Below, piece after piece: positions 1-64,000 of a stretch of 64,000 nucleotides of DNA. The notes under the pieces were generated by a model. That model had not been told where the DNA came from and ran no database searches. It saw nothing but the letters and a program-made list of their open reading frames with translations. Each line of letters opens with the position of its first letter. Positions within the stretch are counted from its first letter, which is position 1. The stretch is from Trypanosoma brucei (lineage: Eukaryota): contig AE017150.2 of NCBI GenBank assembly GCA_000002445.1, positions 1,088,001 through 1,152,000 of the forward strand, written 5' to 3'. Both the position numbers and the translations under genes were made by a program.

Positions 1-175
1 TATTAATATAATTATAATTATTATAATTATTAAGATTATTATTATTATTATCCAGTTCTCCCCGTGTTTTGTGCTTACGTTTCTTTCCTAATTTCTTTCT
101 TTTTTAAAGTAGCGGCCAAGCCCCGTGGTGCTGGAATTTTCTTCATAAACGTGATTAGGTGTGACTAAAGCACCT

Positions 176-250
176 TCTGGCTGTCGTCGTAGTTGTTGTT
201 ATTGCTTCTTCTTCCTTTTTTTTCTTTTTATTTTGTTTGTTTGTCGTTTG
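176..250 (+). promoter_or_regulatory. Polypyrimidine tract upstream of the GPI-PLC ATG; candidate SL trans-splicing signal
   Basis: A C/T-rich run (cttcttcttccttttttttctttttattttgtttgtttgtcgtttg) is followed by AG dinucleotides before the ATG at 353, as expected for kinetoplastid trans-splicing. Confidence 0.4.
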
Positions 251-278
251 TGTGTGGGTGCGTGTGGGTGTGTGAGAG

Positions 279-280
<2 letters not shown>

Positions 281-309
<29 letters not shown>

Positions 310-312
310 AAA
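281..312. repeat. (AAAG)n microsatellite in the GPI-PLC 5' region
   Basis: aaagaaagaaagaaagaaagaaagaaagaaag read directly from the sequence. Confidence 0.9.
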
Positions 313-352
313 AGAGGGGAAGGGGACTTTGAGACGGTTAAGAATCTTTGTA

Positions 353-1429
353 ATGTTTGGTGGTGTAAAGTGGTCACCGCAGTCATGGATGAGTGACACG
401 CGGTCTTCCATTGAGAAGAAATGTATTGGTCAAGTATATATGGTAGGAGCACATAATGCAGGAACACACGGCATACAAATGTTTTCCCCGTTTGGATTAG
501 ATGCCCCTGAAAAGTTACGAAGCCTCCCTCCATATGTGACCTTTCTTTTAAGATTTCTTACTGTTGGTGTGAGCAGCAGATGGGGACGTTGTCAAAATCT
601 TTCTATTCGACAGCTTTTGGATCATGGGGTGCGTTATCTCGACTTACGCATGAACATAAGTCCGGATCAGGAAAATAAAATTTACACAACGCATTTCCAT
701 ATTTCTGTTCCACTACAAGAGGTTCTGAAGGATGTCAAGGATTTCTTGACCACACCTGCAAGCGCCAACGAATTTGTCATCCTCGATTTCTTGCATTTCT
801 ACGGATTTAATGAGAGCCATACGATGAAGCGCTTTGTTGAGGAGCTGCAAGCACTTGAGGAGTTTTACATTCCCACAACCGTCTCTTTAACCACACCACT
901 TTGTAACCTCTGGCAGTCAACCAGACGTATTTTTCTTGTTGTGAGACCTTATGTAGAATACCCTTATGCACGACTCCGCAGTGTTGCGCTTAAATCCATT
1001 TGGGTTAATCAAATGGAGTTGAATGATCTTCTCGACCGGTTGGAGGAACTCATGACGCGTGATTTGGAAGATGTCAGTATTGGCGGGGTTCCATCTAAAA
1101 TGTACGTCACGCAAGCTATCGGTACGCCGCGAAATAACGACTTTGCGGTGGCAGCGTGTTGTGGCGCGTGTCCCGGTTCACATCCCGATTTGTATTCCGC
1201 TGCAAAGCATAAAAATCCACATCTTTTGCAGTGGTTTTATGATTTAAATGTTAATGGTGTTATGCGAGGGGAGCGTGTGACTATAAGACGGGGAAACAAT
1301 ACACATGGAAATATACTTTTGCTTGATTTCGTGCAAGAAGGCACTTGTACCGTTAAGGGAGTCGACAAACCGATGAATGCCGTTGCGTTATGCGTTCATT
1401 TAAACACCAACCAAACCGCAAGGTCATAA
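353..1429 (+). CDS. GPI-PLC: Glycosylphosphatidylinositol-specific phospholipase C (VSG lipase), PI-PLC X-domain protein, 358 aa
   Basis: Reading frame from the ATG at 353 (MFGGVKWSPQSWMSDTRSS...GAHNAGTHG...YLDLRM...) to the stop at 1429 gives 358 aa, which matches my recalled length and N-terminus of T. brucei GPI-PLC. The supplied ORF (161..) begins at a GTG and reads through an (AAAG)n/polypyrimidine tract; I reject that extension. Confidence 0.88.
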   Translation: MFGGVKWSPQSWMSDTRSSIEKKCIGQVYMVGAHNAGTHGIQMFSPFGLDAPEKLRSLPPYVTFLLRFLTVGVSSRWGRCQNLSIRQLLDHGVRYLDLRMNISPDQENKIYTTHFHISVPLQEVLKDVKDFLTTPASANEFVILDFLHFYGFNESHTMKRFVEELQALEEFYIPTTVSLTTPLCNLWQSTRRIFLVVRPYVEYPYARLRSVALKSIWVNQMELNDLLDRLEELMTRDLEDVSIGGVPSKMYVTQAIGTPRNNDFAVAACCGACPGSHPDLYSAAKHKNPHLLQWFYDLNVNGVMRGERVTIRRGNNTHGNILLLDFVQEGTCTVKGVDKPMNAVALCVHLNTNQTARS

Positions 1430-2024
1430 AAATGTGGGAAAAAAAACAAATCTCTGCTGCGTTTGTGACTGAAACAAGGGTTTAAAAGTAAAAAAAAAGT
1501 TAAGTGGACGACGAAATAACAACAAAGGGAAGGAAGGAAAATTAAAATTAAAAAAAAAATTAAAAAAAAAAGGGCGACAACGACGTTGGAAGAGTGTGAA
1601 CTATATACATATATATATATGTATTCCTCCTGTTTTTTTTTGATTTGTCTCTTGCTTAAAAAAGAAAGAAGAAGAAGAGGAGGAGGGGGAGAGAAAAGAA
1701 AAAAGAAAGCGATCAAATGAAAGGTCAGTGGATTATTGAGGGGGACGGTGTTTGAAAGAGAGAGTGAATGCGAATACATGTGCCAGTGGTACTGCTGCTA
1801 TATTAAAAAAAAAAATTATACGGGTATGGTGTGGAAGCAAATGTGGGGGTTTTTATTTTTAATCCTTAAAAAGCAAAAGCAAAAGCAAAAAACGGGAAAC
1901 TAATACGCTATGCGTTTTGTGCCTTAAATGTACGGGCCCTCACATGCTTTATTTTCCATTCTGGTTTTTACCCGTATTCAACTTTTATTCCATTTTTTCT
2001 TTATTTTTATATATGCATGCGTGC

Positions 2025-2044
2025 ATATATATATATATATATAT
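2025..2044. repeat. (TA)n microsatellite
   Basis: tatatatatatatatatata seen in the sequence. Confidence 0.85.
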
Positions 2045-2847
2045 TTATATGTTGATTTATTTATTTATGCATTATTGTGTCCCTTATTATGCTTTCTTTT
2101 CTTCCCAAATTTCTTCCATTTTGCTTTGAAAATTTGTGGTCATACGGAATTGGTATGAAAGGAGGAGTTTTACAACAGCAACAAAAAAAAAAAGAAAAAG
2201 AAAAAAAAGAGAAAAGAAAAGAATAATTTAAAGAAAATAAAATAAAATAAAGAAAAGAAAAGAGAGATGATGTCGGTTAAAAAAAAAAGGGAAGGATGTT
2301 GAGTGGAGAAGTGGAGGAAATAAATAACAACAATGCACCAAACAGCAGTTTAGTTTTTTTTTTTTGCTACACATATTTCTACATGTATATTTACTTATGT
2401 TTCCGTACGAATACAAAATGAATACATTTCTATATTTTTGTATTTGTAATCGCCACTCTTTTGAATTTAAACAGAAAAGAAAAAAAAAATTAAAAAGAAG
2501 AGAAGGAGTGAAAAGTGCGAAGTGAAAGAGGGGGAAAAAAAAAAAGAAATCGGAAGGGAATTGCACGTGTCTCCCGTGAAGGAATGTTTTTTTTTTTTTA
2601 ACGTAAAAGTAAATAAATAATGCAAGGAAAAGAGTGAAAATCTAATAAAAATAAAATGAACTTTTAGATATTGATGAAACGGCTGCTGCAAAACAAATGA
2701 TATGTTTTTTTTTTTAAATGCACCACCTCATCAAAGTAGAGAATTAAAGTTTTTTTTTTTTAGAAAAAAAAGCGGAAAATATACGTATGGAATTGGGAAT
2801 GGAATAAGAGGAGGAGAAAGAAGAAGAGGAAGAAGAAAAGTGGTGCT

Positions 2848-2887
2848 TTTTTGTTTGTTTGTTTGTTTGTTTGTTTGTTTGTTTGTT
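2848..2887. repeat. (TTTG)n microsatellite
   Basis: ttttgtttgtttgtttgtttgtttgtttgtttg seen in the sequence. Confidence 0.9.
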
Positions 2888-3581
2888 AGGTTGCGTAAAA
2901 CATATACGCATCAATAGAAAACAAATAAAAAGTGAAGTGAAGTGAAGGGGAAGGGGAAGAAACAAAAAAAAAAAGAAAGAAAGAAACAAAGGAAAGAGCA
3001 CCTTTTTGGTTTTTTTGTTTAAATTTTATTTTTACTGAAAAGAAAAAAAGTGCAAGAACGAAGTTTGGTGTGCAGATCCTGTGAGGTTTATATTCCTTAT
3101 TTAACTTCCACCTAGTTTGGTGCATGTTTAATTTTTTTTTCTCTTTTTCTACTTGGTATTTAATTTGGTTTCTGTCTATTTTCGTTTTGATGCACTTATG
3201 CATTTGTTTGCTTACGCCTTTTGCCTTCCTTTGCTTTGTTTTGTCTCAACCTCTCTTCCATTCGGTTGCTATCATTGATTATTAAATAAATATCTAAATA
3301 TTTATATTTTTATGGTGATTTTGATTATCACGATTATCATCATCATTATTATTAGTATTAGTATTATTGGTGATTTGTTTATTTGTGGGTACAACCACCG
3401 TATGATTATTGCCGTTATTGTTGTACTTATTATCCTTTAAAAAAAATAATAATAATAATTGTGTAGGCTGTTTCTTCTCCTCTCTTCTCCCCTCTTCTTC
3501 TTCTTTTTTTTTAAACTTCGTCTTTTCAATTTTTTTCTTTTTGAGGAAGGGGGAGGAGAGGGGAGGGGCGTTGTCACTCGT

Positions 3582-3608
3582 ACACACACACACACATACA
3601 CACATACA
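3582..3608. repeat. (CA)n imperfect microsatellite
   Basis: acacacacacacacatacacacatac seen in the sequence. Confidence 0.8.
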
Positions 3609-3652
3609 TATGTATACGTATATTGTATATACATATGTATCTGTGTACGCTT

Positions 3653-3676
3653 ATATATATATATATATATATATGT
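3653..3676. repeat. (TA)n microsatellite
   Basis: tatatatatatatatatatatat seen in the sequence. Confidence 0.85.
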
Positions 3677-4539
3677 ATATTTATTATATAGTTAAATAAT
3701 AGCTAATAAATGAATAATATAAATAATAATAATAATTGATTAATTAAATTATTAAAGCGTGAATTCCATTGTGTTACTTCTATATTTACCGTGTTTTCTT
3801 GTTTGACATGGTGTGGCGATTATAATTCGTCTTCTTCTTATCCCTTTTTCACTCGCTTTCTCATTTTCTCTGACTTCTCTTTCATATTTTTCTTTTGGTT
3901 ATTGAAATGTTATTGAAGTTTAAGTATCCGATAGTGTGTAACCCCCTTTTCCCTCTTTTTCATTCTCGTTGTTTTTGTTTATTTTAATATTTACATCCAA
4001 TTTCTCTTTTACGATTTTTCTTTTTTTTTTTTCCTTTTTTAATCACTTCATAATATTTCCCTCCTTTAAGGAATAATAGTAATGTGAATAATAAAAAGGA
4101 AAGGATTAAAGGATGGAAATACATACATATGTGTATACATACATAAATAAATATATATATCTACACATGCATATATTAAAATGTGCTTCAAATGTGTGAA
4201 GTGATGTGACATGCCGGTTTAATGTCAAATGAAATATTTATTCGTTTAATTGTGGTTGTTGCAGTCGTAACTTCAGGAGGAAATGAGAGAGGTATATTTA
4301 TACAGGTGACACAGATCCCTTTCAATGCTTCATGAAATTTAAAATAATTCGGGAAACTACACACGCACAGTAGATGATACGAGACAAAAATGTAATTTAA
4401 TACAATTTTAATATACATGTGCACATACACTTATTTATTTATTGAAGTGGGGCCTTTATTTTTCACCTAACTTCCTTAATTTATTTACTGTTTTGCAATT
4501 CGTGTGAGTGACCTTTTGTTAACTGTTAACTGCACCCTT

Positions 4540-4615
4540 TTCTTTTCTTGTTTTTTTATTTTTGTCTTTTATCATTATTATTATTTTCTTATTCATATTC
4601 TTTGAAGGGGGAAAA
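4540..4615 (+). promoter_or_regulatory. Polypyrimidine tract upstream of the coatomer beta' gene; candidate trans-splice signal
   Basis: A T/C-rich run (ttcttgtttttttatttttgtcttttatcattattattattttcttattcatattctttg) lies about 320 nt upstream of the ATG at 4934. Confidence 0.35.
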
Positions 4616-4933
4616 AAGAAAGAAAAGAAACCTAACGGTTGGAAGGTTAAATAGAGTGAAAGAGAAGCACGAAACTTTTCACCACCAAATTGGAGGGAAG
4701 GGAAGAAAGAAAAAGAAGAAAAAACAAATCAGAAAGAATATTAAGGAAAAAAAAAATACTGAAAAAAGAAAAAAAAAGAAGGAAGAGCAGAAGTTCTTGT
4801 AGGTGTTATTATTTGCTGTTTTTGTTGTTGTTTTGTTTGTAGAAAAGTAGAAGAAGAGCACAAAAGGAAGAGAAGCAACAGCAGATAAAAAAAGAAAAAT
4901 AAAGAAGAGAGAAAAGGAGAAGGAGAAGGAAAA

Positions 4934-7501
4934 ATGTCGTCAAAAATGATGTCACCGCCCGAAACATTAATGGTAGCAAATAGTGACCGTGTCAAGATGG
5001 TTGACATGCATCCGAAAGAACCACTTTTTCTTTGCTCGCTGTACTCCGGCATCATTAACTTGTGGAACTTTGAGACCCAAGCGCTGCTCAAATCATTTGA
5101 TACGGGCACGGGACTTCCCGTTCGTTGTGTTCGGTTTATACCCCGATTGCAATCGTTTGCCTGCGGTACGGATGATATGCAAGTCCGTGTATTTAACTAT
5201 AACACAATGGAGAGGACACGAACCTTTCAGGCTCATGACGATTACATTCGTGGAATTGTTGCACATGAGACTCTTCCGATTTTACTGACATGTTCGGATG
5301 ACATGACAATTAGACAATGGGATTGGAGTCGTGATTGGGCACTTGTAGAGACTTATGAGGGGCATCAACACTACGTTATGGGTATTGCAATGAACCCAAA
5401 GGACCCTTCCACATTTGCCACTGCTTCATTGGATTGCACAGTAAAGGTATGGAGTTTGAATAGTCCCGTGTCAAACTTCCAGCTCGAGGGACATGAAGAT
5501 GGTGTGAATTGTGTGGATTATTATCCGGGAGGTGACAAGCCATATTTATTGAGTGGAGCGGATGATCGTACTGTGCGACTCTGGGACTATCAAACCAAAG
5601 CTTGCCTGCAAGTTTTCTCGCATCATACGGCAAATGTCACCGCTGTTCTGTTTCACCCCAGCCAACCGCTATTGTTTACACTTGCAGAGGACATGGAAAT
5701 GAAGGTGATCACCACCGACACGCACCGTTTAGTACTTAATCTCGATCATTCTCGTATGAATCGTGGTTGGTCCATGACAACGAAGAAACACGCGAGTGCT
5801 CTGGTGGTTGGTTATGATGGTGGTACTGTTGTATACAAAGTGGGTGATGACAGGCCCGTTTTTACGATGGATTCCAATGGAAAGATCCTATTGGTGGTTG
5901 GTAATGATGTAAGACGTGTAGATGCAAAGGGCATTCCAGCGGATGTGACTGACGGTGACGTGTTGGCACTTCCTTCGAAGGAAATGGGAACGTTGGAGTC
6001 GCGTCCAACCGCTATTGTGTATGGACCCAGTGGGCAGTTCGTAGCAGCGCTTGGGGAAAGTGACTTCACTATACTTTCATCGCTTTCCATGCGGTCAAAA
6101 GCATTCGGTAAATGCATGTCGTTCGTTTGGGGTCCGGACAACGGTTCGTATGCTGTGATGTTGTCGCCTAGGGAGGTACGTATTTGCAAAAATTTCAAAG
6201 ATCGTGGGGCCATATCTCTTGTAGACAGTGCTGAGAGGTTGTTTGCTGGACCGCTGCTTGGTGTTTGCACGGCATCCAGCCTAGCGTTTTATGATTGGGC
6301 GACGTTAAGTTTTATACGGCAAATTGATGAGAGCCCCAAGGCGGTGCAGTGGACTGAAAACGGTGAGTTTGTTGCGATAGTCACCGACTCAGCCTTCTTT
6401 ACATTGCGGTTCAATAGTGACGATGTGGTGGATTATTTTGATGCGCATGACACCACACCGGAGGAGGGGCTTGATTTTGCTTTTGAAGTTGTGGAGGAGG
6501 TTATGGAGAGCGCGAAGGAAGTGTTATGGGTAAGTAACTGTGTTGTGTTCATCAACCAAGCGCATCGACTTTGTTATTACGTTGCGGGAGAAATCAACAG
6601 CATTGCGGTGGTGTCCCGTGATCAATACCTCCTTGGGTACTTGCCCAAGGAGAACAGGGTTCTTTGCATTGATAAGGACCTGAACATTACAAGTTACCTA
6701 ATTCCTCTCGGTATAATTGAATGCATGACTGCTGTGGCTCGGGGAGATTTGGTGGCCGTTCAAGCGCTGGTTCCTCCGCTTGGGGCACGTGAGAAATTAT
6801 TGGTCGCACGTTTCCTGCAGTCAAGGAAATACCTGGAGTTGGCGCTGGAGGTTACATCAGAAGATGACCATCGGTTCGAATTGGCACTGCAACTGGGTCG
6901 ACTGACGATGGCGGAGGAAATCGCTAAACAATCGGGTTCAGTTGGCCATTGGAAGCAGCTTGCGGACGTGGCACTTACGAAGGGCGCGTTTCAACTGGCG
7001 AAGGAGGCCTTATGTAAATGTGGGGATAGTAATGGTCTGCTTTTGCTTTACTCATGCGTGGGTGATATGGAAGCTATTTCAAAGTTGGGTGACACCTGCG
7101 TGGCGAATGGGAGGCTAAATATCGCTTTCACTTGTTTCCACCTAACAAGGCGTTACGCAGATAACGTGGATTTGCTTTGCCGCACAGGCAAACTTGCGGA
7201 AGCTGCCTTTTACGCTCGCACACACTGCCACGGAAAAGTTGACGAAGTTGTAGAAAAGTGGAAACTGGGGCTTGTCCGACTTCCGCGTGTATCGGAAGCT
7301 ATTGCGAATCCCACGGCATATCCCAATCTTTTCCCTAACATGCGGATGAACGCACCGGCGGCTGCGGTGGTGGAGGGCAGCACCATTAAATTCGAAAATG
7401 ATTTAGCGGCGACCAAAAACGGCAGTGCGGTGTTGTCAGCCAGTGGTGTTGGTGTTGGTGTTGGTGTTGGTGGTGACGACGACGAATGGGGTGAGCAGTA
7501 A
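4934..7501 (+). CDS. Coatomer (COPI) beta' subunit, 855 aa: N-terminal WD40 propellers plus C-terminal alpha-solenoid
   Basis: Blocks conserved with metazoan COPB2: SDRVK, DDMQVRVFNYNT.ER, DDM.IRQWDW, EGHQHYVMGIAMNPKD, ASLDCTVKVW, LEGHEDGVNCVDYYPGGDKPYLLSGADDRTVRLWDYQTK. The ATG at 4934 follows a purine-rich leader, and the length is right for beta'-COP. Confidence 0.93.
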   Translation: MSSKMMSPPETLMVANSDRVKMVDMHPKEPLFLCSLYSGIINLWNFETQALLKSFDTGTGLPVRCVRFIPRLQSFACGTDDMQVRVFNYNTMERTRTFQAHDDYIRGIVAHETLPILLTCSDDMTIRQWDWSRDWALVETYEGHQHYVMGIAMNPKDPSTFATASLDCTVKVWSLNSPVSNFQLEGHEDGVNCVDYYPGGDKPYLLSGADDRTVRLWDYQTKACLQVFSHHTANVTAVLFHPSQPLLFTLAEDMEMKVITTDTHRLVLNLDHSRMNRGWSMTTKKHASALVVGYDGGTVVYKVGDDRPVFTMDSNGKILLVVGNDVRRVDAKGIPADVTDGDVLALPSKEMGTLESRPTAIVYGPSGQFVAALGESDFTILSSLSMRSKAFGKCMSFVWGPDNGSYAVMLSPREVRICKNFKDRGAISLVDSAERLFAGPLLGVCTASSLAFYDWATLSFIRQIDESPKAVQWTENGEFVAIVTDSAFFTLRFNSDDVVDYFDAHDTTPEEGLDFAFEVVEEVMESAKEVLWVSNCVVFINQAHRLCYYVAGEINSIAVVSRDQYLLGYLPKENRVLCIDKDLNITSYLIPLGIIECMTAVARGDLVAVQALVPPLGAREKLLVARFLQSRKYLELALEVTSEDDHRFELALQLGRLTMAEEIAKQSGSVGHWKQLADVALTKGAFQLAKEALCKCGDSNGLLLLYSCVGDMEAISKLGDTCVANGRLNIAFTCFHLTRRYADNVDLLCRTGKLAEAAFYARTHCHGKVDEVVEKWKLGLVRLPRVSEAIANPTAYPNLFPNMRMNAPAAAVVEGSTIKFENDLAATKNGSAVLSASGVGVGVGVGGDDDEWGEQ
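7445..7474 (+). repeat. (GGTGTT)n hexanucleotide repeat inside the coatomer C-terminus, encoding (GV)n
   Basis: ggtgttggtgttggtgttggtgttggtggt encodes ...SGVGVGVGVGG... . Confidence 0.85.
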
Positions 7502-8359
7502 TTACGTAAATAATCGGCTTAAGATGGAGTGGTGGACCCGTTATTATTTTTTTTTCCCAATAGCGAGAGACGTCCCGTTTTTGTTTTTGTTTTTGCTTCT
7601 TCTTATACGGAAGGGAAGATTTTTCCTTTTTTTTTTTCAAAGAAGAAAGATGCAGGAAACCAGACAGTAAACACAAATACGGAGGAAAAAGAGCTGATAT
7701 TTACGCATTTTGTTTTCTTTTCCCCCTCCTTCTGAGATTTCCACTCCTTGGAGAGCAAGGCAGGGAATGGGAGGGGAAAAAAGAAAAAAAAAGTTGAAAG
7801 AGGCGGAAACGGACCTGCAGCGGGCGGGAATTGGTAAAGAACAACTTCCCAAACGATTTTATATAAACACACACACACATAAAAAAGAAAACGGTTGGTG
7901 TGATTTGGTTTAGTGCGTCCAGGGGGGGGGGTTGAAAGGATAGTTACTGAATAAGTTAGTAAAATACTAACCCTGTGTTGTATCGCGTTCGACTGTGTTT
8001 TTTTGGCGGTCACGAGGTGTTATAAATTCTGCGGACTAAAAGTGGGGCCCTCTGCTACGCTAATGTGTAAAACAGACGCATTATTTTTCTTTTTCAAACG
8101 AGTCACTGCCACACTTTCGTCATTTTGCCTTTATATGATTTGCTACCGTCACAAACTCTGTACCGTCAGAAGGCCTCTTTCTTTTTCTTTTTTTGTTTGT
8201 CTTGTTATGCATATATCCCTCCTCCTCCTCCTTCTCCCCAGGATTTGCATCTGTGCTATATACTTTCCTCTCTACGCCCTGTTTTTTTTCTTTTTTCCTC
8301 ATGATGTAAACCTAAAGTTGTGTGGCCCCTTGACTGTAGAGGGAAATTTGGGTCTTCAT

Positions 8360-9217
8360 ATGTTCAGCGGGCTTCAGCGTGCACTAACGGTTGTAGGATC
8401 GCCGTTAAGGTACTGCAGACGCTTCCACCATGTAACGGCAGTGCGTTTCTTCGCACGCGTGTCAGGCGACTGGAGCTGCCCGTGTGGTTTCTCAAATTTT
8501 GCGTCACGTTCCGTCTGTTTTCAGTGCCACAGGCAGAAACCTGTTTTTCTCCGTGCTGCTGGTGAGACGTATGAGACAGACATTGGTGTTGCACGTTTTG
8601 CCAACTACAAACGTGGTGATTGGGTGTGTACCTGCGGGTCCCACAACTTTGCTAGACGTGAGACTTGCATGTTGTGTTGCGCGCCGTGTCCCTCAGGTGG
8701 CGGAAAGGCTGAAGCGAAAAGGGCCCGACTGCTTCCAGGTGATTGGATTTGTCCCAAATGTACGACACACAACTTCAGAGGGCGCAAGGAATGCATGCTT
8801 TGTAGTGCAGGGGTTCCAGTAGGGGTGGAGAATGCTACAAATCTTAGCAACGAAACTACTAGTGATTTAAAGGGTAAAGAAAACAGTGAAGAATCACAGC
8901 AACCCCCATGGACATGTGTCGCGTGCCACACAGTTAATGTGAAGGCGGATAAACTTTGTGAAGTGTGCGGCGCTTCCCGGACCGAGTCATCGCGGAGCAC
9001 CTATTCGTCAGTAACGCGACCGGATGATTGGACATGCACGGGGTGTAGTTTCTTAAATTTCTCCTCTAGGGTTAAGTGTAAGAACTGCAAAGCACTCCGG
9101 TCGTCTGGTGAGGTTGAAACGAGTGAGGCCATGTGGATTTGTAACTGTGGGTATAAAAACTTTAAGGACCGTTCCTCCTGCCGTGAGTGTGGAGCCTCTA
9201 AAGAATCAGATTCTTAG
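8360..9217 (+). CDS. Protein with six RanBP2-type zinc fingers (zf-RanBP/ZnF_RBZ), 285 aa from the ATG at 8360
   Basis: Six repeats of W-x-C-x(1-2)-C-x3-N-x6-C-x2-C: DWSCPCGFSNFASRSVCFQC, DWVCTCGSHNFARRETCMLC, DWICPKCTTHNFRGRKECMLC, WTCVACHTVNVKADKLCEVC, DWTCTGCSFLNFSSRVKCKNC and WICNCGYKNFKDRSSCREC. The supplied ORF starts at 8003 but runs through a polypyrimidine tract (8160-8300), so I prefer the first ATG after that tract (8360, MFSGLQ...). The start call is uncertain. Confidence 0.75.
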   Translation: MFSGLQRALTVVGSPLRYCRRFHHVTAVRFFARVSGDWSCPCGFSNFASRSVCFQCHRQKPVFLRAAGETYETDIGVARFANYKRGDWVCTCGSHNFARRETCMLCCAPCPSGGGKAEAKRARLLPGDWICPKCTTHNFRGRKECMLCSAGVPVGVENATNLSNETTSDLKGKENSEESQQPPWTCVACHTVNVKADKLCEVCGASRTESSRSTYSSVTRPDDWTCTGCSFLNFSSRVKCKNCKALRSSGEVETSEAMWICNCGYKNFKDRSSCRECGASKESDS

Positions 9218-9578
9218 CATGCCGCGCGTCGAATACCGTGCACATCCCTCGAGGCGTCTATTTTTCTTTCTCTTTTTCTTCTTTACTTTACTTCTTCTTT
9301 AATTTTTGTCGTTTTGTTATTGTATGGGACTGAATATTGTTTTCCTCCTCCTCCTACTCCACTTTCTTGAGGAATTAACGAACCTGTGTATGTTGCTCCT
9401 CTAAGTTTTAAAACCACATTGTAGGGGTAAACTCTGTGTCTGTACCCGTCCATGCGCTTGTGCATTTGTTGGTTGGGTTAGAGGTATTCCTCTATTCCTT
9501 TCATGCATTTTCGTCCCTTTTCTCTTTTTTCTCTCTCTCTTTTTTTTTTCGTTGGTTCGCATTAGAAAGCACTTTGCC

Positions 9579-11165
9579 ATGCTAACGTTTCCCGGATTTG
9601 TGCCGTTAGGTGAAAAACAGTCTGTTCAAGCGGCATGTGAGGCTCGGCGACGATATCTGGCTGCACATCTTGTGCCTCTGTACGCTAATACGAACCCAAC
9701 CGAACTCTGGAATAACATCGTTAAGTATAGGGAACATAGTGGTACAGATTCAAATGACTGTGTAGAAACATACGAAGAACTGAGGATATCATACAAGGGG
9801 TATAAGAGTATGGTATATAACCTTGTTTTCCACATGACCATTGAAGAAGATAAAGCGGCACCGGCATCCGAGCGCGAGTCCCGCAAGCGGCTGTACTTTA
9901 GTCACCCGTTTCTTTCCCCTGCCACTTTTTTATCCTTCCCGCGCGCAGAGGATGGAACGATATCTGCCGTTCCCATGTATGCTTTCGCAGCTAAGCGGCT
10001 ACTTCTCTATAGGTTGCGAATTAAACTTGAACTAACTGCGAGGGTTGTTCCTATGGTTCTGCAGGATCCCGTTTCTAAAGTAGCGGGGCAGCTGCGATGC
10101 CCACCGAGTGCATCATCTCCCCTTTCCAATGGTTTAACGCAGGATGATATTGAAAACTTTCTAGTGGAGTTGGTGCCGAATTTGCGCCTCGTGCGGGATA
10201 TACCGCCATGGATGCAACCGTATTATCTCTGTCATGCATCGAGAAAGTTTATGTTCATGTGTGATACGAGACGTACTGGGGCTATAGCCATCGACACCAT
10301 GATGAAGAGCGATGTCTTCTCAGAGCTGCTGCGCATGTATGAGAGTGACGCACAAGATGCCATCACAACTTTTCCAGAGGGTTGCACGGTGGATGTGGCT
10401 GCCTCACATTTAGTGGCAGATACTGGCGTTGATGACACGGTGGCAGCATTAGTTATTTCTTATGAGGGAGAAGGGAATCATCCAGACGACATGTACACTG
10501 TGAAGGCACTGGAGGAAGAAACTGTACTTCGCGTCCGCAGAAGTCAGTTATATTGGAACCCGGGCTCTACCGAGTTCCTCACACAAGATGTGTTGAGTAT
10601 GGACAACTGGTTTTCTCTTCCCCTCATGGGTCGAATTTATGAGCACTACACGAGTTTGGACCTTGATGGTGATGGCGTTCTTTCTATAGATGAACTTGCC
10701 CGCTACTGTGACAGTAGTTTTACCAGTTTAGTGGTTGAGCGGGTATTTGAGTGCCACGTCCCGCACAGCGGCAAGCATCATGTAATGGATTATAAGACAT
10801 ATTTGGATTTTGTCATTGCAACGGAACACGCGGCGACCCTTCCTGCTATGAAATACATTTGGAGCATTCTAGATTTAGAAGGAACAAAGTCGTATGTTAC
10901 TGTAGATACCCTGCGGGGTTTCTGCAAAGAGGTTGCAAGTGAACTCATTGCTAATGGTCTCATGACTGATATTTCAGCGCAATCAATTCTATCAGAAGTG
11001 ATTGATATGATCAATCCTAAGTGGCACGAATGGGTAGAATTTGATGACATTGTACGATCTGGTCACCAGGCAACTGTGTTGCCCATCTTGTTGAGTTACC
11101 GTAATTTCTACGCATATGATTGTCGCGAGCAAACGGCAGCTGAAGCCAATGATGAATATGCGTAG
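9579..11165 (+). CDS. EF-hand domain protein, possibly a PP2A B''(PR72)-type regulatory subunit; 528 aa
   Basis: Long, clean ORF. The supplied start (9552) is a TTG; the first in-frame ATG is at 9579 (MLTFPGF...). It carries a canonical EF-hand loop, DLDGDGVLSIDELARY. Assignment to the B'' family is my weak recollection of the architecture, not a motif-level match. Confidence 0.6.
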   Translation: MLTFPGFVPLGEKQSVQAACEARRRYLAAHLVPLYANTNPTELWNNIVKYREHSGTDSNDCVETYEELRISYKGYKSMVYNLVFHMTIEEDKAAPASERESRKRLYFSHPFLSPATFLSFPRAEDGTISAVPMYAFAAKRLLLYRLRIKLELTARVVPMVLQDPVSKVAGQLRCPPSASSPLSNGLTQDDIENFLVELVPNLRLVRDIPPWMQPYYLCHASRKFMFMCDTRRTGAIAIDTMMKSDVFSELLRMYESDAQDAITTFPEGCTVDVAASHLVADTGVDDTVAALVISYEGEGNHPDDMYTVKALEEETVLRVRRSQLYWNPGSTEFLTQDVLSMDNWFSLPLMGRIYEHYTSLDLDGDGVLSIDELARYCDSSFTSLVVERVFECHVPHSGKHHVMDYKTYLDFVIATEHAATLPAMKYIWSILDLEGTKSYVTVDTLRGFCKEVASELIANGLMTDISAQSILSEVIDMINPKWHEWVEFDDIVRSGHQATVLPILLSYRNFYAYDCREQTAAEANDEYA

Positions 11166-11299
11166 AGCGAATGATGATGAGAAGTATCAGAGTGCCGGTT
11201 GCATTTGTAGTGCTGAGGCGGTAAAACCCTCATGCACATTTTTTTTTTCCAAAACAAAAAAAGTAATAATAATTTATTTTGGAACCCTTACGAGCAAAT

Positions 11300-11365
11300 A
11301 TTCAAGCACCCTATTTTTTTTTTCTGTTTCCGTTTCTGTTTTTTTTTTTTTCGTCCTCCTGTCTG
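11300..11365 (+). promoter_or_regulatory. Polypyrimidine tract plus AG upstream of RPL44; candidate trans-splice signal
   Basis: tttttttttctgtttccgtttctgtttttttttttttcgtcctcctgtctgctcaaacgtag sits upstream of the ATG at 11561. Confidence 0.4.
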
Positions 11366-11468
11366 CTCAAACGTAGGTGCATAATGTCTCCCTGAATTAT
11401 GTAACTCAACCCTCTTTTTCATTTTCTTTCCTTTTACATTCACATATAAAAAAAAAATGCGTATATAT

Positions 11469-11478
<10 letters not shown>

Positions 11479-11508
<30 letters not shown>
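11479..11508. repeat. (TA)n microsatellite
   Basis: atatatatatatatatatatatatatatat seen in the sequence. Confidence 0.9.
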
Positions 11509-11512
<4 letters not shown>

Positions 11513-11560
11513 TTATTTATTATTTCTTGTGTTATAAAGGGCAGAGGAGGAGGAAAGGAG

Positions 11561-11881
11561 ATGGTTAACTACCCCAAAAAGAAGAAAATGCATTGCCCTG
11601 ATGAAAGGTGCAATGCTCACAAGAGTTTTAAGGTAGTTCAGTATAAAGCTGGTAAGGCACGTTTGTATGCCAGAGGTAAGCGCCGTTACGACCGCAAACA
11701 GTCCGGTTATGGTGGTCAGACGAAACCTATTTTCCACAAGAAGGCGAAAACGACAAAAAAAATTGTTTTGAAGCTTCAGTGCTCCAACTGCAAGTCGATT
11801 ATTCAAAATGTCTTGAAGCGCACGAAGCACTTTGAGCTGAATGACAAAAAGAAGACTGGCAACAAGGATCCTACATGGTAA
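11561..11881 (+). CDS. RPL44: 60S ribosomal protein L44 (eL42/L36a), 106 aa
   Basis: [79 protein letters not shown]... is a near-universal eL42 sequence that includes the C4 zinc ribbon. Confidence 0.95.
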
Positions 11882-12374
11882 ACGTAGGTTAAACCTTCGA
11901 TTCGCGATATCGTTGTGGGGTCCGATTATTTTCTATCTTGACTTCAGTCCTTCTTTTACCTTTCGTCTTATCTTATTCTGACCCTCTTGTTCATTTCCTT
12001 CTTTCTTTTTTTTTTTTAAAAAAGAGACTGACTCTTTCCGTATTTACTTTTACACCTGATGGTGTGGGAGTAATAATGCATGTGACAACATATGAGTAGG
12101 GCAGGCAGCGCTGTGCACTTTTTTTTTTTGGGGGGGGCACAAAACTATGGTTTCCCCATCCATTCCTTTACTTTTGTTAGGCAAGAGTGGATGCGTTATG
12201 GTTAAAGGGGGATGCACGTGTGCGTTTCTTTTATCTGTAGTAATTAAGGAGGTTCACTTTAACTTCCTTTTATTTTCTCTTCTTTTTTTTCTTTTTGACT
12301 GGAAATGAAGTCATATTGTAACATACAACAACAACAACAAAGGAAAAAAGAAATAGAGAGGAAATAGGAGGAGA

Positions 12375-12406
<32 letters not shown>
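12375..12406. repeat. (TA)n microsatellite
   Basis: tatatatatatatatatatatatatatatata seen in the sequence. Confidence 0.9.
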
Positions 12407-12409
<3 letters not shown>

Positions 12410-12462
12410 GTGTGTGTATTTATTCACCTACTTCAGTCCTAAAAGGGAGTGAGTAGGCGAAG

Positions 12463-13926
12463 ATGCTGCGGTCCTTGTTGTTACGAGGAGCCGCGGTGCT
12501 TCGTGGTTTGCCATCCGTTAAAAAGAAGGAGTTGAAAGGGATGGTAAAAGCCAAAAAAGCAGCGAAGTTGAATGCAAAGGGATCATCAGAACCCGTAGTG
12601 AAAACAAAAGAGAAAACTAAACCAAAAGCGGAGCAGCGAGTAACAGCTGCGGACAAACAACGAAAGCAACGTGAAAGAGAAGCAGAGCGGTTGTTTCTGC
12701 AAATGGTGAGGGAAGAGCGGAAGCGGCGCCGGTTAGTCATTCGGGCTGCCATACGGAAAGCGGTATCGAAGGAGAAGGAGGAAGAATCCAAACTTGTTCG
12801 TCACTATGCCGCCAATAAACGAAAGGCCATTGCAGAGTTGCAGAGATTAAAGCAAGAAGATGTGGCAGCATCCGTTTCACCAGCTCCTCCACGGAAGACT
12901 ACTCGAGGGCGCCGCGCGGCGAAAGCAGCTGATGCCGAAGCGGAACGTGCATTCAAAAAGAAAATAGAATCTGAAGCAGAACAAAAGTTTTTACTTCTGA
13001 TTGAAGAATTGAGCAAGAAGAGACGCGAGGAACTACAGAATGCGGCTGCGCTTTTGAAGAAACAAAAGGAGGCCGAAAGCGCGCCACCGGTGATGGCTGT
13101 GGCAAATGAGGCTCCGTTAGCGGCACCTGAAGCAGCGGAAGCTGTTGAGGCTCTAGCAGCAGAGGAAATGGCAACAACAAAAACGAAACGTAGAAGACGA
13201 GTGAAGTCAGAGACACAACCTGAAGTAGTGGCGGCGGTTGTGGAAGAGGGGAATGAGGAAGAAATAATTCATGCTCCAGTTATCGAAGCGAAGGGAAGAA
13301 GAAACAGAAGTCCACGCAAGGAGGGACCAAAAACTGTTGTAGCACCCGCTGTAATAGCGCCTGTTGTTGAGGGGGAGGATCTGCTTCCAGTAGTTGTTGC
13401 AACTGCAGCCGAAGAGGAACCAGTCATAAAAGATGTGACTGTAGAAGCTGTGGATGATGTGCAGGAGGTGGCGCCAGTGGAGAAAAGTGAAGTGAAAAAA
13501 ACACCACGGCAGCGTCGCTCGTCGCCGAAGGCGGTGAAACTTCCGTCCGTAGCAGCCCCAGTTACTCCTGTTGTGGATCATACACCTCCATTAGTTGCAT
13601 ATGCCGAAGTTCCAGCAACCCAACAGCAACAACAGCAACAGCAACAACAGCAACTGAGTCATGCATTTTCTCTAGCAGGTTTTGCTGATGCACCGTTAGT
13701 TCCTCTCACGGGCCCCACTACTCCATTTGTGCAGCGGGGCCTTACCGGAGTTCCCTCCTTTGATATTCCCGTCGTTCCGTTACGTGCAAATCCCGTGGAA
13801 ACTTTGGTTCACAACACGAGGGGTGTTGTGCCCGCCCCACCAGCGCAATTTACTCTTAACATTCCCGCCGCTCAACCAGCGACAACACCTCAAAGAATAA
13901 CAAATACCGGACTTCTTCGACTTTAA
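12463..13926 (+). CDS. Hypothetical basic, lysine/alanine/glutamate-rich low-complexity protein with a C-terminal polyQ tract, 487 aa
   Basis: ATG at 12463 after a polypyrimidine tract (12240-12300). The 1.46 kb ORF has strong compositional bias (KKAAKLNAKG..., EAERAFKKKIESEAEQKF, (Q)13). I recognise no domain. Moderate GC and a codon-like third-position pattern support coding. Confidence 0.65.
   Translation: MLRSLLLRGAAVLRGLPSVKKKELKGMVKAKKAAKLNAKGSSEPVVKTKEKTKPKAEQRVTAADKQRKQREREAERLFLQMVREERKRRRLVIRAAIRKAVSKEKEEESKLVRHYAANKRKAIAELQRLKQEDVAASVSPAPPRKTTRGRRAAKAADAEAERAFKKKIESEAEQKFLLLIEELSKKRREELQNAAALLKKQKEAESAPPVMAVANEAPLAAPEAAEAVEALAAEEMATTKTKRRRRVKSETQPEVVAAVVEEGNEEEIIHAPVIEAKGRRNRSPRKEGPKTVVAPAVIAPVVEGEDLLPVVVATAAEEEPVIKDVTVEAVDDVQEVAPVEKSEVKKTPRQRRSSPKAVKLPSVAAPVTPVVDHTPPLVAYAEVPATQQQQQQQQQQQLSHAFSLAGFADAPLVPLTGPTTPFVQRGLTGVPSFDIPVVPLRANPVETLVHNTRGVVPAPPAQFTLNIPAAQPATTPQRITNTGLLRL
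13621..13653 (+). repeat. (CAR)n trinucleotide repeat encoding polyQ
   Basis: caacagcaacaacagcaacagcaacaacagcaa seen in the sequence. Confidence 0.9.
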
Positions 13927-14287
13927 CAATGTTGGAATTGCGAGTACGGAGACTTTCATGGTGAGAATGTTGGGTGGAGTGGCGTTGGTAAAAAGGCATG
14001 GGGAGAGGAAAGGAAAAACAAAACAAAACAAAAGCAAACAAAGAGAACCAGTAAAAAAACAACAACAACAACAAAAAAAAAAAGGAAGAAACGAAAGCAG
14101 CAAGAAGAACCTCACAAGGGAGAGGGGGGGGGGTGGAAATATAGATAGAAAAGAGGCATATGATATTGAAAACGAAAAAAAAAATAAATGAAAAGAAGTA
14201 AATAGGGGGGGGGGGGGAAATTTAGATAAGGGTGGGTCTCACACGCTGCTGTTGGTAGTTTCTGTGTGTTGCTTGTTCATAGATTTA

Positions 14288-14289
<2 letters not shown>

Positions 14290-14318
<29 letters not shown>
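14290..14318. repeat. (TA)n microsatellite
   Basis: atatatatatatatatatatatatatat seen in the sequence. Confidence 0.9.
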
Positions 14319-14322
<4 letters not shown>

Positions 14323-14732
14323 GTGTGAACAAGGGGAAATGGAAGTGCTGTTAAACTTCTTTTTTTTCCCCTTTAACCGCTCCACACGTCATCGTGCACG
14401 CAAAAAACTTTTTGGCACAGGAAAAAATGACATCAGTAAGAGTACGCTGTTCGTCATTTTTCAGTTTATGTCGATTTTACTATTTTAATCACTCAATTTT
14501 TTATCTTTTGTTTATTTGGTGTAATGTGGCTGTTGTTTTATGTTTTGTTTACCGACTAAAGTTTATTTCAACTGTGCTGCTCTCGCTTCCACATTTTCAC
14601 ATTGAAAAGAAAAAAAAAAAAGAAACATCCCTCCCAAACTCGTTTCGTTCTTTTTTCCATTTCTGTTTTTTTTTTTTTACTTGGCTATTGTTTACCATTC
14701 TTATATTAGTAGCGTGCGTGCAGGTGTGTGTG

Positions 14733-17700
14733 ATGCACGCGAGAATAAATATACGTAACGCCGTGTTTGTACCACTTGGCATTTCCATATGCGCCGCTGC
14801 CGTTGTTATCGCAGCTCGAGCATTATTACGCGAAAGGGCGAGGCCTGCGGTTCTTTTGGATTGCGAGCGGAAGGCATATGAAATACTTGAGATGCTTACG
14901 AGGGCAACAATAAAAACAGATGGGCACGACAGTAAGCAGACGGAATGCAAAGATGACGCCTCCATCGCCATTTTTTTGAATTGCAACGGGGTGGAGTCCA
15001 TACACGTGAGGACTTTAGTGTTTAACCACAATATCATGCAACTTCCGTCCGTGTTTGCAGTTCACTGCGGCTTGATGAAGAATTCGCACCCGGACCATCT
15101 TCTTGTTTGCGACATTTGGAACTGTCTCATGGCGTTGATGAACTGCAGCATCCGTGACATTTTATTGGATGATGGCGTTGCATTGTGTATCCTCGACGAT
15201 GTAAAAGCTGAGGAAGTCTTGGCACTGTGCATGCTGCTGCGAGGTAAATACTCAATCGCGCGGTATCCGCCTGCTGCTCAAGCCGATGTTGTGGTACAGG
15301 AGTTTCCTGAAGAGCTGTATTTGGGTTTAATTACTGCCTATAACAGAAAACGCTCGCTTCAATCCGGAATAACTTCTTTTTGGAAGCTAATGTGCTCCTC
15401 GTGCTCCATTCCGCAACTTGTCACCTTGGCGGCTACCGTATTGTTCTCACCAGAGGTTATTCTGAAATGTATTCTGGGGATGCATGCTTTCGTCCACTGG
15501 CGACCTATCTACGCGGCGGAGATTGGAAAGAGTCTAAACGGCGATGTGTCACCCAAGCTGTCGCCATTCCGGTTTATCATAAAGCAACTTATGGGGCTTC
15601 CAGCGACTTTTGTGTCGATGGCGGTTGCGTCAACGTTTGCCTTTGAGTCGTTGTACTGCATCCGTGGATTTGTTATCCAATCCATCCTATCGGATATTAT
15701 TACTTCTATTCACATTGATGCCTATTTGGCGCTGGCTACGGCCGACTACGATCCTTCTGATGATTGGCTTCTCTCCCGTTGTGTATCGCAGGCTCTTTGG
15801 CAGGCCTCAGGTTCGGTGATGGATGAGCTGCAGAGTCGAGTGCCTGCACTACTTGAAGTGATGCACGGGTGTCGAGTCGTCTTCAGTTTTCCAGTGGTTT
15901 CTCTAGTCATGTGGTTAGGGACTCAATGGAGTAATTTCCTGTACTTTCTTAATGAAAGCCTTTACATGGAGTCGCAGTTTACAAAGAGCCAATTAGCTTC
16001 AGTCACTAATATCGCTACTTCCACTTATGCAGGAAATGGAGAGGAAAATCAGGTGTCTCCCACCTGCTCATTTCCCGTCCAAAATTCCTTGACCTCGTCG
16101 CCCCTAACCCTTCTACAGAAACAGAAGGATGACGGAATAAAGTGTATGTTATCATCTACGGACAACAAAATGTTGTTTCAACAGACTTTCTCCCACCCCT
16201 CCCGTCACGACAAGTCGTCAGTGCAGTACGGTTTGGTGCTCTTTTCAATGGTATTCGTGGAGTCCGGTAGACCACTTGGCTACATGTGGGACCTTCTCAC
16301 ACAACACGTGATATGGCCTTTAGTACCTTCCGTGTTCAGCGGATGCGTTGTGGACGCATTGAAGCGGAAATTACAAGCAGGCGGCCACACATGCGCTGTA
16401 AGTGTGCGACGGCTTGGATGGATAAAAGACGTCATTCAAAACTCACCGCGACCAGCGACTGCGAGTCCGTCCACTTGTGTTTGGCAGTGCCGTCAGGATT
16501 ATCTTCAGGGATTTGCAGCACTTCGTCTTTCCGGGTGGGAGTTGATGGCAGCCACGGCGGCTGCCGCCTTCGCAACAGCGTCGGAGCGGAATGATCGTTA
16601 TGAGCAGTGCGGGCGTGATGTTTTGCACGGGTTGTTTCAGATGGCTGACACGTTGCCACTTTTGCTTGTTTCAGCAGTGGCTCTACGTTTCTCACCTAAC
16701 TTTTTTACGCAATCGGTGTTGGATCAAACCGAGATAGTGAATCAGTTGCGTTCAATTCAACACTGGTGTCCATTGTATCACGCATTCCTCGGCTCTTTTT
16801 ACGACGAGTGCGGTATGAGTGAAGCGCAAGTCGATGAGGCTCACCTCCGGCGGCACCTCGCTTTTAGCGGAAGTTCACTGGGGTGTTATCAAGTTTTGGA
16901 GGGTTTGCAATCAGTTCAGCGGAAAATTGATCGACCCGTACGAGGCATTGTCCCTCCTTCACTGGATGGACCATGGAGTGTGGAGTTTCGTGAAGTTTCT
17001 TTTAGATACAGCGACAGACATCCTTATGTCCTCCGGCGAGTCTCATTTGTCGTAAACAAGGGAGAGTTCCTTGGCATTGCCGGCTACAGCGGGTCTGGGA
17101 AAACAACACTTCTCCGTCTGCTCAATCGAACATATGCTCCAACGGAAGGAGACATTTTTGTGAATGGAGTACATATAAGCCAATACCCTGCTCGCATGTT
17201 GAGGCGCCGAATAGCCAACGTGTGGCAAGAAGAGAACAACTTGAGATTCATTGAGGATCTTTCCATCGGGGGAAATATTGCGTTGGGTAATCTCTGGGAT
17301 TGCAGCGATGAAAACATTTGCGCGGCACTTTCCGCTTCACGTGCGCTCAGCTTCGTGCAGAAGCGTTCATCCGGAATTCATGCACCTTTAAATGTGCGTG
17401 AGTTTAGTGGCGGTGAAGTGGAACGTCTTTGCATCGCACGTGCTTTCGTAAAAGCCGGCTCAGCTGTTGGTCTCTGCATTTTCGATGAACCTACAAGTGC
17501 AATTGATACCATAACTGAAGGAGAAATCTTCGATACGCTGCGGCTCCGTGAGGGAAACAATTTACTACGGGATTCTACCATTATTATTGTGGCGCATCGT
17601 CTTGCAACATTAAAGCATGCGGATAAAATTGTCGTTCTTAATGAAGGAATGGTTGCTGAGGTGGGAAGTTGGGAGACACTTTCCAGAACAGGGCCTCACT

Positions 17701-17753
17701 CATGCTTTTCGAGGATGCGTCAGTCGCAGCAATTGCCCCACTTTGTGAAATAA
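14733..17753 (+). CDS. ABC-ATPase family protein: a single C-terminal nucleotide-binding domain after a ~700 aa N-terminal region with scattered hydrophobic segments; 1006 aa
   Basis: Walker A GIAGYSGSGKTTLLRLL; an ABC-signature-like FSGGEVERLCIARAF; Walker B LCIFDEPTSAID; H-loop IIIVAHRLATL. The supplied ORF (14394..) reads through a polypyrimidine tract (14600-14700), so I prefer the ATG at 14733 (MHARINIR...). Confidence 0.82.
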   Translation: MHARINIRNAVFVPLGISICAAAVVIAARALLRERARPAVLLDCERKAYEILEMLTRATIKTDGHDSKQTECKDDASIAIFLNCNGVESIHVRTLVFNHNIMQLPSVFAVHCGLMKNSHPDHLLVCDIWNCLMALMNCSIRDILLDDGVALCILDDVKAEEVLALCMLLRGKYSIARYPPAAQADVVVQEFPEELYLGLITAYNRKRSLQSGITSFWKLMCSSCSIPQLVTLAATVLFSPEVILKCILGMHAFVHWRPIYAAEIGKSLNGDVSPKLSPFRFIIKQLMGLPATFVSMAVASTFAFESLYCIRGFVIQSILSDIITSIHIDAYLALATADYDPSDDWLLSRCVSQALWQASGSVMDELQSRVPALLEVMHGCRVVFSFPVVSLVMWLGTQWSNFLYFLNESLYMESQFTKSQLASVTNIATSTYAGNGEENQVSPTCSFPVQNSLTSSPLTLLQKQKDDGIKCMLSSTDNKMLFQQTFSHPSRHDKSSVQYGLVLFSMVFVESGRPLGYMWDLLTQHVIWPLVPSVFSGCVVDALKRKLQAGGHTCAVSVRRLGWIKDVIQNSPRPATASPSTCVWQCRQDYLQGFAALRLSGWELMAATAAAAFATASERNDRYEQCGRDVLHGLFQMADTLPLLLVSAVALRFSPNFFTQSVLDQTEIVNQLRSIQHWCPLYHAFLGSFYDECGMSEAQVDEAHLRRHLAFSGSSLGCYQVLEGLQSVQRKIDRPVRGIVPPSLDGPWSVEFREVSFRYSDRHPYVLRRVSFVVNKGEFLGIAGYSGSGKTTLLRLLNRTYAPTEGDIFVNGVHISQYPARMLRRRIANVWQEENNLRFIEDLSIGGNIALGNLWDCSDENICAALSASRALSFVQKRSSGIHAPLNVREFSGGEVERLCIARAFVKAGSAVGLCIFDEPTSAIDTITEGEIFDTLRLREGNNLLRDSTIIIVAHRLATLKHADKIVVLNEGMVAEVGSWETLSRTGPHSCFSRMRQSQQLPHFVK

Positions 17754-19374
17754 AAAAAAAATAAAAATAATGTCATAATGATACCTTCAGTGCATTTGCA
17801 GTACGCCGCGTCCATAAAGAAGAAATGGTGTTGATGAATTTATTATTAATTTTTTAAAAGGAAGGAAGGGTGGAAGAAAAGACAAGAAGAAGAACAAGAG
17901 CCGCTTTTGTTCTTTTTCTTTTTGTTTCGTCTGTTTGTTTCTCCATGGTACATAAAAACTGTGCAGTATTGTTTTCCACCCATTAAAAAAAAATGAGTGT
18001 TAACGCATGAAGTTCCATACAACTGTTTAATTTCATCCAGAAAGAATTCGCCCCAACGTGCCCTACTTCTCAAAATAAAACCCGTTAATTCTTTCGCTAT
18101 CATCCGTTTTGTGTTTTTTTTTCCTTTTCTCATTACTGAATCAGCACTCCTAAAAAAAAGTGCGCCATTCCCCAAAATAGCACGGTAAAGGGCGAATGTT
18201 TGTGTAATTTCGAAAAAAAAAATAAAGGAAGATGTTATAAATGCATGCAGCCCAATACTTGAGAAATGTGTATTTTCTACACCTTAACATCAATTTTTTT
18301 TTTGTAAAGGACAAACTCACTGAGTGTTTAGTGACTGCGCTTCTTCAAACTTTTCTCCCTCAAGGCGTATTATGCAGTTGCAGAGAGTCATCTGTTTTCT
18401 GCTCCTTCTCCGCTTGCTAATGATTTGTGTTTATGCGTGTTGCTTCCTTTTTTATATTGTAAGTAATAGAAGACAAAAAAGGGGATATTACATATTACAT
18501 ATTTTATTTCGTATGTTAGCATGGTTGCATAATTTATGCTGCTGTAGAGGCGTGTGTTATGGATTGTAGTATTTGGAGAAGTTGTTTGACTAAAAGTTAC
18601 AAAAGCTAACCCTGTGTGTGATGGATTGTTAATTTATATAAACTTGTTTAACTTTACATTAGAATATAAATTTATTTATTGTCATTTAAATAGTTCCCCC
18701 ATATGAGAAAACTAAATGAACACGTATATGCACGTACATGTATGTGTATATTTGCATATTTGTTGTTTATGTATATTATATTTGAGTAATGTTAGTAAGG
18801 TGAGAAAACGGCTGTGTAATAAATCATTTTTATTTGGTATGCTTTGAGTGCGCGCGCGTGGGTTCTTTATTTCTATTATTAGAAAAGGAAACTGCAATAA
18901 TTGTTTCATTATTAAAAGTTCTTCATGACTCTTGTTTTTAAGTTTAGCATTTTGCTATTACTCAAATCATGTGAATTAAGGGAGGACTCATATCAGTATC
19001 ATATGATGATATTTGAAACAATTTAGAGACGCCTGATATTACTCAATACTCTAACTCTTTTTTTTCCTTTCATATCCATTGCATTTATATTGTGATATGA
19101 TAAGTTGATTTGTGTTAGCATTCAAATGCAGCATTGTTATTATTAATATTAACTTCCTTAAGGGAAATTAATTCGAAAGGAATGTTATTGTAAAAGGATT
19201 CAAATTGCAAGTAGTTATTCAGATAATGTTAATAATTTATACACAATTTTATATTTATTGTAGTTGTAGTAGTGTGCGTATTTCAACAAAGGTACCACTA
19301 ATTTTGCAGTTACTAAAAAGTTATAATGACACAATTCTATTTCTTGATAATGTGAGTCCCTGAATTTGTTGTTC

Positions 19375-19445
19375 TCTTTATATTTTTCACTTTGCTTTTC
19401 TTTTCTTTCATTTCATATATGTTTTTCTTTTTGTTATATAGACAA
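19375..19445 (+). promoter_or_regulatory. Polypyrimidine tract plus AG upstream of NT copy 1; the same element sits upstream of every NT copy
   Basis: ttctctttatatttttcactttgcttttcttttctttcatttcatatatgtttttctttttgttatatagacaaac occurs ~40 nt before each NT ATG. Confidence 0.4.
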
Positions 19446-19480
19446 ACTTATTATATCACTATTTCAAGTAATTCAAAAAG

Positions 19481-20869
19481 ATGGCAATGCTTGGTTTCGA
19501 GTCGACAGCTGAATTTTTCGTCTATCTCACCTTTATCTTTTTTGGGATGTCGGTGATGAATGTGACGAATGCCATTTACTCCAATTATGATTATTTCTCG
19601 GAATATTACAAGTTTGCGCAGCGTAATGCAGATGCGATATCCTCCAATCCATCATTCTGGAAGCACATGTTCACGTATTATAATGTTGTTGTGTTTACGA
19701 TGCAAGTGCTTTTGGAGGCTTTTATGCTCACACCATTGGGCCGACGCATTCCTATTAGTTGGCGTCTCATCTTTGGACTCACAATTCCTATGGTGGAGAT
19801 TATTGTGATTTTAGTGATCCCTGAAGTTGGAGGAAGCGAAGATGGTGCAATCGCAACTATGATGATAGTTGCTTTTGTTGGTGGTATTTCCAAAACACTT
19901 TGTGACTCCAGCAATGCTGCACTTGCGGGACCGTTTCCGACTAAATTCTATGGTGCCATCGTGTGGGGTCTTGCTGTCTCTGGCCTCATGACTTCATTTA
20001 TGTCTATTGTTATCAAAGCATCGATGGACAGCAGTTTTGAAAGCAAGAGAGTTCAGTCCCAAATATACTTTGGATTAGTCATGCTTCTTCAGGTGGTTGC
20101 ATGCGTGCTTCTTGTCCTTCTGAGGAAAAACCCATATGCCATTAAATATGCTGCAGAATTTAGGTATGCTGCGAGGAAGGATGGAGCAACAGGTGAAGAA
20201 GATGACACCGATTTTAAAGGAAGGGGCCCAGCAGATGAGAATAGATATCCCGATGAAAAGGATGACAAGAATGTGCTGAATGCTGATATTGATCCAGATA
20301 AGATGAAGGATACGGATCAGGTTGAAGGCACTACCAACGCTCAGCAGATGCTTGATGCGAGTGTTATGGTTGTGGTGAAACGCATTTGGCCCATGTTACT
20401 TTCATGCTTCTTTGTGTTCTTTGCGACACTTCTTGTATTCCCTGGTGTATTCTTTGCCGTTAAAGGCTCGATGGATCTTAATAACTTTTGGTACTTTCCC
20501 GTTGCCATTGCCATGTTCAACTTGGGTGATTTCTTGTCTCGTCTGGTGCTGCAGTTCAAGCAATTGCATGTGTCTCCGCGTATGGTTTTGATTGGTTCAT
20601 TTGCACGTGCACTTTTGATAATTCCTCTTTCTCTTTGTGTGTCCGGTGCAATTCCTGGTGTGGGGGTTCCTTTTACCGTTTCTCTCCTTTGGGGTCTCAC
20701 AAATGGTTACTTTGGTGGCCTTTCAATGATTTATGGACCACGTACGGGATCCCTCACCACAGCGGGTCAACGCTCTCTTGCTGCCATTTGCATTAATGTT
20801 GCCCTTCTTATGGGTCTTTTTGCTGGTGCTATGTTTGCCTTGGCTGTTAAGGAGGGACTTCCTAAATAA
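19481..20869 (+). CDS. Equilibrative nucleoside transporter (ENT family), TbNT2-family purine nucleoside transporter, copy 1; 462 aa
   Basis: Multi-pass membrane protein (MAMLGFESTAEFFVYLTFIFFGMSVMNVTNAIYS...) with a large charged central loop (KDG..EDD..PDEK..NADIDPDKMKD) and about 11 hydrophobic segments. It matches my recollection of the TbNT2-7 ENT proteins. Which TbNT number each copy carries cannot be decided from the sequence alone. Confidence 0.92.
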   Translation: MAMLGFESTAEFFVYLTFIFFGMSVMNVTNAIYSNYDYFSEYYKFAQRNADAISSNPSFWKHMFTYYNVVVFTMQVLLEAFMLTPLGRRIPISWRLIFGLTIPMVEIIVILVIPEVGGSEDGAIATMMIVAFVGGISKTLCDSSNAALAGPFPTKFYGAIVWGLAVSGLMTSFMSIVIKASMDSSFESKRVQSQIYFGLVMLLQVVACVLLVLLRKNPYAIKYAAEFRYAARKDGATGEEDDTDFKGRGPADENRYPDEKDDKNVLNADIDPDKMKDTDQVEGTTNAQQMLDASVMVVVKRIWPMLLSCFFVFFATLLVFPGVFFAVKGSMDLNNFWYFPVAIAMFNLGDFLSRLVLQFKQLHVSPRMVLIGSFARALLIIPLSLCVSGAIPGVGVPFTVSLLWGLTNGYFGGLSMIYGPRTGSLTTAGQRSLAAICINVALLMGLFAGAMFALAVKEGLPK

Positions 20870-20956
20870 ATTTCTCAAAACTTGTAAATACTTTAAGTAA
20901 TGACATATCATTAGTTTTTAATTTATTAATGAAAAAGAAGATAAATGATACTCGAT

Positions 20957-20978
20957 GCTGGTATCAGCTAGGAGTGGT
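20957..20978 (+). promoter_or_regulatory. Conserved 3'-flank hairpin motif GCUGGUAUCAGCUAGGAGUGGU, 88 nt after the NT copy 1 stop
   Basis: The motif is conserved downstream of all five NT genes while the flanking 3' sequence has diverged. GCUG/CAGC can form a 4-bp stem with a GUAU loop. Confidence 0.35.
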
Positions 20979-23589
20979 GTGAATGATGCAATAAAAAGAA
21001 GGGTAAGGATAGTAAAGAGATGAGCGAGAAATTGAAATATGAGGAATAAGAATAAATTCTAGTTAGAAAAGAATTATATGATATTTGAGAGTAATGAAGC
21101 ATATGCGTGCACACGTTATGTTGTTTTAAATGTGATAAATGGTATAAAAGAAGAAAGTACGTCTTTCCCTTTTCGTTTCTCTAAACTTGTGACTGAGTAT
21201 AAATAAACATATCTGCAATCATTTTAAAAGAGAGAGAAGTGGACGGAGGACCGCAGGTGCGCGTTCATATAATTGTCTTTTTCTTTTTTCCCGTTTTCAT
21301 TATGTTGTGATTGACTCCCTACAAATATCATAATTTCCTCCAATGTTTTGTGTAGCTTTCGTAATTTTTAACAGGAGAAATGATGGTGCAGATCCATTCT
21401 TTGGTGTATACTCAATTTTTGTCTTCTGTTGGATCAATTTCTTTTTGTTGAAACAAAAAAGCAAAAAGGAGGAAATAAAATATACGACTGTAGAAACATA
21501 AACGAACTATCAAAAAAAAAACACATATACATATTTATAATATGTGTTCTTTCTGCACAAAAAAAAAAAGAAAAAAATTGTATTAGTTACAATAATAAAA
21601 AATAGTGAAGCCAGCAGGAGGTGATAATTACAATTTGAACTCATCCCCTCTTGCCTATTTCACTATTCCCTTTGTTTCTTGAGAAAATAACTAAAACAGT
21701 AAAACAAGAGAGAGGATAGTAATAAATTGAATGAAATCAACAATACATTATTTTAAGAGGAAATTTGATTTTACTTTTTCTTTACTTTTCACTGTTTCTG
21801 TTTTTTGATTACTTTTACTTCCTTTCATTTCTTACTTTTTATTCCCATGACTGTGCTATGGTGTTACGGATATGTGTGTGTAAGTGAGGAATGTTGTGTG
21901 GATTTGCTTCTATTATTGTTTACTTGCCTTTGGTTGTATATCACACGCCTGCTTATGTTTTCCCATATGTGTACGCCTGCAGCAAACAGTGTGGGAATTT
22001 ACTCCGTGACTTTTTCTCATAAATGTCGGGAGGCAAATAATTAAATTAATTTTTTGTTTAATGTATCTGTATATGTTTGTCTGTTTATGTGTATGTGTTT
22101 GTGTGTACGTATTTGACATGTTCAGCAATATGTTTAGATTATCCAATAATAACTTCTCTTCCTTTCTATCTCTTATACAGTTATGTTGTTTACTTGTCAC
22201 TGTTTTACTTTCAGGAAAGTGTATAAATTAAGCTGAAGCAACGTTATGTTTATTTGTGTATTAGGCGCATGAATTCATTTTCTAGCAGTTAATGTACGTA
22301 TGCATACACGCATGTGTTTAACTTTATAATGTCTTATACTAAAAATGTATTCAAATATTGCCATGTGAATACCGTGTGAGGCTTATTGTATTTTTGTGTC
22401 GTGAAATAGTCAAGTAGTTGCTGTGTAACTTTTGTGTTTTTTCTTAAATAGATGACGTGTGTTTCCTTAGTTTAAAATATTTAATAAATGATTTGACAGC
22501 TGCTTGCATGTGAGAGTTTCATTCCTCTTCTTTGCTTAAAAATGTGCAGAGACTGGAATCCTTCATATAAATGATGTGAAATGCATAACTTATAAATTGC
22601 ATTTCCACTTTCACATATTGTAATATTATTGAGTATCAAAAGGGAAATGATGAATTACGTAATAGGAAGTTATTCACAACATGTTAATAGAGCAATTTAA
22701 CTTCGCAGCTATCACAGAACAGGCTTTTTATTGTAATGCTTATTTGTGGAATAGCTCATGCTTTATGAATTCTTGAGGATGGAGCGTTGTAATATTTTTA
22801 AAAGTAAACATAAGTAAACAAATAAATAAACAGTTTATCATTTTTGTATTTGCCTTCATAATCACTATAAGCTAAGCTATTAGTCTATTAACAATAATTA
22901 ATATGGCTACTAGTAAGGCAAAAGACGAGAAATAAGAAATTAATTTATAGGAATGATTTGATAGTTTGACGAATGTGTAATTATCATGTCTCTGATACTA
23001 GTGACGGATTATGATAGAGAGAATATGATTTGTGAGGTAGTTTTGATTCTCTGAAGTGATACAGCGGCGCATGGGAACTCGTCGTAAGAAAAAAAGAAAT
23101 AAATAATGTGCGGTATGTAATTTTTAAACCTCACATTGATGAGGTTGTGAGGCATAAAATAACTCTTGCCATTTTCCCAACGTGGCCAACAGTCGAAGAA
23201 CTGGTGCAACACTGCAGTAATGATACAGTGATGTTAAATTGAAAGCGAAAAATAAATATGAATGGCGTAAAAAGGGGGAAGGAAGTAGTGATGGTGGCGT
23301 AATCGATTTGGATTGTTTTTCGTGACAAATTCTCTACATTCAATGATTCTAGAGGAAACAAGTACGTACCATAGCAGTGGTTACTGTGTTTCCATAAGGA
23401 GTAAGTTATATTTACTGGAAAATGTGGTATTAAGAAATGTTATATGTGAGTAGTAATATACCTCAACACAGAGATGTACGCTCATGTAATCACTACACAA
23501 AAACCTTCCGAATGTTTTGAACGCACTGAGCGGATTGATGCGTCTCTCCAACCTTGAGTTGAAATGCACAACCCTTGAGTGTTGAGTTG

Positions 23590-26100
23590 GGATACATATT
23601 TTTAGATGTCACTAGAGCTTGATGTGTGGAATGAAACTCTAGAGCTCATGCATATGGCTAATGCTTATCATCGTCGTAACTTCCATGTTGGTACGATGAT
23701 GTGCAGTTTGCTGTTAGTGATAGCCTTCAGTGGATTGTATGGTAGGTGGTGTTTCTCTGTTTGTTTTCTGTCACAGATGGCAATGGAAGCGTCGACTATC
23801 TTTTGTATTACTCAGAAGGGAAAATTCTCTTTTTAAGTAATGGTAATGTTGAATCGTTGATAAAATCAACGGAATTATCCATAAGCTAGTTTTAATTGGA
23901 GGAAAGGAGAATAGGAGAACTGCCCACTTTGATGTGTTGCCAACAAACGAAAACAAGTGGTATGTATATTTTAGAACCCAGTATTTTTCTTTCTTATCCG
24001 ATGTACTTCCCTAATGTTTGGATCTGAGAAATACCTAATGATGATTAATACGGTTAGAGTTAGGGCATTCTTTTGTGATGCTGAATATCGCATCTATTGA
24101 TAACAGCAATCGATACGCCATACTCAAACATAAATGAATTCTCACACATTAACGCTGCTTCTGGTATCGCCAACCGTTATGTTCAATAGCTCGTTACGTG
24201 GGAGCATGAGTGGATGTAATGATGGATGCCGCTTCATCAAAGGCAGCTGCGTGATACTTATCTCAGAATATGTCAATGGTGTCGTATTATAGCCAAGTTT
24301 AAGTCTAATAATTAATCATAGTGATGTGTGTGGAAAAAGTGAGATTGTACCATTGCAGTGAGTGAACCGCTTTGCTTGGGACGTATTGCATTGTGCTGTG
24401 TGATTAAGCGCCGAGTTTGTTCACATCATACGTATGATATTTAGTTACTGTCAACCCACCGGATTGGTGTGGGAGGAGTGTAAGGCATCGTGCGAGCATG
24501 GGACATATGTTTCATCGCAGTGTCACGGAGGTTTTAAGGTATGGTGGAATATGGGAGGTGGATTAGCTATAGATCTCTTTGTGCCTCCATCCCTTCGTGC
24601 TATGCTTTTTCTTTTCCCCTGAAACTGATACAGTCTGGGGAGGCAGTGTGCTGAAGCTTCGCTAAGGTTTTGAAAGCAGGACTCACGACCCATCCCCCAC
24701 TGTGTAATGTATGATGACCAGATTTGTTCTGAGGGAGCATCAAACCAATCGTGTACGATGGAAGTGTAGAATAGGAAGTAAAGGAAAGTGTATTATTATG
24801 TGCAGATGCGTATGAGGCACTGCTCACAACACCTAAAGAAAGCAAAGTCACTCCTGACGGTTTTGATCATTTTATCAGTGTATCACAATCTAATCATTTC
24901 TGCTGTAGAAGGTTCGTTGCATAGTTGTGTGTATTCTGCTTTCAGAGTTGACATTCTGTCACTTACCACTGTGGAGAGTGATCACGATAATATCGTCGGC
25001 TTTCCGGTATGGAAGGAAGTATCACTTTACTCTTCTGCTCGTATAAGCGTGCTTTGTTCATCCGTGGAGCGGTGTTGTTATTGAAAAGGGGATGCTGAGT
25101 AGAGTGGTGACTCAACACTTTTTCTTGTACTGAAGACATACTAAGAGGTTCTGTCAGCAGGACAGACTTGCGGTGGCCAGGTGGTTTCGCGACCTCAGGG
25201 ACAACTTCCATATTGCACAAGGGGAACTTCTTCGTTTTGAGGTGACAGGGCGCATGCTAGTGTTGGGATATCTGTACATTGGAATGGCAAGGTCTTCCAG
25301 GGAAGGAAGGGAGGTGTATAAACCAGTGAAGGGCTGCACAGGTACTGTGTCAGGTATGAAAGTGATAGAGGTCTCTAAGGAAGTGTCAGATGTGATTATA
25401 CTCGGCAAGAGGTTGCTGCTCAAGGTTTTGATTATATACTTTCCGAAACAATCAAATGTTGCGAAAATTACGTTGAAAGAAAGTTTAGGGGGAGCAATGG
25501 GATAAGGGAAACCCTCACTGGATTGTTTTGTCGGGTATACAGCATGATAAGTGGAAGGTTTGGTGGAGAAGCACGCAGGTACACCACACCCAATTGGTGG
25601 GAGAGTAGTAATGGCCGGGAGCATTTACCGTGAGTGACAACTCCAACAATGGATGCTAAGTAGTTAATGTTGAAATGTTTTAAAACGTTAGAGAAAGGAA
25701 TGACTAAATGGTTGTAGGTACGTAAATTGTGGGAAGCACTGAGGGAAAATGATGTAATGATGCGACGGACCAAGGGACTCGAATACCCAATATATTACAA
25801 GAAACGCTACTATTGAGTTGGGTGCAGAAACAAGTGAGAGACAAGCTGTTTGGGTAGTTGAAGTATCGACCACTGGGAAGGGTGAAGCGTGGGCAGGAAG
25901 GATCATCAAATCTTATCCTCCTTTCAGTTAATATGACTGAAGAAGCGAGAAAAGAAAAAGAATGGTTGTGAAAAGAGAAATTAGCGAAAAAGAATTAGTA
26001 GAAGCAATTGTGGCGTCAAAAAAGACGTTAAGGGTAGCGTTAGTACAAATAGAAAAGCAGCCAACTCTAAAAAATTGGTTTCCGACGTAAAGGAAGCGGG
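23590..26100. other. Conserved ~2.5 kb block of relatively GC-rich spacer, open on both strands (overlapping 85-156 codon ORFs); function unknown; copy 1
   Basis: Recurs at about 34008-36520, 44104-46610 and 54160-57130. I recognise no protein motif in any frame. It could be a decayed gene, a retroelement relic or an ncRNA locus. Confidence 0.3.
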
Positions 26101-26389
26101 GACAGGTGAATAAAACTATTTAATTTGTACCAGTTTACATGTATGAAAATGACCTCATATGTGTGTGATTTGCTCCTGTTAACTCGGTGAACATCGGAAC
26201 TGACACGTTGCTCTGTGCTATTGTAGCAATGCACTCCAGTGTGATATCACTGGAACTATGAAACCTTATATTTCTTATGGCGTTGTATCAGTGCTTCCAC
26301 TATGGTATCATTATGTTAACGTGAGCAGTATATTGTCACGTGGTGGACAACATGTCAACTAGTTTGTTTAAACTGTTGCTCTCTTGACA

Positions 26390-26475
26390 GCTTGTAATTC
26401 GTATCATTCTGTTGTGTTCTTTTCCTTTCTTGTTTATTCTTCCAAAATACTGTTATCGGAAGGACCCCCTTTATC
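26390..26475 (+). promoter_or_regulatory. Polypyrimidine tract upstream of 2OG-oxygenase copy A; conserved upstream of all copies
   Basis: ttctgttgtgttcttttcctttcttgtttattcttccaaaatactgttatcggaaggaccccctttatccttatttttgcatctgc sits upstream of the ATG at 26587. Confidence 0.35.
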
Positions 26476-26586
26476 CTTATTTTTGCATCTGCACTGGCTG
26501 TTTAAGCGGACCCTTTCCAATTGTTAGGCACAAAACGGTACATATATATATATTTCAAGAAAGCAACAGTGTGTAATTTAGAAACC

Positions 26587-27546
26587 ATGACACGCGCCTC
26601 GCTTCCTGTTATTGATGTTTCGCCCCTATTTGGTGGCGAATCCGCAGAAAAGGAAAGGGTCTCCAAGCAGATTGATAATGCATGCAGAACATGGGGCTTC
26701 TTCTACATTGTGGGGCATCCGATCCAGCAGGAGCAGATTGAGAGGGTGCTAGATGTAGCGAAGAATTATTTTTCACTCCCCATGGAAGAGAAGCTCAAAT
26801 TGGACATTCGTAAAAGTAAGCTGTATCGTGGTTATATTGCTTTTGGGGCCGAGGACCCCGATGATGCTAAGGTCTACGGCTACGAGGGGTTCAATATGGG
26901 GCACCATCTTCCGAAGCACCACCCAGAGGTTATGGCAGGAGTGCCGCTCCGAGGACCGAACATCCACCCCACTCAGGTAAAGGGCTGGGCGGAGGAAATG
27001 GAAAATCAATATGACGATATGTGGGCCCTTTCACTTGTTATCCTGCGCGCTATGGCACTGGGACTCGGCCTGCGGGAAGATTTCTTCGACTCCAAGTTTA
27101 TGGATCCGATGTGTGAATTGAATATAAAGCATTACCCTTCCCCAACCACTACAGGCAAAAAATCTCATTTGCTTATTGAGCACGCTGACTTTTGCGCTAT
27201 TACATTACTCTATCAAGACGGTGTGGGTGGCTTGCAAATTCGAGGACTTTCCGGAGAGCTGATGGATGTGCCACCTGTTGAAGGAAGTTTTGTTGTCAAC
27301 ATTGGAGACATGATGGAGATGTGGACCAATGGCCAATACCGTTCTACCATGCACCGTGTTGTTCCGAGAAGTGGCACACGGTACTCCATGCCTTTTTTCT
27401 GTGTCCCAAACCCGAATGTCATTATTAAGTGCCTCGACAACTGTCATTCGGAGGAGAATCCACCAAGGTACCCTCCAGTGCGGGCTGTTGACTGGATTTT
27501 GAAGCGATTCGCGGAAGTGTTTTCGCTTGCAAAACCTAAAATGTAG
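26587..27546 (+). CDS. 2-oxoglutarate/Fe(II)-dependent dioxygenase, isopenicillin-N-synthase-like ('iron/ascorbate oxidoreductase' family), copy A (type I, with a divergent C-terminal tail); 319 aa
   Basis: DIOX_N-like N-terminus (LPVIDVSPLFGG...WGFFYIVGHPI). Iron-binding facial triad H-x-D...H (LLIEHADF ... STMHRVV) and the 2OG-binding R-x-S (RYSMPFF) are all present. The supplied ORF begins 66 nt earlier; the ATG at 26587 (MTRASLPV) is conserved in all four copies. Confidence 0.9.
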   Translation: MTRASLPVIDVSPLFGGESAEKERVSKQIDNACRTWGFFYIVGHPIQQEQIERVLDVAKNYFSLPMEEKLKLDIRKSKLYRGYIAFGAEDPDDAKVYGYEGFNMGHHLPKHHPEVMAGVPLRGPNIHPTQVKGWAEEMENQYDDMWALSLVILRAMALGLGLREDFFDSKFMDPMCELNIKHYPSPTTTGKKSHLLIEHADFCAITLLYQDGVGGLQIRGLSGELMDVPPVEGSFVVNIGDMMEMWTNGQYRSTMHRVVPRSGTRYSMPFFCVPNPNVIIKCLDNCHSEENPPRYPPVRAVDWILKRFAEVFSLAKPKM

Positions 27547-29940
27547 GAGTTCCTCTTAGTTTGCATTTCTTTTAGTATTTGCTTTATCAAGAATGGTATC
27601 AGGCCCTACGATTAGTAGTTGGTTTCAGATATGAATGATTTACATATGCGTAGTATCTGTCGTAATGCAAAAAGTTCTGTGATTTAAAATCTGTGTGAAG
27701 ACAGTACGGTAACGTATCTAGTCAGAATGAATATATTTCGCTCACTCTTTATTTTCAATGTAGGGAATTGTTAAAGGGGTAATAATATTTCTTTCACCTT
27801 TCCTCTTCTTTTTTCATTATCATCTTTGTAATGAATGCTGTAAGGCTATCTTTTATCCTACTTTGATATCTTCATCTATTTCCTTATTACATTGGATAAT
27901 GGATTGATATCTTCACTACGATGACAACTGAAGTATTCTGACAAACAATGGGTGCATGCTATTGTATGTTAGTTTGTGATGCAGTAGAGTCCTCCTTGGA
28001 AATATTTGTCTTTTTTTCCCTCTCTGAGGGGTTTCTACCTTTTTCTTTTCTCATTGCATTTTAAGGGTTAATTACGCATTAGAAATGCTACCCTTCACTT
28101 TGAAGTCATTCCTTCTTACACAGGTATTATTTTGATGCGATCTCATGCGAGGAGAATGGAGGTAGATGGAGAATGAAAAAAACTCACATTCTCCACCCAC
28201 CCAATGGAGAGCATACGTTTTACCATGGAAGTCGCGCTTGAAGTATCTCCCCAAGTAGAGCAAACTAATGAGGAATTAGCACCTAAGGGTTGCGTTGTTA
28301 AATATGTTGAAAGAGTGATGTGTATGTGGGGTTCGTACGTGAAGGATAAGGGATTTTGAGGGTGCTTACTCTTATTGTGTTTTTAATTTTTTTTCTTGAG
28401 AAAGGAGGGTGGCCAATTATATAATGTCACCTGACGAATGGGATTGCTGTGTATCACGCTGTTTGTAATTGTTACATATATTGGTAAGAAATAATTTTTT
28501 TTGTTATGTGAATTTCAATGCGTTTGATGTTTTTTGCCACCGCACTTATGTTGAGTCTGTTCTGTACCTCTTACTGTATGTTGAACATACCATTCTCTAT
28601 TATTTTCTCATTTTTTTGCCTCAGCTTTCCAGGGGAAACACATGTGGTACATATGAGATGGAATACACTAAACGACACCTAACACTGTGGGAGAATGTGA
28701 TAAATGCATGCAACTCAATAGTTGAGAAATGTGTATTTTCTACACCTTAACATCAATTTTTTTTTTGAAAAAGACAAACTCACTGAGTGTTTAGTGACTG
28801 CGCTTCTTCAAAAATTTTTCCCTCAAGGCGTATTATGCAATCGCGGAAAGTTATTTGTTTTCTGCTCCTTCTCCGCCTACTAATGATTTGTGTTTACACA
28901 TGTAGCTTCCTTTTTTATATTGTAAGTAATAGAAGACAAAAAAGGGGATATTATATATTACATATTTTATTTTGTATGTTAGCATGGTTGCATAATTTAT
29001 GCTGCTGTAGAGGCGTGTGTTATGGATTGTAGTATTTGGAGAAGTTGTTCGACTAAAAGCTATAAAAGCTTGCCCTGTGTGTGATGGATTTTTAATTTAT
29101 ATAAACTTGTTTAGCTTTATATTAGAATATAAATTTATTTATTGTCATTTAAATAGTTCCCCCATATGAGAAAACTAAATGAACACGTATATGTAAGTAT
29201 ATGTATATTTATATTCGCATATTTGTTGTTTATGTATATTATATCTGAGTAATGTTGGTAAGGTAAGAAAACGGCTGTGTAATAAATCATTTTTATTTGG
29301 TATGCTTTGAGTGCGCGCGCGTGGGTTCATTAGTTCTATTATCAGAAAAGGAAACTGCAATAATTGTTTCATTATTAAAAGTTCTTCATGACTCGTGTTT
29401 TTAAGTTTAGCATTTTGCTATTACTCAAATCATGTGAATTAAGGGAGGACTCATATCAGTATCATATGATGATATTTGAAACAATTTAGAGACGCCTGAT
29501 ATTACTCAATACTCTAACTCTTTTTTTTCCTTTCATATCCATTGCATTTATATTGTGATATGATAAGTTGATTTGTGTTAGCATTCAAATGCAGCATTGT
29601 TATTATTAATATTAACTTCCTTAAAGGAAATTAATTTGAAAGGAATGTTATTTTAAAAGGATTCAAATTGCAAGTAGTTATTCAGATAATGTTAATTGAT
29701 ACATAATTTTATATTTATTGTAGTTGTAGTAGTGTGCGTATTTCAACAAAGGTACCACTAATTTTGTAATTACTAAAAAGTTATAATGATACAATTCTAT
29801 TTCTTGATAATGTGAGTCCCTGAATTTGTTTTTCCCTTCATATTTTTCACTTTGCTTTTCTTTTCTTTCATTTCATATATGTTTTTCTTTTTGTTATATA
29901 GACAAACTTATTATATTATTATTTCAAGTAATTCAAAAAG

Positions 29941-31335
29941 ATGGCAATGCTTGGTTTCGAGTCGACAGCTGAATTTTTTGTCTATCTCACCTTCATCTTT
30001 TTTGGGATGTCGGTGATGAATGTGACGAATGCCATTTACTCCAATTATTATTTTTTTTGGGAATACTACAAGTTTGCGCAGGGTAATGAACATGCTGTTT
30101 CTGCAAATCCATCATTCTGGAAGCACATGTTCACGTATTATAATGTTGTCGTGTTTACCATGCAAGTGCTTTTGGAGGCCTTTATGCTCACACCATTGGG
30201 CCGACGCATTCCTATTAGTTGGCGTCTCTTTTTTGGACTCTCACTTCCCATGGTTGAAATCATTGTAATTTTGGTTATTCCTGCTGTTGGAGGAACAAGT
30301 GAGGGCGGTGCGATGGCAACTATGATGATAGTTGCTTTTGTTTGTGGTATTTCCATGACACTCTGTGACTCCAGCAATGCTGCACTTGCGGGACCGTTTC
30401 CAACTAAATTCTATGGTGCCACCGTGTGGGGTCTTGCTGTCTCTGGCCTCATGACTTCATTTTTGGCTATTGTTATCCAAGCATCAATGAAGGATAACTT
30501 TGAAAGCAGACGAACTCAGTCCCAAATATACTTTGGATTAGTCATGTTTCTTCAGGTGGTTGCATGCGTCCTTCTTGTCCTTCTGAGGAAAAACCCATAT
30601 GCCATTAAATATGCTGCAGAATTTAGGTATGCTGCGAGGAAGGATGGAAAGACAGATGATGGCGAAGATGAAAACGATGCAAAGGGAACAGGACCAGCAG
30701 ACGAAGATGGGTATCCTGATGAAAAAGAGAATAAGAATGTATTGAATGCTGATATTGATCCAGATAAGATGAAGGATACGGATCAGGTTGAAGGCACTAC
30801 CAACGCTCAGCAAATGCTTGATGCGAGTGTTATGGTTGTGGTGAAACGCATTTGGCCCATGTTACTATCTTGCTTCTTTGTATTCTTTGCGACACTTCTT
30901 GTATTCCCTGATGTATTTGTTGCTGTTAAAGAAGGGTTCCCAACTCATGGGGGATGGTACTTTACAATTGTTGTTGCCATGTTCAACTTGGGTGATTTCT
31001 TGTCTCGTCTTGTGCTGCAGTTCAAGCGGTTGCATGTGTCTCCGCGTATGGTCATGATTGGTTCATTTGCACGTGCACTGCTGATAATTCCTCTTTCGCT
31101 TTGTGCTGCCGGAACCATTCCTGGTGTGTGGCTTCCCTACACCGTTTCTCTCCTTTGGGGTCTCACAAATGGTTACTTTGGTGGCCTTTCAATGATTTAT
31201 GGACCACGTACGGGATCCCTCACCACAGCGGGTCAACGCTCTCTTGCTGCCATTTGCATTAATGTGGCTCTTTTACTCGGTCTTTTTGCTGGTGCTATGT
31301 TTGCATTGGCTGTTAAAGAGGGACTTCCTGAATAA
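29941..31335 (+). CDS. ENT-family nucleoside transporter, TbNT2-family, copy 2; 464 aa
   Basis: About 85-90% identical to copy 1. It is a mosaic of segments shared with the other copies. Confidence 0.92.
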   Translation: MAMLGFESTAEFFVYLTFIFFGMSVMNVTNAIYSNYYFFWEYYKFAQGNEHAVSANPSFWKHMFTYYNVVVFTMQVLLEAFMLTPLGRRIPISWRLFFGLSLPMVEIIVILVIPAVGGTSEGGAMATMMIVAFVCGISMTLCDSSNAALAGPFPTKFYGATVWGLAVSGLMTSFLAIVIQASMKDNFESRRTQSQIYFGLVMFLQVVACVLLVLLRKNPYAIKYAAEFRYAARKDGKTDDGEDENDAKGTGPADEDGYPDEKENKNVLNADIDPDKMKDTDQVEGTTNAQQMLDASVMVVVKRIWPMLLSCFFVFFATLLVFPDVFVAVKEGFPTHGGWYFTIVVAMFNLGDFLSRLVLQFKRLHVSPRMVMIGSFARALLIIPLSLCAAGTIPGVWLPYTVSLLWGLTNGYFGGLSMIYGPRTGSLTTAGQRSLAAICINVALLLGLFAGAMFALAVKEGLPE

Positions 31336-31409
31336 GTTTTGAAAATTTATGATACCTTCAAATAATGTGAAAAATTTTTTGTAACTAGTGAAATAAAAAA
31401 AAGCTCCGT

Positions 31410-31430
31410 GCTGGTATCAGCCAGGAGTGG
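31410..31430 (+). promoter_or_regulatory. Conserved 3'-flank hairpin motif (gctggtatcagccaggagtgg), 75 nt after the NT copy 2 stop
   Basis: Same motif as at 20957. Confidence 0.35.
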
Positions 31431-34400
31431 TTTTAATAATTTAAGAAAAAAAAGTAAAAAGGAGGAAATGAAGAATGGGAAATAACAATAAATTGTACGA
31501 ATAAGGATAATAGGGGACCCGGAAGCGAGCAAGCATGGATTTTATCTGTTTTATTCATGTTTATGGGGAATTTCTTTAAACATTATCGTATGTGTTTATC
31601 AATTTTTTTGCGGTGTATATACGTGTTGTTGAAGATACATTTTACATGGTCTAAAGAATATTGTGAGGAACTGAAGTTGTTGTCATGTTGCACTTATGTT
31701 GTTACCTTCTTATTTGTTATTATGCTGTTGTACAATCGATTCTAATAACATAATTTCTTTGAGTATCTTTTGAAGGTTATGTAATGTTCATATGGGAAAA
31801 TGAAGGTGCAGAACCATTCTTTGGTGTATACTCAATTTTTGTCTTCTGTTGGATCAATTTCTTTTTGTTGAAACAAAAAAGCAAAAAGGAGGAAATAAAA
31901 TATACGACTGTAGAAACATAAACGAACTATCAAAAAAAAAACACATATACATATTTATAATATGTGTTCTTTCTGCACACACAAAAAAAAAAGAAAAAAA
32001 TTGTATTAGTTACAATAATAAAAAATAGTGAAGCCAGCAGGAGGTGATAATTACAATTTGAACTCATCCCCTCTTGCCTATTTCACTATTCCCTTTGTTT
32101 CTTGAGAAAATAACTAAAACAGTAAAACAAGAGAGAGGATAGTAATAAATTGAATGAAATCAACAATACATTATTTTAAGAGGAAATTTGATTTTACTTT
32201 TTCTTTACTTTTCACTGTTTCTGTTTTTTGATTACTTTTACTTCCTTTCATTTCTTACTTTTTATTCCCATGACTGTGCTATGGTGTTACGGATATGTGT
32301 GTGTAAGTGAGGAATGTTGTGTGGATTTGCTTCTATTATTGTTTACTTGCCTTTGGTTGTATACCACACGCCTGCTTATGTTTTCCCATATGTGTACGCC
32401 TGCAGCAAACAGTGTGGGAATTTACTCCGTGACTTTTTCTCATAAATGTCGGGAGGCAAATGATTAAAGTGTTTTTTTTTGTTTAATATATCTGTATATG
32501 TTTGTCTGTTTATGTGTGTGTGTTTGTGTGTACGTATTTGACATGTTCAGCAATATGTTTAGATTATCCAATAATAACTTCTCTTCCTTTCTATCTCTTA
32601 TACAGTTATGTTGTTTACTTGTCACTGTTTTACTTTCAGGAAAGTGTATAAATTAAGCTGAAGCAACGTTATGTTTATTTGTGTATTAGGCGCATGAATT
32701 CATTTTCTAGCAGTTAATGTACGTATGCATACACGCATGTGTTTAACTTTATAATGTCTTATACTAAAAATGTATTCAAATATTGCCATGTGAATACCGT
32801 GTGAGGCTTATTGTATTTTTGTGTCGTGAAATAGTCAAGTAGTTGCTGTGTAACTTTTGTGTTATTCTTAAATAGATGACGTGTGTTTCCTTAGTTTAAA
32901 ATATTTAATAAATGATTTGACAGCTGCTTGCATGTGAGAGTTTCATCCCTCTTCTTTGCTTAAAAATGTGCAGAGACTAGAATCCTTCATATAAATGATG
33001 TGAAATGCATAAATTATAAATTGCATTTCCACTCTCACGTATTTTAGTATTATGAAGTATCAAATAGGGAAATGATGAAATATGTAATAGGAAGTTATTC
33101 ACAACATGTTAATAGAGCAATTCAACTTCGCAGCTATCACAGAACAGGCTTTTTATTGTAATGCTCAATTGTGGAATAAGACATGCTTTATGAATTCTTG
33201 AGGATGGAGCGTTGTAATATTTTTAAAAGTAATATAAGTAAACAAGCAAACAAATTATCGTTTTTGTTTCTTCCTTCATAATCACTATAAGCTAAGCTAT
33301 TAGTCTATTAACAATAATTAATATGGCTACTAGTAAGGCAAAAGACGAGAAATAAGAAATTAATTTATAGGAAAGATTTGATAGTTTGACGAATGTGTAA
33401 TTATCATGTCTCTGATACTAATGACGGATTATGATAGAGAGAATGTGATTTGTGAGGTAGTTTTGATTCTCTGAAGTGATACAGCGGCGCATGGGAACTC
33501 GTCGTAAGGAAAAAAAATAAATAATGTGCGGTATGTAATTTTTAAACCTCACATTGATGAGGTTGTGAGGCATAAAATAACTCTTGACATTTTCCCAACG
33601 TGGCCAACAGTCGAAGAACTGGTACAACACTGCAGTAATGATACAGTGATGTTAAATTGAAAGCGAAAAATAAATATGAATGGCGTAAAAAGGGGGAAGG
33701 AAGTAGTGATGGTGGCGTAATCGATTGTTACTGTGTTTCATGACAAATTCTCTACATTCAATGATTCTAGAGGAAACAAGTACGTACCATAGCAGTGGTT
33801 ACTGTGTTTCCATAAGGAGTAAGTTATATTTACTGGAAAATGTGGTATTAAGAAATGTTATATGTGAGTAGCAATATACCTCAACACAGAGATGTACGCT
33901 CATGTAATCACTACACAAAAACCTTCCGAATGTTTTGAACGCGTTGACCGGATTGATGCGTCTCTCCAACCTTGAGTTGAAATGCACAACCCTTGAGTGT
34001 TGAGTTGGGATACATATTTTTAGATGTCACTAGAGCTTGATGTGTGGAATGAAACTCTAGAGCTCATGCATATGGCTAATGCTTATCATCGTCGTAACTT
34101 CCATGTTGGTACGATGATGTGCAGTTTGCTGTTAGTGATAGCCTTCAGCAGATTGTATGGTAGGTGGTGTTTCTCTGTTTGTTTTCTGTCACAGATGGCA
34201 ATGGAAGCGTCGACTATCTTTTGTATTACTCAGAAGGGAAAATTCTCTTTTTAAGTAATGGTAATGTTGAATCGTTGATAAAACCAACGGAATAATCCAT
34301 AAGCTAGTTTTAATTGGAGGAAAGGAGAATAGGAGAACTGCCAACTTTGATGTGTTGCCAACAAAGGAAAACGAGTGGTATGTATATTTTAGAACCCAGT

Positions 34401-37002
34401 GTTTTTCTTTCTTATCCGATGTACTTCCCTAATGTTTGGATCTGAGAAATACCTAATGATGATTAATACGGTTAGAGTTAGGGCATTCTTTTGTGATGCT
34501 GAATATCGCATCTATTGATAACAGCAATCGATACGCCATACTCAAACATAAATGAATTCTCACACATTAACGCTGCTTCTGGTATCGCCAACCGTTATGT
34601 TCAATAGCTCGTTACGTGGGAGCATGAGTGGATGTAATGATGGATGCCGCTTCATCAAAGGCAGCTGCGTGATACTTATCTCAGAATATGTCAATGGTGT
34701 CGTATTATAGCCAAGTTTAAGTCTAATAATTAATCATAGTGATGTGTGTGGAAAAAGTGAGATTGTACCATTGCAGTGAGTGAACCGCTTTGCTTGGGAC
34801 GTATTGCATTGTGCTGTGTGATTAAGCGCCGAGTTTGTTCACATCATACGTATGATATTTAGTTACTGTCAACCCACCGGATTGGTGTGGGAGGAGTGTA
34901 AGGCATCGTGCGAGCATGGGACATATGTTTCATCGCAGTGTCACGGAGGTTTTAAGGTATGGTGGAATATGGGAGGTGGATTAGCTATAGATCTCTTTGT
35001 GCCTCCATCCCTTCGTGCTATGCTTTTTCTTTTCCCCTGAAACTGACACAGTCTGTAGAGGCAGTGTGCTGAAGCTTCGCTAAGGTTTTGAAAGCAGGAC
35101 TCACGACCCATCCCCCACTGTGTAATGTGTGATGACCAGATTTGTTCTGAGGGAGCATCAAACCAATCGTGTACGATGGAAGTGTAGAATAGGAAGTAAA
35201 GGAAAGTGTATTATTATGTGCAGATGCGTATGAGGCACTGCTCACAACACCTAAAGAAAGCAAAGTCACTCCTGACGGTTTTGATCATTTTATCAGTGTA
35301 TCACAATCTAATCATTTCTGCTGTAGAAGGTTCGTTGCATAGTTGTGTGTATTCTGCTTTCAGAGTTGACATTCTGTCACTTACCACTGTGGCGAGTGAT
35401 GACGATGATATCGTCGGCTTTCCGGTATGGAAGGAAGTATCACTTTACTCTTCTGCTCGTATAAGCGTGCTTTGTTCATCCGTGGAGCGGTGTTGTTATT
35501 GAAAAGGGGATGCTGAGTAGAGTGGTGACTCAACGCTTTTTCTTGTACTGAAGACATACTAAGAGGTTCTGTCAGCAGGACAGACTTGCGGTGGCCAGGT
35601 GGTTTCGCGACCTCAGGGACAACTTCCATATTGCACAAGGGGAACTTCTTCGTTTTGAGGTGACAGGGCGCATGCTAGTGTTAGGATATCTGTACATTGG
35701 AATGGCAAGGTCTTCCAGGGAAGGAAGGGAGGTGTATAAACCAGTGAAGGGCTGCACAGGTACTGTGTCAGGTATGAAAGTGATAGAGGTCTCTAAGGAA
35801 GTGTCAGATGTGATTATACTCGGCAAGAGGTTGCTGCTCAAGGTTTTGATTATATACTTTCCGAAACAATCAAATGTTGCGAAAATTACGTTGAAAGAAA
35901 GTTTAGGGGGAGCAATGGGATAAGGGAAACCCTCACTGGATTGTTTTGTCGGGTATACAGCATGATAAGTGGAAGGTTTGGTGGAGAAGCACGCAGGTAC
36001 ACCACACCCAATTGGTGGGAGAGTAGTAATGGCCGGGAGTATTTACCGTGAGTGACAACTCCAACAATGGATGCTAAGTAGTTAATGTTGAAATGTTTTA
36101 AAACGTTAGAGAAAGGAATGACTAAATGGTTGTAGGTACGTAAATTGTGGGAAGCACTGAGGGAAAATGATGTAATGATGCGACGGACCAAGGGACTCGA
36201 ATACCCAATATATTACAAGAAACGCTACTATTGAGTTGGGTGCAGAAACAAGTGAGAGACAAGCTGTTTGGGTAGTTGAAGTATCGACCACTGGGAAGGG
36301 TGAAGCGTGGGCAGGAAGGATCATCAAATCTTATCCTCCTTTCAGTTAATATGACTGAAGAAGCGAGAAAAGAAAAAGAATGGTTGTGAAAAGAGAAATT
36401 AGCGAAAAAGAATTAGTAGAAGCAATTGTGGCGTCAAAAAAGACGTTAAGGGTAGCGTTAGTACAAATAGAAAAGCAGCCAACTCTAAAAAATTGGTTTC
36501 CGACGTAAAGGAAGCGGTAACAGGTGAATAAAACTATTTAATTTGTACCAGTTTACATGTATGAAAATGACCTCATATGTGTGTGATTTGCTCCTGTTAA
36601 CTCGGTGAACATCGGAACTGACACGTTGCTCTGTGCTATTGTAGCAATGCACTCCAGTGTGATATCACTGGAACTATGAAACCTTATATTTCTTATGGCG
36701 TTGTATCAGTGCTTCCACTATGGTATCATTATGTTAACGTGAGCAGTATATTGTCACGTGGTGGACAACATGTCAACTAGTTTGTTTAAACTGTTGCTCT
36801 CTTGACAGCTTGTAATTCGTATCATTCTGTTGTGTGCTTTTTTTTGTCTTGTTTATTCCCCTGAGATATTACTGGTAAGTCCCCCTTTATCCTAATTTTT
36901 GCATCTGCACTGGCTGTTTAAGCGGACCCTTTCCAATTGTTAGGCACAAAACGGTACATATATATATATTTCAAGAAAGCAACAGTGTGTAATTTAGAAA
37001 CC

Positions 37003-37962
37003 ATGACACGCGCCTCGCTTCCTGTTATTGATGTTTCGCCCCTATTTGGTGGCGAATCCGCAGAAAAGGAAAGGGTCTCCAAGCAGATTGATAATGCATG
37101 CAGAACATGGGGCTTCTTCTACATTGTGGGGCATCCGATCCAGCAGGAGCAGATTGAGAGGGTGCTAGATGTAGCGAAGAATTATTTTTCACTCCCCATG
37201 GAAGAGAAGCTCCAATTGGACATTCGTAAAAGTAAGCTGTATCGTGGTTATATTGCTTTTGGGGCCGAGGACCCCGATGATGCTAAGGTCTACGGCTACG
37301 AGGGGTTCAATATGGGGCACCATCTTCCGAAGCACCACCCAGAGGTTATGGCAGGAGTGCCGCTCCGAGGACCGAACATCCACCCCACTCAGGTAAAGGG
37401 CTGGGCGGAGGAAATGGAAAATCAATATGACGATATGTGGGCCCTTTCACTTGTTATCCTGCGCGCTATGGCACTGGGACTCGGTCTGCGGGAAGATTTC
37501 TTCGACTCCAAGTTTATGGATCCGATGTGTGAATTGAATATAAAGCATTACCCTTCCCCAACCACTACAGGCAAAAAATCTCATTTGCTTATTGAGCACG
37601 CTGACTTTTGCGCTATTACATTACTCTATCAAGACGGTGTGGGTGGCTTGCAAATTCGAGGACTTTCCGGAGAGCTGATGGATGTGCCACCTGTTGAAGG
37701 AAGTTTTGTTGTCAACCTTGGAGACATGATGGAGATGTGGACCAATGGCCAATACCGTTCCACAAAGCATCGTGTGGTAGCCACAGACAAGGAACGGTAC
37801 TCCATGCCTTTCTTTTGCAATCCCAATCCGAATGTCATCGTCAAGTGCCTCGACAACTGTCACTCGGAAGAGAATCCACCAAGGTACCCTCCAGTGCGGG
37901 CTGTTGATTGGGTTTTGAAGCGGTTCGCGGAGGCATATGGGAAAGATTACTCAAAAATGTAG
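37003..37962 (+). CDS. 2OG-Fe(II) dioxygenase, IPNS-like family, copy B (type I); 319 aa
   Basis: Identical to copy A over residues 1-270 except K/Q at position 71. The HxD...H and RxS motifs are present (IEHADF, STKHRVV, RYSMPFF). Confidence 0.9.
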   Translation: MTRASLPVIDVSPLFGGESAEKERVSKQIDNACRTWGFFYIVGHPIQQEQIERVLDVAKNYFSLPMEEKLQLDIRKSKLYRGYIAFGAEDPDDAKVYGYEGFNMGHHLPKHHPEVMAGVPLRGPNIHPTQVKGWAEEMENQYDDMWALSLVILRAMALGLGLREDFFDSKFMDPMCELNIKHYPSPTTTGKKSHLLIEHADFCAITLLYQDGVGGLQIRGLSGELMDVPPVEGSFVVNLGDMMEMWTNGQYRSTKHRVVATDKERYSMPFFCNPNPNVIVKCLDNCHSEENPPRYPPVRAVDWVLKRFAEAYGKDYSKM

Positions 37963-40352
37963 GAGTGGTTCCTAGTTTGCATTTCTTTTAGCATTTGCTT
38001 TATCAAGAATGGTATCAGGCCCTGCAATTAGTAGTTGTTTTTCAGACGTGGCTGACTTACATATGCGTAGTATCTGTCGTAATGCAAAAAGTTCTGTGAT
38101 TTAAAATGTGGGTGAAGACAGTACGGTAACGTATCTAGTCAGAATGAATATATTTCACTCACTCTTTATTTTCAATGTAGGGAATTGTTAAAGGGGTAAT
38201 AATATTTCTTTCACCTTTCCTCTTCCTTTTTTTTAATTGCCATCTTTGTAAGGGGTGCTGTAAGTCCATCTTTTCTCATACTTTGATATCTTCATCTATT
38301 TCCTTATTACATTGAATAATGCATTAACATCTTCATTGCGATGCCAACTGAAGTATTCTGACAAGCAATAGGTGTATGCTATTGTATGTTAGTTTATGCT
38401 GCAACAGAGTTCTCCTTGGAAATGCTTGTCTTTTTTTTTCACTTTGAGGGGGTTCTACAATTGTCTTTCCCCATTCTATTCTAAGGGTTAATTACGCATT
38501 AGAAATGCTACCAGTCACTTCAGAGGTATTCCTTCTTACACAAGTATTATTTTGATGCGATCTCATGCAAGGAGAATGGAGGTAAATGGAGAATGAAACA
38601 ACTCACATTCTCCACCCACCCAATGGAGAGCATACGTTTTACCATGGAAGTCGCGCTTGAAGTATCTCCCCAAGTAGAGCAAACTAATGAGGAATTAGCA
38701 CCTAAGGGCTGCGTTGTTAAATATTTTGAAAGAGTGGGGGTTCGTACGTGAAGGATAAGGGATTTTGAGGGTGCTTACTCTTATTGTGTTTTTAATTTTT
38801 TTTTTGAAAAGGGGGGTGGTGGCCAATTTTATTATGTCACCCGACGAATGGAATTGCTTTGTACCACGCTGTTTGTGTTTGTTACATATATTGGTAAGGA
38901 ATAATGTTTTTTATGTGAATTTCAATGCGTTTGATGTTTTTTGTCACCGCACTTATGTTGAGTCTGTGCAATTTCTTTTCCCTCCATGCTGAACATACCA
39001 TTCTCTATTATTTTCTTATCTTTCATTGTTTCAGCTTTTCAGGGGAAACACATGCATACCCACGAGATGGAATACACTAAACGACACGTAACACTGTGGG
39101 AGAATGTTATAAATGCATGCAGTCCAATACTTGAGAAATGTGTATTTTCTACACCTTAACATCAATTTTTTTTTTTGTAAAGGACAAACTCACTGAGTGT
39201 TTAGTGACTGCGCTTCTTCAAACTTTTCTCCCTCAAGGCGTATTATGCAGTTGCAGAGAGTCATCTGTTTTCTGCTCCTTCTCCGCTTGCTAATGATTTG
39301 TGTTTATGCGTGTTGCTTCCTTTTTTATATTGTAAGTAATAGAAGACAAAAAAGGGGATATTACATATTACATATTTTATTTTGTATGTTAGCATGGTTG
39401 CATAATTTATTCTGCTGTAGAGGCGTGTGTTATGGATTGTAGTATTTGGAGAAGTTGTTTGACTTAAAGCTATAAAAGCTTGCCCTGTGTGTGATGGATT
39501 TTTAATTTATATAAACTTGTTTAACTTTATATTAGAATATAAATTTATTTATTGTCATTTAAATAGTTCCCCCATATGAGAAAACTAAATGAACACGTAT
39601 ATGCACGTACATGTATATTTATATTTGCATATTTGTTGTTGATCTGAGTCATATTTGAGTAATGTTGGTAAGGTAAGAAAACGGCTGTGTAATAAATCAT
39701 TTTTATTTGATATGCTTTGAGTGCGCGCGCGTGGGTTCATTAGTTCTATTATTTGAAAGGGAAACTGCAATAATTGTTTCATTATTAAAAGTTTTTCATG
39801 ACTCGTGTTTTTAAGTTTAGCATTTTGCTATTACTCAAATCATGTGAATTAAGGGAGGACTCATATCAGTATCATATGATGATATTTGAAACAATTTAGA
39901 GACGCCTGATATTACTCAATACTCTAACTCTTTTTTTTCCTTTCATATCCATTGCATTTATATTGTGATATGATAAGTTGATTTGTGTTAGCATTCAAAT
40001 GCAGCATTGTTATTATTAATATTAACTTCCTTAGGGAAATTAATTCGAAAGGAATGTTATTGTAAAAGGATTCAAATTGCAAGTAGTTATTCAGATAATG
40101 TTAATAATTGATATACAATTTTATATTTATTGTAGTTGTAGTAGTGTGCGTATTTAAACGAAGGTACCACTAATTTTGTAATTACTAAAAAGTTATAATG
40201 ATACAATTCTATTTCTTGATAATGTGAGTCCCTGAATTTGTTTTTCCCTTCATATTTTTCACTTTGCTTTTCTTTTCTTTCATTTCATATATGTTTTTCT
40301 TTTTGTTATATAGACAAACTTATTATATTATTATTTCAAGTAATTCAAAAAG

Positions 40353-41741
40353 ATGGCAATGCTTGGTTTCGAGTCGACAGCTGAATTTTTTGCTTATCTT
40401 ACTTTTATGTTTTTTGGGATGTCGGTGATGAATGTGACGAATGCCATTTACTCCAATTATAATTTTTTCTCCCAGTACTACAAGTTTGCGCAGGGTGATG
40501 CGGATGCTGTATCAAAAAATACATCATTCTGGGAGCACATGTTCACGTATTATAATGTTGTCGTGTTTACCATGCAAGTGCTTTTGGAGACTTTTATGCT
40601 CACTCCACTGGGTAGACAGATTCCTGTTACATGGCGTTATGTCTTTGGACTCACGATTCCCATGGTTGAAATCATTGTAATTTTGGTTATTCCTGCTGTT
40701 GGAGGAACAAGTGAGGGCGGTGCGATGGCAACTATGATGATAGTTGCGTTCGTCGACGGTATTTCGAAAACACTTTGTGACTCCAGCAATGCTGTCACTA
40801 CAGGACCGTTTCCGACTAAATTCTATTCTGCGATGGTTATGGGTCTTGCTGTCTCCGGCATTATGACTTCATTTTTGTCCATTGTTATCAAAGCATCAAT
40901 GAAGGATAACTTTGAAAGCAGACGAACTCAGTCCCAAATATACTTTGGATTAGTCATGCTCTCTCAAGTAGTTGCATGCGTCCTTCTTTTTCTTCTGAGG
41001 AAAAACCCATATGCCATTAAATATGCTGCAGAATTTAGGTATGCCGCGAGAAAAAAAGGAACAGTGTGTGACTTTGATGTAAAGGGAACAGGGCCGGTAA
41101 GCGGAAATAGATATGCTGATGAAAAAGAGAACAAGAATGTATTGAATGCTGATATTGATCCAGATGATATGAGGGATACGGATCAGGTTGAAGGCACTAC
41201 CAACGCTCAGCAAATGCTTGATGCGAGTATTATGGTTGTGGTGAAACGCATTTGGCCTGTGTTACTATCTTGCTTCTTTGTATTCTTTGCGACACTTCTT
41301 GTATTCCCTGGTGTATTCTTGGCAGTTAGGGATTCACTTACAATAAAAGACTTTTGGTATTTTAACATCGTCGTTGCCATGTTCAACTTGGGTGATTTCT
41401 CGTCACGTTTTGCTTTGCAGTTCAAGCGGTTGCATGTGTCTCCACGCATGGTTATGATTGGTTCATTTGCACGTGCACTTTTGATAATTCCTCTTGCTCT
41501 TTGCGTTCCTGGGACCATTCCTGGTGTATGGCTACCATGTATTCTTTGTCTCCTTTGGGGGTTCACAAATGGTTACTTTGGTGGCCTTTCAATGATTTAT
41601 GGACCGCGTAACGGATCGCTCACCACAGCGGGTCAACGCTCTCTTGCCGCCGTATGTATCAATGTATCACTTCTTATGGGTCTTTTTGCTGGTGCTATGT
41701 TTGCGTTGGCTGTTAAGGAGGCTCTTCCTAAAACAGAGTAG
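40353..41741 (+). CDS. ENT-family nucleoside transporter, TbNT2-family, copy 3 (the most divergent copy); 462 aa
   Basis: Same architecture as the others. Unique substitutions include ...AVTTGPFPTKFYSAMVMGLAVSGIM... and a distinct central loop (KKGTVCDFDVKGTGPVSGNRYADEK). Confidence 0.92.
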   Translation: MAMLGFESTAEFFAYLTFMFFGMSVMNVTNAIYSNYNFFSQYYKFAQGDADAVSKNTSFWEHMFTYYNVVVFTMQVLLETFMLTPLGRQIPVTWRYVFGLTIPMVEIIVILVIPAVGGTSEGGAMATMMIVAFVDGISKTLCDSSNAVTTGPFPTKFYSAMVMGLAVSGIMTSFLSIVIKASMKDNFESRRTQSQIYFGLVMLSQVVACVLLFLLRKNPYAIKYAAEFRYAARKKGTVCDFDVKGTGPVSGNRYADEKENKNVLNADIDPDDMRDTDQVEGTTNAQQMLDASIMVVVKRIWPVLLSCFFVFFATLLVFPGVFLAVRDSLTIKDFWYFNIVVAMFNLGDFSSRFALQFKRLHVSPRMVMIGSFARALLIIPLALCVPGTIPGVWLPCILCLLWGFTNGYFGGLSMIYGPRNGSLTTAGQRSLAAVCINVSLLMGLFAGAMFALAVKEALPKTE

Positions 41742-41812
41742 TAAGTATTTTCTAAACTCTAAGTAATGTCATAACATTTTTTTTAATTAATGAGAAAGAA
41801 CATTAAATATAT

Positions 41813-41833
41813 GCTGGTATTAGCTACGAATGG
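41813..41833 (+). promoter_or_regulatory. Conserved 3'-flank motif, variant (gctggtattagctacgaatgg), 72 nt after the NT copy 3 stop
   Basis: Variant of the motif at 20957. The stem remains possible with a G-U pair. Confidence 0.3.
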
Positions 41834-44800
41834 TTTGGGTACTGCGGTAAATAAGGAAGTAGAGATGGTAAAAGAGGAATGAAAGGAAAAACAGGTAAAT
41901 TTAAGATGTGATGACGATAAATTATAGGAAGTATCACACCTGGCAGCAAGCAAGTATATGCGTGTACACGTAATGTTTTTTAAATGTAAAGGTGACGCAA
42001 AGAGAAGTGTTAGTGGGTTACAAACGCACCACGTAAGGTACGATACGGCGGAGTTCTGCAAGCTTGTACCATGACAGTATTTCACTATTTTGTTTATTAG
42101 CATAGACTTCCCCTCTAAAATATGATTTTTATGGTAAGGGTCGTAAATTGTGAGATTGTATTTACGGTCTCACTCATTGGTGCAAACCTCCGACACACTT
42201 TACTTCCTACCTTTCTTAATGGTCCACAATATTTGTGTGAAAGAAAGAGTTATTCTTCAGCTTGTGGGATGCCTTGTGTTTTCTGCCCATATGTGTAAAG
42301 AACATTTAAAAGAAAAATAATAAACTGTTAAAGCTTAAGGTAACTTCAGCCTTACTTGTTTTTCATCTCTTTTTTTCCCTTTGTAACTGTGCTATGGTGT
42401 TACGGATATTTGTGCCTAAGTTAGGAAAGCTGTGTGGATTTGTTTTTTTCTATTTCATGTCTTTCGTTGTATACCACACGCCTGCTTATGTTTTCCCATA
42501 TGTGTACGCCTGTAGATAACAGTGTGGGAGTTTACTCCGTGACTTTTTCTCATAAATGTCGGGAGGCAAATGATTAAAGTATTTTGTTTAATATGTCTGT
42601 ATATGTTTGTCTGTTTATGTGTGTGTGTGTTTGATATGTTCAGCAATATGTTTAGATTATCCAATAATAACTTCTCTTCCTTTCTATCTCTTATACAGTT
42701 ATGTTGTTTACTTGTGACTGTTTTACTTTCAGGAAGGTATATAAATTAAGCTGAAGCAACGTTATGTTTATTTGTGTATTAGGCGCATGAATTCATTTTC
42801 TAGCAGATGATATATGCGTGAACGCATGTGTTTAACTTTATAATGTCTTATACTAAAAATGTATTCAAATATTGCCATGTGAATACCTTGTGAGGCTTAT
42901 TGTATTTTTGTGTCGTGAAATAGTCAAGTAGTTGCTGTGTAACTTTTGTGTTTTTTCTTAAATAGATAATGTGTGTTTCCTTAGTTTAAAATATTTAATA
43001 AATGATTTGACAGCTGCTTGCATGTGAGAGTTTCATTCCTCTTCTTTGCTTAAAAATGTGCAGAGACTGGAATCCTTCATATAAATGATGTGAAATGCAT
43101 AACTTATAAATTGCATTTCCACTTTCACATATTGTAATATTATTGAGTATCAAAAAGGAAATGATGAATCATGTAATAGGAAGTTATTCACAACATGTTA
43201 ATAGAGCAATTTAACTTCGCAGCTATCACAGAACAGGCTTTTTATTGTAATGCTCAATTGTGGAATAAGACATGCTTTATGAATTCTTGAGGATGGAGCG
43301 TTGTAATATTTTTAAAAGTAAACATAAGTAAACAAATAAATAAACAGTTTATCATTTTTGTATTTGCCTTCATAATCACTATAAGCTAAGCTATTAGTCT
43401 ATTAGAAATAATTAATATGGCTACTAGTAAGGCAAAAGACGAGAAATAAGAAATTAATTTATAGGAATGATTTGATAGTTTGAAGGGTGTGTAATTATCA
43501 TGTCTCTTATACTAATGACGGATTATGCTAGAGAGAATGTGATTTGTGAGGTATTTGTGATTCTCTGAAGTGATACAGCGGTGCATGGGAACTCGTCGTA
43601 AGGATAAAAAAAATAAATAATGTGCGGTATGTAATTTTTAAACCTCACATTGATGAGGTTATGAGGCATAAAATAACTCTTGCCATTTTCCCAACGTGGC
43701 CAACAGTCCAAGAACTAGTGTAGTACTGCAGTAATGATACAGTGATGTTAAATTGAAAGCGAAAAATAAATATGAATGGCGTAAAAAGGGGGAAGGAAGT
43801 AGTGATGGTGGCGTAATCGATTTGGATTGTTTTTCGTGACAAATTCTCTACATTCAATGATTCTAGAGGAAACAAGTACGTACCATAGCAGTGGTTACTG
43901 TGTTTCCATAAGGAGTAAGTTATATTTACTGGAAAATGTGGTATTAAGAAATGTTATATGTGAGTAGCAATATACCTCAACACAGAGATGTACGCTCATG
44001 TAATCACTACACAAAAACCTTCCGAATGTTTTGAACGCGTTGACCGGATTGATGCGTCTCTCCAACCTTGAGTTGAAATGCACAACCCTTGAGTGTTGAG
44101 TTGGGATACATATTTTTAGATGTCACTAGAGCTTGATGTGTGGAATGAAACTCTAGAGCTCATGCATATGGCTAATGCTTATCATCGTCGTAACTTCCAT
44201 GTTGGTACGATGATGTGCAGTTTGCTGTTAGTGATAGCCTTCAGTGGATTGTATGGTAGGTGGTGTTTCTCTATTTGTTTTCTGTCACAGATGGCAATGG
44301 AAGCGTCGACTATCTTTTGTATTACTCAGAAGGGAAAATTCTCTTTTTAAGTAATGGTAATGTTGAATCGTTGATAAAATCAACGGAATTATCCATAAGC
44401 TAGTTTTAATTGGAGGAAAGGAGAATAGGAGAACTGCCCACTTTGATGTGTTGCGGACAAAGAAAAGTGAGTGGTATGCATATTTTAGAACCCAGTATTT
44501 TTCTTTCTTATCCGATGTACTTCCCTAATGTTTGGATCTGAGAAATACCTAATGATGATTAATACGGTTAGAGTTAGGGCATTCTTTTGTGATGCTGAAT
44601 ATCGCATCTATTGATAACAGCAATCGATACGCCATACTCAAACATAAATGAATTCTCACACATTAACGCTGCTTCTGGTATCGCCAACCGTTATGTTCAA
44701 TAGCTCGTTACGTGGGAGCATGAGTGGATGTAATGATGGATGCCGCTTCATCAAAGGCAGCTGCGTGATACTTATCTCAGAATATGTCAATGGTGTCGTA

Positions 44801-47098
44801 TTATAGCCAAGTTTAAGTCTAATAATTAATCATAGTGATGTGTGTGGAAAAAGTGAGATTGTACCATTGCAGTGAGTGAACCGCTTTGCTTGGGACGTAT
44901 TGCATTGTGCTGTGTGATTAAGCGCCGAGTTTGTTCACATCATACGTATGATATTTAGTTACTGTCAACCCACCGGATTGGTGTGGGAGGAGTGTAAGGC
45001 ATCGTGCGAGCATGGGACATATGTTTCATCGCAGTGTCACGGAGGTTTTAAGGTATGGTGGAATATGGGAGGTGGATTAGCTATAGATCTCTTTGTGCCT
45101 CCATCCCTTCGTGCTATGCTTTTTCTTTTCCCCTGAAACTGATACAGTCTGGGGAGGCAGTGTGCTCAAGCTTCGCTAAGTTTTTGGAAGCAGGACTCAC
45201 GACCCATCCCCCACTGTGTAATGTATGATGACCAGATTTGTTCTGAGGGAGCATCAAACCAATCGTGTACGATGGAAGTGTAGAATAGGAAGTAAAGGAA
45301 AGTGTATTATTATGTGCAGATGCGTATGAGGCACTGCTCACAACACCTAAAGAAAGCAAAGTCACTCCTGACGGTTTTGATCATTTTATCAGTGTATCAC
45401 AATCTAATCATTTCTGCTGTAGAAGGTTCGTTGCATAGTTGTGTGTATTCTGCTTTCAGAGTTGACATTCTGTCACTTACCACTGTGGCGAGTGATGACG
45501 ATGATATCGTCGGCTTTCCGGTATGGAAGGAAGTATCACTTTACTCTTCTGCTCGTATAAGCGTGCTTTGTTCATCCGTGGAGCGGTGTTGTTATTGAAA
45601 AGGGGATGCTGAGTAGAGTGGTGACTCAACACTTTTTCTTGTACTGAAGACATACTAAGAGGTTCTGTCAGCAGGACAGACTTGCGGTGGCCAGGTGGTT
45701 TCGCGACCTCAGGGACAACTTCCATATTGCACAAGGGGAACTTCTTCGTTTTGAGGTGACAGGGCGCATGCTAGTGTTGGGATATCTGTACATTGGAATG
45801 GCAAGGTCTTCCAGGGAAGGAAGGGAGGTGTATAAACCAGTGAAGGGCTGCACAGGTACTGTGTCAGGTATGAAAGTGATAGAGGTCTCTAAGGAAGTGT
45901 CAGATGTGATTATACTCGGCAAGAGGTTGCTGCTCAAGGTTTTGATTATATACTTTCCGAAACAATCAAATGTTGCGAAAATTACGTTGAAAGAAAGTTT
46001 AGGGGGAGCAATGGGATAAGGGAAACCCTCACTGGATTGTTTTGTCGGGTATACAGCATGATAAGTGGAAGGTTTGGTGGAGAAGCACGCAGGTACACCA
46101 CACCCAATTGGTGGGAGAGTAGTAATGGCCGGGAGTATTTACCGTGAGTGACAACTCCAACAATGGATGCTAAGTAGTTAATGTTGAAATGTTTTAAGAG
46201 ATTAGAGAAAGGAATGACTAAATGGTTGTAGGTACGTAAATTGTGGGAAGCACTGAGGGAAAATGATGTAATGATGCGACGGACCAAGGGACTCGAATAC
46301 CCAATATATTACAAGAAACGCTACTATTGAGTTGGGTGCAGAAACAAGTGAGAGACAAGCTGTTTGGGTAGTTGAAGTATCGACCACTGGGAAGGGTGAA
46401 GCGTGGGCAGGAAGGATCATCAAATCTTATCCTCCTTTCAGTTAATATGACTGAGGAAGCGAGAAAAGAAAAAGAATGGTTGTGAAAAGAGAAATTAGCG
46501 AAAAAGAATTAGTAGAAGCAATTGTGGCGTCAAAAAAGACGTTAAGGGTAGCGTTAGTACAAATAGAAAAGCAGCCAACTCTAAAAAATTGGTTTCCGAC
46601 GTAAAGGAAGCGGGGACAGGTGAATAAAACTATTTAATTTGTACCAGTTTACATGTATGAAAATGACCTCATATGTGTGTGATTTGCTCCTGTTAACTCG
46701 GTGAACATCGGAACTGACACGTTGCTCTGTGCTATTGTAGCAATGCACTCCAGTGTGATATCACTGGAACTATGAAACCTTATATTTCTTATGGCGTTGT
46801 ATCAGTGCTTCCACTATGGTATCATTATGTTAACGTGAGCAGTATATTGTCACGTGGTGGACAACATGTCAACTAGTTTGTTTAAACTGTTGCTCTCTTG
46901 ACAGTTTGTAGTTCGTATCACTCTGTTGTGTGCTTTTTTTTGTCTTGTTTATTCCCCTGAGATATTACTGGTAAGTCCCCCTTTATCCTTATTTTTGCAT
47001 CTGCACTGGCTGTTTAAGCGGAACCCTTCCAATTATTAGGCACAAAACGGTACATATATATATATTACAAGAAAGCAACAGTGTGTAATTTAGAAACC

Positions 47099-48058
47099 AT
47101 GACACGCGCCTCGCTTCCTGTTATTGATGTTTCGCCCCTATTTGGTGGCGAATCCGCAGAAAAGGAAAGGGTCTCCAAGCAGATTGATAATGCATGCAGG
47201 ACATGGGGCTTCTTCTACATTGTGGGACATCCGATTCAGCAGGAGCAGATTGACAAAGTACTTAAGTTAGCTGATACTTTTTTCTCTCTTCCTATGGAGG
47301 AGAAGCTCAAATTGGACGTTCGCAAGGGTAGACTTTATCGTGGTTACACTGCCCCTGGAGTAGAGGAAGCTGATGTAGGGAAGGTTTACACGTACGAGAC
47401 CTTTACGACGGGATACCATCTTCCTAAGCACCATCCAGACGTCATGGCAGGCAAACCGCTCCGAGGACCGAATATCCACCCCACTCAAGTGAGGGGATGG
47501 ATGGAGGGTATGGAAGGTCATTACCGCGATATGTGGGCACTTGCGCTTGTCCTCCTGCGCGCTATGGCGCAAGCTATCGGTTTGCAGGAAGATTTCTTCG
47601 ACTCCAAGTTTATGGATCCCCTTTGTGAATTGAATATAAAGCACTACGTTCCCTTATCTCAAACGAAAGAAGAAACTACTTTGCTCATTGAGCACAGCGA
47701 TTTCGGTGTTATGACGTTACTCTATCAAGACGCTTCAGGTGGCTTGCAAGTACGTGATAGTTCCGGAGAGCTGATGGATGTGCCACCTATTGAAGGAAGT
47801 TTTGTTGTCAACCTTGGAGACATGATGGAGATGTGGACCAATGGCCAATACCGTTCCACAAAGCATCGTGTGGTAGCCACAGACAAGGAACGGTACTCCA
47901 TGCCTTTCTTTTGCAATCCCAATCCGAATGTCATCGTCAAGTGCCTCGACAACTGTCATTCGGAGGAGAATCCACCAAGGTACCCTCCAGTGCGGGCTGT
48001 TGATTGGATTTTGAAGCGATTCGCGGAGGCATATGGGAAAGATTACTCAAAAATGTAG
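47099..48058 (+). CDS. 2OG-Fe(II) dioxygenase, IPNS-like family, copy C (type II central region); 319 aa
   Basis: The N-terminal 55 aa and C-terminal ~100 aa match copy B. The central ~165 aa belong to a different sequence type (DKVLKLADTFF...GYTAPGVEEADVGKVYTYETFTTGYHLP...IEHSDFGVMTLLYQDASGGLQVRDSSG). Catalytic motifs are retained. The supplied ORF starts at a GTG at 47081; the ATG is at 47099. Confidence 0.9.
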   Translation: MTRASLPVIDVSPLFGGESAEKERVSKQIDNACRTWGFFYIVGHPIQQEQIDKVLKLADTFFSLPMEEKLKLDVRKGRLYRGYTAPGVEEADVGKVYTYETFTTGYHLPKHHPDVMAGKPLRGPNIHPTQVRGWMEGMEGHYRDMWALALVLLRAMAQAIGLQEDFFDSKFMDPLCELNIKHYVPLSQTKEETTLLIEHSDFGVMTLLYQDASGGLQVRDSSGELMDVPPIEGSFVVNLGDMMEMWTNGQYRSTKHRVVATDKERYSMPFFCNPNPNVIVKCLDNCHSEENPPRYPPVRAVDWILKRFAEAYGKDYSKM

Positions 48059-50451
48059 GAGTGGTTCCTAGTTTGCATTTCTTTTAGCATTTGCTTTATC
48101 AAGAATGGTATCAGGCCCTGCAATTAGTAGTTGTTTTTCAGACGTGGCTGACTTACATATGCGTAGTATCTGTCGTAATGCAAAAAGTTCTGTGATTTAA
48201 AATGTGGGTGAAGACAGTACGGTAACGTATCTAGTCAGAATGAATATATTTCACTCACTCTTTATTTTCAATGTAGGGAATTGTTAAAGGGGTAATAATA
48301 TTTCTTTCACCTTTCCTCTTCCTTTTTTTTAATTGACATCTTTGTAATGAATGCTGTAAGTCCATCTTTTCTCATACTTTGATATCTTCATCTATTTCCT
48401 TATTACATTGAATAATGCATTAACATCTTCATTGCGATGACAACTGAAGTATTCTGACAAGCAATAGGTGTATGCTATTGTATGTTAGTTTATGCTGCAA
48501 CAGAGTTCTCCTTGGAAATGCTTGTCTTTTTTTTTCACTTTGAGGGGGTTCTACAATTGTCTTTCCCCATTCTATTCTAAGGGTTAATTACGCATTAGAA
48601 ATGCTACCAGTCACTTCAGAGGTATTCCTTCTTACACAAGTATTATTTTGATGCGATCTCATGCAAGGATAATGGAGGTAAATGGAGAATGAAACAACTC
48701 ACATTCTCCACCCACCCAATGGAGAGCATACGTTTTACCATGGAAGTCGCGCTTGAAGTATCTCCCCAAGTAGAGCAAACTAATGAGGAATTAGCACCTA
48801 AGGGCTGCGTTGTTAAATATTTTGAAAGAGTGGGGGTTCGTACGTGAAGGATAAGGGATTTTGAGGGTGCTTACTCTTATTGTGTTTTTAATTTTTTTTT
48901 TGAAAAGGGGGGTGGTGGCCAATTTTATTATGTCACCCGACGAATGGAATTGCTTTGTACCACGCTGTTTGTGTTTGTTACATATATTGGTAAGAAATAA
49001 TGTTTTTTTATGTGAATTTCAATGCGTTTGATGTTTTTTGCCACCGCACTTATGTTGAGTTTGTGCAATTTCTTTTCCCTCCATGCTGAACATACCATTC
49101 TCTATTATTTTCTTATCTTTCATTGTTTCAGCTTTTCAGGGGAAACACATGCATACCCACGAGATGGAATACACTAAACGACACGTAACACTGTGGGAGA
49201 ATGTTATAAATGCATGCAGCCCAATACTTGAGAAATGTGTATTTTCTACACCTTAACATCAATTTTTTTTTTTGTAAAGGACAAACTCACTGAGTGTTTA
49301 GTGACTGCGCTTCTTCAAACTTTTCTCCCTCAAGGCGTATTATGCAGTTGCAGAGAGTCATTTGTTTTCTGCTCCTTCTCCGCTTGCTAATGATTTGTGT
49401 TTATGCGTGTTGCTTCCTTTTTTATATTGTAAGTAATAGAAGACAAAAAAGGGGATATTACATATTACATATTTTATTTTGTATGTTAGCATGGTTGCAT
49501 AATTTATTCTGCTGTAGAGGCGTGTGTTATGGATTGTAGTATTTGGAGAAGTTGTTCGACTTAAAGTTATAAAAGCTTGCCCTGTGTGTGATGGATTTTT
49601 AATTTATATAAACTTGTTTAACTTTACATTAGAATATAAATTTATTTATTGTCATTTAAATAGTTCCCCCATATGAGAAAACTAAATGAACACGTATATG
49701 CACGTATATGTATATTTATATTTGCATATTTGTTGTTTATGTATATTATATCTGAGTAATGTTGGTAAGGTAAGAAAACGGCTGTGTAATAAATCATTTT
49801 TATTTGGTATGCTTTGAGTGCGCGCGCGTGGGTTCATTAGTTCTATTATCAGAAAAGGAAACTGCAATAATTGTTTCATTATTAAAAGTTCTTCATGACT
49901 CGTGTTTTTAAGTTTAGCATTTTGCTATTACTCAAATCATGTGAATTAAGGGAGGACTCATATCAGTATCATATGATGATATTTGAAACAATTTAGAGAC
50001 GCCTGATATTACTCAATACTCTAACTCTTTTTTTTCCTTTCATATCCATTGCATTTATATTGTGATATGATAAGTTGATTTGTGTTAGCATTCAAATGCA
50101 GCATTGTTATTATTAATATTAACTTCCTTAAAGGAAATTAATTCGAAAGGAATGTTATTGTAAAAGGATTCAAATTGCAAGTAGTTATTCAGATAATGTT
50201 AATAATTTATACACAATTTTATATTTATTGTAGTTGTAGTAGTGTGCGTATTTAAACAAAGGTACCACTAATTTTGTAATTACTCAATAGTTATAATGAC
50301 ACAATTCTATTTCTTGATAATTTGAGTCCCTGAATTTGTTTTTCCCTTCATATTTTTCACTTTGCTTTTCTTTTCTTTCATTTCATATATGTTTTTTCTT
50401 TTTGTTATATAGACAAGCTTATTATATTATTATTTCAAGTAATTCAAAAAG

Positions 50452-51843
50452 ATGGCAATGCTTGGTTTCGAGTCGACAGCTGAATTTTTTGTCTATCTCA
50501 CCTTCATCTTTTTTGGGATGTCGGTGATGAATGTGACGAATGCCATTTACTCAGTCCCTGATTTTTTTTCTGATTATTATAAATTTGTTAAAAATGAGGA
50601 AAAAGCGAAACCTGTCAATGCATCGTTCTGGAAGCACATGTTCACGTATTATAATGTTGTTGTGTTTACGATGCAAGTGGTTTTGGAGGCTTTTATGCTC
50701 ACACCATTGGGCCGACGGATTCCTATTAGTTGGCGTCTCATCTTTGGACTCACAATTCCTATGGGTGAGATCATTGCAATTTTAGTGATTCCTGCTGTTG
50801 GAGGAAGTGAAAATTGTGCAATTGCAACTGTTATGATGGTTGCTTTTGTTGGTGGTATTTCCAAAACACTTTGTGACTCCAGCAATGCTGCACTTGCGGG
50901 ACCTTTTCCGACTAAATTCTATGGTGCCATCGTGTGGGGCCTTTCCGTGTCCGGTATGATTACTTCATTTATGGCTATTGTCATTAAAGCATCGATGAAG
51001 GATAGTTTTGAAAGTAAGAGAGTTCAGTCCCAAATATACTTTGGATTAGTCATGCTTCTTCAGGTGGTTGCATGCGTGCTTCTTGTCCTTCTGAGGAAAA
51101 ACCCATATGCCATTAAATATGCTGCAGAATTTAGGTATGCTGCGAGGAAGGATGGAAAGACAGATGATGGCGAAGATGAAAACGATGCAAAGGGAACAGG
51201 GCCAGCAGACGAAGATGGGTATCCTGATGAAAAAGAGAATAAGAATGTATTGAATGCTGATATTGATCCAGATAAGATGAAGGATACGGATCAGGTTGAA
51301 GGCACTACCAACGTTCAGCAAATGCTTGATGCGAGTGTTATGGTTGTGGTGAAACGTATTTGGCCCATGTTACTTTCATGCTTTTTTGTGTTCTTTGCGA
51401 CACTTCTTGTATTTCCTGGTGTATTCTTTGCTGTTAAAGATGGATTAAATGTTAAAAATGGATGGTACTTTACTATTGTCATTGCCATGTTCAACTTTGG
51501 TGATTTCCTTACGAGGCTTCTTCTTCAGTTCAAGCAGCTGCACCTGTCTCCACGCATGGTTATGATTGGTTCATTTGCACGTGCACTTTTGATAATTCCG
51601 CTTTCATTATGTGCAGCTGGTACCATTCCTGGTATATGGCTTCCCTACACCGTTTCTCTCCTTTGGGGTCTTACGAACGGTTACTTTGGTGGTTTAACAA
51701 TGATTTATGGACCACGTACGGGATCCCTCACCACAGCGGGTCAACGCTCTCTTGCTGCCATTTCTACAAATGTATCACTACTTTCGGGTCTCTTTGTTGG
51801 TGCTATGTTTGCATTGGCTGTTAAGGAGGGACTTCCTGAATAA
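50452..51843 (+). CDS. ENT-family nucleoside transporter, TbNT2-family, copy 4; 463 aa
   Basis: Distinct TM1-TM2 loop (SVPDFFSDYYKFVKNEEKAKPVNASFWKHM). Its central loop is identical to those of copies 2 and 5. Confidence 0.92.
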   Translation: MAMLGFESTAEFFVYLTFIFFGMSVMNVTNAIYSVPDFFSDYYKFVKNEEKAKPVNASFWKHMFTYYNVVVFTMQVVLEAFMLTPLGRRIPISWRLIFGLTIPMGEIIAILVIPAVGGSENCAIATVMMVAFVGGISKTLCDSSNAALAGPFPTKFYGAIVWGLSVSGMITSFMAIVIKASMKDSFESKRVQSQIYFGLVMLLQVVACVLLVLLRKNPYAIKYAAEFRYAARKDGKTDDGEDENDAKGTGPADEDGYPDEKENKNVLNADIDPDKMKDTDQVEGTTNVQQMLDASVMVVVKRIWPMLLSCFFVFFATLLVFPGVFFAVKDGLNVKNGWYFTIVIAMFNFGDFLTRLLLQFKQLHLSPRMVMIGSFARALLIIPLSLCAAGTIPGIWLPYTVSLLWGLTNGYFGGLTMIYGPRTGSLTTAGQRSLAAISTNVSLLSGLFVGAMFALAVKEGLPE

Positions 51844-51903
51844 ATTCTCAATAATTGTAAAAATTACAATTAATACAATTTTTTTTTTTAAAAAAGGCTC
51901 CAT

Positions 51904-51924
51904 GCTGGTATCAGCTAGGAGTGG
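51904..51924 (+). promoter_or_regulatory. Conserved 3'-flank hairpin motif (gctggtatcagctaggagtgg), 61 nt after the NT copy 4 stop
   Basis: Same motif as at 20957. Confidence 0.35.
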
Positions 51925-54900
51925 TTTTAACGATGAAAATAATAAAAAAAATAAAATAGGAAAAGATAAGACAAAAAGGGGTTAATTCTAGGAAAGTGAA
52001 TAATATGACACATGGCAGCAAGCAAGCATATACGTGCATATGTTATGTAGTTTTGAGGTAAAAGTGACGCAAAGAAAAGTGTTAGTCGGTTACAAACGCA
52101 TCGCGCAAAGTACGATACGGCGGAGTTCTGCAAGCTTGTACCATGACAGTATTTCACTATTTTGTTAACTAACATGGATTTCACCTCTAAGATATGGTTT
52201 TAAGGGTAAGGGTTGTAAATTGTGAAATTGTATTGACGATCTCACTCATTAGTGCAAACCTTTGATACACTTTACTGTTTACTTTTGATGCAACACAAAA
52301 TTTGTGTGAAAGAAAGAGCTATACTTCAGCTTGTAGCGTTTTCAGTGCGCTTATTTTCATCACATGTGTGCAAACGAGTAAAAAAATGATGTGAACCCGA
52401 AAAGTCTTATTACTTTTCCTTTTATTCCCATGACCGTGCTATGGTGTTACGGATATGTGTGTAAGTGAGGAGTGTTGTGTGGATTTGCTTCTATTATTGT
52501 TTACTTGCCTTTGGTTGTATACCACACACCTGCTTATGTTTTCCCATATGTGTACGCCTGTAGATAACAGTGTGGGAGTTTACTCCGTGACGTTTTCTCA
52601 CAAATGTCTAGAGGCAAATGATTAAAGTAATTTTTTTGTTTAATGTATATCTGTATATGTTTGTCTGTTTATGTGTATGTGTGTTTGTGTGTACGTATTT
52701 GACATGTTCAGCAATATGTTTAGATTATCCAATTATATCTTTTCTTTTCTATTTTCTTATATTGTTTACTTGTCACTGTTTTACTTTCAGGAAGGTATAT
52801 AAATTAAGCTGAAGCAACGTTATGTTCATTTGTGTATTAGACACATGAGTTTATTTCCAAGCAGATGATATATGCGTGAACGCGTGTGTTTAACTTTATA
52901 ATGTCTTATACTAAAGATGTATCCAAATATTGCCATGCTAATACCTTGTGAGGCTTATTGTACTTTTGTGTTGTGAAATAGTCAAGTAGTTGCTGTGTAA
53001 CTTTTGTGTTATTTTTTAGATAATGTGTGTTTTCTTAGTCTAATATCTTTAATAAATGATTTGACAGCTGCTTGCATGTGAGGGTTTCATTCCTCTTCTT
53101 TGCTTAAAAATGTGCAGAGACTGGAATCCTTTATATAAATGAAGTGAAATGCATAACTTATAAATTGCATTTCCACTTTCACATATTGTAATATTATTGA
53201 GTATCAAAAGGGAAATGATGAATCATGTAATAGGAAGTCATTCACAACATGGTAATAGAGCAATTCATCTTCGAAGCTATAACGGAACAAGCTTTTTATT
53301 GTAATGCTTATTTGTGGAATAGCTCATGCTTTATGAATGCTTGAGGATGGAGCGTTGTAATATTTTTAAAAGTAATATAAGTAAACTAGCAAACAAATTA
53401 TCGTTTTTGTTTCTTCCTTCATAATCACTATAAGCTAAGCTATTAGTCTATTAGCAATAATTAATATGACTACTAGTAGGGCAAAAGACGAGAAATAAGA
53501 AATTAATTTATAGGAATGATTTGATAGTTTGAAGGGTGTGTAATTATCATGTCTCTTATACTAATGACGGATTATGCTAGAGAGAATGTGATTTGTGAGG
53601 TATTTGTGATTCTCTGAAGTGATACAGCGGTGCATGGGAACTCGTCGTAAGGATAAAAAAAATAAATAATGTGCGGTATGTAATTTTTAAACCTCACATT
53701 GATGAGGTTGTGAGGCATAAAATAACTCTTGCCATTTTCCCAACGTGGCCAACAGTCCAAGAACTAGTGTAGTACTGCAGTAATGATACAGTGATGTTAA
53801 ATTGAAAGCGAAAAATAAATATGAATGGCGTAAAAAGGGGGAAGGAAGTAGTGATGGTGGCGTAATCGATTGTTACTGTGTTTCATGACAAATTCTCTAC
53901 ATTCAATGATTCTAGAGGAAACAAGTACGTACCATAGCAGTGGTTACTGTGTTTCCATAAGGAGTAAGTTATATTTACTGGAAAATGTGGTATCAAGAAA
54001 TGTTATATGTGAGTAGCAATATACCTCAACACAGAGATGTACGCTCATGTAATCACTACACACAAAAAAGTTCTGAAAGTTTTGAACGCGTTGAGCGGAT
54101 TGATACGTCTCTCCAACCTTGAGTTGAAATGCGCAACCCTTGAGTGTTGAGTTGGGATACATATTTTTAGATGTCACTAGAGCTTGATGTGTGGAATGAA
54201 ACTCTAGAGCTCATGCATATGGCTAATGCTTACCGTGGGCAAAACTTGTCGATGTTGGTACGATGATATGCGATTTGTTGGCAGTGATAGCTTTCAGCGG
54301 ATTGTATGGTAGGTGGTGTTTTTTTTTCTGCCACAGGCGGCAATGGCAGTGTTGACTAATTTTTGAATTACTCAGAAGGGAAATTTCTCTGTTTAAGTGA
54401 TGATCATGTTGAATCGTTGATAAAATCAACGGAATTATCCATAATTAGTTTTAATTGGAGGAAAATGAAATAGGAGAACTGCCCACGTTGATGTGTTGCG
54501 GACAAAGAAAAGTGAGTGGTATGCATATTTTAGAACCCAGTATTTTTCTTTCTCATCTGATGTGCTTCCCTAATGTTTGGATCTGAGGAATACCTAATGA
54601 TGATTAATGCGGTTAGAGTTAGGGCATTCTTTTGTGATGCTGAATATTGTATCTATTGATAACAACAATCGATACGCCATACTCAAACATAAATGAATTC
54701 TCACACATAAACGCTGCTTCTGGTATCGCCAACCGTTATGTTCAATAGCTCGTTACGTGGAGCATGAGTGGATGTGACAGTGAATGTTCCTTCATCAAAG
54801 ACAGCTGCGTGATGCTTAACTCAGAATATGTCAATGGTATCGTATTATAGCCAAGTTTAAGTTTAATAATTAATAATAGTGATGTGTGTGGGAAAAGTGA

Positions 54901-57622
54901 GATTGTACCATTGCAGTGGGTGAACCGTTTCGTTTGGGACGTATTGCATTCTGCTGTGTGATTAAGCGCCGAGTTTTTCTGCAAATATACGTATGATATT
55001 TAGTTGCTGTCGACCCGCCGAATCGGTGTGTGGTTAGTGTAAAGCATTATGCGAACATAGGTTAGTAATGCACAGTGTTTAGAAGGCGAATGTGCCATTC
55101 AAGTAACCTTGATTTATACGTAACGTTTCTTACCTTTTTGTGGTGTTTCACTGTGATCATTCCGAGCGATGTAGTTTATGCTGTTAATGTCACTCAAAGC
55201 AATCTGATATTTTTTATGATTGTCACTGCAGCATCTCTTTCTACAAGTTTCTTTACTTTTTTTAAAAAAAGGCATCATTATAAAGCTTGAAAAAGATGTC
55301 ATAGCTCTTTAACCCTTTACACCCTCTCAAAATATGCCATGAAAAATGTAAAACTTGCCAGTTGTTTTCACGGTTGCGGCTCTGTAAGAAAGTGAATATT
55401 TCACACTTTGGAGAGCTAATTTTGCTACGAAGTGGTTAAGGCCACCTATTCGCAGTGGCAGCCCTTGAGGTGAAAACCACATATACTAACGTATCGACAG
55501 CAGTAATGAGGACATGTGTCAGCATGGGACGTATGTTTCACTACAGTGTCACAGAGGTTTTAAAGCACAGTGGGCACGGGAGGTGAATTAGTTGTAGATC
55601 TCTTTGTGCCTTAACCTTTCGTGCTATTCTTTTTTTTCTCTCTGGAACTGATACAGTCTGGGGAGGCAGTGTGCTCAAGCTTTGCTAAGTTTTTGGAAGC
55701 AGGACTCACGACCCATCCCCCACTGTGTAATGTATGATGACCAGATTTGTTCTGAGGGAGCGTCAAACCAATCGTGTACGATGGGCGTGTAGAACAGGAA
55801 GTAAAGGAAGGTGTGTTATTATATGCAAATGCAGATGAAATACTGCTCACAACACCTAAAGAAAGCAAAGTCACTCCTGACGGTTTTGATCATTTTATCA
55901 GTGTATCACAATCTAATCACCTTTGCTGCTGTAGAAGGCTCATTGCATAGTTGTGTGTATTTTGCTTTCAGAGCTTGAGACAACCAGTCACTTACCGACC
56001 ACTGTGGAGAGTGATCACGATGATGTCGTCGGCTTTCCTGTATGGAAGGAAGTATCATTTTGCTCTTCTGCTCGCGTAATTGTGTTCCTTTGTGTATCCG
56101 TGGAGTAGCGTTGTTATTGAAAAGAGGGATGATGAGTAGAATGGCGACTCAACACTTTTTCTTGTACTGAAGAAATACCAAGAGTTTTTTTCAGCAGGAC
56201 AGACCTGCGGTGGCCATGTGGTTTAGATACCTCAGGGACAACTTCCATATTGCACAAGGAGAACTTCTGCGTCTTGAGGTGGCATGGCGCATGCTAGTGT
56301 TGGGATATCTGTACATTGGAATAGCAAGGTCTTCCAGGGAAGGAAGAGGGATACATAAGCCAGTGAAGGGCTGCACAGGTGCTGTGTCAGGTGTGAAGGT
56401 GATAGATGGCTCTAAGGAAGTGTCAGATGTGATTATACTCGGCAAGAGGTTGCTGCTCAAGGTTTTGATTATATACTTCCCGAGACGATCAAATGTCGCG
56501 TAACTTACGTTGGAAGAAAGTTTAGGGGGAGCAATGGGATGAGGGAAGTCCCCACTGGATTGTTTGGTCGGATATACAACATGATAAGTGGAAGGTTTGT
56601 TGAAGAAGAACGCAGGTACACCACATCCAATAGGTGAGAAGGCAGTAATGGCCGGGTGCATTTGCTGTGAGTGAAAACTTTAACAATGGATGCTAAGTAG
56701 TTAATGTTGAAATGTTTTAAAACGTTAGAGAAAGGAATGACTAAATGGTTGTAGGTACGTAAATCGTGGGACGCACTAAGGGAAAATGATGTAGTGGTGC
56801 GATGGAGCAAGGGACTCGAATACCCAATATATTACAAGAAACGCTACTGTTGAGTTGGGTGCAGAAACAAGTGAGAGACAAGCTGTTTGGGTAGCTGAAG
56901 TATCGACCACTGGGAAAGGTGAAGCGTTGGCAGGAAGGATCATCAAATCTCATCCTCATTTCATTTAGTATGACTGAGGAAGCGAGGGAAGGAAAGGAAT
57001 GGTTGTGAAGGGAGCAAGTAGTGAAAGCAAAATAGTAGAAGCAATTGTGGCGTCAAATAAGATGTGAAGGGTAGCGGTAGTACAAATAGAAAAGCAAAAC
57101 CAAGTTAAAAAAATTGGTTGCCGACGTCAAGGAAGCGGGGACAGGTGAATAAAATTATGTAATTCGTACCAGTTTAAATGTATTAAAATGAACTCTGATG
57201 TGTGTGATTTGCTACTGTTAACTCGGTGAACATCGGAACTGATACGTTGCTCTGTGCTATTGTAGCAGTGCACTCCAGTGTGGTATCACTGGAACTATAA
57301 AACCTTATATTTCTTATGGCGTTGTATCAGTGCTTCCACTATGGCATCATTGTGTTAACGTGAGCAGTATATTGTCACGTAGTGGACAACATGTCAACTA
57401 GTTTGTTTAAACTGTTGCTCTCTTGACAGTTTGTAGTTCGTATCACTCTGTTGTTTGCTTTTCTTGTCTTGTTTATTCCCCTGAGATATTACTGGTAAGT
57501 CCTCCTTTATCCTAATTTTTGTATTTACGCCGGCTGTTGAAGCGGAACCCTTCCAATTATTAGGCACAAAACGGTACATATATATATATTACAAGAAAGC
57601 AACAGTGTGTAATTTAGAAACC

Positions 57623-58582
57623 ATGACACGCGCCTCGCTTCCTGTTATTGATGTTTCGCCCCTATTTGGTGGCGAATCCGCAGAAAAGGAAAGGGTCTCC
57701 AAGCAGATTGATAATGCATGCAGGACATGGGGCTTCTTCTACATTGTGGGACATCCGATTCAGCAGGAGCAGATTGACAAAGTACTTAAGTTAGCTGATA
57801 CTTTTTTCTCTCTTCCTATGGAGGAGAAGCTCAAATTGGACGTTCGCAAGGGTAGACTTTATCGTGGTTACACTGCCCCTGGAGTAGAGGAAGCTGATGT
57901 AGGGAAGGTTTACACGTACGAGACCTTTACGACGGGATACCATCTTCCTAAGCACCATCCAGACGTCATGGCAGGCAAACCGCTCCGAGGACCGAATATC
58001 CACCCCACTCAAGTGAGGGGATGGATGGAGGGTATGGAAGGTCATTACCGCGATATGTGGGCACTTGCGCTTGTCCTCCTGCGCGCTATGGCGCAAGCTA
58101 TCGGTTTGCAGGAAGATTTCTTCGACTCCAAGTTTATGGATCCCCTTTGTGAATTGAATATAAAGCACTACGTTCCCTTATCTCAAACGAAAGAAGAAAC
58201 TACTTTGCTCATTGAGCACAGCGATTTCGGTGTTATGACGTTACTCTATCAAGACGCTTCAGGTGGCTTGCAAGTACGTGATAGTTCCGGAGAGCTGATG
58301 GATGTGCCACCTGTTGAAGGAAGTTTTGTTGTCAACCTTGGAGACATGATGGAGATGTGGACCAATGGCCAATACCGTTCCACAAAGCATCGTGTGGTAG
58401 CCACAGACAAGGAACGGTACTCCATGCCTTTCTTTTGCAATCCCAATCCGAATGTCATCGTCAAGTGCCTCGACAACTGTCACTCGGAAGAGAATCCACC
58501 AAGGTACCCTCCAGTGCGGGCTGTTGATTGGGTTTTGAAGCGGTTCGCGGAGGCATATGGGAAAGATTACTCAAAAATGTAG
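57623..58582 (+). CDS. 2OG-Fe(II) dioxygenase, IPNS-like family, copy D (type II); 319 aa
   Basis: Identical to copy C except residue 285 (V/I) and residue 305 (V versus I). Confidence 0.9.
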   Translation: MTRASLPVIDVSPLFGGESAEKERVSKQIDNACRTWGFFYIVGHPIQQEQIDKVLKLADTFFSLPMEEKLKLDVRKGRLYRGYTAPGVEEADVGKVYTYETFTTGYHLPKHHPDVMAGKPLRGPNIHPTQVRGWMEGMEGHYRDMWALALVLLRAMAQAIGLQEDFFDSKFMDPLCELNIKHYVPLSQTKEETTLLIEHSDFGVMTLLYQDASGGLQVRDSSGELMDVPPVEGSFVVNLGDMMEMWTNGQYRSTKHRVVATDKERYSMPFFCNPNPNVIVKCLDNCHSEENPPRYPPVRAVDWVLKRFAEAYGKDYSKM

Positions 58583-60973
58583 GAGTGGTTCCTAGTTTGC
58601 ATTTCTTTTAGCATTTGCTTTATCAAGAATGGTATCAGGCCCTGCAATTAGTAGTTGTTTTTCAGACGTGGCTGACTTACATATGCGTAGTATCTGTCGT
58701 AATGCAAAAAGTTCTGTGATTTAAAATGTGGGTGAAGACAGTACGGTAACGTATCTAGTCAGAATGAATATATTTCACTCACTCTTTATTTTCAATGTAG
58801 GGAATTGTTAAAGGGGTAATAATATTTCTTTCACCTTTCCTCTTCCTTTTTTTTAATTGCCATCTTTGTAAGGGGTGCTGTAAGTCCATCTTTTCTCATA
58901 CTTTGATATCTTCATCTATTTCCTTATTACATTGAATAATGCATTAACATCTTCATTGCGATGCCAACTGAAGTATTCTGACAAGCAATAGGTGTATGCT
59001 ATTGTATGTTAGTTTATGCTGCAACAGAGTTCTCCTTGGAAATGCTTGTCTTTTTTTTTCACTTTGAGGGGGTTCTACAATTGTCTTTCCCCATTCTATT
59101 CTAAGGGTTAATTACGCATTAGAAATGCTACCAGTCACTTCAGAGGTATTCCTTCTTACACAAGTATTATTTTGATGCGATCTCATGCAAGGAGAATGGA
59201 GGTAAATGGAGAATGAAACAACTCACATTCTCCACCCACCCAATGGAGAGCATACGTTTTACCATGGAAGTCGCGCTTGAAGTATCTCCCCAAGTAGAGC
59301 AAACTAATGAGGAATTAGCACCTAAGGGCTGCGTTGTTAAATATTTTGAAAGAGTGGGGGTTCGTACGTGAAGGATAAGGGATTTTGAGGGTGCTTACTC
59401 TTATTGTGTTTTTAATTTTTTTTTTGAAAAGGGGGGTGGTGGCCAATTTTATTATGTCACCCGACGAATGGAATTGCTTTGTACCACGCTGTTTGTGTTT
59501 GTTACATATATTGGTAAGGAATAATGTTTTTTATGTGAATTTCAATGCGTTTGATGTTTTTTGTCACCGCACTTATGTTGAGTCTGTGCAATTTCTTTTC
59601 CCTCCATGCTGAACATACCATTCTCTATTATTTTCTTATCTTTCATTGTTTCAGCTTTTCAGGGGAAACACATGCATACCCACGAGATGGAATACACTAA
59701 ACGACACGTAACACTGTGGGAGAATGTTATAAATGCATGCAGTCCAATACTTGAGAAATGTGTATTTTCTACACCTTAACATCAATTTTTTTTTTTGTAA
59801 AGGACAAACTCACTGAGTGTTTAGTGACTGCGCTTCTTCAAACTTTTCTCCCTCAAGGCGTATTATGCAGTTGCAGAGAGTCATCTGTTTTCTGCTCCTT
59901 CTCCGCTTGCTAATGATTTGTGTTTATGCGTGTTGCTTCCTTTTTTATATTGTAAGTAATAGAAGACAAAAAAGGGGATATTACATATTACATATTTTAT
60001 TTTGTATGTTAGCATGGTTGCATAATTTATTCTGCTGTAGAGGCGTGTGTTATGGATTGTAGTATTTGGAAAAGTTGTTCGACTAAAAGTTATAAAAGCT
60101 AACCCTGTGTGTGATGGATTTTTAATTTATATAAACTTGTTTAACTTTATATTAGAATATAAATTTATTTATTGTCATTTAAATAGTTCACCCATATGAG
60201 AAAACTAAATGAACACATATACGCACGTATATGTATATTTATATTTGCATATTTGTTGTTTATGTATATTATATTTGAGTAATGTTGGTAAGGTAAGAAA
60301 ACGGCTGTGTAATAAATCATTTTTATTTGGTATGCTTTGAGTGCGCGCGCGTGGGTTCTTTATTTCTATTATTAGAAAAGGAAACTGCAATAATTGTTTC
60401 ATTATTAAAAGTTCTTCATGACTCTTGTTTTTAAGTTTAGCATTTTGCTATTACTCAAATCATGTGAATTAAGGGAGGACTCATATCAGTATCATATGAT
60501 GATATTTGAAACAATTTAGAGACGCCTGATATTACTCAATACTCTAACTCTTTTTTTTCCTTTCATATCCATTGCATTTATATTGTGATATGATAAGTTG
60601 ATTTGTGTTAGCATTCAAATGCAGCATTGTTATTATTAATATTAACTTCCTTAAAGGAAATTAATTCGAAAGGAATGTTATTGTAAAAGGATTCAAATTG
60701 CAAGTAGTTATTCAGATAATGTTAATAATTTATACACAATTTTATATTTATTGTAGTTGTAGTAGTGTGCGTATTTAAACAAAGGTACCACTAATTTTGT
60801 AATTACTCAATAGTTATAATGACACAATTCTATTTCTTGATAATTTGAGTCCCTGAATTTGTTTTTCCCTTCATATTTTTCACTTTGCTTTTCTTTTCTT
60901 TCATTTCATATATGTTTTTCTTTTTGTTATATAGACAAGCTTATTATATCACTATTTCAAGTAATTCAAAAAG

Positions 60974-62374
60974 ATGGCAATGCTTGGTTTCGAGTCGACA
61001 GCTGAATTTTTTGTCTATCTCACCTTCATCTTTTTTGGGATGTCGGTGATGAATGTGACGAATGCTATTTACTCTATTCCTGACTATTTTTCAGTGTATT
61101 ATCAATTTGTTAAAAATGATGAAAAAGCGAAACCTGTCAATGCATCGTTCTGGGAGCACATGTTCACGTATTATAATGTTGTTGTGTTTACGATGCAAGT
61201 GGTTTTGGAGGCTTTTATGCTAACACCATTGGGCCGACGCATTCCTATTAGTTGGCGTCTCATCTTTGGACTCACAATTCCTATGGGTGAGATCATTGCA
61301 ATTTTAGTGATCCCTGAAGTTGGAGGAAGTGAAGCTGGTGCGATGGCAACTGTTATGATAGTTGCTTTTGTTGGTGGTATTTCCAAAACACTTTGTGACT
61401 CCAGCAATGCTGCACTTGCGGGACCGTTTCCGACTAAATTCTATGGTGCCATCGTGTGGGGTCTTGCAGTCTCTGGCCTAATCACTTCATTTATGTCTGT
61501 TGTCATCAAAGCAGCGATGGAATACAGCTTCAAAAGCAGACGAGTTCAGTCCCAAATATACTTTGGATTAGTCATGCTTCTTCAGGTGGTTGCATGCGTG
61601 CTTCTTGTCCTTCTGAGGAAAAACCCATATGCCATTAAATATGCTGCAGAATTTAGGTATGCTGCGAGGAAGGATGGAAAGACAGATGATGGCGAAGATG
61701 AAAACGATGCAAAGGGAACAGGGCCAGCAGACGAAGATGGGTATCCTGATGAAAAAGAGAATAAGAATGTATTGAATGCTGATATTGATCCAGATAAGAT
61801 GAAGGATACGGATCAGGTTGAAGGCACTACCAACGCTCAGCAAATGCTTGATGCGAGTGTTATGGTTGTGGTGAAACGTATTTGGCCCATGTTACTTTCA
61901 TGCTTCTTTGTGTTCTTTGCGACACTTCTCATCTTCCCTGGTGTATTCTTTGCTGTTAAAGATAAAACAACGGTAAAAAACTTTTGGTATTATACAATTA
62001 TTGTTGCCATGTTCAACTTGGGTGATTTCTTGTCTCGTCTGGTGCTGCAGTTCAAGCGGTTGCATGTGTCTCCGCGCATGGTTATGATTGGTTCATTTGC
62101 ACGTGCGTTGCTGATAATTCCTCTTGCCCTTTGCGTTCCTGGTACCATTCCTGGTGTATGGCTTCCCTACACCGTTTCTCTCCTTTGGGGTCTCACAAAT
62201 GGTTACTTTGGTGGCCTTTCAATGATTTATGGACCACGTACGGGATCCCTCACCACAGCGGGTCAACGCTCTCTTGCTGCTATTTGCATTAATGTGGCTC
62301 TTTTACTCGGTCTCTTTGCTGGTGCTATGTTTGCATTGGCTGTTAAGGAGGGACTTCCGAAGGAAAAAAAGTAG
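60974..62374 (+). CDS. ENT-family nucleoside transporter, TbNT2-family, copy 5; 466 aa
   Basis: Its TM1-TM2 loop is of the copy-4 type (SIPDYFSVYYQFVKNDEKAKPVNASFWEHM). Its C-terminus is of the copy-2 type, with an extra KEKK tail. Confidence 0.92.
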   Translation: MAMLGFESTAEFFVYLTFIFFGMSVMNVTNAIYSIPDYFSVYYQFVKNDEKAKPVNASFWEHMFTYYNVVVFTMQVVLEAFMLTPLGRRIPISWRLIFGLTIPMGEIIAILVIPEVGGSEAGAMATVMIVAFVGGISKTLCDSSNAALAGPFPTKFYGAIVWGLAVSGLITSFMSVVIKAAMEYSFKSRRVQSQIYFGLVMLLQVVACVLLVLLRKNPYAIKYAAEFRYAARKDGKTDDGEDENDAKGTGPADEDGYPDEKENKNVLNADIDPDKMKDTDQVEGTTNAQQMLDASVMVVVKRIWPMLLSCFFVFFATLLIFPGVFFAVKDKTTVKNFWYYTIIVAMFNLGDFLSRLVLQFKRLHVSPRMVMIGSFARALLIIPLALCVPGTIPGVWLPYTVSLLWGLTNGYFGGLSMIYGPRTGSLTTAGQRSLAAICINVALLLGLFAGAMFALAVKEGLPKEKK

Positions 62375-62442
62375 GAGTTTTTAAAACATTAAATAATGTC
62401 TAAACTTTTTTTAAATTAATAAAATAAAAAAATAAACTCCAT

Positions 62443-62463
62443 GCTGGTATCAGCTAGGAGTGG
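62443..62463 (+). promoter_or_regulatory. Conserved 3'-flank hairpin motif (gctggtatcagctaggagtgg), 69 nt after the NT copy 5 stop
   Basis: Same motif as at 20957. Confidence 0.35.
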
Positions 62464-64000
62464 TTTTAACGATGAAAATAATAAAAAAAATAAAATAGGA
62501 AAAGATAAGACAAAAAGGGGTTAATTCTAGGAAAGTGAATAATATGACTCATGGCAGCAAGCAAGCATATACGTGCATATGTTATGTAGTTTTGAGGTAA
62601 AAGTGACGCAAAGAAAAGTGTTAGTCGGTTACAAACGCATCGCGCAAAGTACGATACGGCGGAGTTCTGCAAGCTTGTACCATGACAGTATTTCACTATT
62701 TTGTTAACTAACATGGATTTCACCTCTAAGATATGGTTTTAAGGGTAAGGGTTGTAAATTGTGAAATTGTATTGACGATCTCACTCATTAGTGCAAACCT
62801 TTGATACACTTTACTGTTTACTTTTGATGCAACACAAAATTTGTGTGAAAGAAAGAGCTATACTTCAGCTTGTAGCGTTTTCAGTGCGCTTATTTTCATC
62901 ACATGTGTGCAAACGAGTAAAAAAATGATGTGAACCCGAAAAGTCTTATTACTTTTCCTTTTATTCCCATGACCGTGCTATGGTGTTACGGATATGTGTG
63001 TAAGTGAGGAGTGTTGTGTGGATTTGCTTCTATTATTGTTTACTTGCCTTTGGTTGTATACCACACACCTGCTTATGTTTTCCCATATGTGTACGCCTGT
63101 AGATAACAGTGTGGGAGTTTACTCCGTGACGTTTTCTCACAAATGTCTAGAGGCAAATGATTAAAGTAATTTTTTTGTTTAATGTATATCTGTATATGTT
63201 TGTCTGTTTATGTGTATGTGTGTTTGTGTGTACGTATTTGACATGTTCAGCAATATGTTTAGATTATCCAATTATATCTTTTCTTTTCTATTTTCTTATA
63301 TTGTTTACTTGTCACTGTTTTACTTTCAGGAAGGTATATAAATTAAGCTGAAGCAACGTTATGTTCATTTGTGTATTAGACACATGAGTTTATTTCCAAG
63401 CAGATGATATATGCGTGAACGCGTGTGTTTAACTTTATAATGTCTTATACTAAAGATGTATCCAAATATTGCCATGCTAATACCTTGTGAGGCTTATTGT
63501 ACTTTTGTGTTGTGAAATAGTCAAGTAGTTGCTGTGTAACTTTTGTGTTATTTTTTAGATAATGTGTGTTTTCTTAGTCTAATATCTTTAATAAATGATT
63601 TGACAGCTGCTTGCATGTGAGGGTTTCATTCCTCTTCTTTGCTTAAAAATGTGCAGAGACTGGAATCCTTTATATAAATGAAGTGAAATGCATAACTTAT
63701 AAATTGCATTTCCACTTTCACATATTGTAATATTATTGAGTATCAAAAGGGAAATGATGAATCATGTAATAGGAAGTCATTCACAACATGGTAATAGAGC
63801 AATTCATCTTCGAAGCTATAACGGAACAAGCTTTTTATTGTAATGCTTATTTGTGGAATAGCTCATGCTTTATGAATGCTTGAGGATGGAGCGTTGTAAT
63901 ATTTTTAAAAGTAATATAAGTAAACTAGCAAACAAATTATCGTTTTTGTTTCTTCCTTCATAATCACTATAAGCTAAGCTATTAGTCTATTAGCAATAAT

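What the first reader, a model, noticed from the sequence alone, without database searches (positions are those of the whole stretch)
18233..64000. Head-to-tail tandem array (at least 4.4 units of ~10.4 kb) alternating ENT nucleoside-transporter genes with 2OG-Fe(II) oxygenase genes
The sequence shows that, from 18233 to the window end, a unit of NT gene, ~5.7 kb spacer, oxygenase gene and ~2.4 kb spacer repeats with periods of 10462, 10410, 10096 and 10524 bp. This is consistent with the known T. brucei chromosome-2 TbNT2-7 cluster, in which six transporter genes were described in tandem. Five transporter genes fall inside the window, and the array continues past position 64000. The strict alternation of a membrane transporter with a soluble dioxygenase, amplified as one cassette, is the dominant feature of the window.
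Basis: partly seen in the sequence, partly recalled or inferred. Interest (0 to 1): 0.6.

Follow-up and report, generated by a model that had tools for sequence, protein, structure and literature searches.

The report
Known T. brucei transporter–oxygenase gene array
This is the already published and annotated tandem array on Trypanosoma brucei chromosome 2 in which purine nucleoside transporter genes (TbNT2-7) alternate with uncharacterised iron/2-oxoglutarate oxygenase genes, so the finding is correct but not new.

Summary
A head-to-tail repeat starts at 18232 and runs to the window end. Its unit lengths are 10463, 10409, 10097 and 10523 bp, at 89-95% identity. It carries five ENT transporter genes and four 2OG-Fe(II) oxygenase genes in strict alternation.

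All nine proteins are exact matches to consecutive T. brucei brucei TREU927 chromosome 2 entries, XP_951746 to XP_951754. XP_951755 (oxygenase) and XP_951756 (transporter) lie beyond the window, so the full array is 6 + 5 genes.

Three papers already describe this alternation. They also report its bloodstream-form up-regulation, its copy-number variation between subspecies and its recombination. Verdict: already known.

My own additions:
- The spacers are 95-100% identical, yet the coding regions are old paralogues (dS 0.24-0.56, dN/dS about 0.25).
- The oxygenases come in two types, and unit 2 carries a clean recombinant of them.
- No transporter gene lies near the oxygenase gene in the stretches examined in T. 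cruzi, T. vivax or T. congolense.
- The closest bacterial homologues sit next to a purine-type binding-protein gene in 79 of 80 Pseudomonadaceae loci.
- The array copies have altered residues at positions that line the substrate pocket in a fungal relative.

This gives a testable but unproven lead: the oxygenase may act on purine-related substrates.

The parts
18232..28694 (+). Repeat unit 1 (10463 bp): transporter, long spacer, oxygenase type A, short spacer
   Evidence: Self-BLAST, unit alignment, sharp left boundary
28695..39103 (+). Repeat unit 2 (10409 bp)
39104..49200 (+). Repeat unit 3 (10097 bp). It is shorter because of deletions of 45-85 bp in the segment just 3' of the transporter gene.
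49201..59723 (+). Repeat unit 4 (10523 bp). It carries a unit-specific insertion.
59724..64000 (+). Repeat unit 5, cut off by the window end. Its oxygenase (XP_951755) and the final transporter (XP_951756) lie beyond the window.
19481..20869 (+). ENT transporter gene, 462 aa, identical to XP_951746 (adenosine transporter 2; TbNT2 locus)
   Evidence: Pfam PF01733; exact look-up
29941..31335 (+). ENT transporter gene, 464 aa, identical to XP_951748
40353..41741 (+). ENT transporter gene, 462 aa, identical to XP_951750. It is the most divergent paralogue (78-82.5% aa identity to the others).
50452..51843 (+). ENT transporter gene, 463 aa, identical to XP_951752
60974..62374 (+). ENT transporter gene, 466 aa, identical to XP_951754
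26587..27546 (+). 2OG-Fe(II) oxygenase gene, type A, 319 aa, identical to XP_951747. C-terminus is -PKM.
37003..37962 (+). 2OG-Fe(II) oxygenase gene, identical to XP_951749. It is an A-to-B recombinant with the switch between CDS nt 691 and 715 (window about 37693-37717). C-terminus is -SKM.
47099..48058 (+). 2OG-Fe(II) oxygenase gene, type B, identical to XP_951751. C-terminus is -SKM.
57623..58582 (+). 2OG-Fe(II) oxygenase gene, type B, identical to XP_951753. C-terminus is -SKM.
20870..26586 (+). Long spacer of unit 1 (5717 bp). No ORF longer than 156 aa in any frame. No Pfam hit in a six-frame translation of 23400-26586. No Rfam family. From about 21800 onward it is 95-100% identical among units 1-3.
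20900..21780 (+). Hypervariable segment just 3' of the transporter stop codon. It is 48-73% identical between types. It falls into three types, with units 1 and 2 alike over its 3' part only (66-73% over the first about 560 bp, near-identical from about 21484), unit 3 on its own, and units 4 and 5 alike. Probably paralogue-specific 3' UTR (inferred).
55040..55515 (+). Insertion of about 467 bp found only in unit 4, with no other copy in the window

Best explanation
The region is the published TbNT2-TbNT7 / iron-ascorbate oxidoreductase array at the right end of T. brucei brucei TREU927 chromosome 2.

Origin and layout. A segment of about 10.4 kb, holding one P1-type ENT purine nucleoside transporter gene and one Fe(II)/2-oxoglutarate oxygenase gene, was duplicated head to tail. 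The likely mechanism is unequal crossing-over (inferred). The result is 5 full units plus one extra transporter gene. All ORFs of at least 200 aa lie on the + strand. This fits a single polycistronic transcription unit in which expression depends on copy number and mRNA-specific untranslated regions (inferred from established trypanosome biology).

Ongoing evolution. The array keeps being reshaped by gene conversion or unequal exchange. This homogenises the spacers. Purifying selection meanwhile keeps old, distinct coding paralogues of both genes.

Transporters. They import purine nucleosides into a purine auxotroph (published).

Oxygenases. They keep an intact catalytic core, and four of five end in a PTS1-like -SKM. 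They are therefore probably active glycosomal enzymes. Their substrate is unknown.
For: Shown here:
- Periodic diagonals and unit boundaries.
- Pfam assignments above the curated cutoffs.
- Exact identity of all nine proteins to consecutive TREU927 chromosome 2 entries.
- All ORFs of at least 200 aa in the window lie on the + strand.
- Spacers are 95-100% identical among units 1-3, while transporter coding regions are 77-96% identical per 300-bp window.
- Nei-Gojobori dS is 0.24-0.52 for the transporters and 0.56 for oxygenase type A versus B. dN/dS is 0.18-0.30 in every pair.
- The unit-2 oxygenase switches from type A to type B at CDS nt 691-715: 184 informative sites, with one lone B-type site at nt 483.
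- H199, D201, H256, R265 and S267 are invariant in all five oxygenases.
- The C-termini are -SKM in four oxygenases and -PKM in one.

From the literature:
- The alternation, and 3.3-13.2-fold (oxygenases) and 8.4-20.7-fold (transporters) higher mRNA in bloodstream forms (PMC2771046).
- Five repeats plus one extra transporter gene, and PTS1 in four of five oxygenases (PMC4288722).
- 6/5 gene copies in T. b. brucei against 3/2 in T. b. gambiense, with PHI recombination tests at p<0.001 (PMC2854126).
- Kinetic constants for NT2 and NT5-7 (PMC9960827, Table 10).
Against: Nothing contradicts the identification. Several parts of the mechanism are not shown.
- No transcript data were examined here, so the role of the divergent segment 3' of each transporter gene as a UTR is inferred.
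- The oxygenase substrate and location are untested. The unit-1 copy ends in -PKM, a poor PTS1.
- Reference assemblies can misjudge the copy number of tandem arrays. Here, however, every unit has its own coding sequence and indels, which argues against a collapsed or inflated assembly.
Confidence: 0.97

Rival explanations
1. Functional cassette. The oxygenase acts on a purine-related base or nucleoside brought in by the neighbouring transporter. Selection therefore amplified the transporter and the enzyme together as one working module.
For: - The closest non-kinetoplastid relatives of the family are Pseudomonadaceae proteins. They are 46-51% identical to the array copies and 57-64% identical to T. 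cruzi, T. theileri and Leishmania orthologues.
- In 79 of 80 species-representative bacterial loci the oxygenase gene lies directly downstream of a Bmp-family binding-protein gene on the same strand. The 80th locus has only 298 bp of upstream flank.
- An adenosine/adenine deaminase gene lies downstream on the same strand in 54 of 80 loci, and within about 360 bp in most of them. ABC permease genes are present in 56-59 of 80 and an 8-oxoguanine deaminase gene in 47 of 80.
- NCBIfam equivalog scores are 707 bits (cutoff 532) for the 8-oxoguanine deaminase and 555 bits (cutoff 419) for the adenosine deaminase.
- That binding protein matches AtzT at E 1.5e-116. AtzT co-purified with guanine (PMC6834077).
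- A 41%-GC metagenome contig shows the same binding-protein/oxygenase pair.
- Both gene sets of the T. brucei array are up-regulated together in bloodstream forms, and the oxygenases are under purifying selection.
Against: - The T. brucei linkage traces back to a single juxtaposition that was then copied, so it counts as one event.
- No transporter gene lies within the sequence examined around the oxygenase gene in T. cruzi (TTL - oxygenase - RIO1), T. vivax (47 kb away on the opposite strand) or T. congolense.
- At the six positions that line the thymine pocket of fungal T7H, the array copies differ from the Pseudomonas/conserved-trypanosomatid signature (H, D, R, Y, F, E). They read Y, N or T, N, F, F, N or V. 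Substrate inference from bacteria may therefore not carry over.
- No biochemical data exist for either the trypanosome or the Pseudomonas enzyme in the searched library.
Confidence: 0.25
2. Hitch-hiker. Selection acted only on transporter dosage and diversity. The oxygenase gene merely lay inside the duplicated segment and has no functional tie to the transporters.
For: - The unit is a physical block, so any gene inside it is copied automatically.
- T. b. gambiense keeps only two oxygenase copies, and T. evansi has at least partly lost them.
- The orthologous gene in other trypanosomes lies in unrelated contexts.
Against: - All five oxygenase copies keep intact reading frames and catalytic residues.
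- dN/dS is 0.18-0.30.
- Two deep isoforms (77% aa identity) are each conserved at 99-100% in other T. brucei subspecies.
- Their mRNAs are stage-regulated.

This shows that the gene is maintained. It does not show that it is coupled to the transporter, so this rival and the functional-cassette rival cannot be separated by sequence alone.
Confidence: 0.6
3. Assembly artefact. The periodicity reflects misassembled or artificially repeated sequence rather than a real array.
For: Tandem repeats of 10 kb at more than 90% identity are hard to assemble, and the reference copy number may be imprecise.
Against: - Each unit has its own transporter coding sequence (78-90% aa identity between copies).
- Each unit has its own indels, including an insertion of about 467 bp found only in unit 4, and its own type of transporter 3' segment.
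- The array is reported independently in T. b. gambiense as transporter-oxygenase-transporter-oxygenase-transporter (accessions CBH09653, 09654, 09656 and 09657; Table 2 of PMC2854126).
Confidence: 0.01

Closest known systems
T. brucei chromosome 2 TbNT2-7 / iron-ascorbate oxidoreductase array (Tb927.2.6150 to Tb927.2.6320)
   Same: It is this locus. All nine encoded proteins are identical to the TREU927 entries, and the order and strand are the same. The alternation is described in PMC2771046, PMC4288722 and PMC2854126.
   Different: Nothing differs. The window simply ends before the last oxygenase gene and the last transporter gene.
Other T. brucei tandem gene arrays, such as the alpha/beta-tubulin array (listed in PMC1855330)
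   Same: Genes repeated head to tail within a polycistronic unit and shaped by unequal crossing-over and gene conversion.
   Different: The table in PMC1855330 lists the tubulin array as invariant (Ds and Dn of 0). Here the coding regions are old paralogues (dS 0.24-0.56) while the spacers are the homogenised part. That the tubulin array alternates two genes is from my own knowledge.
Pseudomonadaceae purine cluster: ABC importer with a Bmp/AtzT-like binding protein, 8-oxoguanine deaminase, 2OG oxygenase and adenosine/adenine deaminase (the PA0142-PA0148 region of P. aeruginosa, gene numbers from memory)
   Same: It holds the nearest non-kinetoplastid homologue of the oxygenase. Like the T. brucei array, it places this oxygenase subfamily next to purine uptake genes.
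   Different: - The transporter is an ABC system, not an ENT.
- The oxygenase gene is single copy, in an operon-like cluster.
- The pocket signature matches the conserved trypanosomatid copies (chromosomes 5 and 7), not the array copies.
- The bacterial enzyme is also uncharacterised in the searched library.
Fungal thymine-7-hydroxylase (N. crassa T7H, PDB 5C3P-5C3S)
   Same: Same Pfam architecture, the same HxD...H and RxS residues, and an aromatic pair at the positions of Tyr217 and Phe292. Several trypanosomatid orthologues are annotated 'putative thymine-7-hydroxylase', and Tb927.7.7500 is listed as TLP7.
   Different: It ranks only seventh among solved structures (E 2.2e-40, against 8.7e-59 for 9OVH). 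Asn87, Glu122 and the critical Arg190 are not conserved in the array copies. Asn294 is kept in all but the unit-1 copy (residue roles from PMC4787775).

Membership tests
T. brucei chromosome 2 NT2-7 / oxidoreductase tandem array | Proteins identical to the annotated TREU927 genes, in alternating order on one strand | tested here: met
   Exact look-up places the nine proteins at XP_951746 to XP_951754 on the 1,193,948-bp contig. All ORFs are on the + strand.
T. brucei chromosome 2 NT2-7 / oxidoreductase tandem array | Head-to-tail repeat of about 10 kb containing both genes | tested here: met
   Offsets of 10.1-10.5 kb and their multiples, at 89-95% identity.
Equilibrative nucleoside transporter family (ENT / SLC29, PF01733) | Significant match to the family profile over nearly its full length | tested here: met
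   PF01733 at 99.7-111.4 bits (cutoff 29.8), covering profile positions 2-306 of 309.
Equilibrative nucleoside transporter family (ENT / SLC29, PF01733) | Eleven membrane helices with a large hydrophilic loop between helices 6 and 7 | tested here: inconclusive
   A crude Kyte-Doolittle scan shows about six hydrophobic peaks before a hydrophilic stretch of about 95 residues (about 214-308) and four to five after it. This is consistent, but it is not a proper topology prediction.
Equilibrative nucleoside transporter family (ENT / SLC29, PF01733) | Nucleoside transport activity | not testable with these tools
   Published Km/Ki values for NT2, NT5, NT6 and NT7 are quoted in PMC9960827, Table 10.
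2OG-Fe(II) oxygenase superfamily, isopenicillin N synthase-like branch (PF14226 + PF03171) | Both domains above the curated cutoffs | tested here: met
   PF14226 at 112.7-116.5 bits (cutoff 27.3). PF03171 at 84.5-94.6 bits (cutoff 23).
2OG-Fe(II) oxygenase superfamily, isopenicillin N synthase-like branch (PF14226 + PF03171) | HxD...H iron-binding triad and the RxS pair that binds the 2OG C5-carboxylate | tested here: met
   H199, D201, H256, R265 and S267 are invariant in all five array copies. They align with His214, Asp216, His271, Arg286 and Ser288 of N. crassa T7H.
Thymine-7-hydroxylase (fungal T7H) | Conserved substrate-pocket residues Asn87, Glu122, Arg190, Tyr217, Phe292 and Asn294 (PMC4787775) | tested here: not met
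   The array copies read Y, N/T, N, F, F, N/V. Arg190, described as vital in T7H, is Asn. Only Phe292 is kept in every copy. Asn294 is kept in four of the five copies, and Tyr217 is replaced by Phe, which PMC4787775 says is tolerated in some T7Hs. This is based on alignment only; no structure was used.
Thymine-7-hydroxylase (fungal T7H) | T7H is the nearest characterised relative | tested here: not met
   T7H ranks seventh among solved structures (E 2.2e-40). 9OVH, 6JYV, SpoC and TropC score higher.
Glycosomal (PTS1-targeted) proteins | C-terminal tripeptide of the [SAC][KRH][LM] type (pattern from general knowledge) | tested here: met
   -SKM in the unit 2, 3, 4 and 5 oxygenases; the unit 1 copy ends in -PKM and does not fit. 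PMC4288722 likewise reports a PTS1 in four of five. Localisation itself is untested.

The most novel reading that the evidence does not exclude
The array oxygenases are glycosomal enzymes that modify a purine-related base or nucleoside taken up by the adjacent transporters. On this reading, T. brucei amplified a working 'uptake plus modification' module.

The gene family would descend from a bacterial-type enzyme that in Pseudomonadaceae sits inside a purine import and deamination cluster. The T. brucei-lineage paralogues (the chromosome 2 array and the chromosome 9 copy) would then have changed specificity, because their pocket residues changed.
Probability: 0.22. Interest if true: 0.55.

Novelty: already known. 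Interest (0 to 1): 0.18.

Why it matters
The finding adds nothing to the published genome annotation and literature.

The locus does matter biologically. T. brucei cannot make purines. The NT2-7 transporters also carry nucleoside-analogue drug candidates. The five co-amplified, bloodstream-induced oxygenases have had no assigned function since they were pointed out in 2009 (PMC2771046).

The comparative evidence gathered here narrows the substrate search to purine-related compounds. That evidence is the purine-cluster context of the nearest bacterial homologues and a pocket signature shared by Pseudomonas and the conserved trypanosomatid copies but altered in the array copies. It also suggests which paralogues to compare in enzyme assays.

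Tried and rejected
- Genomic context for the TREU927 proteins. Looking up NTa, P0002 and P0003 failed because none is on record. I could not fetch the sequence beyond position 64000 and relied on accession order instead.
- RNA genes and short repeats. Rfam at gathering thresholds found nothing in the whole window. Tandem Repeats Finder found nothing at score 80 or above in 17700-64000.
- A hidden gene or decayed mobile element in the long spacer. No frame is open for more than 156 aa. A six-frame Pfam scan of 23400-26586 found nothing. The AT-richer part, 20870-23399, was not scanned against Pfam.
- The unit-4 insertion as a retroposon such as RIME. It has no poly(A) end and no other copy in the window. 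I had no reference element sequence to compare with, so this is unsupported rather than excluded.
- Jackson 2007 (PMC1855330) as a source for this array. The paper does not mention it.
- T. vivax linkage. The transporter and oxygenase genes lie on the same 192-kb contig, but about 47 kb apart and on opposite strands.
- Thymine-7-hydroxylase identity. Rejected on pocket residues and on rank among solved structures.
- A published horizontal-transfer claim for this gene. The paper search returned nothing.
- Functional work on Tb927.2.6180/6210/6230/6270/6310 or on PA0147. None was found in the library.

Full report
**Observation**

A self-comparison of the window gives long + strand diagonals at offsets of 10463/10421, 10111 and 10512 bp and at their multiples. 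Alignments reach 9992 bp at 89-95% identity. The repeat begins at 18232 with a sharp left edge: the 478 bp between the upstream ABC-transporter gene and 18232 occur only once.

The units start at 18232, 28695, 39104, 49201 and 59724, so their lengths are 10463, 10409, 10097 and 10523 bp.

Each unit holds one ORF of 462-466 aa and one of 319 aa (counted from the first ATG), all on the + strand. Spacers measure 5357-5779 bp after the long ORF and 2390-2394 bp after the short one.

Pfam places the long ORFs in PF01733 (nucleoside transporter). It places the short ones in PF14226 plus PF03171 (2OG-Fe(II) oxygenase). All matches are well above the curated cutoffs.

**Identity**

All five transporter proteins and all four oxygenase proteins are exact, full-length matches to T. 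brucei brucei TREU927 proteins on a 1,193,948-bp contig. Their accessions alternate without a gap from XP_951746 to XP_951754. XP_951755 (oxygenase) and XP_951756 (transporter) are not in the window. The array therefore continues for one more oxygenase gene and one more transporter gene, giving six plus five.

The genes upstream are also all on the + strand. They comprise:
- a PI-PLC X-domain protein;
- a COPA/B-type coatomer subunit;
- a RanBP-type zinc-finger protein;
- two ORFs without a Pfam match;
- an ABC transporter.

**What is already published**

[quoted passage not shown] It also reports that both gene sets are more highly expressed in cultured bloodstream forms than in procyclic forms: 3.3-13.2-fold for the oxygenases and 8.4-20.7-fold for the transporters.
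[quoted passage not shown] - PMC2854126 lists the two gene sets as arrays 12bi and 12bii. It gives 6 and 5 copies in T. b. brucei against 3 and 2 in T. b. gambiense, with significant recombination tests.
- Kinetic constants for NT2, NT5, NT6 and NT7 are tabulated in PMC9960827.

The finding is therefore correct and already known.

**Anatomy beyond the literature**

An alignment of the five units shows an uneven pattern.
- Spacers. From about 21800 to the oxygenase start, the spacers are 95-100% identical among units 1-3. They are about 82-96% identical to unit 4.
- Transporter genes. Per 300-bp window, the coding regions are only 77-96% identical.
- Segment after the transporter stop codon. 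The roughly 0.9 kb that follows it is 48-73% identical between types. It falls into three types, with units 1 and 2 alike over its 3' part only (66-73% over the first about 560 bp, near-identical from about 21484), unit 3 on its own, and units 4 and 5 alike.

Synonymous divergence is 0.24-0.52 between transporter paralogues and 0.56 between the two oxygenase types. dN/dS is 0.18-0.30 throughout. The coding regions are thus old paralogues under purifying selection, embedded in spacers that have been homogenised recently. This is what gene conversion or unequal exchange held in check by selection on the genes would produce. That mechanism is inferred, but it agrees with the published recombination tests.

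The oxygenases come in two types.
- Type A is in unit 1. Type B is in units 3, 4 and 5. The two are 77% identical at the amino-acid level.
- The unit-2 gene follows type A at all informative sites up to CDS nt 691 except one (nt 483). It follows type B from nt 715 onward.
- Each type is 99-100% identical to proteins from other T. brucei subspecies.

Unit 4 carries an insertion of about 467 bp that has no other copy in the window.

The long spacer has no open frame above 156 aa. Its GC-richer half has no Pfam match in any frame. The window has no Rfam match.

**The oxygenase**

The iron-binding triad (H199, D201, H256) and the 2OG-binding pair (R265, S267) are invariant in all five copies. Four copies end in -SKM and one in -PKM.

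The best solved relatives are 9OVH (E 8.7e-59) and 6JYV (E 5.4e-53). Fungal thymine dioxygenase ranks seventh (E 2.2e-40).

Orthologues occur across trypanosomatids. T. brucei also has conserved copies on the 1.6-Mb and 2.2-Mb contigs (chromosomes 5 and 7) and a divergent one on the 3.06-Mb contig (chromosome 9). The chromosome 7 copy is listed as Tb927.7.7500, 'thymine-7-hydroxylase, putative (TLP7)'.

The array copies form the long branch of the family. They are 54-57% identical to T. cruzi, whereas T. vivax is 68% identical to T. cruzi.

**Is the cassette shared with other species?**

- In T. cruzi the single gene lies between a tubulin-tyrosine-ligase gene and a RIO1 kinase gene.
- In T. 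vivax the nearest transporter gene on the same contig is about 47 kb away, on the opposite strand.
- In T. congolense no transporter gene lies on the two oxygenase contigs.
- In both T. vivax and T. congolense an ISG65-75 family gene lies upstream of the oxygenase gene.

Among the genomes I could examine, the transporter-oxygenase cassette is confined to the T. brucei group.

**A lead on function**

The nearest non-kinetoplastid relatives are Pseudomonadaceae proteins. They are 46-51% identical to the array copies and 57-64% identical to the T. cruzi, T. theileri and Leishmania orthologues.

I examined 80 species-representative bacterial loci.
- In 79 of them the oxygenase gene lies directly downstream of a Bmp-family substrate-binding protein gene on the same strand. 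The remaining locus has too little flank to tell.
- An adenosine/adenine deaminase gene lies downstream on the same strand in 54 loci, within about 360 bp in most.
- ABC permease genes are present in 56-59 loci.
- An 8-oxoguanine deaminase gene is present in 47 loci.

NCBIfam equivalog models confirm both deaminases. The binding protein matches AtzT at E 1.5e-116, and AtzT co-purified with guanine (PMC6834077). A 41%-GC metagenome contig shows the same pairing.

So this oxygenase subfamily sits beside purine uptake genes in two unrelated settings, with two unrelated transporter families.

**Limits of that lead**

- The bacterial loci come from one family, so their shared synteny is largely inherited.
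- The T. brucei linkage is a single event that was then copied.
- The pocket differs. At the six positions that line the thymine pocket of N. crassa T7H (roles from PMC4787775), the Pseudomonas proteins and the conserved trypanosomatid copies share one signature (H, D, R, Y, F, E). The only exception is the T. brucei chromosome 5 copy, which has N at the second position. The array copies read Y, N/T, N, F, F, N/V, and the chromosome 9 copy reads Y, N, T, Y, F, N.

The array copies have therefore probably changed specificity. None of these proteins fits T7H itself. This comparison rests on a sequence alignment, not on a structure.

No functional study of the trypanosome or the Pseudomonas enzyme was found in the library.

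**Verdict**

Interest is low for the finding itself. The most novel reading still open is that the cassette couples purine uptake to an oxygenase acting on a purine-related substrate. I give it about 0.2 probability, and it can be tested directly with enzyme assays and knockouts.

Noticed in passing
window 21800-26500, 32260-36900 and 42370-47000, compared with the transporter genes at 19481-20869 and their copies: The non-coding spacers are more alike between units (95-100% among units 1-3) than the coding regions are (77-96% per 300-bp window; dS 0.24-0.52). Homogenisation appears to stop at the gene borders.
   Followed up: partly
window 37693-37717: The unit-2 oxygenase is a clean type A to type B recombinant. 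All but one of the informative sites before CDS nt 691 are type A, and all after nt 715 are type B.
   Followed up: yes
window 55040-55515: An insertion of about 467 bp occurs only in unit 4. It has no other copy in the window and no obvious poly(A) end. Its origin is unknown.
   Followed up: partly
window 20900-21780 and the equivalent segments of units 2-5: The roughly 0.9 kb after each transporter stop codon is the most divergent part of the unit (48-73% between types). It falls into three types, with units 1 and 2 alike over its 3' part only (66-73% over the first about 560 bp, near-identical from about 21484), unit 3 on its own, and units 4 and 5 alike. It could give paralogue-specific mRNA regulation.
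   Followed up: no
L006-L092 and L095 (bacterial loci): In Pseudomonadaceae the homologous oxygenase gene is flanked by a purine-type ABC binding-protein gene (79 of 80 loci), an adenosine/adenine deaminase gene (54 of 80) and often an 8-oxoguanine deaminase gene (47 of 80). The bacterial enzyme appears uncharacterised in the searched papers.
   Followed up: yes
proteins P0055, P0057, P0067 versus P0072, P0123, P0166: Trypanosomatid orthologues are 59-64% identical to Pseudomonas proteins, nearly as close as T. cruzi is to Leishmania (68%). This suggests horizontal transfer between a gammaproteobacterium and a kinetoplastid ancestor. No outgroup-rooted tree was made.
   Followed up: partly
L001 3680-4783 (T. 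vivax) and L093 1093-1881 (T. congolense): In both species an ISG65-75 family surface-glycoprotein gene lies upstream of an oxygenase paralogue. This hints at a different conserved neighbourhood in the non-brucei African trypanosomes.
   Followed up: no
window 161-17753: The upstream part of the same + strand gene run encodes a PI-PLC X-domain protein (probably GPI-PLC, from memory), a COPA/B-type coatomer subunit, a RanBP zinc-finger protein, two ORFs with no Pfam match (9552-11165, 12463-13926) and an ABC transporter. GC content falls to 0.28 at 2001-4000.
   Followed up: no
alignment positions equivalent to N. crassa T7H Asn87, Glu122, Arg190, Tyr217 and Asn294: The array and chromosome 9 oxygenases have replaced most of the pocket residues that are otherwise nearly invariant from Pseudomonas to Leishmania. 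This includes the Arg190 equivalent, now Asn or Thr. Types A and B also differ from each other at two of these positions.
   Followed up: yes

What the first reader, a model, noticed from the sequence alone, without database searches (positions are those of the whole stretch)
19481..62374. Segmental mosaicism among the five transporter paralogues, implying recurrent gene conversion
Comparing the five translations segment by segment gives conflicting groupings. The TM1-TM2 loop (residues 35-62) groups the copies as (1,2,3) versus (4,5). The ~80-residue central cytoplasmic loop (KDGKTDDGEDENDAKGTGPADEDGYPDEKENKNVLNADIDPDKMKDTDQVEGTTNAQQ...) is identical in copies 2 and 5 and differs at a single residue (A to V) in copy 4, but differs in copies 1 and 3. 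The C-terminal 40 residues (...AICINVALLLGLFAGAMFALAVKEGLP) group copies 2 and 5 together. Such incongruent segment phylogenies are the signature of patchwise gene conversion within a tandem array. No single tree fits all segments.
Basis: seen in the sequence. Interest (0 to 1): 0.55.

Follow-up and report, generated by a model that had tools for sequence, protein, structure and literature searches.

The report
Mosaic nucleoside-transporter array of Trypanosoma brucei
The five transporter genes are copies of the known TbNT2-7 nucleoside-transporter array on Trypanosoma brucei chromosome 2, and they really are patchworks of one another made by gene conversion, but published recombination tests on this same array already gave a significant signal.

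Summary
The window is T. brucei brucei TREU927 chromosome 2. It carries five of the six P1-type ENT transporters (NT2-NT7), which alternate with iron/ascorbate oxidoreductase genes in a tandem unit of about 10.4 kb.

- The 101 biallelic informative sites show all 10 possible 2|3 splits, clustered along the gene. The best single tree explains only 44 of them.
- My PHI statistic gives z=-8.5, p<=1e-4, and stays significant at third codon positions.
- A GENECONV-style permutation gives globally significant identical tracts in 7 of 10 copy pairs (91-294 nt exact, bounded on both sides).
- Segment NJ trees carry mutually incompatible splits with 90-100% bootstrap.
- The first copies in T. b. gambiense and T. 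b. equiperdum differ from copy 1 mainly by clustered patches of other-copy type, so events are recent and recurrent.
- Unequal crossing-over also contributes: gambiense has 3 copies, and oxidoreductase copy 2 is a one-breakpoint chimera.

Jackson et al. 2010 (PMC2854126, Table 2, rows 12bi and 12bii) report PHI p<0.001 and at least 14 GARD breakpoints for this array. One side observation: the CDS and 3' UTR form an island of divergence (dS 0.24-0.52) between flanks that differ by 0-7%.

The parts
18160..64000 (+). Tandem array of ~10.1-10.5 kb units. Each unit holds one ENT transporter, a ~5.6 kb ORF-free spacer and one 2OG-Fe(II)/iron-ascorbate oxidoreductase. The window holds 4 full units and a truncated fifth.
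   Evidence: Start-to-start spacings are 10460, 10412, 10098 and 10523. In the whole-unit alignment, homology of unit 1 to the other units begins at about 18,160-18,300.
19481..20869 (+). Transporter copy 1, 462 aa. Exact match to XP_951746.1 'adenosine transporter 2' of T. b. brucei TREU927. By position it is the first gene of the array, so presumably Tb927.2.6150 / TbNT2-927.
   Evidence: Pfam Nucleoside_tran 3.6e-31. Exact look-up.
29941..31335 (+). Transporter copy 2, 464 aa. Reads the same as TREU927 protein P0003.
40353..41741 (+). Transporter copy 3, 462 aa. The most divergent copy. Reads the same as TREU927 protein P0006.
50452..51843 (+). Transporter copy 4, 463 aa. Reads the same as P0004 = XP_951752.1.
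60974..62374 (+). Transporter copy 5, 466 aa. Exact match to XP_951754.1.
51020..51313 (+). Tract of 294 nt exactly identical between copy 4 and copy 5 (61542-61835), covering the central TM6-TM7 loop. Copy 2 (30571-30848) matches copy 5 (61601-61878) with one mismatch in 278 nt.
   Evidence: Both flanks revert to 20-33 differences per 140-220 nt.
19862..19974 (+). Tract of 113 nt exactly identical between copy 1 and copy 5 (61355-61467).
   Evidence: (global p=0.0006)
20675..20799 (+). Tract of 125 nt exactly identical between copy 1 and copy 2 (31141-31265). Copy 5 differs by 1 nt here; copies 3 and 4 differ by 11-23.
   Evidence: (global p=0.002)
30245..30335 (+). Tract of 91 nt exactly identical between copy 2 and copy 3 (40657-40747), although copy 3 is otherwise the outlier.
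   Evidence: (global p=0.007)
20045..20185 (+). Tract of 141 nt exactly identical between copy 1 and copy 4 (51016-51156).
   Evidence: (global p=0.047)
20870..21700 (+). 3'-UTR region that falls into three barely alignable types (units 1/2; unit 3; units 4/5). Together with the CDS it forms the island of divergence inside the unit.
26587..27546 (+). Oxidoreductase copy 1, 319 aa counted from the ATG at MTRASLP. It has a unique 3' end.
   Evidence: Pfam DIOX_N + 2OG-FeII_Oxy
37003..37962 (+). Oxidoreductase copy 2, a one-breakpoint chimera. Nt 1-715 match copy 1 (3 differences, all at or before nt 715). Nt 716-960 match copy 4 (0 differences) and copy 3 (4 differences). The breakpoint lies between nt 691 and 759.
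47099..48058 (+). Oxidoreductase copy 3. It differs from copy 4 (57623-58582) by 5 nt.
57623..58582 (+). Oxidoreductase copy 4.
37665..39450 (+). Stretch of ~1.8 kb that matches 58285-60070, two units downstream, in two exact blocks of 988 and 797 nt. It is either a long conversion tract or a crossover product, and it continues from the oxidoreductase chimera.

Best explanation

Their mosaic structure comes from repeated short, non-reciprocal homologous-recombination events (interlocus gene conversion) between copies 10-40 kb apart in the same array, or between misaligned sister or homologous arrays. Tracts are roughly 90-300 nt. Occasional unequal crossovers are superimposed; these change copy number and create one-breakpoint chimeras.

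Shown here: the patches, their statistical significance, their presence at synonymous sites, and their strain specificity.

Inferred:
- Lesions in one copy are repaired from a paralogous template by RAD51-type recombination.
- Exchange starts easily in the nearly identical flanks and in conserved transmembrane-coding blocks.
- Inside the CDS and 3' UTR, exchange is curtailed by sequence divergence (heteroduplex rejection by mismatch repair), by selection for functionally distinct isoforms, or by both. This leaves an old, divergent core (dS 0.24-0.52) pierced by young patches and embedded in homogenised flanks.
For: Identity of the locus:
- Pfam Nucleoside_tran.
- Copies 1 and 5 are exact sequence matches to annotated TREU927 proteins on a 1,193,948-bp contig. 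Copies 2-4 read the same as TREU927 proteins P0003, P0006 and P0004.
- Jensen 2009 describes NT2-NT7 alternating with oxidoreductases next to the subtelomeric VSG cluster of chromosome 2.

Recombination:
- All 10 possible splits occur among 101 informative sites and are spatially clustered. The best tree explains 44 of 101.
- PHI z=-8.5, p<=1e-4. Third positions alone give z=-6.0, p<=1e-4.
- The longest identical runs are globally significant in 7 of 10 pairs.
- Exact tracts of 91-294 nt are bounded on both sides by 10-20% divergence.
- Segment NJ trees carry incompatible splits at 90-100% bootstrap.

Recency and recurrence:
- The T. b. gambiense first copy differs from copy 1 at 51 columns. 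Of these, 27 lie in a 190-nt patch where it matches the copy 2/4/5 type with 2-3 differences.
- The T. b. equiperdum first copy has 33 of 50 differences in alignment columns 190-500.

Unequal crossing-over component:
- 3 copies in gambiense against 6 in brucei.
- Oxidoreductase copy 2 is a chimera, followed by 1.8 kb of two-unit-offset identity.

Published tests on the same array: PHI p<0.001, at least 14 GARD breakpoints.
Against: - With one haplotype per strain, non-reciprocity cannot be shown. Double crossovers would leave the same two-sided patches.
- dS of 0.25-0.5 means some site incompatibilities are multiple hits. The four-gamete minimum of 37 events is therefore inflated; a conservative count is about 6-7 distinct tracts.
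- The PHI and fragment tests are my own re-implementations on five sequences, not the reference programs.
- Some identical stretches could partly reflect constraint. For example, codons 261-320 have low dS in all copies.
- The mechanism (RAD51 repair, mismatch-repair limitation, selection) is inferred from general knowledge, not tested here.
Confidence: 0.85

Rival explanations
1. Unequal (reciprocal) crossing-over alone explains the mosaics, without short-tract gene conversion. This would occur between misaligned arrays on sister chromatids or homologues, including meiotic recombination in the tsetse stage.
For: Copy number differs between subspecies: 6 against 3. Oxidoreductase copy 2 is a single-breakpoint chimera whose donor identity continues for about 1.8 kb downstream. 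Kilobase-scale blocks of 98-100% identity join different sets of units along the spacer.
Against: Inside the transporter CDS the tracts are 91-294 nt and bounded on both sides. They have different partners within one gene: copy 1 matches copy 5, then copy 4, then copy 2. Each such patch would need two closely spaced crossovers. The gambiense first copy differs from copy 1 by an internal 190-nt patch, with both flanks keeping copy-1 identity.
Confidence: 0.08
2. There was no recombination. Convergent or parallel selection on loops, together with rate heterogeneity and homoplasy among old duplicates, mimics a mosaic.
For: dS is high (0.24-0.52), so multiple hits occur. The loops are the most variable parts and could be selected. 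At protein level the C-terminal grouping rests on one residue.
Against: PHI is significant at third codon positions alone (z=-6.0). Tracts are identical at every site, synonymous ones included, for 91-294 nt. Window dN/dS is 0.07-0.34 with no sign of positive selection. The noncoding spacer and the neighbouring oxidoreductase gene show the same kind of mosaic.
Confidence: 0.02
3. The mosaic is an assembly artefact. The TREU927 reference array would be a chimeric assembly of a repeated region, or a mixture of two haplotypes.
For: The flanks of the units are 96-100% identical over hundreds to thousands of bases. That is the situation in which repeat assemblies go wrong.
Against: The breakpoints of interest lie inside the CDS, where copies differ by 10-20%, so reads are easy to place. 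The particular mosaic of copy 1 is reproduced outside the strain-specific patches in two independent assemblies: T. b. gambiense DAL972 (2.0% different) and T. b. equiperdum (1.5% different). The gambiense first-copy protein shares its sequence record with an independently deposited GenBank entry, AAF04490.1.
Confidence: 0.03

Closest known systems
T. brucei NT2-NT7 (P1-type adenosine/inosine transporter) array, chromosome 2, Tb927.2.6150-6320 (Sanchez et al. 2002, J Biol Chem 277:21499, cited; Jensen et al. 2009, PMC2771046)
   Same: It is this locus. Copies 1 and 5 are exact sequence matches to TREU927 proteins and copies 2-4 read the same as P0003, P0006 and P0004. The alternation with iron-ascorbate oxidoreductase genes and the + strand polycistronic context also match.
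   Different: Nothing differs. The window holds five of the six copies. The assignment of copies 2-5 to NT3-NT6 follows gene order only and was not checked against the original paper, which is not held.
Recombination survey of T. brucei tandem gene arrays (Jackson 2007, PMC1855330; Jackson et al. 2010, PMC2854126, Table 2 rows 12bi 'Adenosine transporter Tb927.2.6150' and 12bii 'Iron-ascorbate oxidoreductase Tb927.2.6180')
   Same: Same array and same conclusion. The paper's general text describes sequence mosaics, concerted evolution and subspecies-specific recombinant copies. The row for this array gives PHI p<0.001, 10 LRT breakpoints and at least 14 GARD breakpoints over 9 sequences and 1407 sites.
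   Different: The published result is one row in a survey table. It gives no tract coordinates, no unit-wide profile of divergence and no account of which copies exchange. The 2007 main text does not mention this array.
Islands of divergence between duplicates that undergo gene conversion under selection for different functions (Teshima and Innan model; recalled from memory, not checked here)
   Same: Flanks are homogenised (0-7% divergence, mostly 0-5%), while the CDS (dS 0.24-0.52) and the 3' UTR stay divergent.
   Different: Selection was not demonstrated here. dN/dS is about 0.25 throughout. Divergence-limited recombination alone could maintain the island.
Segmental gene conversion that builds mosaic VSG genes in T. 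brucei
   Same: Same organism and a neighbouring subtelomeric region. Short patches are copied between diverged paralogues.
   Different: VSG mosaics are made somatically and selected during infection. Nothing here suggests somatic or programmed switching. These are germ-line, evolutionary events in housekeeping transporters.

Membership tests
Equilibrative nucleoside transporter (ENT/SLC29) family; T. brucei NT2-NT7 array | Match to the Pfam Nucleoside_tran (PF01733) model above the gathering score | tested here: met
   109.2 bits against a cut-off of 29.8, residues 128-455
Equilibrative nucleoside transporter (ENT/SLC29) family; T. brucei NT2-NT7 array | Sequence identity to the annotated TREU927 chromosome 2 proteins | tested here: met
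   Copies 1 and 5 found by exact look-up (XP_951746.1, XP_951754.1). Copies 2, 3 and 4 read the same as P0003, P0006 and P0004.
Equilibrative nucleoside transporter (ENT/SLC29) family; T. brucei NT2-NT7 array | Sequence relation to a solved ENT structure | tested here: met
   Human ENT1 6ob6_A, E=2e-5 over residues 281-454. The match is weak and covers the C-terminal half only.
Equilibrative nucleoside transporter (ENT/SLC29) family; T. brucei NT2-NT7 array | Purine nucleoside transport activity of each copy | not testable with these tools
   Kinetic values for NT2 and NT5-7 are quoted in PMC9960827 Table 10. Nothing was measured here.
Interlocus (intra-array) gene conversion | Different segments of the alignment support incompatible trees | tested here: met
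   All 10 splits are present. The best tree explains 44 of 101 sites. Incompatible splits have 90-100% bootstrap.
Interlocus (intra-array) gene conversion | Incompatible sites are spatially clustered (PHI/NSS), including at synonymous positions | tested here: met
   PHI z=-8.5 for all sites and z=-6.0 for third positions, p<=1e-4. NSS p<=5e-4.
Interlocus (intra-array) gene conversion | Unusually long identical fragments bounded on both sides by normal divergence (GENECONV criterion) | tested here: met
   7 of 10 pairs have global p<=0.05. Exact tracts of 91-294 nt have divergent flanks.
Interlocus (intra-array) gene conversion | Lineage-specific patches in orthologous copies of related strains | tested here: met
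   The gambiense and equiperdum first copies each differ from copy 1 by a clustered patch of other-copy type.
Interlocus (intra-array) gene conversion | Non-reciprocal transfer, with the donor unchanged | not testable with these tools
   This needs pedigrees, tetrads or induced-break experiments.
Unequal crossing-over in a tandem array | Copy-number variation between strains | tested here: met
   Locus L001 of T. b. gambiense shows three transporter genes. The published count is 6 in brucei against 3 in gambiense.
Unequal crossing-over in a tandem array | One-breakpoint chimeric genes whose downstream sequence follows the second parent | tested here: met
   Oxidoreductase copy 2, followed by 988 + 797 nt of exact identity at two-unit offset. 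This feature is not met for the patches inside the transporter CDS.

The most novel reading that the evidence does not exclude
The array is not just drifting under conversion. Selection would actively keep the CDS and 3' UTR of each copy distinct against strong homogenisation of the surrounding unit. Meanwhile, short conversion patches would shuffle the extracellular TM1-TM2 loop, the cytoplasmic TM6-TM7 loop and the C-terminal helices between copies. Different T. brucei strains would then carry different combinations of transporter modules, with different substrate or drug (nucleoside analogue) specificities and different stage regulation. The evidence does not exclude this: the divergence island has sharp edges near the start codon and about 1 kb past the stop, and the mosaics are strain-specific. 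It does not demonstrate it either, since dN/dS is about 0.25 everywhere.
Probability: 0.2. Interest if true: 0.4.

Novelty: already known. Interest (0 to 1): 0.15.

Why it matters
These transporters take up purines, which the parasite cannot make, and they also take up toxic nucleoside analogues that are candidate drugs. Strain-specific mosaic copies mean that a transporter characterised in one strain need not exist in the same form in another. For example, copy 1 of strain 927 and the first copy of gambiense differ by a whole central-loop patch. This matters for drug-uptake studies and for read mapping or expression analysis over the array. As evolutionary biology, it is a clear but already documented example of concerted evolution and divergence coexisting in a trypanosome tandem array.

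Tried and rejected
- I tried to fetch DNA for the sixth TREU927 copy (P0002) and for the region beyond the window using copy 5. Neither product is on record in the contig index. Copy 6 was therefore inspected only by eye as a protein and was left out of the nucleotide tests.
- Sanchez et al. 2002 is not held in the library. The mapping of copies 2-5 to NT3-NT6 rests on gene order only.
- The main text of Jackson 2007 has no mention of the adenosine-transporter array. The array-specific result is in the 2010 paper.
- I looked for coding potential and tandem repeats in the 5.6-kb spacer. There is no credible ORF and no tandem repeat.
- Convergent selection was considered and rejected, because the signal persists at third positions and in noncoding DNA.
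- Assembly chimerism was considered and rejected, because two independent assemblies reproduce the mosaic of copy 1 outside their own patches.
- The Hudson-Kaplan minimum of 37 events is not used as an estimate, because the infinite-sites assumption fails at this dS.
Full report
**What the region is**

All long ORFs in the window lie on the + strand. From about 18.2 kb to the window end there is a tandem repeat with start-to-start spacings of 10,460, 10,412, 10,098 and 10,523 bp. Each unit carries:
- a 462-466 aa protein that matches Pfam Nucleoside_tran (109 bits);
- after about 5.6 kb with no credible ORF or tandem repeat, a protein with DIOX_N and 2OG-FeII_Oxy domains.

The homology search names the closest proteins 'adenosine transporter 2' of Trypanosoma brucei brucei TREU927, on a 1,193,948-bp contig. 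Copies 2, 3 and 4 read the same as P0003, P0006 and P0004. Copies 1 and 5 are exact matches to XP_951746.1 and XP_951754.1. A sixth copy, P0002 = XP_951756.1, lies beyond the window.

Jensen et al. 2009 (PMC2771046) describe this locus. [quoted passage not shown] So the window is the well-known TbNT2-7 array. Sanchez et al. 2002 is cited but is not held.

**Check of the observation**

A codon-aware alignment gives 82-91% nucleotide and 78-90% protein identity between copies.

| Segment | Closest pairs (nt differences) | Other pairs | Source |
|---|---|---|---|
| Residues 35-62 (TM1-TM2 loop) | 4-5: 10; 1-2, 2-3, 1-3: 14-17 | 29-35 between the two groups | |
| Central loop (201 nt) | 2, 4, 5: 1-2 | 30-46 to copies 1 and 3 | |
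| C-terminal 40 residues | 2-5: 6; 1-2: 9 | 11-20 | |

In the central loop, the proteins of copies 2 and 5 are identical and copy 4 has the single A->V change. The C-terminal 2+5 grouping rests on one residue relative to copy 1 at protein level, but the DNA supports it, with 96% bootstrap for (2,5) over nt 1326-1401.

**Is it more than chance?**

- Among 356 variable sites, 101 are biallelic and informative. They show all ten possible 2|3 splits, and in runs rather than interspersed: (4,5) at nt 104-230, (1,3) at 710-792, (2,5) at 1333-1338. The best single unrooted tree, ((2,3),(4,5),1), accounts for only 44 of 101.
- My implementation of the PHI statistic gives 0.375 against a permutation mean of 0.494 (z=-8.5, p<=1e-4).
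- The signal remains at third codon positions (z=-6.0, p<=1e-4) and at first plus second positions (p=8e-4). NSS is also significant.
- A GENECONV-style test permutes polymorphic sites and takes the longest run of identity per pair. It is globally significant for seven of ten pairs, each with a different location.
- These runs correspond to exact tracts:
  - 294 nt between copies 4 and 5;
  - 278 nt with one mismatch between copies 2 and 5;
  - 141 nt between copies 1 and 4;
  - 125 nt between copies 1 and 2;
  - 113 nt between copies 1 and 5;
  - 91 nt between copies 2 and 3.
- Each tract is flanked on both sides by segments where the same pair differs by about 10-20%.
- Segment NJ trees give incompatible splits with high bootstrap: (4,5) 100% at 103-240; (2,3) 100% at 301-400 and 97% at 501-640; (2,4,5|1,3) 100% at 641-840; (1,2,5|3,4) 90% at 1201-1325; (2,5) 96% at 1326-1401.

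No single tree fits.

**Recurrent and recent events**

I fetched the orthologous arrays of T. b. gambiense DAL972 (L001: three transporter genes) and T. b. equiperdum (L002).

- The gambiense first copy is 96.5% identical to copy 1. Of its 51 differences, 27 lie in a 190-nt patch over the central loop, where it matches the copy 2/4/5 type with 2-3 differences. Outside the patch it differs from copy 1 by 2.0%.
- The equiperdum first copy has 33 of its 50 differences in alignment columns 190-500, where it resembles copies 2 and 3.
- The second gambiense copy is a patchwork of copy 2-, 1- and 3-like segments, plus a stretch unlike any of copies 1-5.

Exchanges have therefore continued since these very close subspecies separated. 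The gambiense first-copy protein carries a second, independent GenBank accession, AAF04490.1. From memory this is the originally cloned TbNT2, which would fit the name 'TbNT2/927' for the 927 variant.

**The whole unit is mosaic**

A sliding-window comparison of the full units shows kilobase-scale blocks that group the units differently.

| Region (unit 1 coordinates) | Units that group together | Contrast |
|---|---|---|
| 23.0-26.4 kb | 1, 2, 3 at 96-100% | unit 4 at about 83-97% |
| 21.0-22.9 kb | 4, 5 at 99-100% | |
| 26.6-27.1 kb | 1=2 and 3=4 | 73-82% between the two groups |
| 27.2-28.2 kb | 2, 3, 4 at 94-100% | |

Oxidoreductase copy 2 is a clean one-breakpoint chimera. Nt 1-715 match copy 1 with 3 differences. 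Nt 716-960 match copy 4 with none. The identity then continues as 988 + 797 exact nucleotides at a two-unit offset, 37665-39450 = 58285-60070. This looks like unequal crossing-over or a very long tract, and it fits the copy-number difference between subspecies (6 against 3).

**An island of divergence**

- The roughly 580 bp upstream of each start codon, together with the first 100 nt of the CDS, differ by 0-4% between units.
- Divergence then jumps to 8-23% through the CDS.
- The first ~700 nt after the stop codon fall into three barely alignable types.
- Divergence returns to about 5% near 21.85 kb.

Pairwise dS between CDS copies is 0.24-0.52, with dN/dS 0.23-0.29 overall and 0.07-0.34 in windows. 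The coding cores are therefore much older than their flanks and are under purifying selection. I found no window suggesting positive selection.

**Mechanism**

Shown:
- short two-sided patches with several partners;
- patches present at synonymous and noncoding sites;
- strain-specific patches;
- a crossover-type chimera and copy-number change.

Inferred from general knowledge of homologous recombination in T. brucei (my own knowledge, not tested here):
- Lesions in one copy are repaired by RAD51-dependent recombination from a paralogous template.
- Exchange starts readily in the near-identical flanks and in conserved transmembrane-coding blocks.
- In the diverged core it is cut short by mismatch-repair rejection of heteroduplex, by selection against loss of isoform-specific sequence, or by both.

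Rivals:
- Crossovers alone would need paired crossovers for each 90-300-nt patch.
- Convergent selection is contradicted by the third-position and noncoding signals.
- Assembly chimerism is contradicted by the two independent assemblies that reproduce the mosaic of copy 1 outside their own patches.

**Comparison with what is known**

Jackson et al. 2010 (PMC2854126) compared variable tandem arrays of T. b. brucei 927 and T. b. gambiense. Two rows of Table 2 cover this locus.

| Row | Gene | Sample ID | Copies (Tbb / Tbg) | PHI observed vs mean | p | Breakpoints |
|---|---|---|---|---|---|---|
| 12bi | Adenosine transporter | Tb927.2.6150 | 6 / 3 | 0.289 vs 0.415 | <0.001 | 10 LRT; at least 14 GARD |
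| 12bii | Iron-ascorbate oxidoreductase | Tb927.2.6180 | 5 / 2 | 0.011 vs 0.038 | <0.001 | 0 LRT; 3 GARD |

[quoted passage not shown] Jackson 2007 (PMC1855330) set out the general picture of concerted evolution coexisting with divergence in these arrays, though its main text does not name this array.

This analysis adds only detail: tract coordinates, the partner pattern, the oxidoreductase chimera and the profile of the divergence island.

**Verdict**

- Observation: confirmed.
- Interpretation: supported.
- Novelty: already known.
- Interest: low (0.15).

The most novel reading not excluded is that selection maintains distinct modules while conversion shuffles them into strain-specific transporter repertoires. 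I give this about 0.2 probability and moderate interest if true.

Noticed in passing
window 37003-37962 (and 37665-39450 = 58285-60070): Oxidoreductase copy 2 is a one-breakpoint chimera of copy 1 (nt 1-715) and copy 4 (nt 716-960). The identity to the unit two positions downstream continues for about 1.8 kb in two exact blocks.
   Followed up: yes
window 18900-21850, and the same stretch in each unit: Sharp island of divergence. The 5' flank and the first ~100 nt of the CDS differ by 0-4%, the rest of the CDS by 8-23% (dS 0.24-0.52). The 3' UTR falls into three barely alignable types (units 1/2, unit 3, units 4/5), then divergence returns to ~5%. The island begins near the start codon rather than at the unit boundary.
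   Followed up: partly
window 55054-55520: Unit 4 has 467 nt in the spacer that are absent from units 1-3 at the homologous position (after 24494, 34912 and 45008). There is no other copy in the window. Whether it is an insertion in unit 4 or a deletion spread among units 1-3 is unknown.
   Followed up: partly
L001 10001-11376 (T. b. gambiense DAL972, second transporter copy): Direct translation of the called gene range gives 6 stop codons in its 3' part, and the look-up reports 'translates_to_query: no'. The annotated 458-aa product therefore needs a frameshift or join, so this mosaic copy may be a pseudogene.
   Followed up: no
window 26521-27546, 36937-37962, 47081-48058, 57605-58582: The mechanical ORFs of the oxidoreductases start at TTG/GTG codons upstream. 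The real start is probably the ATG at MTRASLP, which gives 319 aa and 960 nt including the stop. That matches the 319-aa genes called in gambiense and equiperdum and the 960 sites in the published table.
   Followed up: partly
window 161-17753: Upstream single-copy genes, all on the + strand: a PI-PLC X-domain protein (161-1429), coatomer COPA/B-type (4934-7501), a RanBP zinc-finger protein (8003-9217), two ORFs without Pfam hits (9552-11165, 12463-13926) and an ABC transporter (14394-17753). The region 2001-4000 has very low GC (0.28).
   Followed up: no
P0002 (sixth copy, outside the window): Seen by eye in the protein. Its TM1-TM2 loop looks like a hybrid of the two loop types: NYNFFSEYYKF as in copies 1-3, then VKKQEKAEPENESFW resembling copies 4/5. 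It shares the DPDDMRDTDQ motif with copy 3. The mosaicism therefore seems to extend to the copy not in the window.
   Followed up: no
window 25154-25624 and 56191-56661 (- strand): A 156-aa minus-strand ORF recurs in units 1 and 4 inside the spacer. It is low-complexity and overlaps ORFs in other frames, so it is probably not a gene.
   Followed up: no

What the first reader, a model, noticed from the sequence alone, without database searches (positions are those of the whole stretch)
19583..19670. Hypervariable first extracellular loop of the transporters, with gain and loss of an N-glycosylation sequon
The stretch between the first two hydrophobic segments is by far the most variable part of the paralogues. 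Copy 1 reads SNYDYFSEYYKFAQRNADAISSNPSFWKHM. Copy 2 reads SNYYFFWEYYKFAQGNEHAVSANPSFWKHM. Copy 3 reads SNYNFFSQYYKFAQGDADAVSKNTSFWEHM. Copy 4 reads SVPDFFSDYYKFVKNEEKAKPVNASFWKHM. Copy 5 reads SIPDYFSVYYQFVKNDEKAKPVNASFWEHM. Equivalent positions are about 30081, 40493, 50590 and 61112. Copies 3, 4 and 5 carry an N-x-S/T sequon here (NTS or NAS), whereas copies 1 and 2 have NPS, which is not glycosylatable. In ENTs this loop faces outward and contributes to the permeation path. Concentrated non-synonymous change at this site suggests diversification of substrate specificity or of a host-exposed surface epitope.
Basis: partly seen in the sequence, partly recalled or inferred. Interest (0 to 1): 0.5.

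Follow-up and report, generated by a model that had tools for sequence, protein, structure and literature searches.

The report
Old divergent loop in TbNT transporter array
The variable stretch is the first outward-facing loop of five tandem, already characterised Trypanosoma brucei nucleoside transporter genes (TbNT2-NT6), and it stands out because gene conversion has made the rest of the genes alike, not because the loop evolves fast under positive selection.

Summary
The window is T. brucei TREU927 chromosome 2. The five ORFs match the annotated TbNT2-NT6 ENT proteins exactly, and NT7 lies beyond the window end.

"By far the most variable" is overstated. The central cytosolic loop and the TM7-TM8 loop are comparable hot spots.

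The loop is extracellular by 11-TM AlphaFold models and a hENT1 fold match. It is also structured, fixed in length across kinetoplastids, and ends in invariant F59-W60.

Non-synonymous change is not in excess. pN/pS is 0.28-0.54, with bootstrap upper bounds mostly below 1. Synonymous divergence is raised as well, and is near saturation between NT2/3/4-type and NT5/6-type loops. The flanks, including 1.3 kb upstream, differ by only 0-7 %. Gene conversion is significant in 8 of 10 pairs.

So the loop is an old island of divergence inside a concertedly evolving array, under purifying selection.

Functional divergence is not excluded. Eight of the 11 fixed NT2-4 versus NT5-7 differences lie at residues 46-57, and Pro57 was replaced at least twice, each time creating the only extracellular sequon. 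That sequon sits about 7 residues from TM2, so glycosylation is doubtful and untested.

The parts
19481..20869 (+). ENT paralogue copy 1 (TbNT2; exact match to XP_951746.1)
   Evidence: ORF; Pfam PF01733 at 109 bits; exact-sequence look-up
29941..31335 (+). ENT paralogue copy 2 (XP_951748.1; NT3 by its order in the array)
40353..41741 (+). ENT paralogue copy 3 (XP_951750.1; NT4 by order)
50452..51843 (+). ENT paralogue copy 4 (XP_951752.1; NT5 by order)
60974..62374 (+). ENT paralogue copy 5 (XP_951754.1; NT6 by order)
19580..19669 (+). First extracellular loop of copy 1 (S34-M63), type A: SNYDYFSEYYKFAQRNADAISSNPSFWKHM
   Evidence: AlphaFold places it between TM1 (9-34) and TM2 (63-82), with short helices at 36-40, 42-47 and 57-61 and pLDDT 84-92
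30040..30129 (+). Loop 1 of copy 2, type A
40452..40541 (+). Loop 1 of copy 3, type A, with N-T-S
50551..50640 (+). Loop 1 of copy 4, type B, with N-A-S
   Evidence: the same predicted loop secondary structure as copy 1
61073..61162 (+). Loop 1 of copy 5, type B, with N-A-S
19646..19654 (+). Codons 56-58 of copy 1, AAT CCA TCA = N-P-S (no sequon). Equivalent codons: 30106-30114 (NPS), 40518-40526 (ACA, NTS), 50617-50625 (GCA, NAS), 61139-61147 (GCA, NAS)
18281..19579 (+). Homogenised tract of copy 1: about 1.2-1.3 kb of upstream non-coding DNA plus codons 1-33. It differs by 0-6 % among all five copies and ends exactly at the loop
   Evidence: 100-nt windows; codons 1-33: 0-7 %
20177..20275 (+). 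Central cytosolic loop hot spot of copy 1 (aa 233-265). Three haplotypes exist, and copies 2, 4 and 5 are 0-1 % divergent here (copies 4 and 5 identical)
20456..20518 (+). TM7-TM8 extracellular loop hot spot of copy 1 (aa 326-346). Every copy is different, and the model confidence is low here

Best explanation
The stretch encodes the first extracellular loop (TM1-TM2) of the tandem P1-type nucleoside transporters TbNT2-NT6 of Trypanosoma brucei. The array evolves in concert. Gene conversion among copies repeatedly homogenises most of each unit, including about 1.3 kb of upstream non-coding DNA, TM1 and TM2. Three short segments have escaped homogenisation and keep old divergence: loop 1, the central cytosolic loop, and the TM7-TM8 loop.

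Loop 1 exists in two deep lineages. Type A (NT2/3/4) reads ..AQ[RG]xx[DH]A[IV]SxN[PT]S. Type B (NT5/6) reads ..VKNxEKAKPVNAS. NT7 is an A/B recombinant. Silent-site divergence between the two types is near saturation and about as deep as that to the separate NT10 gene.

The loop is a structured, fixed-length, aromatic-rich element. Its conserved residues (F39, Y42, Y43, F59, W60) are kept, and the substitutions fall on polar positions. Net selection is purifying (omega about 0.3-0.5), about twice as relaxed as in the rest of the protein.

The sequon difference comes from replacement of an ancestral Pro57: CCA to ACA in NT4, and CCA to GCA in the type B ancestor followed by GAA in NT7.

Shown here: gene identity, the conversion mosaic, the raised dS, omega below 1, and the conserved length and predicted structure. 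Inferred: that the island persists because conversion across it is selected against, or is blocked by the sequence mismatch itself.
For: Identity: exact matches to TREU927 chromosome 2 proteins; the NT2-NT7 array alternating with oxidoreductase genes is described in PMC2771046 and seen.

Mosaic: Sawyer-type runs are significant in 8 of 10 pairs (P<=0.0145, most <=0.0005), and the nearest neighbour changes from segment to segment (sliding distances).

Island: codons 34-58 differ by 39-47 % at the nucleotide level between types and by 13-21 % within types. Codons 1-33 differ by 0-7 % and the 1.3 kb upstream by 0-6 %.

Silent sites: between types, 43-62 % of codons with identical amino acids carry synonymous differences in the loop, against 5-22 % in the flanks (Fisher P=0.001-0.04). 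Loop pS between types is 0.66-0.90, against 0.9-1.1 to NT10. Backbone pS is 0.16-0.33, against 0.68 to NT10.

Omega: pairwise dN/dS is 0.16-0.32 where it can be estimated. pN/pS is 0.28-0.54, with the bootstrap fraction at or above 1 at 0-7 %.

Not intrinsically fast: among 28 other kinetoplastid ENTs, loop 1 ranks 109th of 438 windows for diversity. Cluster diversity in the loop is 89 % of the family-wide level, against 6-9 % in TM1 and TM2.

Structure: length is invariant and F59/W60 are invariant across 36 sequences. pLDDT is 84-93 and the secondary structure is the same in the NT2 and NT5 models.

Recombination inside the loop (NT7) and the codon-57 history.
Against: Omega averaged over 25-30 codons can hide a few positively selected sites. 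With five or six recombining paralogues and saturated dS between types, no site or branch test was possible. Positions A46 and G48 are almost invariant in other kinetoplastid ENTs (diversity 0.07) but vary in the cluster. Eight of the 11 fixed NT2-4 versus NT5-7 differences lie at residues 46-57. Both observations fit an adaptive episode as well as they fit old neutral divergence. The data cannot say whether selection or a heterology barrier maintains the island. A type B loop imported from an unsampled donor gene is not excluded.
Confidence: 0.65

Rival explanations
1. One reading: the loop is under diversifying (positive) selection that tunes substrate specificity among the paralogues, for example nucleoside-only NT2 versus nucleoside plus hypoxanthine NT5-7. 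It would act through an effect on the extracellular vestibule or through a glycan at N56.
For: Eight of the 11 fixed NT2-4 versus NT5-7 differences in the whole protein lie at residues 46-57, with one more at L77V in TM2. NT5-7 have lost the family-wide A46-Q47-G48..D51 motif. Hypoxanthine data are tabulated only for NT5 among the cluster members, and P1 transporters are said to differ in hypoxanthine binding (PMC9960827 table; PMC10208901). From memory of Sanchez et al. 2002, which is not held, NT5 and to a lesser degree NT6 and NT7 take up hypoxanthine. Pro57 was hit independently at least twice, each time creating N-x-S. Loop omega is about twice that of the backbone.
Against: pN/pS is 0.28-0.54 in every pair, and synonymous divergence is raised in parallel. 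The two loop types have the same predicted backbone structure. The soluble loops of hENT1 are reported as dispensable for transport (PMC4583308). The ligand contacts described for PfENT1 are residues of the central binding cavity, not loop-1 residues (PMC10050424). The functional correlation rests on only four active transporters. NT3 and NT4, which supply much of the within-type variation, are reported inactive (PMC10208901).
Confidence: 0.2
2. The loop is simply a weakly constrained linker drifting neutrally. Its variability carries no functional meaning, and the sequon differences are incidental.
For: The variable positions are polar. Omega is higher than in the backbone. hENT1 loop deletions retain transport (PMC4583308). 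Two of the contributing genes are reported inactive (PMC10208901).
Against: Omega is clearly below 1. Length is invariant from Trypanosoma to Leishmania, and F59/W60 are invariant. Model confidence is high and short helices are predicted. Drift alone cannot explain 40 % nucleotide divergence next to 0-7 % flanks; that also needs conversion with a sharp boundary.
Confidence: 0.12
3. One reading: the loop is a host-exposed epitope diversified by immune pressure, with glycan shielding gained in some copies.
For: The loop is predicted to be extracellular. N56 is the only extracellular sequon.
Against: Omega is below 1. The NT2-, NT3- and NT7-type loops are identical in T. b. gambiense, and the NT2-type loop is identical in T. 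equiperdum, although these taxa are very close. The loop is only about 28 residues and lies at the membrane surface. Bloodstream forms are covered by the VSG coat (general knowledge). The variation is between co-resident paralogues, not between alleles.
Confidence: 0.03

Closest known systems
TbNT2-TbNT7 P1-type purine nucleoside transporter array, T. brucei chromosome 2 (Sanchez et al. 2002; described in PMC2771046, PMC9960827, PMC10208901)
   Same: It is this locus. The five proteins are 100 % identical to the TREU927 entries. The tandem array alternates with 2OG-Fe(II)/iron-ascorbate oxidoreductase genes (PMC2771046).
   Different: Nothing differs in the genes. The dS/dN and gene-conversion analysis of loop 1 was not found in the papers I could read. 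The original 2002 paper was not held.
Human ENT1 (SLC29A1), first extracellular loop with N48 glycan (PDB 6OB6; PMC5006311)
   Same: Same fold (TM-score 0.88-0.90). Same position of the loop between TM1 and TM2. A single extracellular N-glycosylation sequon in that loop.
   Different: Sequence identity is only about 18 %. The hENT1 loop is longer, and N48 lies about 14 residues after TM1. In TbNT4-7, N56 lies about 7 residues before TM2. TbNT2 and TbNT3 have no usable sequon at all. The F59-W60 motif is invariant across the 36 kinetoplastid ENTs aligned here, and the weak pairwise alignment to hENT1 shows no FW at that position.
Divergence islands in concertedly evolving tandem paralogues (selection or heterology opposing gene conversion; general population-genetic concept, from own knowledge)
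   Same: Near-identical flanks, sharply bounded segments with raised dS and dN, and discordant segment genealogies.
   Different: Whether selection maintains this particular island is not shown.

Membership tests
Equilibrative nucleoside transporter family (SLC29 / Pfam PF01733) | Significant match to the family profile | tested here: met
   PF01733 at 99.7-111.4 bits against a cut-off of 29.8 for all five copies
Equilibrative nucleoside transporter family (SLC29 / Pfam PF01733) | 11 transmembrane helices, large cytosolic TM6-TM7 loop, fold like solved ENT structures | tested here: met
   AlphaFold models have 11 TM helices and pTM 0.85. The best PDB matches are hENT1 6OB6/6OB7/8TZI (TM-score 0.88-0.90), followed by PfENT1
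Equilibrative nucleoside transporter family (SLC29 / Pfam PF01733) | TM1-TM2 loop extracellular | tested here: inconclusive
   This is predicted from fold homology to hENT1, whose loop is glycosylated at N48 (PMC5006311), and from R88-R89 in the next loop.
TbNT2-7 array of T. brucei chromosome 2 | Sequence identity to the annotated genes and tandem arrangement with oxidoreductase genes | tested here: met
   Exact look-up. ORF layout and Pfam hits of the intervening ORFs. Described in PMC2771046
   dN/dS 0.16-0.32 and pN/pS 0.28-0.54; bootstrap fraction at or above 1 is 0-7 %
   Among 28 other kinetoplastid ENTs the loop ranks 109th of 438 windows. Length is constant across the aligned kinetoplastid ENTs, with one exception in the detailed 27-sequence alignment, P0020, which has a 4-residue insertion
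   Only 5-6 recombining paralogues are available and dS between types is saturated. No codon-model software was available
N-glycosylated loop | N-x-S/T with x not Pro, in a lumenal segment | tested here: met
   Met in copies 3-5 and NT7, not in copies 1-2
N-glycosylated loop | Acceptor Asn far enough from the membrane (about 12-14 residues; Nilsson and von Heijne rule, from own knowledge) and actually occupied | tested here: inconclusive
   N56 is 22 residues after TM1 but only about 7 before TM2, and it caps helix 57-61. There were no NT entries in the held supplements of the T. brucei glycoproteomics paper. Occupancy needs an experiment
Gene-conversion mosaic with a divergence island | Significant shared tracts, discordant segment genealogies, raised dS inside the island | tested here: met

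The most novel reading that the evidence does not exclude
Residues 46-57 of loop 1, together with L77V at the top of TM2, form a functional switch that separates nucleoside-only NT2-type carriers from the NT5-7 type that also accepts hypoxanthine. The switch could act through charge (AQGxxD to VK[NK]xEK) or through a glycan at N56. Selection against gene conversion across this switch would then be what preserves the island in an otherwise homogenised array.
Probability: 0.15. Interest if true: 0.45.

Novelty: already known. Interest (0 to 1): 0.22.

Why it matters
The P1 transporters carry purines and nucleoside-analogue drugs into African trypanosomes. The reason the parasite keeps six near-identical copies is an acknowledged open point (PMC2686105). 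Most of each gene is erased by gene conversion, while three short segments keep old, paralogue-specific sequence. That tells experimenters where to look for functional differences: loop 1 residues 46-57, the central loop and the TM7-8 loop. It also warns that naive dN/dS or phylogenies on this family will mislead unless recombination is modelled. As a discovery it is modest. The genes and their family are known, and the evidence here argues against the positive-selection reading.

Tried and rejected
1. DNA of TREU927 NT7 (P0002) and of NT9 (P0007) was not on record. I used the T. b. gambiense NT7-type partial copy (L002) and the T. equiperdum NT10 gene (L003) instead.

2. Sanchez et al. 2002 and the Valdes et al. 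2009 and 2012 LdNT1.1 gate papers are not held. The idea that invariant W60 is a published extracellular-gate residue could therefore not be checked and is not claimed.

3. I considered that W60 might correspond to the ligand-contacting W53 of PfENT1. I rejected this because the (weak) alignment puts PfENT1 W53 opposite T29 in TM1 (PMC10050424).

4. I looked for experimental glycosylation of NT proteins in the T. brucei glycoproteomics paper and its held supplements and found no entries. This absence is uninformative.

5. Model coordinates are not exposed to scripts. The height of N56 above the membrane could therefore not be measured and was judged from secondary structure only.

6. Jukes-Cantor dS between loop types is undefined because of saturation. 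I used uncorrected pN/pS with a bootstrap instead; this overestimates omega and so is conservative against my conclusion.

7. I checked for other features on either strand at 19500-19750 and found only short chance ORFs.

8. I considered import of the type B loop from another ENT paralogue. No sampled ENT has a similar 46-57 segment, so the idea is unsupported but not excluded.
Full report
WHAT IS THERE. The window carries five + strand ORFs of 462-466 aa, spaced about 10.4 kb apart: 19481-20869, 29941-31335, 40353-41741, 50452-51843 and 60974-62374. All five match Pfam PF01733 (nucleoside transporter) at 100-111 bits. They alternate with 2OG-Fe(II) oxygenase ORFs. An exact-sequence look-up shows that all five proteins are identical to annotated Trypanosoma brucei brucei TREU927 chromosome 2 proteins XP_951746, XP_951748, XP_951750, XP_951752 and XP_951754. 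Copy 1 shares a 90 % cluster with the original TbNT2 entry AAF04490. The literature describes this array: NT2-NT7 lie next to the subtelomeric VSG cluster of chromosome 2 and alternate with iron-ascorbate oxidoreductase genes (PMC2771046). By their order in the array, copies 1-5 are NT2-NT6. This naming is my inference for copies 2-5. A sixth chromosome 2 paralogue, P0002 (taken as NT7), lies beyond the window end.

CHECK OF THE OBSERVATION. Codons 56-58 read AAT CCA TCA (NPS) in copies 1 and 2, AAT ACA TCA (NTS) in copy 3 and AAT GCA TCG (NAS) in copies 4 and 5. The T. b. gambiense NT7-type copy has AAT GAA TCG (NES), and TREU927 NT7 (P0002) also reads NES at the protein level. Variable columns cluster more than chance would give: 18 of 30 in the loop against 138 of 467 overall (hypergeometric P=3e-4; P=0.04 after correcting for scanning all windows).

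"By far the most variable" does not hold. The 30-aa windows score 0.407 (loop 1), 0.39 (residues 330-359) and 0.337 (central loop). The single most variable 10-aa bin is 331-340. The central loop has 19 of 30 variable columns and the TM7-8 region 17 of 30.

TOPOLOGY AND STRUCTURE. AlphaFold models of NT2 and NT5 were built from a 36-sequence alignment (mean pLDDT 84.5 and 85.2, pTM 0.85). Both give 11 TM helices, with TM1 at 9-34 and TM2 at 63-82/83. The best structural matches in the PDB are human ENT1 entries (TM-score 0.88-0.90), followed by PfENT1. In hENT1 the first extracellular loop carries the only N-glycan, at N48 (PMC5006311), which fixes that loop on the lumenal/extracellular side. 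The following TbNT loop carries R88-R89, consistent with a cytosolic position. So the loop is predicted to face outward. This is inferred by homology and has not been measured for TbNT.

The loop is not a floppy linker. Both models predict short helices at 36-40, 42-47 and 57-61, with pLDDT 84-93. Its length is constant across the aligned kinetoplastid ENTs; the one exception seen in the detailed 27-sequence alignment is P0020, with a 4-residue insertion. F59 and W60 are invariant. It contains 7-10 aromatic residues, and segment 36-47 has an amphipathic moment of 0.33-0.56. The conserved positions are mainly aromatic (F39, Y42, Y43, F45, F59, W60), while the variable ones are polar.

THE KEY TEST: dN AND dS. 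By the Nei-Gojobori method, pooled pN/pS is 0.37 in loop 1 (0.44 for its core) against 0.23 for the rest of the gene. Pairwise dN/dS is 0.16-0.32 wherever dS can be estimated. A codon bootstrap gives pN/pS of 0.28-0.54 for all ten pairs, with only 0-7 % of replicates reaching 1. Uncorrected pS underestimates saturated dS, so these ratios overestimate omega.

What is really unusual is the synonymous divergence. Between copies {1,2,3} and {4,5}, 43-62 % of loop codons that encode the same amino acid differ silently, against 5-22 % in the flanking 66 codons (Fisher P=0.001-0.04). JC-corrected dS is above 1.3 or undefined.

WHY THE LOOP STANDS OUT. Divergence along the repeat unit is very uneven. 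The 1.2-1.3 kb of non-coding DNA upstream of every ATG differs by only 0-6 % among all five copies, and CDS nt 1-97 by 3 %. Then nt 98-197, which is the loop, jumps to a mean of 25 % (maximum 36 %), and the next window falls back to 9 %. By segment, codons 1-33 differ by 0-7 %. Codons 34-58 differ by 39-47 % between the two loop types and by 13-21 % within types. Codons 196-232 differ by 0-8 %.

Nearest neighbours change from segment to segment. Copies 1 and 5 are identical over codons 136-165. In the Sawyer-type test the longest shared runs are codons 103-130 for copies 2 and 3, codons 213-250 for copies 2 and 4 and for copies 2 and 5, codons 192-278 for copies 4 and 5, and codons 401-440 for copies 1 and 2. 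That permutation test is significant for 8 of 10 pairs (P<=0.0145, most <=0.0005). The array therefore evolves by frequent gene conversion, and loop 1 is one of three islands that escaped it.

Calibration against other genes supports this. Loop pS between types A and B (0.66-0.90) is nearly as high as between any cluster member and NT10, a chromosome 3 ENT or a T. vivax ENT (0.8-1.2). Backbone pS is 0.16-0.33 within the cluster against about 0.68-0.78 to those genes.

A family-wide control shows that the loop is not intrinsically fast. Among 28 other kinetoplastid ENTs, loop 1 ranks 109th of 438 windows for diversity (0.508 against 0.472 overall). Within the cluster, the loop retains 89 % of that family-level diversity, the TM7-8 loop 85 %, TM1 only 6 % and TM2 only 9 %.

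The loops are also stable between subspecies. The NT2-, NT3- and NT7-type loops are identical in T. b. gambiense, and the NT2-type loop is identical in T. equiperdum. Meanwhile other segments have been reshuffled: the T. b. gambiense NT2 carries the NT3/5/6-type central loop. These taxa are very close, so this only shows that the loop is not hypermutable.

ANATOMY OF THE TWO LOOP TYPES AND THE SEQUON. Outgroups give the ancestral pattern S-[IV]-P-x-F-F-x-E-Y-Y-K-[FY]-A-Q-G-x-x-D-[AV]-x-P-E-D-P-x-F-W. Type A (NT2/3/4) keeps AQG..D but has the derived states N35-Y36 and S54. Type B (NT5/6) keeps [IV]P and P54 but has replaced the almost invariant A46, Q47, G48 and D51 with V, K, N and K. NT7 is a recombinant: its codons 34-39 are NT4-like and its codons 42-58 are type B.

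Only 11 positions in the whole protein show fixed differences between {NT2,3,4} and {NT5,6,7}. Eight of them are at residues 46-57, and one more is L77V in TM2. A46 and G48 have diversity 0.07 in the other ENTs but 0.60 and 0.87 in the cluster.

Pro57 is ancestral: it is P in most outgroups and CCC in the T. vivax gene. It was changed by CCA to ACA in NT4, and by CCA to GCA in type B followed by GAA in NT7. The sequon therefore arose at least twice by gain, not by gain and loss. N56 is the only sequon in a predicted extracellular segment of any of the six proteins. The invariant N27-V-T lies inside TM1, and the other sequons are in TM11 or a cytosolic loop. NT2 and NT3 therefore have no usable site at all.

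Whether N56 is ever glycosylated is doubtful. It sits about 7 residues before TM2, at the N-cap of helix 57-61. From my own knowledge, the classical distance rule for oligosaccharyltransferase asks for about 12-14 residues; I did not test this here. The T. brucei OST paper states that TbSTT3A prefers acidic contexts and that TbSTT3B modifies the remaining accessible sites (PMC5724017). By inference, NT7 (EPENES) would be a TbSTT3A-type site and NT5/6 (KAKPVNAS) would not. No NT peptide was found in the held supplements of that paper.

INTERPRETATION. The best-supported reading is an old, paralogue-specific sequence island in a structured extracellular element. It is under net purifying selection about twice as relaxed as the backbone. 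It looks conspicuous because gene conversion has erased divergence around it. I cannot tell whether the island persists because conversion across it is selected against (functional divergence) or because about 40 % mismatch itself blocks conversion.

The functional-divergence rival keeps some weight. Fixed differences concentrate at residues 46-57, NT5-7 have lost the conserved AQGxxD motif, and there is a reported difference in hypoxanthine handling (the NT5 entry in the table of PMC9960827; "ability to bind ... H varies among P1s" in PMC10208901). That correlation rests on very few active transporters. hENT1's soluble loops are reported as dispensable for transport (PMC4583308). NT3 and NT4, which contribute much of the within-type variation, are reported inactive (PMC10208901) and carry substitutions at otherwise conserved positions. 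The epitope hypothesis has no support.

NOVELTY AND VERDICT. The genes, the array and their transport properties are known. The loop difference is a feature of published sequences. I did not find the dS/gene-conversion analysis in the papers I could read, but it applies a well-known phenomenon.

Noticed in passing
window 20456-20518 (copy 1 aa 326-346) and the equivalent positions in copies 2-5: The TM7-TM8 extracellular loop is the less constrained hot spot. Every copy differs (27-43 % at the nucleotide level). AlphaFold pLDDT is below 50 at residues 330-334 in the NT2 model. pN/pS is 0.60, and the copy 1 versus copy 2 dN/dS is 1.6. NT7 and a T. b. gambiense copy have a 2-aa deletion. It is a better candidate for a truly hypervariable loop than loop 1.
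   Followed up: partly
window, about 1.3 kb upstream of each ATG (e.g. 18281-19480) and about 950 nt after each stop (e.g. 20870-21830): The upstream non-coding DNA is 0-6 % divergent among all five copies. This includes copy 1, which has no oxygenase gene before it. The first ~950 nt of 3' flank is 30-40 % divergent, and similarity returns after about +2350. This pattern would fit copy-specific 3'UTR regulation. I did not examine that.
   Followed up: partly
window 29941-31335 (copy 2) and 40353-41741 (copy 3): Copy 2 has G134C, K138M and G322D. Copy 3 has G134D, A147V, L148T, A149T and W162M. Several of these hit positions that are at least 90 % conserved in kinetoplastid ENTs. This agrees with the statement in the literature that NT3 and NT4 are inactive (PMC10208901).
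   Followed up: partly
window 19559-19567 (N27-V28-T29 of copy 1) and equivalents: An invariant N-V-T sequon lies inside TM1, so it cannot be glycosylated. In a weak alignment, T29 lies opposite the ligand-contacting Trp of PfENT1 (W53).
   Followed up: no
L002 10001-11376 (T. b. gambiense DAL972 chromosome 2): The middle ENT copy of the DAL972 locus translated to only 296 aa in my hands, and the tool reported that it does not translate to the annotated 458-aa product. The cause could be a frameshift, a pseudogene or an assembly problem. The annotated protein (P0005) is a mosaic of the NT3 loop 1, the NT4 central loop and the NT7 TM7-8 loop. The DAL972 stretch retrieved (about 21 kb) holds three ENT copies.
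   Followed up: no
window 26521-27546, 36937-37962, 47081-48058, 57605-58582: Four 2OG-Fe(II) oxygenase ORFs (DIOX_N plus 2OG-FeII_Oxy) alternate with the transporter genes. In the mechanical ORF list they fall into two length classes (341 and 325 aa), probably because of different upstream alternative start codons. They are known as uncharacterised iron-ascorbate oxidoreductases that are co-regulated with the NT genes (PMC2771046).
   Followed up: no
window 161-17753: Upstream of the array lie ORFs with these domains: PI-PLC X domain (161-1429), coatomer beta' type (4934-7501), RanBP2-type zinc fingers (8003-9217), two ORFs with no Pfam hit (9552-11165 and 12463-13926), and an ABC transporter ATPase (14394-17753).
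   Followed up: no

What the first reader, a model, noticed from the sequence alone, without database searches (positions are those of the whole stretch)
20957..20978. Conserved ~21-nt hairpin motif 60-90 nt downstream of every transporter stop codon, inside otherwise diverged 3' flanks
The first ~500 bp after the stop codons have diverged almost completely between the two flank classes (units 1-2 versus 3-5), and substantially even within each class. Despite this, every copy retains gctggtatcagc(t/c)aggagtgg(t) at 20957, 31410, 41813 (variant gctggtattagctacgaatgg), 51904 and 62443. The GCUG...CAGC segment can fold as a 4-bp stem with a GUAU tetraloop. The island of conservation suggests a cis-acting 3'-UTR element, either an RNA-binding-protein site or a stability or translation control element. 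In trypanosomes gene regulation is largely 3'-UTR mediated, and NT-family mRNAs are known to respond to purine availability.
Basis: partly seen in the sequence, partly recalled or inferred. Interest (0 to 1): 0.5.

Follow-up and report, generated by a model that had tools for sequence, protein, structure and literature searches.

The report
Conserved hairpin in trypanosome transporter 3'UTRs
Five tandem nucleoside-transporter genes of Trypanosoma brucei share a roughly 30-base hairpin-forming sequence just after the stop codon, inside their mature 3'UTRs and surrounded by otherwise scrambled sequence; it is a credible but untested regulatory RNA element, not a known one.

Summary
The window is T. 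brucei TREU927 chromosome 2, 1,088,001-1,152,000, and holds the NT2-NT6 part of the NT2-NT7 transporter array. The motif occurs exactly five times, all on the + strand, 61-88 nt after each stop codon. None is expected by chance.

Context matters. The 10.4-kb repeat unit is 89-96% identical between copies, except for the coding sequence and about 0.5-1 kb directly after the stop. Within that hypervariable patch, a 23-nt island has 19 invariant columns. No column shuffle out of 20,000 reached that (maximum 16).

The fold is larger than proposed. It is a 26-nt hairpin with two helices (CUCC/GGAG around GCUG-GUAU-CAGC). It is stable in four copies and degenerate in NT4.

Published transcript maps put the motif inside every annotated 3'UTR (847-3,047 nt). 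Function is untested. The fragments that scored as positive regulators in a published reporter screen start 469-588 nt after the stop in five of six paralogues, so they exclude the motif. No data link NT2-7 to purine regulation. The structure is unlike the NT8 purine-response element. Covariation is uninformative.

NT5 and NT6 switch from 54% to 100% identity exactly at the hairpin's 5' edge, which marks a recombination junction.

Best reading: a protein-recognised 3'UTR hairpin (confidence about 0.5). Main rival: a neutral leftover of homology (about 0.3).

The parts
20950..20978 (+). NT2 (Tb927.2.6150) copy: hairpin 20950-20975 (ACUC-GAU-GCUG-GUAU-CAGC-UAG-GAGU) plus a GGU tail. The outer helix is 4 bp with a 3x3 internal loop.
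   Evidence: 33-nt fold -10.0 kcal/mol, z -1.8; hairpin kept in a 301-nt context fold; covariance model, 56 bits
31403..31431 (+). NT3 (Tb927.2.6200) copy: GCUCC-GU-GCUG-GUAU-CAGC-CA-GGAGU plus GGU. The outer helix is 5 bp with a G.U closing pair.
   Evidence: -13.1 kcal/mol, z -2.5; 63 bits. The T. b. gambiense orthologue has a G-C closing pair.
41806..41834 (+). NT4 (Tb927.2.6220) degenerate copy: the inner stem is kept through a G.U pair (C to U), the outer helix is lost (AAUAU / CGAAU), and the 21-mer has 3 substitutions.
   Evidence: -2.6 kcal/mol, z +0.5; 51 bits
51897..51925 (+). NT5 (Tb927.2.6240) copy: GCUCC-AU-GCUG-GUAU-CAGC-UA-GGAGU plus GGU.
   Evidence: -13.0 kcal/mol, z -2.8; kept in a 301-nt context fold; 62 bits
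62436..62464 (+). NT6 (Tb927.2.6280) copy: ACUCC-AU-GCUG-GUAU-CAGC-UA-GGAGU plus GGU. It is identical to the NT5 copy except for the closing-pair base.
   Evidence: 61-nt fold -14.5 kcal/mol, z -4.4; 65 bits
20870..22069 (+). Annotated 3'UTR of NT2 (1,200 nt) that contains the motif.
   Evidence: PMC11405848 Suppl. Data 1: UTR 1108870-1110069, minus the 1,088,000 offset
31336..32505 (+). Annotated 3'UTR of NT3 (1,170 nt). A longer isoform reaches about window position 34900.
   Evidence: Kolev Table S3
41742..42588 (+). Annotated 3'UTR of NT4 (847 nt). The 3'-most poly(A) site is at about window position 46900.
   Evidence: Kolev Table S1
51844..54881 (+). Annotated 3'UTR of NT5 (3,038 nt). 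The 3'-most poly(A) site is at about window position 57400.
   Evidence: Kolev Table S1
62375..64000 (+). Annotated 3'UTR of NT6 (3,047 nt; it runs past the end of the window).
51843..51897 (.). Diverged spacer between the NT5 stop codon and the hairpin. Its 3' end marks the NT5/NT6 recombination junction. The matching junction in NT6 is at 62436/62437.
   Evidence: identity 0.54 before the hairpin, 1.00 after it

Best explanation
The motif is a short structured RNA element in the proximal 3'UTR of the P1-type nucleoside-transporter mRNAs of the T. brucei chromosome 2 array (NT2, NT3, NT5 and NT6, with a decayed copy in NT4). It is a 26-nt hairpin: a 4-5 bp outer helix (A/G)CUCC / GGAGU, a small internal loop, a 4-bp inner helix GCUG/CAGC closed by a GUAU tetraloop, and an invariant GGU after it.

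I propose that purifying selection keeps it as the recognition site of a sequence- and structure-specific RNA-binding protein. That protein would place the paralogues, whose proximal 3'UTRs otherwise differ, under one common post-transcriptional control. The activity that raises expression in bloodstream forms maps to fragments further downstream, so the hairpin is more likely a modulatory, repressive or condition-specific switch than the main activating element.

Shown: the sequence island, its excess conservation over the local background, its position inside annotated mature 3'UTRs, and its thermodynamic plausibility.
Inferred: selection, action at the RNA level, protein binding, and the direction of the effect.
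For: - There are five copies and none expected by chance.
- 19 of 23 columns are invariant against a flank background of 19-27%, and 0 of 20,000 shuffles reach this.
- For NT2 vs NT5 and NT3 vs NT5, the 32-nt element is 88-94% identical while both immediate flanks are 55-62% identical. A gene-conversion tract cannot easily account for that.
- The hairpin folds at -10 to -13 kcal/mol in four copies (z -1.8 to -4.4) and survives in 301-nt context folds.
- The closing pair is A-U, G.U or G-C in different copies, and the one inner-stem change gives G.U.
- Loop and stem letters are invariant, as expected for sequence-specific recognition.
- The element lies inside all annotated 3'UTRs.
- T. brucei has precedents for short conserved elements in otherwise variable 3'UTRs: the NT8 PuRE and the VSG 16-mer.
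- A covariance-model scan finds it only after the array's transporter genes.
Against: - No experiment addresses the motif.
- Covariation is not significant: 92.6% of cells are paired against 90.7% in shuffles, with 115 of 500 shuffles as high.
- There are only four independent lineages, all within one species complex. T. congolense has no NT2-7 orthologue, and two T. vivax homologues lack the motif.
- The NT4 copy has lost the outer helix.
- The fragments that scored as positive regulators in the reporter screen exclude the motif in five of six paralogues.
- The array evolves in concert (8-kb tracts at 96% identity), and one recombination junction sits exactly at the motif. Recombination history therefore contributes to the pattern.
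- The island's conservation (83% invariant columns) is about equal to that of the coding sequence, not higher.
Confidence: 0.5

Rival explanations
1. Neutral leftover. The island is a surviving piece of ancestral homology in a patch otherwise reshaped by A/T-run slippage, insertions and replacement. Occasional recombination that uses the island as microhomology has refreshed it. It has no function of its own.
For: - Most of the 10.4-kb unit, including 8 kb of intergenic DNA, is 89-100% identical between copies without any need for function. Identity in this array is therefore weak evidence for selection.
- The NT5/NT6 junction between diverged and identical sequence lies exactly at the hairpin's 5' edge.
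- The flanks are AT-rich, low-complexity and full of indels.
- Island conservation is no higher than in the coding sequence.
- NT4 tolerates 3 substitutions and loss of the outer helix.
- There is no covariation.
- The reporter-screen activity maps elsewhere.
Against: - The hypervariable patch also holds complex, non-repetitive sequence that has truly diverged or been replaced. One example is the second-best block at about 21090-21125, which is about 75% identical between NT2 and NT5 and is lost in NT3. Slippage alone does not explain the contrast.
- For NT2/NT5 and NT3/NT5, both flanks are at 55-62% identity, which leaves no homology in which a 30-nt conversion tract could start or resolve.
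- The column-shuffle test rejects a uniform rate.
Confidence: 0.3
2. DNA-level recombination anchor. The island is kept because it gives a fixed homology point between the transporter coding cassette and the shared distal intergenic region. This would allow modular exchange by gene conversion, much as the conserved 3' end of VSG genes does.
For: - The NT5/NT6 junction lies at the motif.
- Coding-sequence identity is mosaic, typical of gene conversion.
- VSG cassettes are highly dissimilar except for their conserved 3' ends.
Against: - Only one of the pairwise junctions lies at the motif. The NT2/NT3 junction is at about +460 to +505, and those of NT2 or NT3 with NT4 or NT5 are at about +577 to +970.
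- 23-30 bp is short for efficient homologous recombination in T. brucei (my general knowledge, not tested here).
- The strict strand, the constant distance from the stop codon and the hairpin potential are not needed for a DNA anchor.
Confidence: 0.08
3. Purine-response element. This is the reader's specific suggestion and a special case of the best explanation. The hairpin would repress or activate NT2-7 mRNAs according to purine supply, either as a relative of the NT8/LdNT3 PuRE or through a different factor.
For: - The genes are purine salvage transporters.
- The related ENT genes NT8 and LdNT3 carry a short conserved 3'UTR stem-loop that is necessary and sufficient for purine-dependent repression.
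- LdNT1 and LdNT2 are also purine-regulated through their UTRs.
Against: - The PuRE is described as a 33-35-nt purine:pyrimidine stem with a large loop holding two conserved blocks. It is reported only in NT8/NT3 orthologues, and minor changes abolish its function. The present element has a tetraloop and two short helices.
- No Tb927.2.6xxx gene is among the growth-phase or guanosine-regulated mRNAs in procyclic forms.
- PuREBP1 depletion raises only NT8 and AATP6.
- LdNT1 and LdNT2 use polypyrimidine tracts, not hairpins.
Confidence: 0.1

Closest known systems
[quoted passage not shown]
   Same: It is a short (about 30 nt) predicted stem-loop, conserved in otherwise divergent 3'UTRs of ENT-family purine transporter genes of kinetoplastids. 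It is present in all tandem paralogues, and both its sequence and its structure matter.
   Different: The PuRE has a purine:pyrimidine stem and a large loop with two conserved blocks. It lies 0.2-2.7 kb after the stop and is conserved from Leishmania to T. cruzi and T. brucei. It has proven function and known binding proteins (PuREBP1/2). The present element has a GUAU tetraloop and two short helices, lies 54-88 nt after the stop, is seen only in the T. brucei chromosome 2 array, and has no functional data.
VSG 3'UTR 16-mer (recognised through CFB2; PMC8051951)
   Same: It is a short sequence common to an otherwise highly variable T. brucei gene family, in the 3'UTR, in genes expressed in bloodstream forms. 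It lies where conserved sequence meets variable cassettes that recombine.
   Different: The sequence is unrelated, and the 16-mer is absent from the window. The 16-mer is not described as a hairpin. It has been shown to be required for mRNA stability and for CFB2 action.
Procyclin 3'UTR conserved elements: the 16-mer stem-loop and the 26-mer (the 26-mer is mentioned in PMC4066783; the 16-mer is from my own knowledge of Hehl et al. 1994 and Furger et al. 1997)
   Same: Small conserved stem-loops shared by paralogous genes with otherwise divergent 3'UTRs, which control stage-specific expression.
   Different: They belong to a different gene family, life-cycle stage and sequence. I did not compare them at the sequence level here.

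Membership tests
PuRE (NT8/LdNT3 purine-response element) | Located in the mature 3'UTR of an ENT-family transporter mRNA | tested here: met
   Pfam Nucleoside_tran. The motif lies inside the annotated 3'UTRs.
PuRE (NT8/LdNT3 purine-response element) | A 33-35-nt stem-loop with a purine:pyrimidine stem and a multi-nucleotide loop carrying two conserved blocks | tested here: not met
   The folds give a 4-nt GUAU loop and two 4-5 bp helices separated by an internal loop.
PuRE (NT8/LdNT3 purine-response element) | Sequence similarity to the PuRE core (the T. brucei and L. donovani versions are 80% identical) | not testable with these tools
   The PuRE sequence appears only in figures that are not held as text, and the NT8 locus could not be fetched. 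The authors report no PuRE outside NT8/NT3 orthologues.
PuRE (NT8/LdNT3 purine-response element) | Confers purine-dependent repression and is bound by PuREBP1/2 | tested here: inconclusive
   No Tb927.2.6xxx gene is in the regulated lists for procyclic forms. PuREBP1 RNAi raises only NT8 and AATP6. However, NT2-7 are weakly expressed in procyclic forms, and bloodstream forms were not assayed.
VSG 16-mer type element | A short sequence shared by otherwise variable 3'UTRs of one paralogous family | tested here: met
VSG 16-mer type element | Matches the VSG 16-mer sequence (TGATATATTTTAACAC, recalled from memory) | tested here: not met
   There is no match at up to 2 mismatches in the window, and the motif sequence is unrelated.
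VSG 16-mer type element | Required for mRNA stability in bloodstream forms through CFB2 | not testable with these tools
   This needs reporter and RNAi experiments.
Any Rfam family | Covariance-model match at or near the gathering score | tested here: not met
   There are no gathering-score hits in the 64-kb window. A permissive scan of the NT5 proximal 3'UTR gave only noise at E above 1.

The most novel reading that the evidence does not exclude
The hairpin is the binding site of a dedicated, still unidentified RNA-binding protein. That protein would define a post-transcriptional regulon of the six P1-type nucleoside transporters and respond to nucleoside or purine supply, or to the slender-stumpy-procyclic transition, in bloodstream trypanosomes. 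This would be a second nutrient or stage-response element class in trypanosome ENT genes, independent of PuRE. It arose within the T. brucei lineage and also serves as the homology point where coding cassettes and distal UTRs recombine.
Probability: 0.15. Interest if true: 0.6.

Novelty: new member of a known kind. Interest (0 to 1): 0.35.

Why it matters
Trypanosomes control nearly all gene expression after transcription, yet only a handful of discrete cis-elements with defined sequence are known: PuRE, the VSG 16-mer and the procyclin elements. The NT2-7 transporters are the P1 purine-salvage route and take up nucleoside drugs, and they are 8-21-fold up-regulated in bloodstream forms. If functional, a defined 26-nt element shared by all paralogues would give a direct handle for finding their regulator, for example by RNA-bait purification as was done for PuREBP1/2. 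It would also help explain how paralogues with divergent proximal 3'UTRs are co-regulated. If it is not functional, it is a clean example of how concerted evolution in tandem arrays can mimic a conserved element.

Tried and rejected
- Rfam: no family matched, either at gathering score over the whole window or in a permissive scan of the NT5 proximal 3'UTR.
- Small ORF or relic of a C-terminal extension: the offsets from the stop are 88, 75, 72, 61 and 69 nt, so the reading frame is not constant. An in-frame ATG (ATGCTGG...) is GTG in NT3, and the peptides share only about 8 residues by reading the alignment. Rejected.
- Feature on the opposite strand: all copies are on the transcribed + strand, and no reverse-complement copy exists in the window.
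- Motif in other paralogues or homologues: it is absent from the 3' flanks of an NT10-like gene (L001), AT1 (L002), an NT11/12-like gene (L008) and two T. vivax homologues (L003, L006/L007). This held for mismatch search at up to 6 substitutions and for a covariance model with filters off.
- Other significant islands in the hypervariable patch: the next best block (about 21090-21125 in NT2) has only 8-9 of 23 invariant columns, which is within the shuffle expectation.
- Subspecies comparison as a selection test: the TREU927, gambiense and equiperdum flanks are 95-99% identical, too close to be informative.
- PuRE sequence for a direct alignment: it is not held as text.
- Literature search for the motif string: only unrelated primer sequences were found.

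Full report
**1. What is there**

The pattern GCTGGTATCAGCYAGGAGTGG occurs five times in the 64-kb window, at 20957, 31410, 51904 and 62443 (exact) and at 41813 (three substitutions). All copies are on the + strand. There are no other hits at up to 3 mismatches, and none in 100 dinucleotide-preserving shuffles. Each copy lies 61-88 nt after the stop codon of a 462-466-aa ORF that matches Pfam Nucleoside_tran. These ORFs alternate with 2OG-Fe(II) oxygenase ORFs. Upstream lie a PI-PLC, a beta'-COP, a RanBP-type zinc-finger protein and an ABC transporter.

**2. Identity of the window**

The closest proteins are 'adenosine transporter 2' of the T. brucei group. ORF coordinates in the supplementary tables of Kolev et al. 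2010 (PMC2936537) match the window ORFs exactly after adding 1,088,000:
- Tb927.2.6200: 1117941-1119335
- Tb927.2.6220: 1128353-1129741
- Tb927.2.6240: 1138452-1139843
- GPI-PLC: 1088353-1089429
- ABC transporter: 1102733-1105753

The window is therefore T. brucei brucei TREU927 chromosome 2, 1,088,001-1,152,000. The five genes are NT2 (Tb927.2.6150), NT3, NT4, NT5 and NT6. NT7 lies just beyond the window end. Jensen et al. 2009 describe this NT2-NT7 array alternating with iron/ascorbate oxidoreductase genes. They report NT3-NT7 mRNAs 8-21-fold higher in bloodstream than in procyclic forms (PMC2771046).

**3. Is it an island of conservation?**

- blastn and a full-unit alignment show that the 10.4-kb repeat units are 89-96% identical from about +460 to +970 nt after the stop through to the next transporter ATG.
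- Only the coding sequence and the first 0.5-1 kb after the stop are diverged. The coding sequence is a mosaic, 0.61-1.00 per 100 nt. The post-stop patch is 0.09-0.66 identical between the NT2/3 and NT4/5/6 classes, and 0.39-0.62 between NT2 and NT3 over the first 500 nt.
- The motif is thus an island inside a local hypervariable patch of an array that otherwise evolves in concert.
- Within the 3' flank alignment, the best 23-column window (TGCTGGTATCAGCTAGGAGTGGT) has 19 invariant columns, against a background of 19-27% invariant columns. None of 20,000 column shuffles reached 19 (maximum 16).
- Pairwise, the island is 19-23 of 23 identical, whereas ungapped flank columns are 47-65% identical.
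- No second block in the patch exceeds the shuffle expectation.

**4. Independence of the copies**

NT5 and NT6 are 69% identical in the last 100 nt of coding sequence and 54% identical between the stop and the hairpin. They are 100% identical from the hairpin onward (99.94% over 1,564 nt). The switch lies exactly at the 5' edge of the hairpin (51897/51898 and 62436/62437). This is a recombination junction, so these two copies count as one lineage.

The contrast still holds for the remaining lineages. For NT2 vs NT5 and NT3 vs NT5, the 32-nt element is 88-94% identical while both flanks are 55-62% identical. That leaves no adjacent homology in which a short conversion tract could begin and end.

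**5. Structure**

In NT4 a C-to-U change gives a G.U pair.

In NT2, NT3, NT5 and NT6, RNAfold and RNAalifold add an outer helix, (A/G)CUCC with GGAGU, across a 2x2 internal loop (3x3 in NT2). This gives a 26-nt hairpin of -10 to -13 kcal/mol in 33-nt folds. The z-scores across the 33- and 61-nt folds run from -1.8 to -4.4. The hairpin is retained in the minimum-energy and centroid folds of 301-nt contexts. In NT4 the outer helix is lost (-2.6 kcal/mol, z +0.5).

The closing pair is A-U (NT2, NT6), G.U (NT3, NT5) or G-C (T. b. gambiense NT3). This is compatible with pairing, but covariation is statistically empty. 92.6% of cells are paired against 90.7% in shuffles, and 115 of 500 shuffles are as high. 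The invariance of the loop and stem letters, and of the 3' GGU, points to recognition of sequence as well as shape, or simply to too little evolutionary time.

**6. Distribution**

Syntenic copies exist in T. b. gambiense (two in L004) and T. b. equiperdum (one in L005). Those flanks are 95-99% identical to TREU927, so they add little.

The motif is absent from the 3' flanks of an NT10-like gene, AT1, an NT11/12-like gene and two T. vivax homologues. This held for mismatch search and for a covariance model run without filters (best 10.6 bits, E above 2). The same model finds only the five known copies in the window (51-65 bits; next best 12 bits).

T. congolense has a single NT10-type nucleoside transporter and no NT2-7 orthologue (PMC9960827). 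The element, like the array, therefore appears specific to the T. brucei lineage. A genome-wide count could not be made with these tools.

**7. Is it in the mature mRNA?**

Trenaman et al. 2024 (PMC11405848, Supplementary Data 1) list these 3'UTR lengths: 1,200 nt (NT2), 1,170 (NT3), 847 (NT4), 3,038 (NT5), 3,047 (NT6) and 1,142 (NT7). Kolev et al. give 3'-most poly(A) sites 3.6-5.6 kb after the stop for NT3, NT4 and NT5. Those coordinates are rounded, and NT3 is flagged as having alternative 3' processing. The motif at +61 to +88 is inside all of these UTRs. Minor isoforms shorter than about 54 nt are not excluded.

**8. Functional data that bear on it**

In the same reporter screen, all six paralogues gave 3'UTR fragments enriched in the positive screen in bloodstream forms (log2 fold change 3.6-5.9). 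However, the fragments begin 469-588 nt after the stop in NT2, NT3, NT5, NT6 and NT7. Only the NT4 fragment spans the (degenerate) motif. The activating signal therefore does not need the hairpin, and the hairpin itself remains untested. The stored supplement file was truncated, so negative-screen data may be missing.

The neighbouring oxidoreductase genes are also higher in bloodstream forms without carrying the motif.

On purines:
- The NT8 PuRE is a 33-35-nt purine:pyrimidine stem with a large loop holding conserved blocks. It is reported only in NT8/NT3 orthologues.
- No Tb927.2.6xxx gene is in the growth-phase or guanosine-regulated lists for procyclic forms.
- PuREBP1 depletion raises only NT8 and AATP6.
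- LdNT1 and LdNT2 use polypyrimidine tracts.

It is not excluded for bloodstream forms.

**9. Explanation**

I favour, at about 0.5, a protein-recognised hairpin in the proximal 3'UTR that gives the paralogues one shared post-transcriptional input. The direction of the effect is unknown. The positive signal maps elsewhere, so a modulatory, repressive or condition-specific role is more likely than the main activator.

The main rival, at about 0.3, is a neutral leftover of homology in a patch reshaped by slippage and replacement. In an array where 8 kb of intergenic DNA is 90-100% identical for reasons of concerted evolution alone, identity is weak evidence for function.

A DNA-level recombination anchor (about 0.08) is suggested by the NT5/NT6 junction, but the other pairwise junctions lie elsewhere.

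**10. Comparison with known elements and novelty**

The element works like the PuRE, the VSG 16-mer (PMC8051951) and the procyclin stem-loops. Each is a short conserved element in otherwise variable 3'UTRs of a trypanosome gene family.

It is not a member of any of them:
- Its structure does not fit the published PuRE description.
- The VSG 16-mer is absent from the window.
- Rfam has no match.
- The motif string appears in no trypanosome paper in the library.

I rate it a candidate new member of a known kind. It is of moderate interest as a well-defined and cheaply testable lead, tempered by the lack of functional, covariation or cross-species support.

Noticed in passing
window 51843-51925 and 62374-62464: NT5 and NT6 switch from 54-69% identity (end of the coding sequence and the spacer) to 100% identity exactly at the 5' edge of the hairpin. 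The identical tract runs at least 1.56 kb downstream. This is a recombination or gene-conversion junction at the motif.
   Followed up: yes
window 20870-21840, 31336-32260, 41742-42370, 51844-52420 (approximate): The 10.4-kb repeat unit is 89-96% identical between copies, except for the coding sequence and a hypervariable patch of 0.5-1 kb immediately after each transporter stop codon. The proximal 3'UTR is the most diverged part of the whole unit, which may underlie paralogue-specific regulation.
   Followed up: partly
window 26587-27546, 37003-37962, 47099-48058, 57623-58582: The interleaved 2OG-Fe(II) oxygenase genes fall into two classes. Copies 1 and 2 differ from copies 3 and 4 at 57-76 of 319 residues. 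Copy 2 looks like a hybrid: it has 18 differences from copy 1 but the C-terminus (DYSKM) of copies 3 and 4.
   Followed up: partly
window 40353-40400 and 50452-50600: Kolev et al. Table S1 maps the 5'-most spliced-leader site of NT4 and NT5 inside the annotated ORFs, at 47 and 148 nt downstream of the annotated ATG. The coordinates are rounded. Either the start codons are misannotated or the result is a multi-mapping artefact in the repeat.
   Followed up: no
window 19481-20869 versus the other four transporter coding sequences: Coding-sequence identity between paralogues is strongly mosaic. For example, NT3/NT5 are 0.99-1.00 identical in some 100-nt blocks where NT2 or NT4 are 0.61-0.73. This is typical of patchy gene conversion or diversifying segments.
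   Followed up: no
window about 21090-21125 (NT2); the homologous blocks in NT4, NT5 and NT6 lie about 215-260 nt after their stop codons: There is a second, weaker shared block (GCAAGCAAGCATATACGTGCAYAYGTTATGT-like) in the hypervariable patch. It is largely lost in NT3 and is not above the shuffle expectation.
   Followed up: partly
NT7 (Tb927.2.6320), outside the window: NT7 mRNA was enriched 32-fold in the TbZFP3 mRNP of procyclic forms (PMC3326296). This is a possible lead to a trans-acting factor for this gene family.
   Followed up: no

What the first reader, a model, noticed from the sequence alone, without database searches (positions are those of the whole stretch)
26587..58582. Two sequence types of the co-amplified 2OG oxygenase with shared termini: mosaic paralogues
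Copies A and B (type I) and copies C and D (type II) are identical over the first ~55 residues and, for B, C and D, over the last ~100 residues. They differ extensively across a central ~165-residue block that contains the HxD half of the iron-binding triad (IEHADF versus IEHSDF). Copy A additionally has a unique C-terminal tail (...PRSGTRYSMPFFCVPNPNVIIKC...AEVFSLAKPKM versus ...ATDKERYSMPFFCNPNPNVIVKC...AEAYGKDYSKM). All copies retain H-x-D...H and R-x-S, so all are probably active enzymes. The central substrate-binding block exists in two ancient alleles that were homogenised at both ends by conversion.
Basis: seen in the sequence. Interest (0 to 1): 0.5.

Follow-up and report, generated by a model that had tools for sequence, protein, structure and literature searches.

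The report
Recombinant oxygenase paralogues in trypanosome array
Four tandem copies of an uncharacterised iron/2-oxoglutarate oxygenase on Trypanosoma brucei chromosome 2 are patchworks of two old sequence types shuffled by gene conversion, which is real but was already reported for this array in 2010.

Summary
The window is T. b. brucei TREU927 chromosome 2. It holds the known array in which nucleoside-transporter genes alternate with "iron/ascorbate oxidoreductase" genes (Tb927.2.6180 and following). Copies A-D match XP_951747/49/51/53 exactly, and a fifth copy lies beyond the window.

Identity breakpoints are very sharp: variable sites switch pattern 10 times in the CDS against 78 expected (0 of 10,000 shuffles).

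- **A** is pure type I. Its "unique" tail is the native type I 3' end, identical in T. b. gambiense and T. b. equiperdum.
- **D** is pure type II.
- **B** is a chimaera. From CDS nt 663 to +2448 it is 100% identical to D (1786 nt).
- **C** has a type I upstream flank and becomes type II about 80-245 nt before the ATG.
- **5' end:** nt -32..+101 are homogenised in TREU927 but differ at 10 sites in gambiense.
- **Central block:** nt 156-662 are truly older. Four-fold sites differ at 0.54, against 0.22 in the 3' CDS and about 0.10 in the flanks. It is under purifying selection (dN/dS about 0.24).

The conversion reading is largely right, but the tracts are unit-scale (0.1-2.7 kb) and only B is homogenised at the 3' end. 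Jackson et al. 2010 already reported recombination in this array (PHI p<0.001, GARD 3 breakpoints). Interest is low.

The parts
26587..27546 (+). Copy A: pure type I oxygenase CDS (exact match to XP_951747). Type I central block and type I 3' end.
   Evidence: Residues 52-319 are 100% identical to T. b. gambiense P0122.
37003..37962 (+). Copy B: chimaeric CDS (XP_951749). Type I up to nt 662, type II from nt 715.
   Evidence: Breakpoint lies between nt 662 and 715, Fisher p = 2.5e-121.
47099..48058 (+). Copy C: type II CDS (XP_951751) sitting behind a type I upstream flank.
57623..58582 (+). Copy D: pure type II CDS (XP_951753) with type II flanks on both sides.
   Evidence: The T. equiperdum OVI contig L004 shares its flank states.
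26555..26687 (+). 5' homogenised tract (nt -32..+101 relative to the ATG), shown here in A. The same tract is at 36971-37103, 47067-47199 and 57591-57723. There is 1 difference in 133 nt between types I and II.
   Evidence: The gambiense copies differ at 10 sites in -6..+96.
26742..27248 (+). Ancient central block (CDS nt 156-662), type I version. B carries it at 37158-37664. The type II version is at 47254-47760 and 57778-58284. It encodes the HxD motif and two hypervariable loops.
   Evidence: p-distance 0.27, four-fold sites 0.54, dN/dS 0.24.
37665..37716 (+). Junction of chimaera B: 52 nt (CDS nt 663-714) identical in all copies and in all strains examined. The I-to-II switch lies within it.
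37665..39450 (+). Conversion tract in the B unit: 1786 nt with zero mismatches to the D unit (58285-60070). It is bounded on both sides and spans the CDS 3' third plus about 1.5 kb of 3' flank.
   Evidence: supported.
27301..29001 (+). Native type I 3' segment of the A unit (CDS nt 715 to +2415). It is 80-90% identical to B/C/D and shared with the gambiense and equiperdum type I copies.
46854..47022 (+). Patchy junction upstream of C (-245..-77), where the C unit changes from type I flank (like A and B) to type II (like D).
47016..47958 (+). C-D identity tract: 943 nt with 1 mismatch to 57540-58482.
23966..26417 (+). Type I upstream flank, >=99% identical in the A, B and C units (B about 34402-36835, C about 44480-46904). 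The D unit is about 10% diverged here.
19481..64000 (+). The tandem array of ~10.1-10.5 kb units. Each unit holds one ENT-family nucleoside transporter (starts at 19481, 29941, 40353, 50452, 60974) and one oxygenase.
   Evidence: Literature: PMC2771046.

Best explanation
This is the nucleoside-transporter / 'iron-ascorbate oxidoreductase' tandem array at the right end of T. b. brucei TREU927 chromosome 2. The oxygenase exists as two old paralogous unit types. Type I is represented by A and type II by D, and by E beyond the window.

Repeated non-reciprocal homologous recombination (gene conversion) between misaligned ~10.4 kb units has pasted tracts of 0.1-2.7 kb from one unit into another. Junctions fall in stretches of sequence identity. 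The result has layers of different age:
- a central CDS core (nt 156-662) that has escaped homogenisation for a long time;
- an intermediate layer, about 10% diverged, comprising the flanks and probably the 3' third of the CDS;
- a recently homogenised 5' patch (-32..+101);
- very recent tracts that make B a type I/type II chimaera and give C a type I upstream region.

**Shown here:** the tracts, their breakpoints and their relative ages.

**Inferred:** the conversion mechanism itself, and the reason the core escapes. The core may escape because selection retains two enzyme variants, or because about 27% mismatch blocks recombination.

All copies encode folded IPNS/T7H-like Fe(II)/2OG oxygenases under purifying selection. 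Their substrate is unknown.
For: **Identity of the locus**
- Exact protein matches to TREU927 XP_951747/49/51/53 on a 1,193,948-bp contig.
- The array is described in PMC2771046.

**Blocks and tracts**
- Pattern runs: aaab from -1965 to -84, aabb from -76 to +662, abbb from +715 to +2415. They are non-random in permutation tests.
- B equals D over 1786 nt with 0 mismatches, and the identity ends on both sides. This is a patch, not a simple crossover.

**Other strains**
- Gambiense and T. b. equiperdum type I copies share A's states through the CDS 3' end and the first ~640 nt of 3' flank.
- T. equiperdum OVI type II shares D's states in the CDS and in both flanks over the ~1 kb each side that the contig covers.
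- Gambiense copy 2 and the equiperdum copy switch to type II flank at about +1600-1720. This is an independent junction.

**Age layers**
- p-distances and four-fold-site differences are given.
- dN/dS is 0.21-0.26.

**Fold**
- The AF2 model has pLDDT 89.9.
- Foldseek hits Anc357, PaIPNS and T7H at E of about 1e-30 to 1e-33.

**Published tests**
- On this same array, PHI gave p<0.001 and GARD gave 3 breakpoints (PMC2854126 Table 2).
Against: - The mechanism is inferred from sequence patterns only. Unequal crossing-over followed by further events could produce some of the same junctions.
- Chimaera B is seen only in the TREU927 assembly among the sequences I could reach, so it has no independent confirmation.
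- Four-fold-site counts are small (48 and 27 sites).
- Differences in the 3' block are clustered (nt 759-791 and 930-951), which inflates NG86 dS (0.71) and makes its age uncertain.
Confidence: 0.85

Rival explanations
1. The central core of one type was imported by ectopic conversion from a dispersed, highly diverged paralogue that shares homology only within the CDS. On this view it was not preserved in situ since an ancient tandem duplication.
For: - The strongly diverged segment lies inside the CDS. Four-fold sites differ at 0.54 there, while both flanks differ by only about 0.10.
- T. brucei has dispersed paralogues, including Tb09.211.4990 (P0003), which is gained and lost between strains.
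Against: - P0003 is not the donor. It is 60-61% identical to both types in the central block.
- No other T. brucei protein appears among the close hits.
- Block-wise identities give the same ranking in every block: types I and II are closest to each other, then Tb09.211.4990, then other species.
Confidence: 0.12
2. The mosaic, and chimaera B in particular, is an assembly artefact of a collapsed or mis-joined 10-kb tandem repeat.
For: - B is found only in TREU927 among the accessible sequences.
- Arrays are evidently collapsed in other assemblies: 2 oxygenase copies in gambiense and 1 in T. b. equiperdum.
Against: - B's junction interval is only 52 nt of shared identity. Any ordinary Sanger read crossing it would carry type-specific sites on both sides, so a mis-join needs chimaeric reads (inference).
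- Types I and II are each confirmed independently in other genomes.
- Other I/II junctions exist in gambiense and equiperdum at different positions.
Confidence: 0.04
3. The central block differs because of rapid diversifying selection on a substrate pocket, not because it is old.
For: - The differences include residues next to the catalytic residues: 184, 200, 203-205 and 218.
- They are concentrated in two loops, 84-106 and 184-194.
Against: - dN/dS is 0.24 in the block.
- Four-fold synonymous sites in codons with unchanged amino acids differ at 0.54, against 0.22 in the 3' block. The excess is therefore also at silent sites.
Confidence: 0.05

Closest known systems
Sequence mosaics in T. brucei tandem gene arrays (Jackson 2007, BMC Evol Biol 7:54; Jackson et al. 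2010, PLoS NTD 4:e658, Table 2 row 12bii 'Iron-ascorbate oxidoreductase, Tb927.2.6180')
   Same: It is the same locus and the same phenomenon. The published row lists 5 copies in T. b. brucei, 2 in T. b. gambiense, PHI p<0.001 and 3 GARD breakpoints in the 960-nt alignment. My CDS-internal boundaries, at about nt 96-102, 155 and 663-714, could correspond to those 3 breakpoints; the table gives their number only, not their positions.
   Different: The paper gives only a table row for this array. What is added here:
- breakpoint coordinates;
- the assignment of A as pure type I, D as pure type II, and B and C as recombinants;
- the 1786-nt tract in which B equals D;
- the extension of tracts into the flanks;
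- the age layering.
NT2-NT7 nucleoside transporter / oxidoreductase array of chromosome 2 (Jensen et al. 2009, BMC Genomics 10:482)
   Same: The paper describes the alternating arrangement next to the subtelomeric VSG cluster. Both gene sets are more highly expressed in bloodstream forms, the oxidoreductases by 3.3-13.2 fold.
   Different: There is no sequence-type analysis in that paper. The oxidoreductases are stated there to be functionally uncharacterised.
IPNS-subfamily Fe(II)/2OG oxygenases: PaIPNS (6JYV), reconstructed ancestor Anc357 (9OVH), fungal thymine-7-hydroxylase (5C3P/Q)
   Same: - DIOX_N and 2OG-FeII_Oxy domains.
- HxD...H triad and RxS motif.
- DSBH fold, with TM-score 0.79-0.91 (either normalisation) and 29-38% identity.
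   Different: - Neither PaIPNS nor Anc357 has a known prime substrate.
- The T. brucei proteins replace the conserved Arg that binds the 2OG C1-carboxylate and the substrate (T7H Arg190, Anc357 Arg181) with Asn179.
- They also replace several other family-invariant residues.

Membership tests
Fe(II)/2-oxoglutarate oxygenase, IPNS-like subfamily (Pfam DIOX_N + 2OG-FeII_Oxy) | Both Pfam domains score above the gathering thresholds | tested here: met
   DIOX_N scores 114-116 bits (cut-off 27.3). 2OG-FeII_Oxy scores 85-94 bits (cut-off 23). This holds for type I and type II.
Fe(II)/2-oxoglutarate oxygenase, IPNS-like subfamily (Pfam DIOX_N + 2OG-FeII_Oxy) | HxD...H facial triad and RxS 2OG C5-carboxylate motif | tested here: met
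   H199, D201, H256, R265 and Y183 are invariant columns of a 48-sequence alignment, S267 is nearly invariant (at least 90%), and all six are present in all four copies.
Fe(II)/2-oxoglutarate oxygenase, IPNS-like subfamily (Pfam DIOX_N + 2OG-FeII_Oxy) | Double-stranded beta-helix fold | tested here: met
   The AF2 model has pLDDT 89.9 and pTM 0.90. Foldseek gives E = 6e-33 to 9ovh, 5e-32 to 6jyv and 2e-30 to 5c3p.
Fe(II)/2-oxoglutarate oxygenase, IPNS-like subfamily (Pfam DIOX_N + 2OG-FeII_Oxy) | Conserved Arg on the strand before the 2OG-binding Tyr (T7H Arg190, EFE Arg171, Anc357 Arg181) | tested here: not met
   This position is Arg in 44 of 44 non-brucei homologues. It is Asn179 in types I and II and Thr in Tb09.211.4990 (register; role).
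Thymine-7-hydroxylase (name carried by Leishmania and T. cruzi homologues) | Substrate-contact residues Phe292, Tyr217, Arg190 and Asn294 of NcT7H | tested here: inconclusive
   Mapping is by motif register only.
- F271 is present.
[quoted passage not shown]
- The Arg190 equivalent is Asn.
- The Asn294 equivalent (residue 273) is Asn in type II and B, and Val in A.
- Overall identity to T7H is only 29-30%.
- No activity data exist.
Gene-conversion mosaics in tandem arrays (concerted evolution) | Discrete tracts of near-identity with sharp boundaries between otherwise diverged paralogues, non-random in a recombination test | tested here: met
.
Gene-conversion mosaics in tandem arrays (concerted evolution) | Non-reciprocal transfer: a tract bounded on both sides, with the donor left unchanged | tested here: met
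   B equals D over 37665-39450 and 58285-60070. B departs from D on both sides of this tract, and D remains type II throughout. Whether the transfer was truly non-reciprocal cannot be proven from one genome.

The most novel reading that the evidence does not exclude
Selection, not chance, keeps the two oxygenase cores apart. On this reading T. brucei keeps two bloodstream-expressed enzyme variants, plus a third in hybrid B, with remodelled active sites (Arg179 to Asn; type-specific residues at 184, 200, 203-205, 218, 255 and 273). They would act on different nucleobase or nucleoside-like substrates. Their co-amplification with transporters of different specificity would then form a functional salvage or modification module. 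Conversion would homogenise the regulatory flanks while being purged from the specificity-determining core.
Probability: 0.12. Interest if true: 0.5.

Novelty: already known. Interest (0 to 1): 0.15.

Why it matters
The finding mainly confirms a textbook-style example of concerted evolution in a trypanosome tandem array, and recombination there has already been published. The extra detail here is exact tracts, a naturally occurring hybrid enzyme (B), and an old core flanked by younger DNA. That detail would matter only if the oxygenases prove to have a role in bloodstream-form purine or pyrimidine metabolism. In that case the two types and the chimaera would be ready-made specificity variants to test.

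Tried and rejected
- **DNA of the fifth copy E and of Tb09.211.4990.** TREU927 is not on record in the contig look-up, so only their protein sequences were used.
- **Tb09.211.4990 as donor of one central block.** Rejected: it is 60-61% identical to both types.
- **Positive selection as the cause of central divergence.** Rejected: dN/dS is 0.24 and silent sites are also highly diverged.
- **My own first reading that the central and 3' blocks are the same age.** This rested on NG86 dS of 0.91 versus 0.71. I revised it after the four-fold-site analysis gave 0.54 versus 0.22, p = 0.008. Clustered multi-nucleotide changes inflate the NG86 value.
- **Conserved synteny of oxygenase with transporter.** Not found in Leishmania donovani or in a related African-trypanosome assembly. 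The linkage was therefore not seen outside the T. brucei group among the two other genomes examined.
- **Mapping variable residues onto 3D coordinates.** Model coordinates are not exposed. I used secondary structure, pLDDT and motif-register mapping to T7H and Anc357 instead. T7H Asn87 and Glu122 could not be placed reliably.
- **The antisense 156-aa ORF upstream of A and D.** Judged not to be a gene.
- **Jackson 2007 (PMC1855330).** Its main text does not mention this array.
Full report
**What the window is**

ORF density, the domain content and exact protein look-ups identify the window as Trypanosoma brucei brucei TREU927 chromosome 2.
- The genes before the array encode a PI-PLC-X domain protein, coatomer beta', a RanBP zinc-finger protein and an ABC transporter.
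- From about 18.2 kb to the window end there is a tandem repeat of 10.1-10.5 kb units. Each unit carries an ENT-family nucleoside transporter and a 319-codon DIOX_N/2OG-FeII_Oxy oxygenase.
- The four oxygenase proteins match XP_951747, XP_951749, XP_951751 and XP_951753 exactly. All are 'iron/ascorbate oxidoreductase family protein, putative' on a 1,193,948-bp contig.
- A fifth copy (XP_951755, P0001) lies beyond the window.
- Jensen et al. 2009 (PMC2771046) describe this arrangement. NT2-NT7 alternate with uncharacterised oxidoreductase genes next to the subtelomeric VSG cluster, and both sets are up-regulated in bloodstream forms.

**Checking the observation**

- Residues 1-51 are identical in all four copies.
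- Residues 52-221 are 99-100% identical within A/B and within C/D, but 67% identical between the pairs. The motif is HADF in one pair and HSDF in the other.
- Residues 223-319 are identical in B and D and nearly so in C. A is 82% identical to them.

At the nucleotide level, the four CDS were aligned with 2.5 kb of flank on each side. Variable sites fall into long uninterrupted runs of one pattern:
- {A,B,C} versus D from -1965 to -84;
- {A,B} versus {C,D} from -76 to +662;
- A versus {B,C,D} from +715 to +2415.

Shuffling site order never reproduces this clustering. In the CDS there are 10 pattern switches against 78 +/- 5 expected, and over -2000..+2450 there are 57 against 372 +/- 10. In both cases 0 of 10,000 shuffles reach the observed value.

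**What the pattern means**

I added the two T. b. gambiense copies (L001, L002), a T. b. equiperdum copy (L003) and a T. equiperdum OVI contig (L004). This resolves the types.

| Copy | Upstream flank | CDS nt 156-662 | CDS nt 715 to +2415 |
|---|---|---|---|
| A | type I | type I | type I |
| B | type I | type I | type II |
| C | type I | type II | type II |
| D | type II | type II | type II |

- The gambiense and equiperdum type I copies share A's states through the centre, the CDS 3' end and the first ~640 nt of 3' flank. A's 'unique' tail is therefore the native type I 3' end. At the protein level it is 100% identical to gambiense over residues 52-319.
- The OVI type II contig shares D's states in the CDS and in both flanks, over the roughly 1 kb on each side that the contig covers.
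- B switches from type I to type II within the 52-nt stretch nt 663-714, which is identical in all copies (Fisher p = 2.5e-121).
- From nt 663 to +2448, B is identical to D over 1786 nt with no mismatch (37665-39450 and 58285-60070). Beyond that point B departs from D again. This is a bounded patch, as expected for gene conversion, and D is not B's neighbour in the array.
- C carries a type I upstream flank, >=99% identical to A and B for about 2.4 kb. It changes to type II in a patchy zone at -245..-77, and is then identical to D for 943 nt apart from one mismatch.
- Gambiense copy 2 and the equiperdum copy switch to a type II-like flank at about +1600-1720. This is an independent junction in other lineages.

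**The 5' end**

Between -32 and +101 the two TREU927 types differ at 1 of 133 positions. Immediately downstream they differ at 21-27 per 100 nt, and upstream at about 8-10 per 100 nt.

The gambiense type I copies carry 10 substitutions in -6..+96, three of them non-synonymous. Over the remaining 804 nt of CDS they differ from A at only 6 positions. This localised discordance is direct evidence that the short 5' tract was replaced in one lineage.

**Age layers**

A versus D compares pure type I with pure type II.

| Region | p-distance or four-fold-site difference |
|---|---|
| 5' and 3' flanks | p about 0.10 (range 0.045-0.137) |
| nt 156-662 | p = 0.27 |
| nt 715-957 | p = 0.20 |
| Beyond +2416 | p = 0.02-0.04 |
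| Four-fold sites, codons 1-51 | 1/23 = 0.04 |
| Four-fold sites, codons 52-221 | 26/48 = 0.54 |
| Four-fold sites, codons 222-238 | 0/10 |
| Four-fold sites, codons 239-319 | 6/27 = 0.22 |

- The four-fold counts use only codons whose amino acid is unchanged.
- Central versus 3' differs significantly (Fisher p = 0.008).
- The same sites against an outgroup African-trypanosome orthologue are saturated at 0.67-0.74.
- The 3' block's raw divergence is dominated by two dense clusters, at nt 759-791 and 930-951. These inflated my first NG86 estimate of dS, 0.71 against 0.91 for the central block.

The 3' CDS looks closer in age to the flanks. dN/dS is 0.21-0.26 throughout, which indicates purifying selection. 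A versus gambiense gives dS of about 0.03, so the type split far predates the subspecies.

**Protein level**

An AlphaFold2 model of type II, built from a 48-sequence alignment, is confident: pLDDT 89.9 and pTM 0.90. It matches IPNS-subfamily oxygenases: reconstructed ancestor Anc357 (9OVH), P. aeruginosa 'IPNS' (6JYV) and N. crassa thymine-7-hydroxylase (sequence search).

The 56 central differences are distributed as follows:
- 7 in helix 48-62;
- 13 in positions 84-106, a loop of low pLDDT plus one strand;
- 9 in the long helix 134-159;
- 10 in loop 184-194, which has low pLDDT. The corresponding loop is disordered in the Anc357 crystal;
- others directly beside catalytic residues: 184 next to the 2OG-binding Tyr183, 200 as the x of HxD, 203-205, and 218.

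Pocket elements also lie in the 3' block:
- residue 255, just before the distal His;
- residues 260-264, just before the RxS motif;
- residue 273, which is the register equivalent of T7H Asn294;
- the C-terminal helix, which covers the pocket in T7H.

B is therefore a natural hybrid of a type I HxD side and a type II distal-His, RxS and lid side. The mapping rests on motif register and secondary structure, not on 3D distances, because model coordinates are not exposed.

**Caveat on 'probably active'**

All copies keep the triad and the RxS motif. However, the whole T. brucei clade, meaning types I and II and Tb09.211.4990, has replaced residues that are invariant in 44 of 44 other homologues. 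These are R50, D98, S176, R179, G197, W225 and S247, plus Y202 in the chromosome-2 copies.

R179 aligns with Anc357 Arg181 and, by motif register, with T7H Arg190. That Arg binds the 2OG C1-carboxylate and the substrate, and its mutation largely abolishes T7H activity. Purifying selection argues that the proteins are functional, but their chemistry or substrate may differ from that of their relatives. Even the closest solved relatives have no known prime substrate.

**Comparison with what is known**

Jackson et al. 2010 (PMC2854126) compared the tandem arrays of T. b. brucei and T. b. gambiense. Their Table 2 lists this very array (row 12bii, 'Iron-ascorbate oxidoreductase', Tb927.2.6180). It records 5 versus 2 copies, PHI p<0.001 and 3 GARD breakpoints in 960 sites. 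[quoted passage not shown]

The phenomenon, the locus and the conclusion that the copies are recombinant mosaics are therefore published. This analysis adds coordinates, donor-recipient relations, tract lengths, the extension into the flanks and the age layering. The oxygenase-transporter linkage is absent in Leishmania donovani and in a related African-trypanosome assembly.

**Verdict**

- Novelty: already known.
- Interest: low (0.15).
- Residual interest: whether selection keeps the two cores distinct for different substrates, which only biochemistry and population data can answer.

Noticed in passing
window 26587-58582 (all four oxygenase CDS), residue 179 and others: The whole T. brucei clade of this oxygenase has replaced residues invariant in 44 of 44 other trypanosomatid and bacterial homologues: R50Q, D98T/G, S176C, R179N, G197I, Y202F, W225L and S247T. 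R179 corresponds to the Arg that binds the 2OG C1-carboxylate and the substrate in T7H and EFE. This suggests altered chemistry or substrate.
   Followed up: partly
P0018 (Leishmania donovani) versus P0027 (Pseudomonas sp.); hit list: Trypanosomatid orthologues are 59% identical to Pseudomonas proteins. That is higher than Leishmania versus the T. brucei array copies (about 52%). Hundreds of Pseudomonas hits sit at 49-52% identity to the T. brucei protein. This is a candidate bacterium-to-kinetoplastid horizontal transfer, with fast evolution in T. brucei.
   Followed up: partly
window 25154-25624 (-) and 56191-56661 (-): A 156-aa antisense ORF lies about 1 kb upstream of A and D, and is called as a gene in the T. 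b. gambiense record. Its start codon is lost in the B and C units. Between the A and D units, dN/dS is about 0.54, with changes spread over all codon positions. It is probably not a gene.
   Followed up: yes
window 52011-53461 and 62550-64000; 21394-21940 and 31814-32363: The nucleoside-transporter part of the units is also a mosaic.
- Transporter CDS differ by 5-25%.
- Their 3' regions fall into classes: U1 equals U2, and U4 equals U5 over 1451 nt (1856 alignment columns) with no mismatch. U3 is distinct.
   Followed up: partly
window about 55100-55550 (upstream of D, beyond -2070 relative to its ATG): The D unit carries a stretch of a few hundred nt that does not align with the A, B and C units. 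Identity in these bins is 0.28-0.48, and there is an indel block at alignment columns 5000-5500. Its nature was not examined.
   Followed up: no
window 27345-27377 and 27516-27537 (A, CDS nt 759-791 and 930-951) versus the same positions in B, C and D: Type I/II differences in the 3' third of the CDS are packed into two runs of near-consecutive substitutions. These cover codons 254-264 (PRSGT versus ATDKE, just before the RxS motif) and codons 310-317 (the C-terminal tail). There are few changes between the runs. The first run coincides with a loop that is disordered in the Anc357 crystal.
   Followed up: partly
window 161-1429 (+): This ORF has a PI-PLC X domain. It lies upstream of the array, where the GPI-specific phospholipase C gene (Tb927.2.6000, named in PMC2837033) would be expected. 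Its identity was not verified by exact look-up.
   Followed up: no
L001/L002 (T. b. gambiense FN554965.1, 846312-877657) and L003 (T. b. equiperdum CM010673.1): These assemblies hold only 2 and 1 oxygenase copies, all with a type I CDS. Yet the last copy in each has a type II-like 3' flank from about +1700. Either the arrays are collapsed in assembly or type II CDS were lost. A separate T. equiperdum OVI contig (L004) does carry type II.
   Followed up: partly
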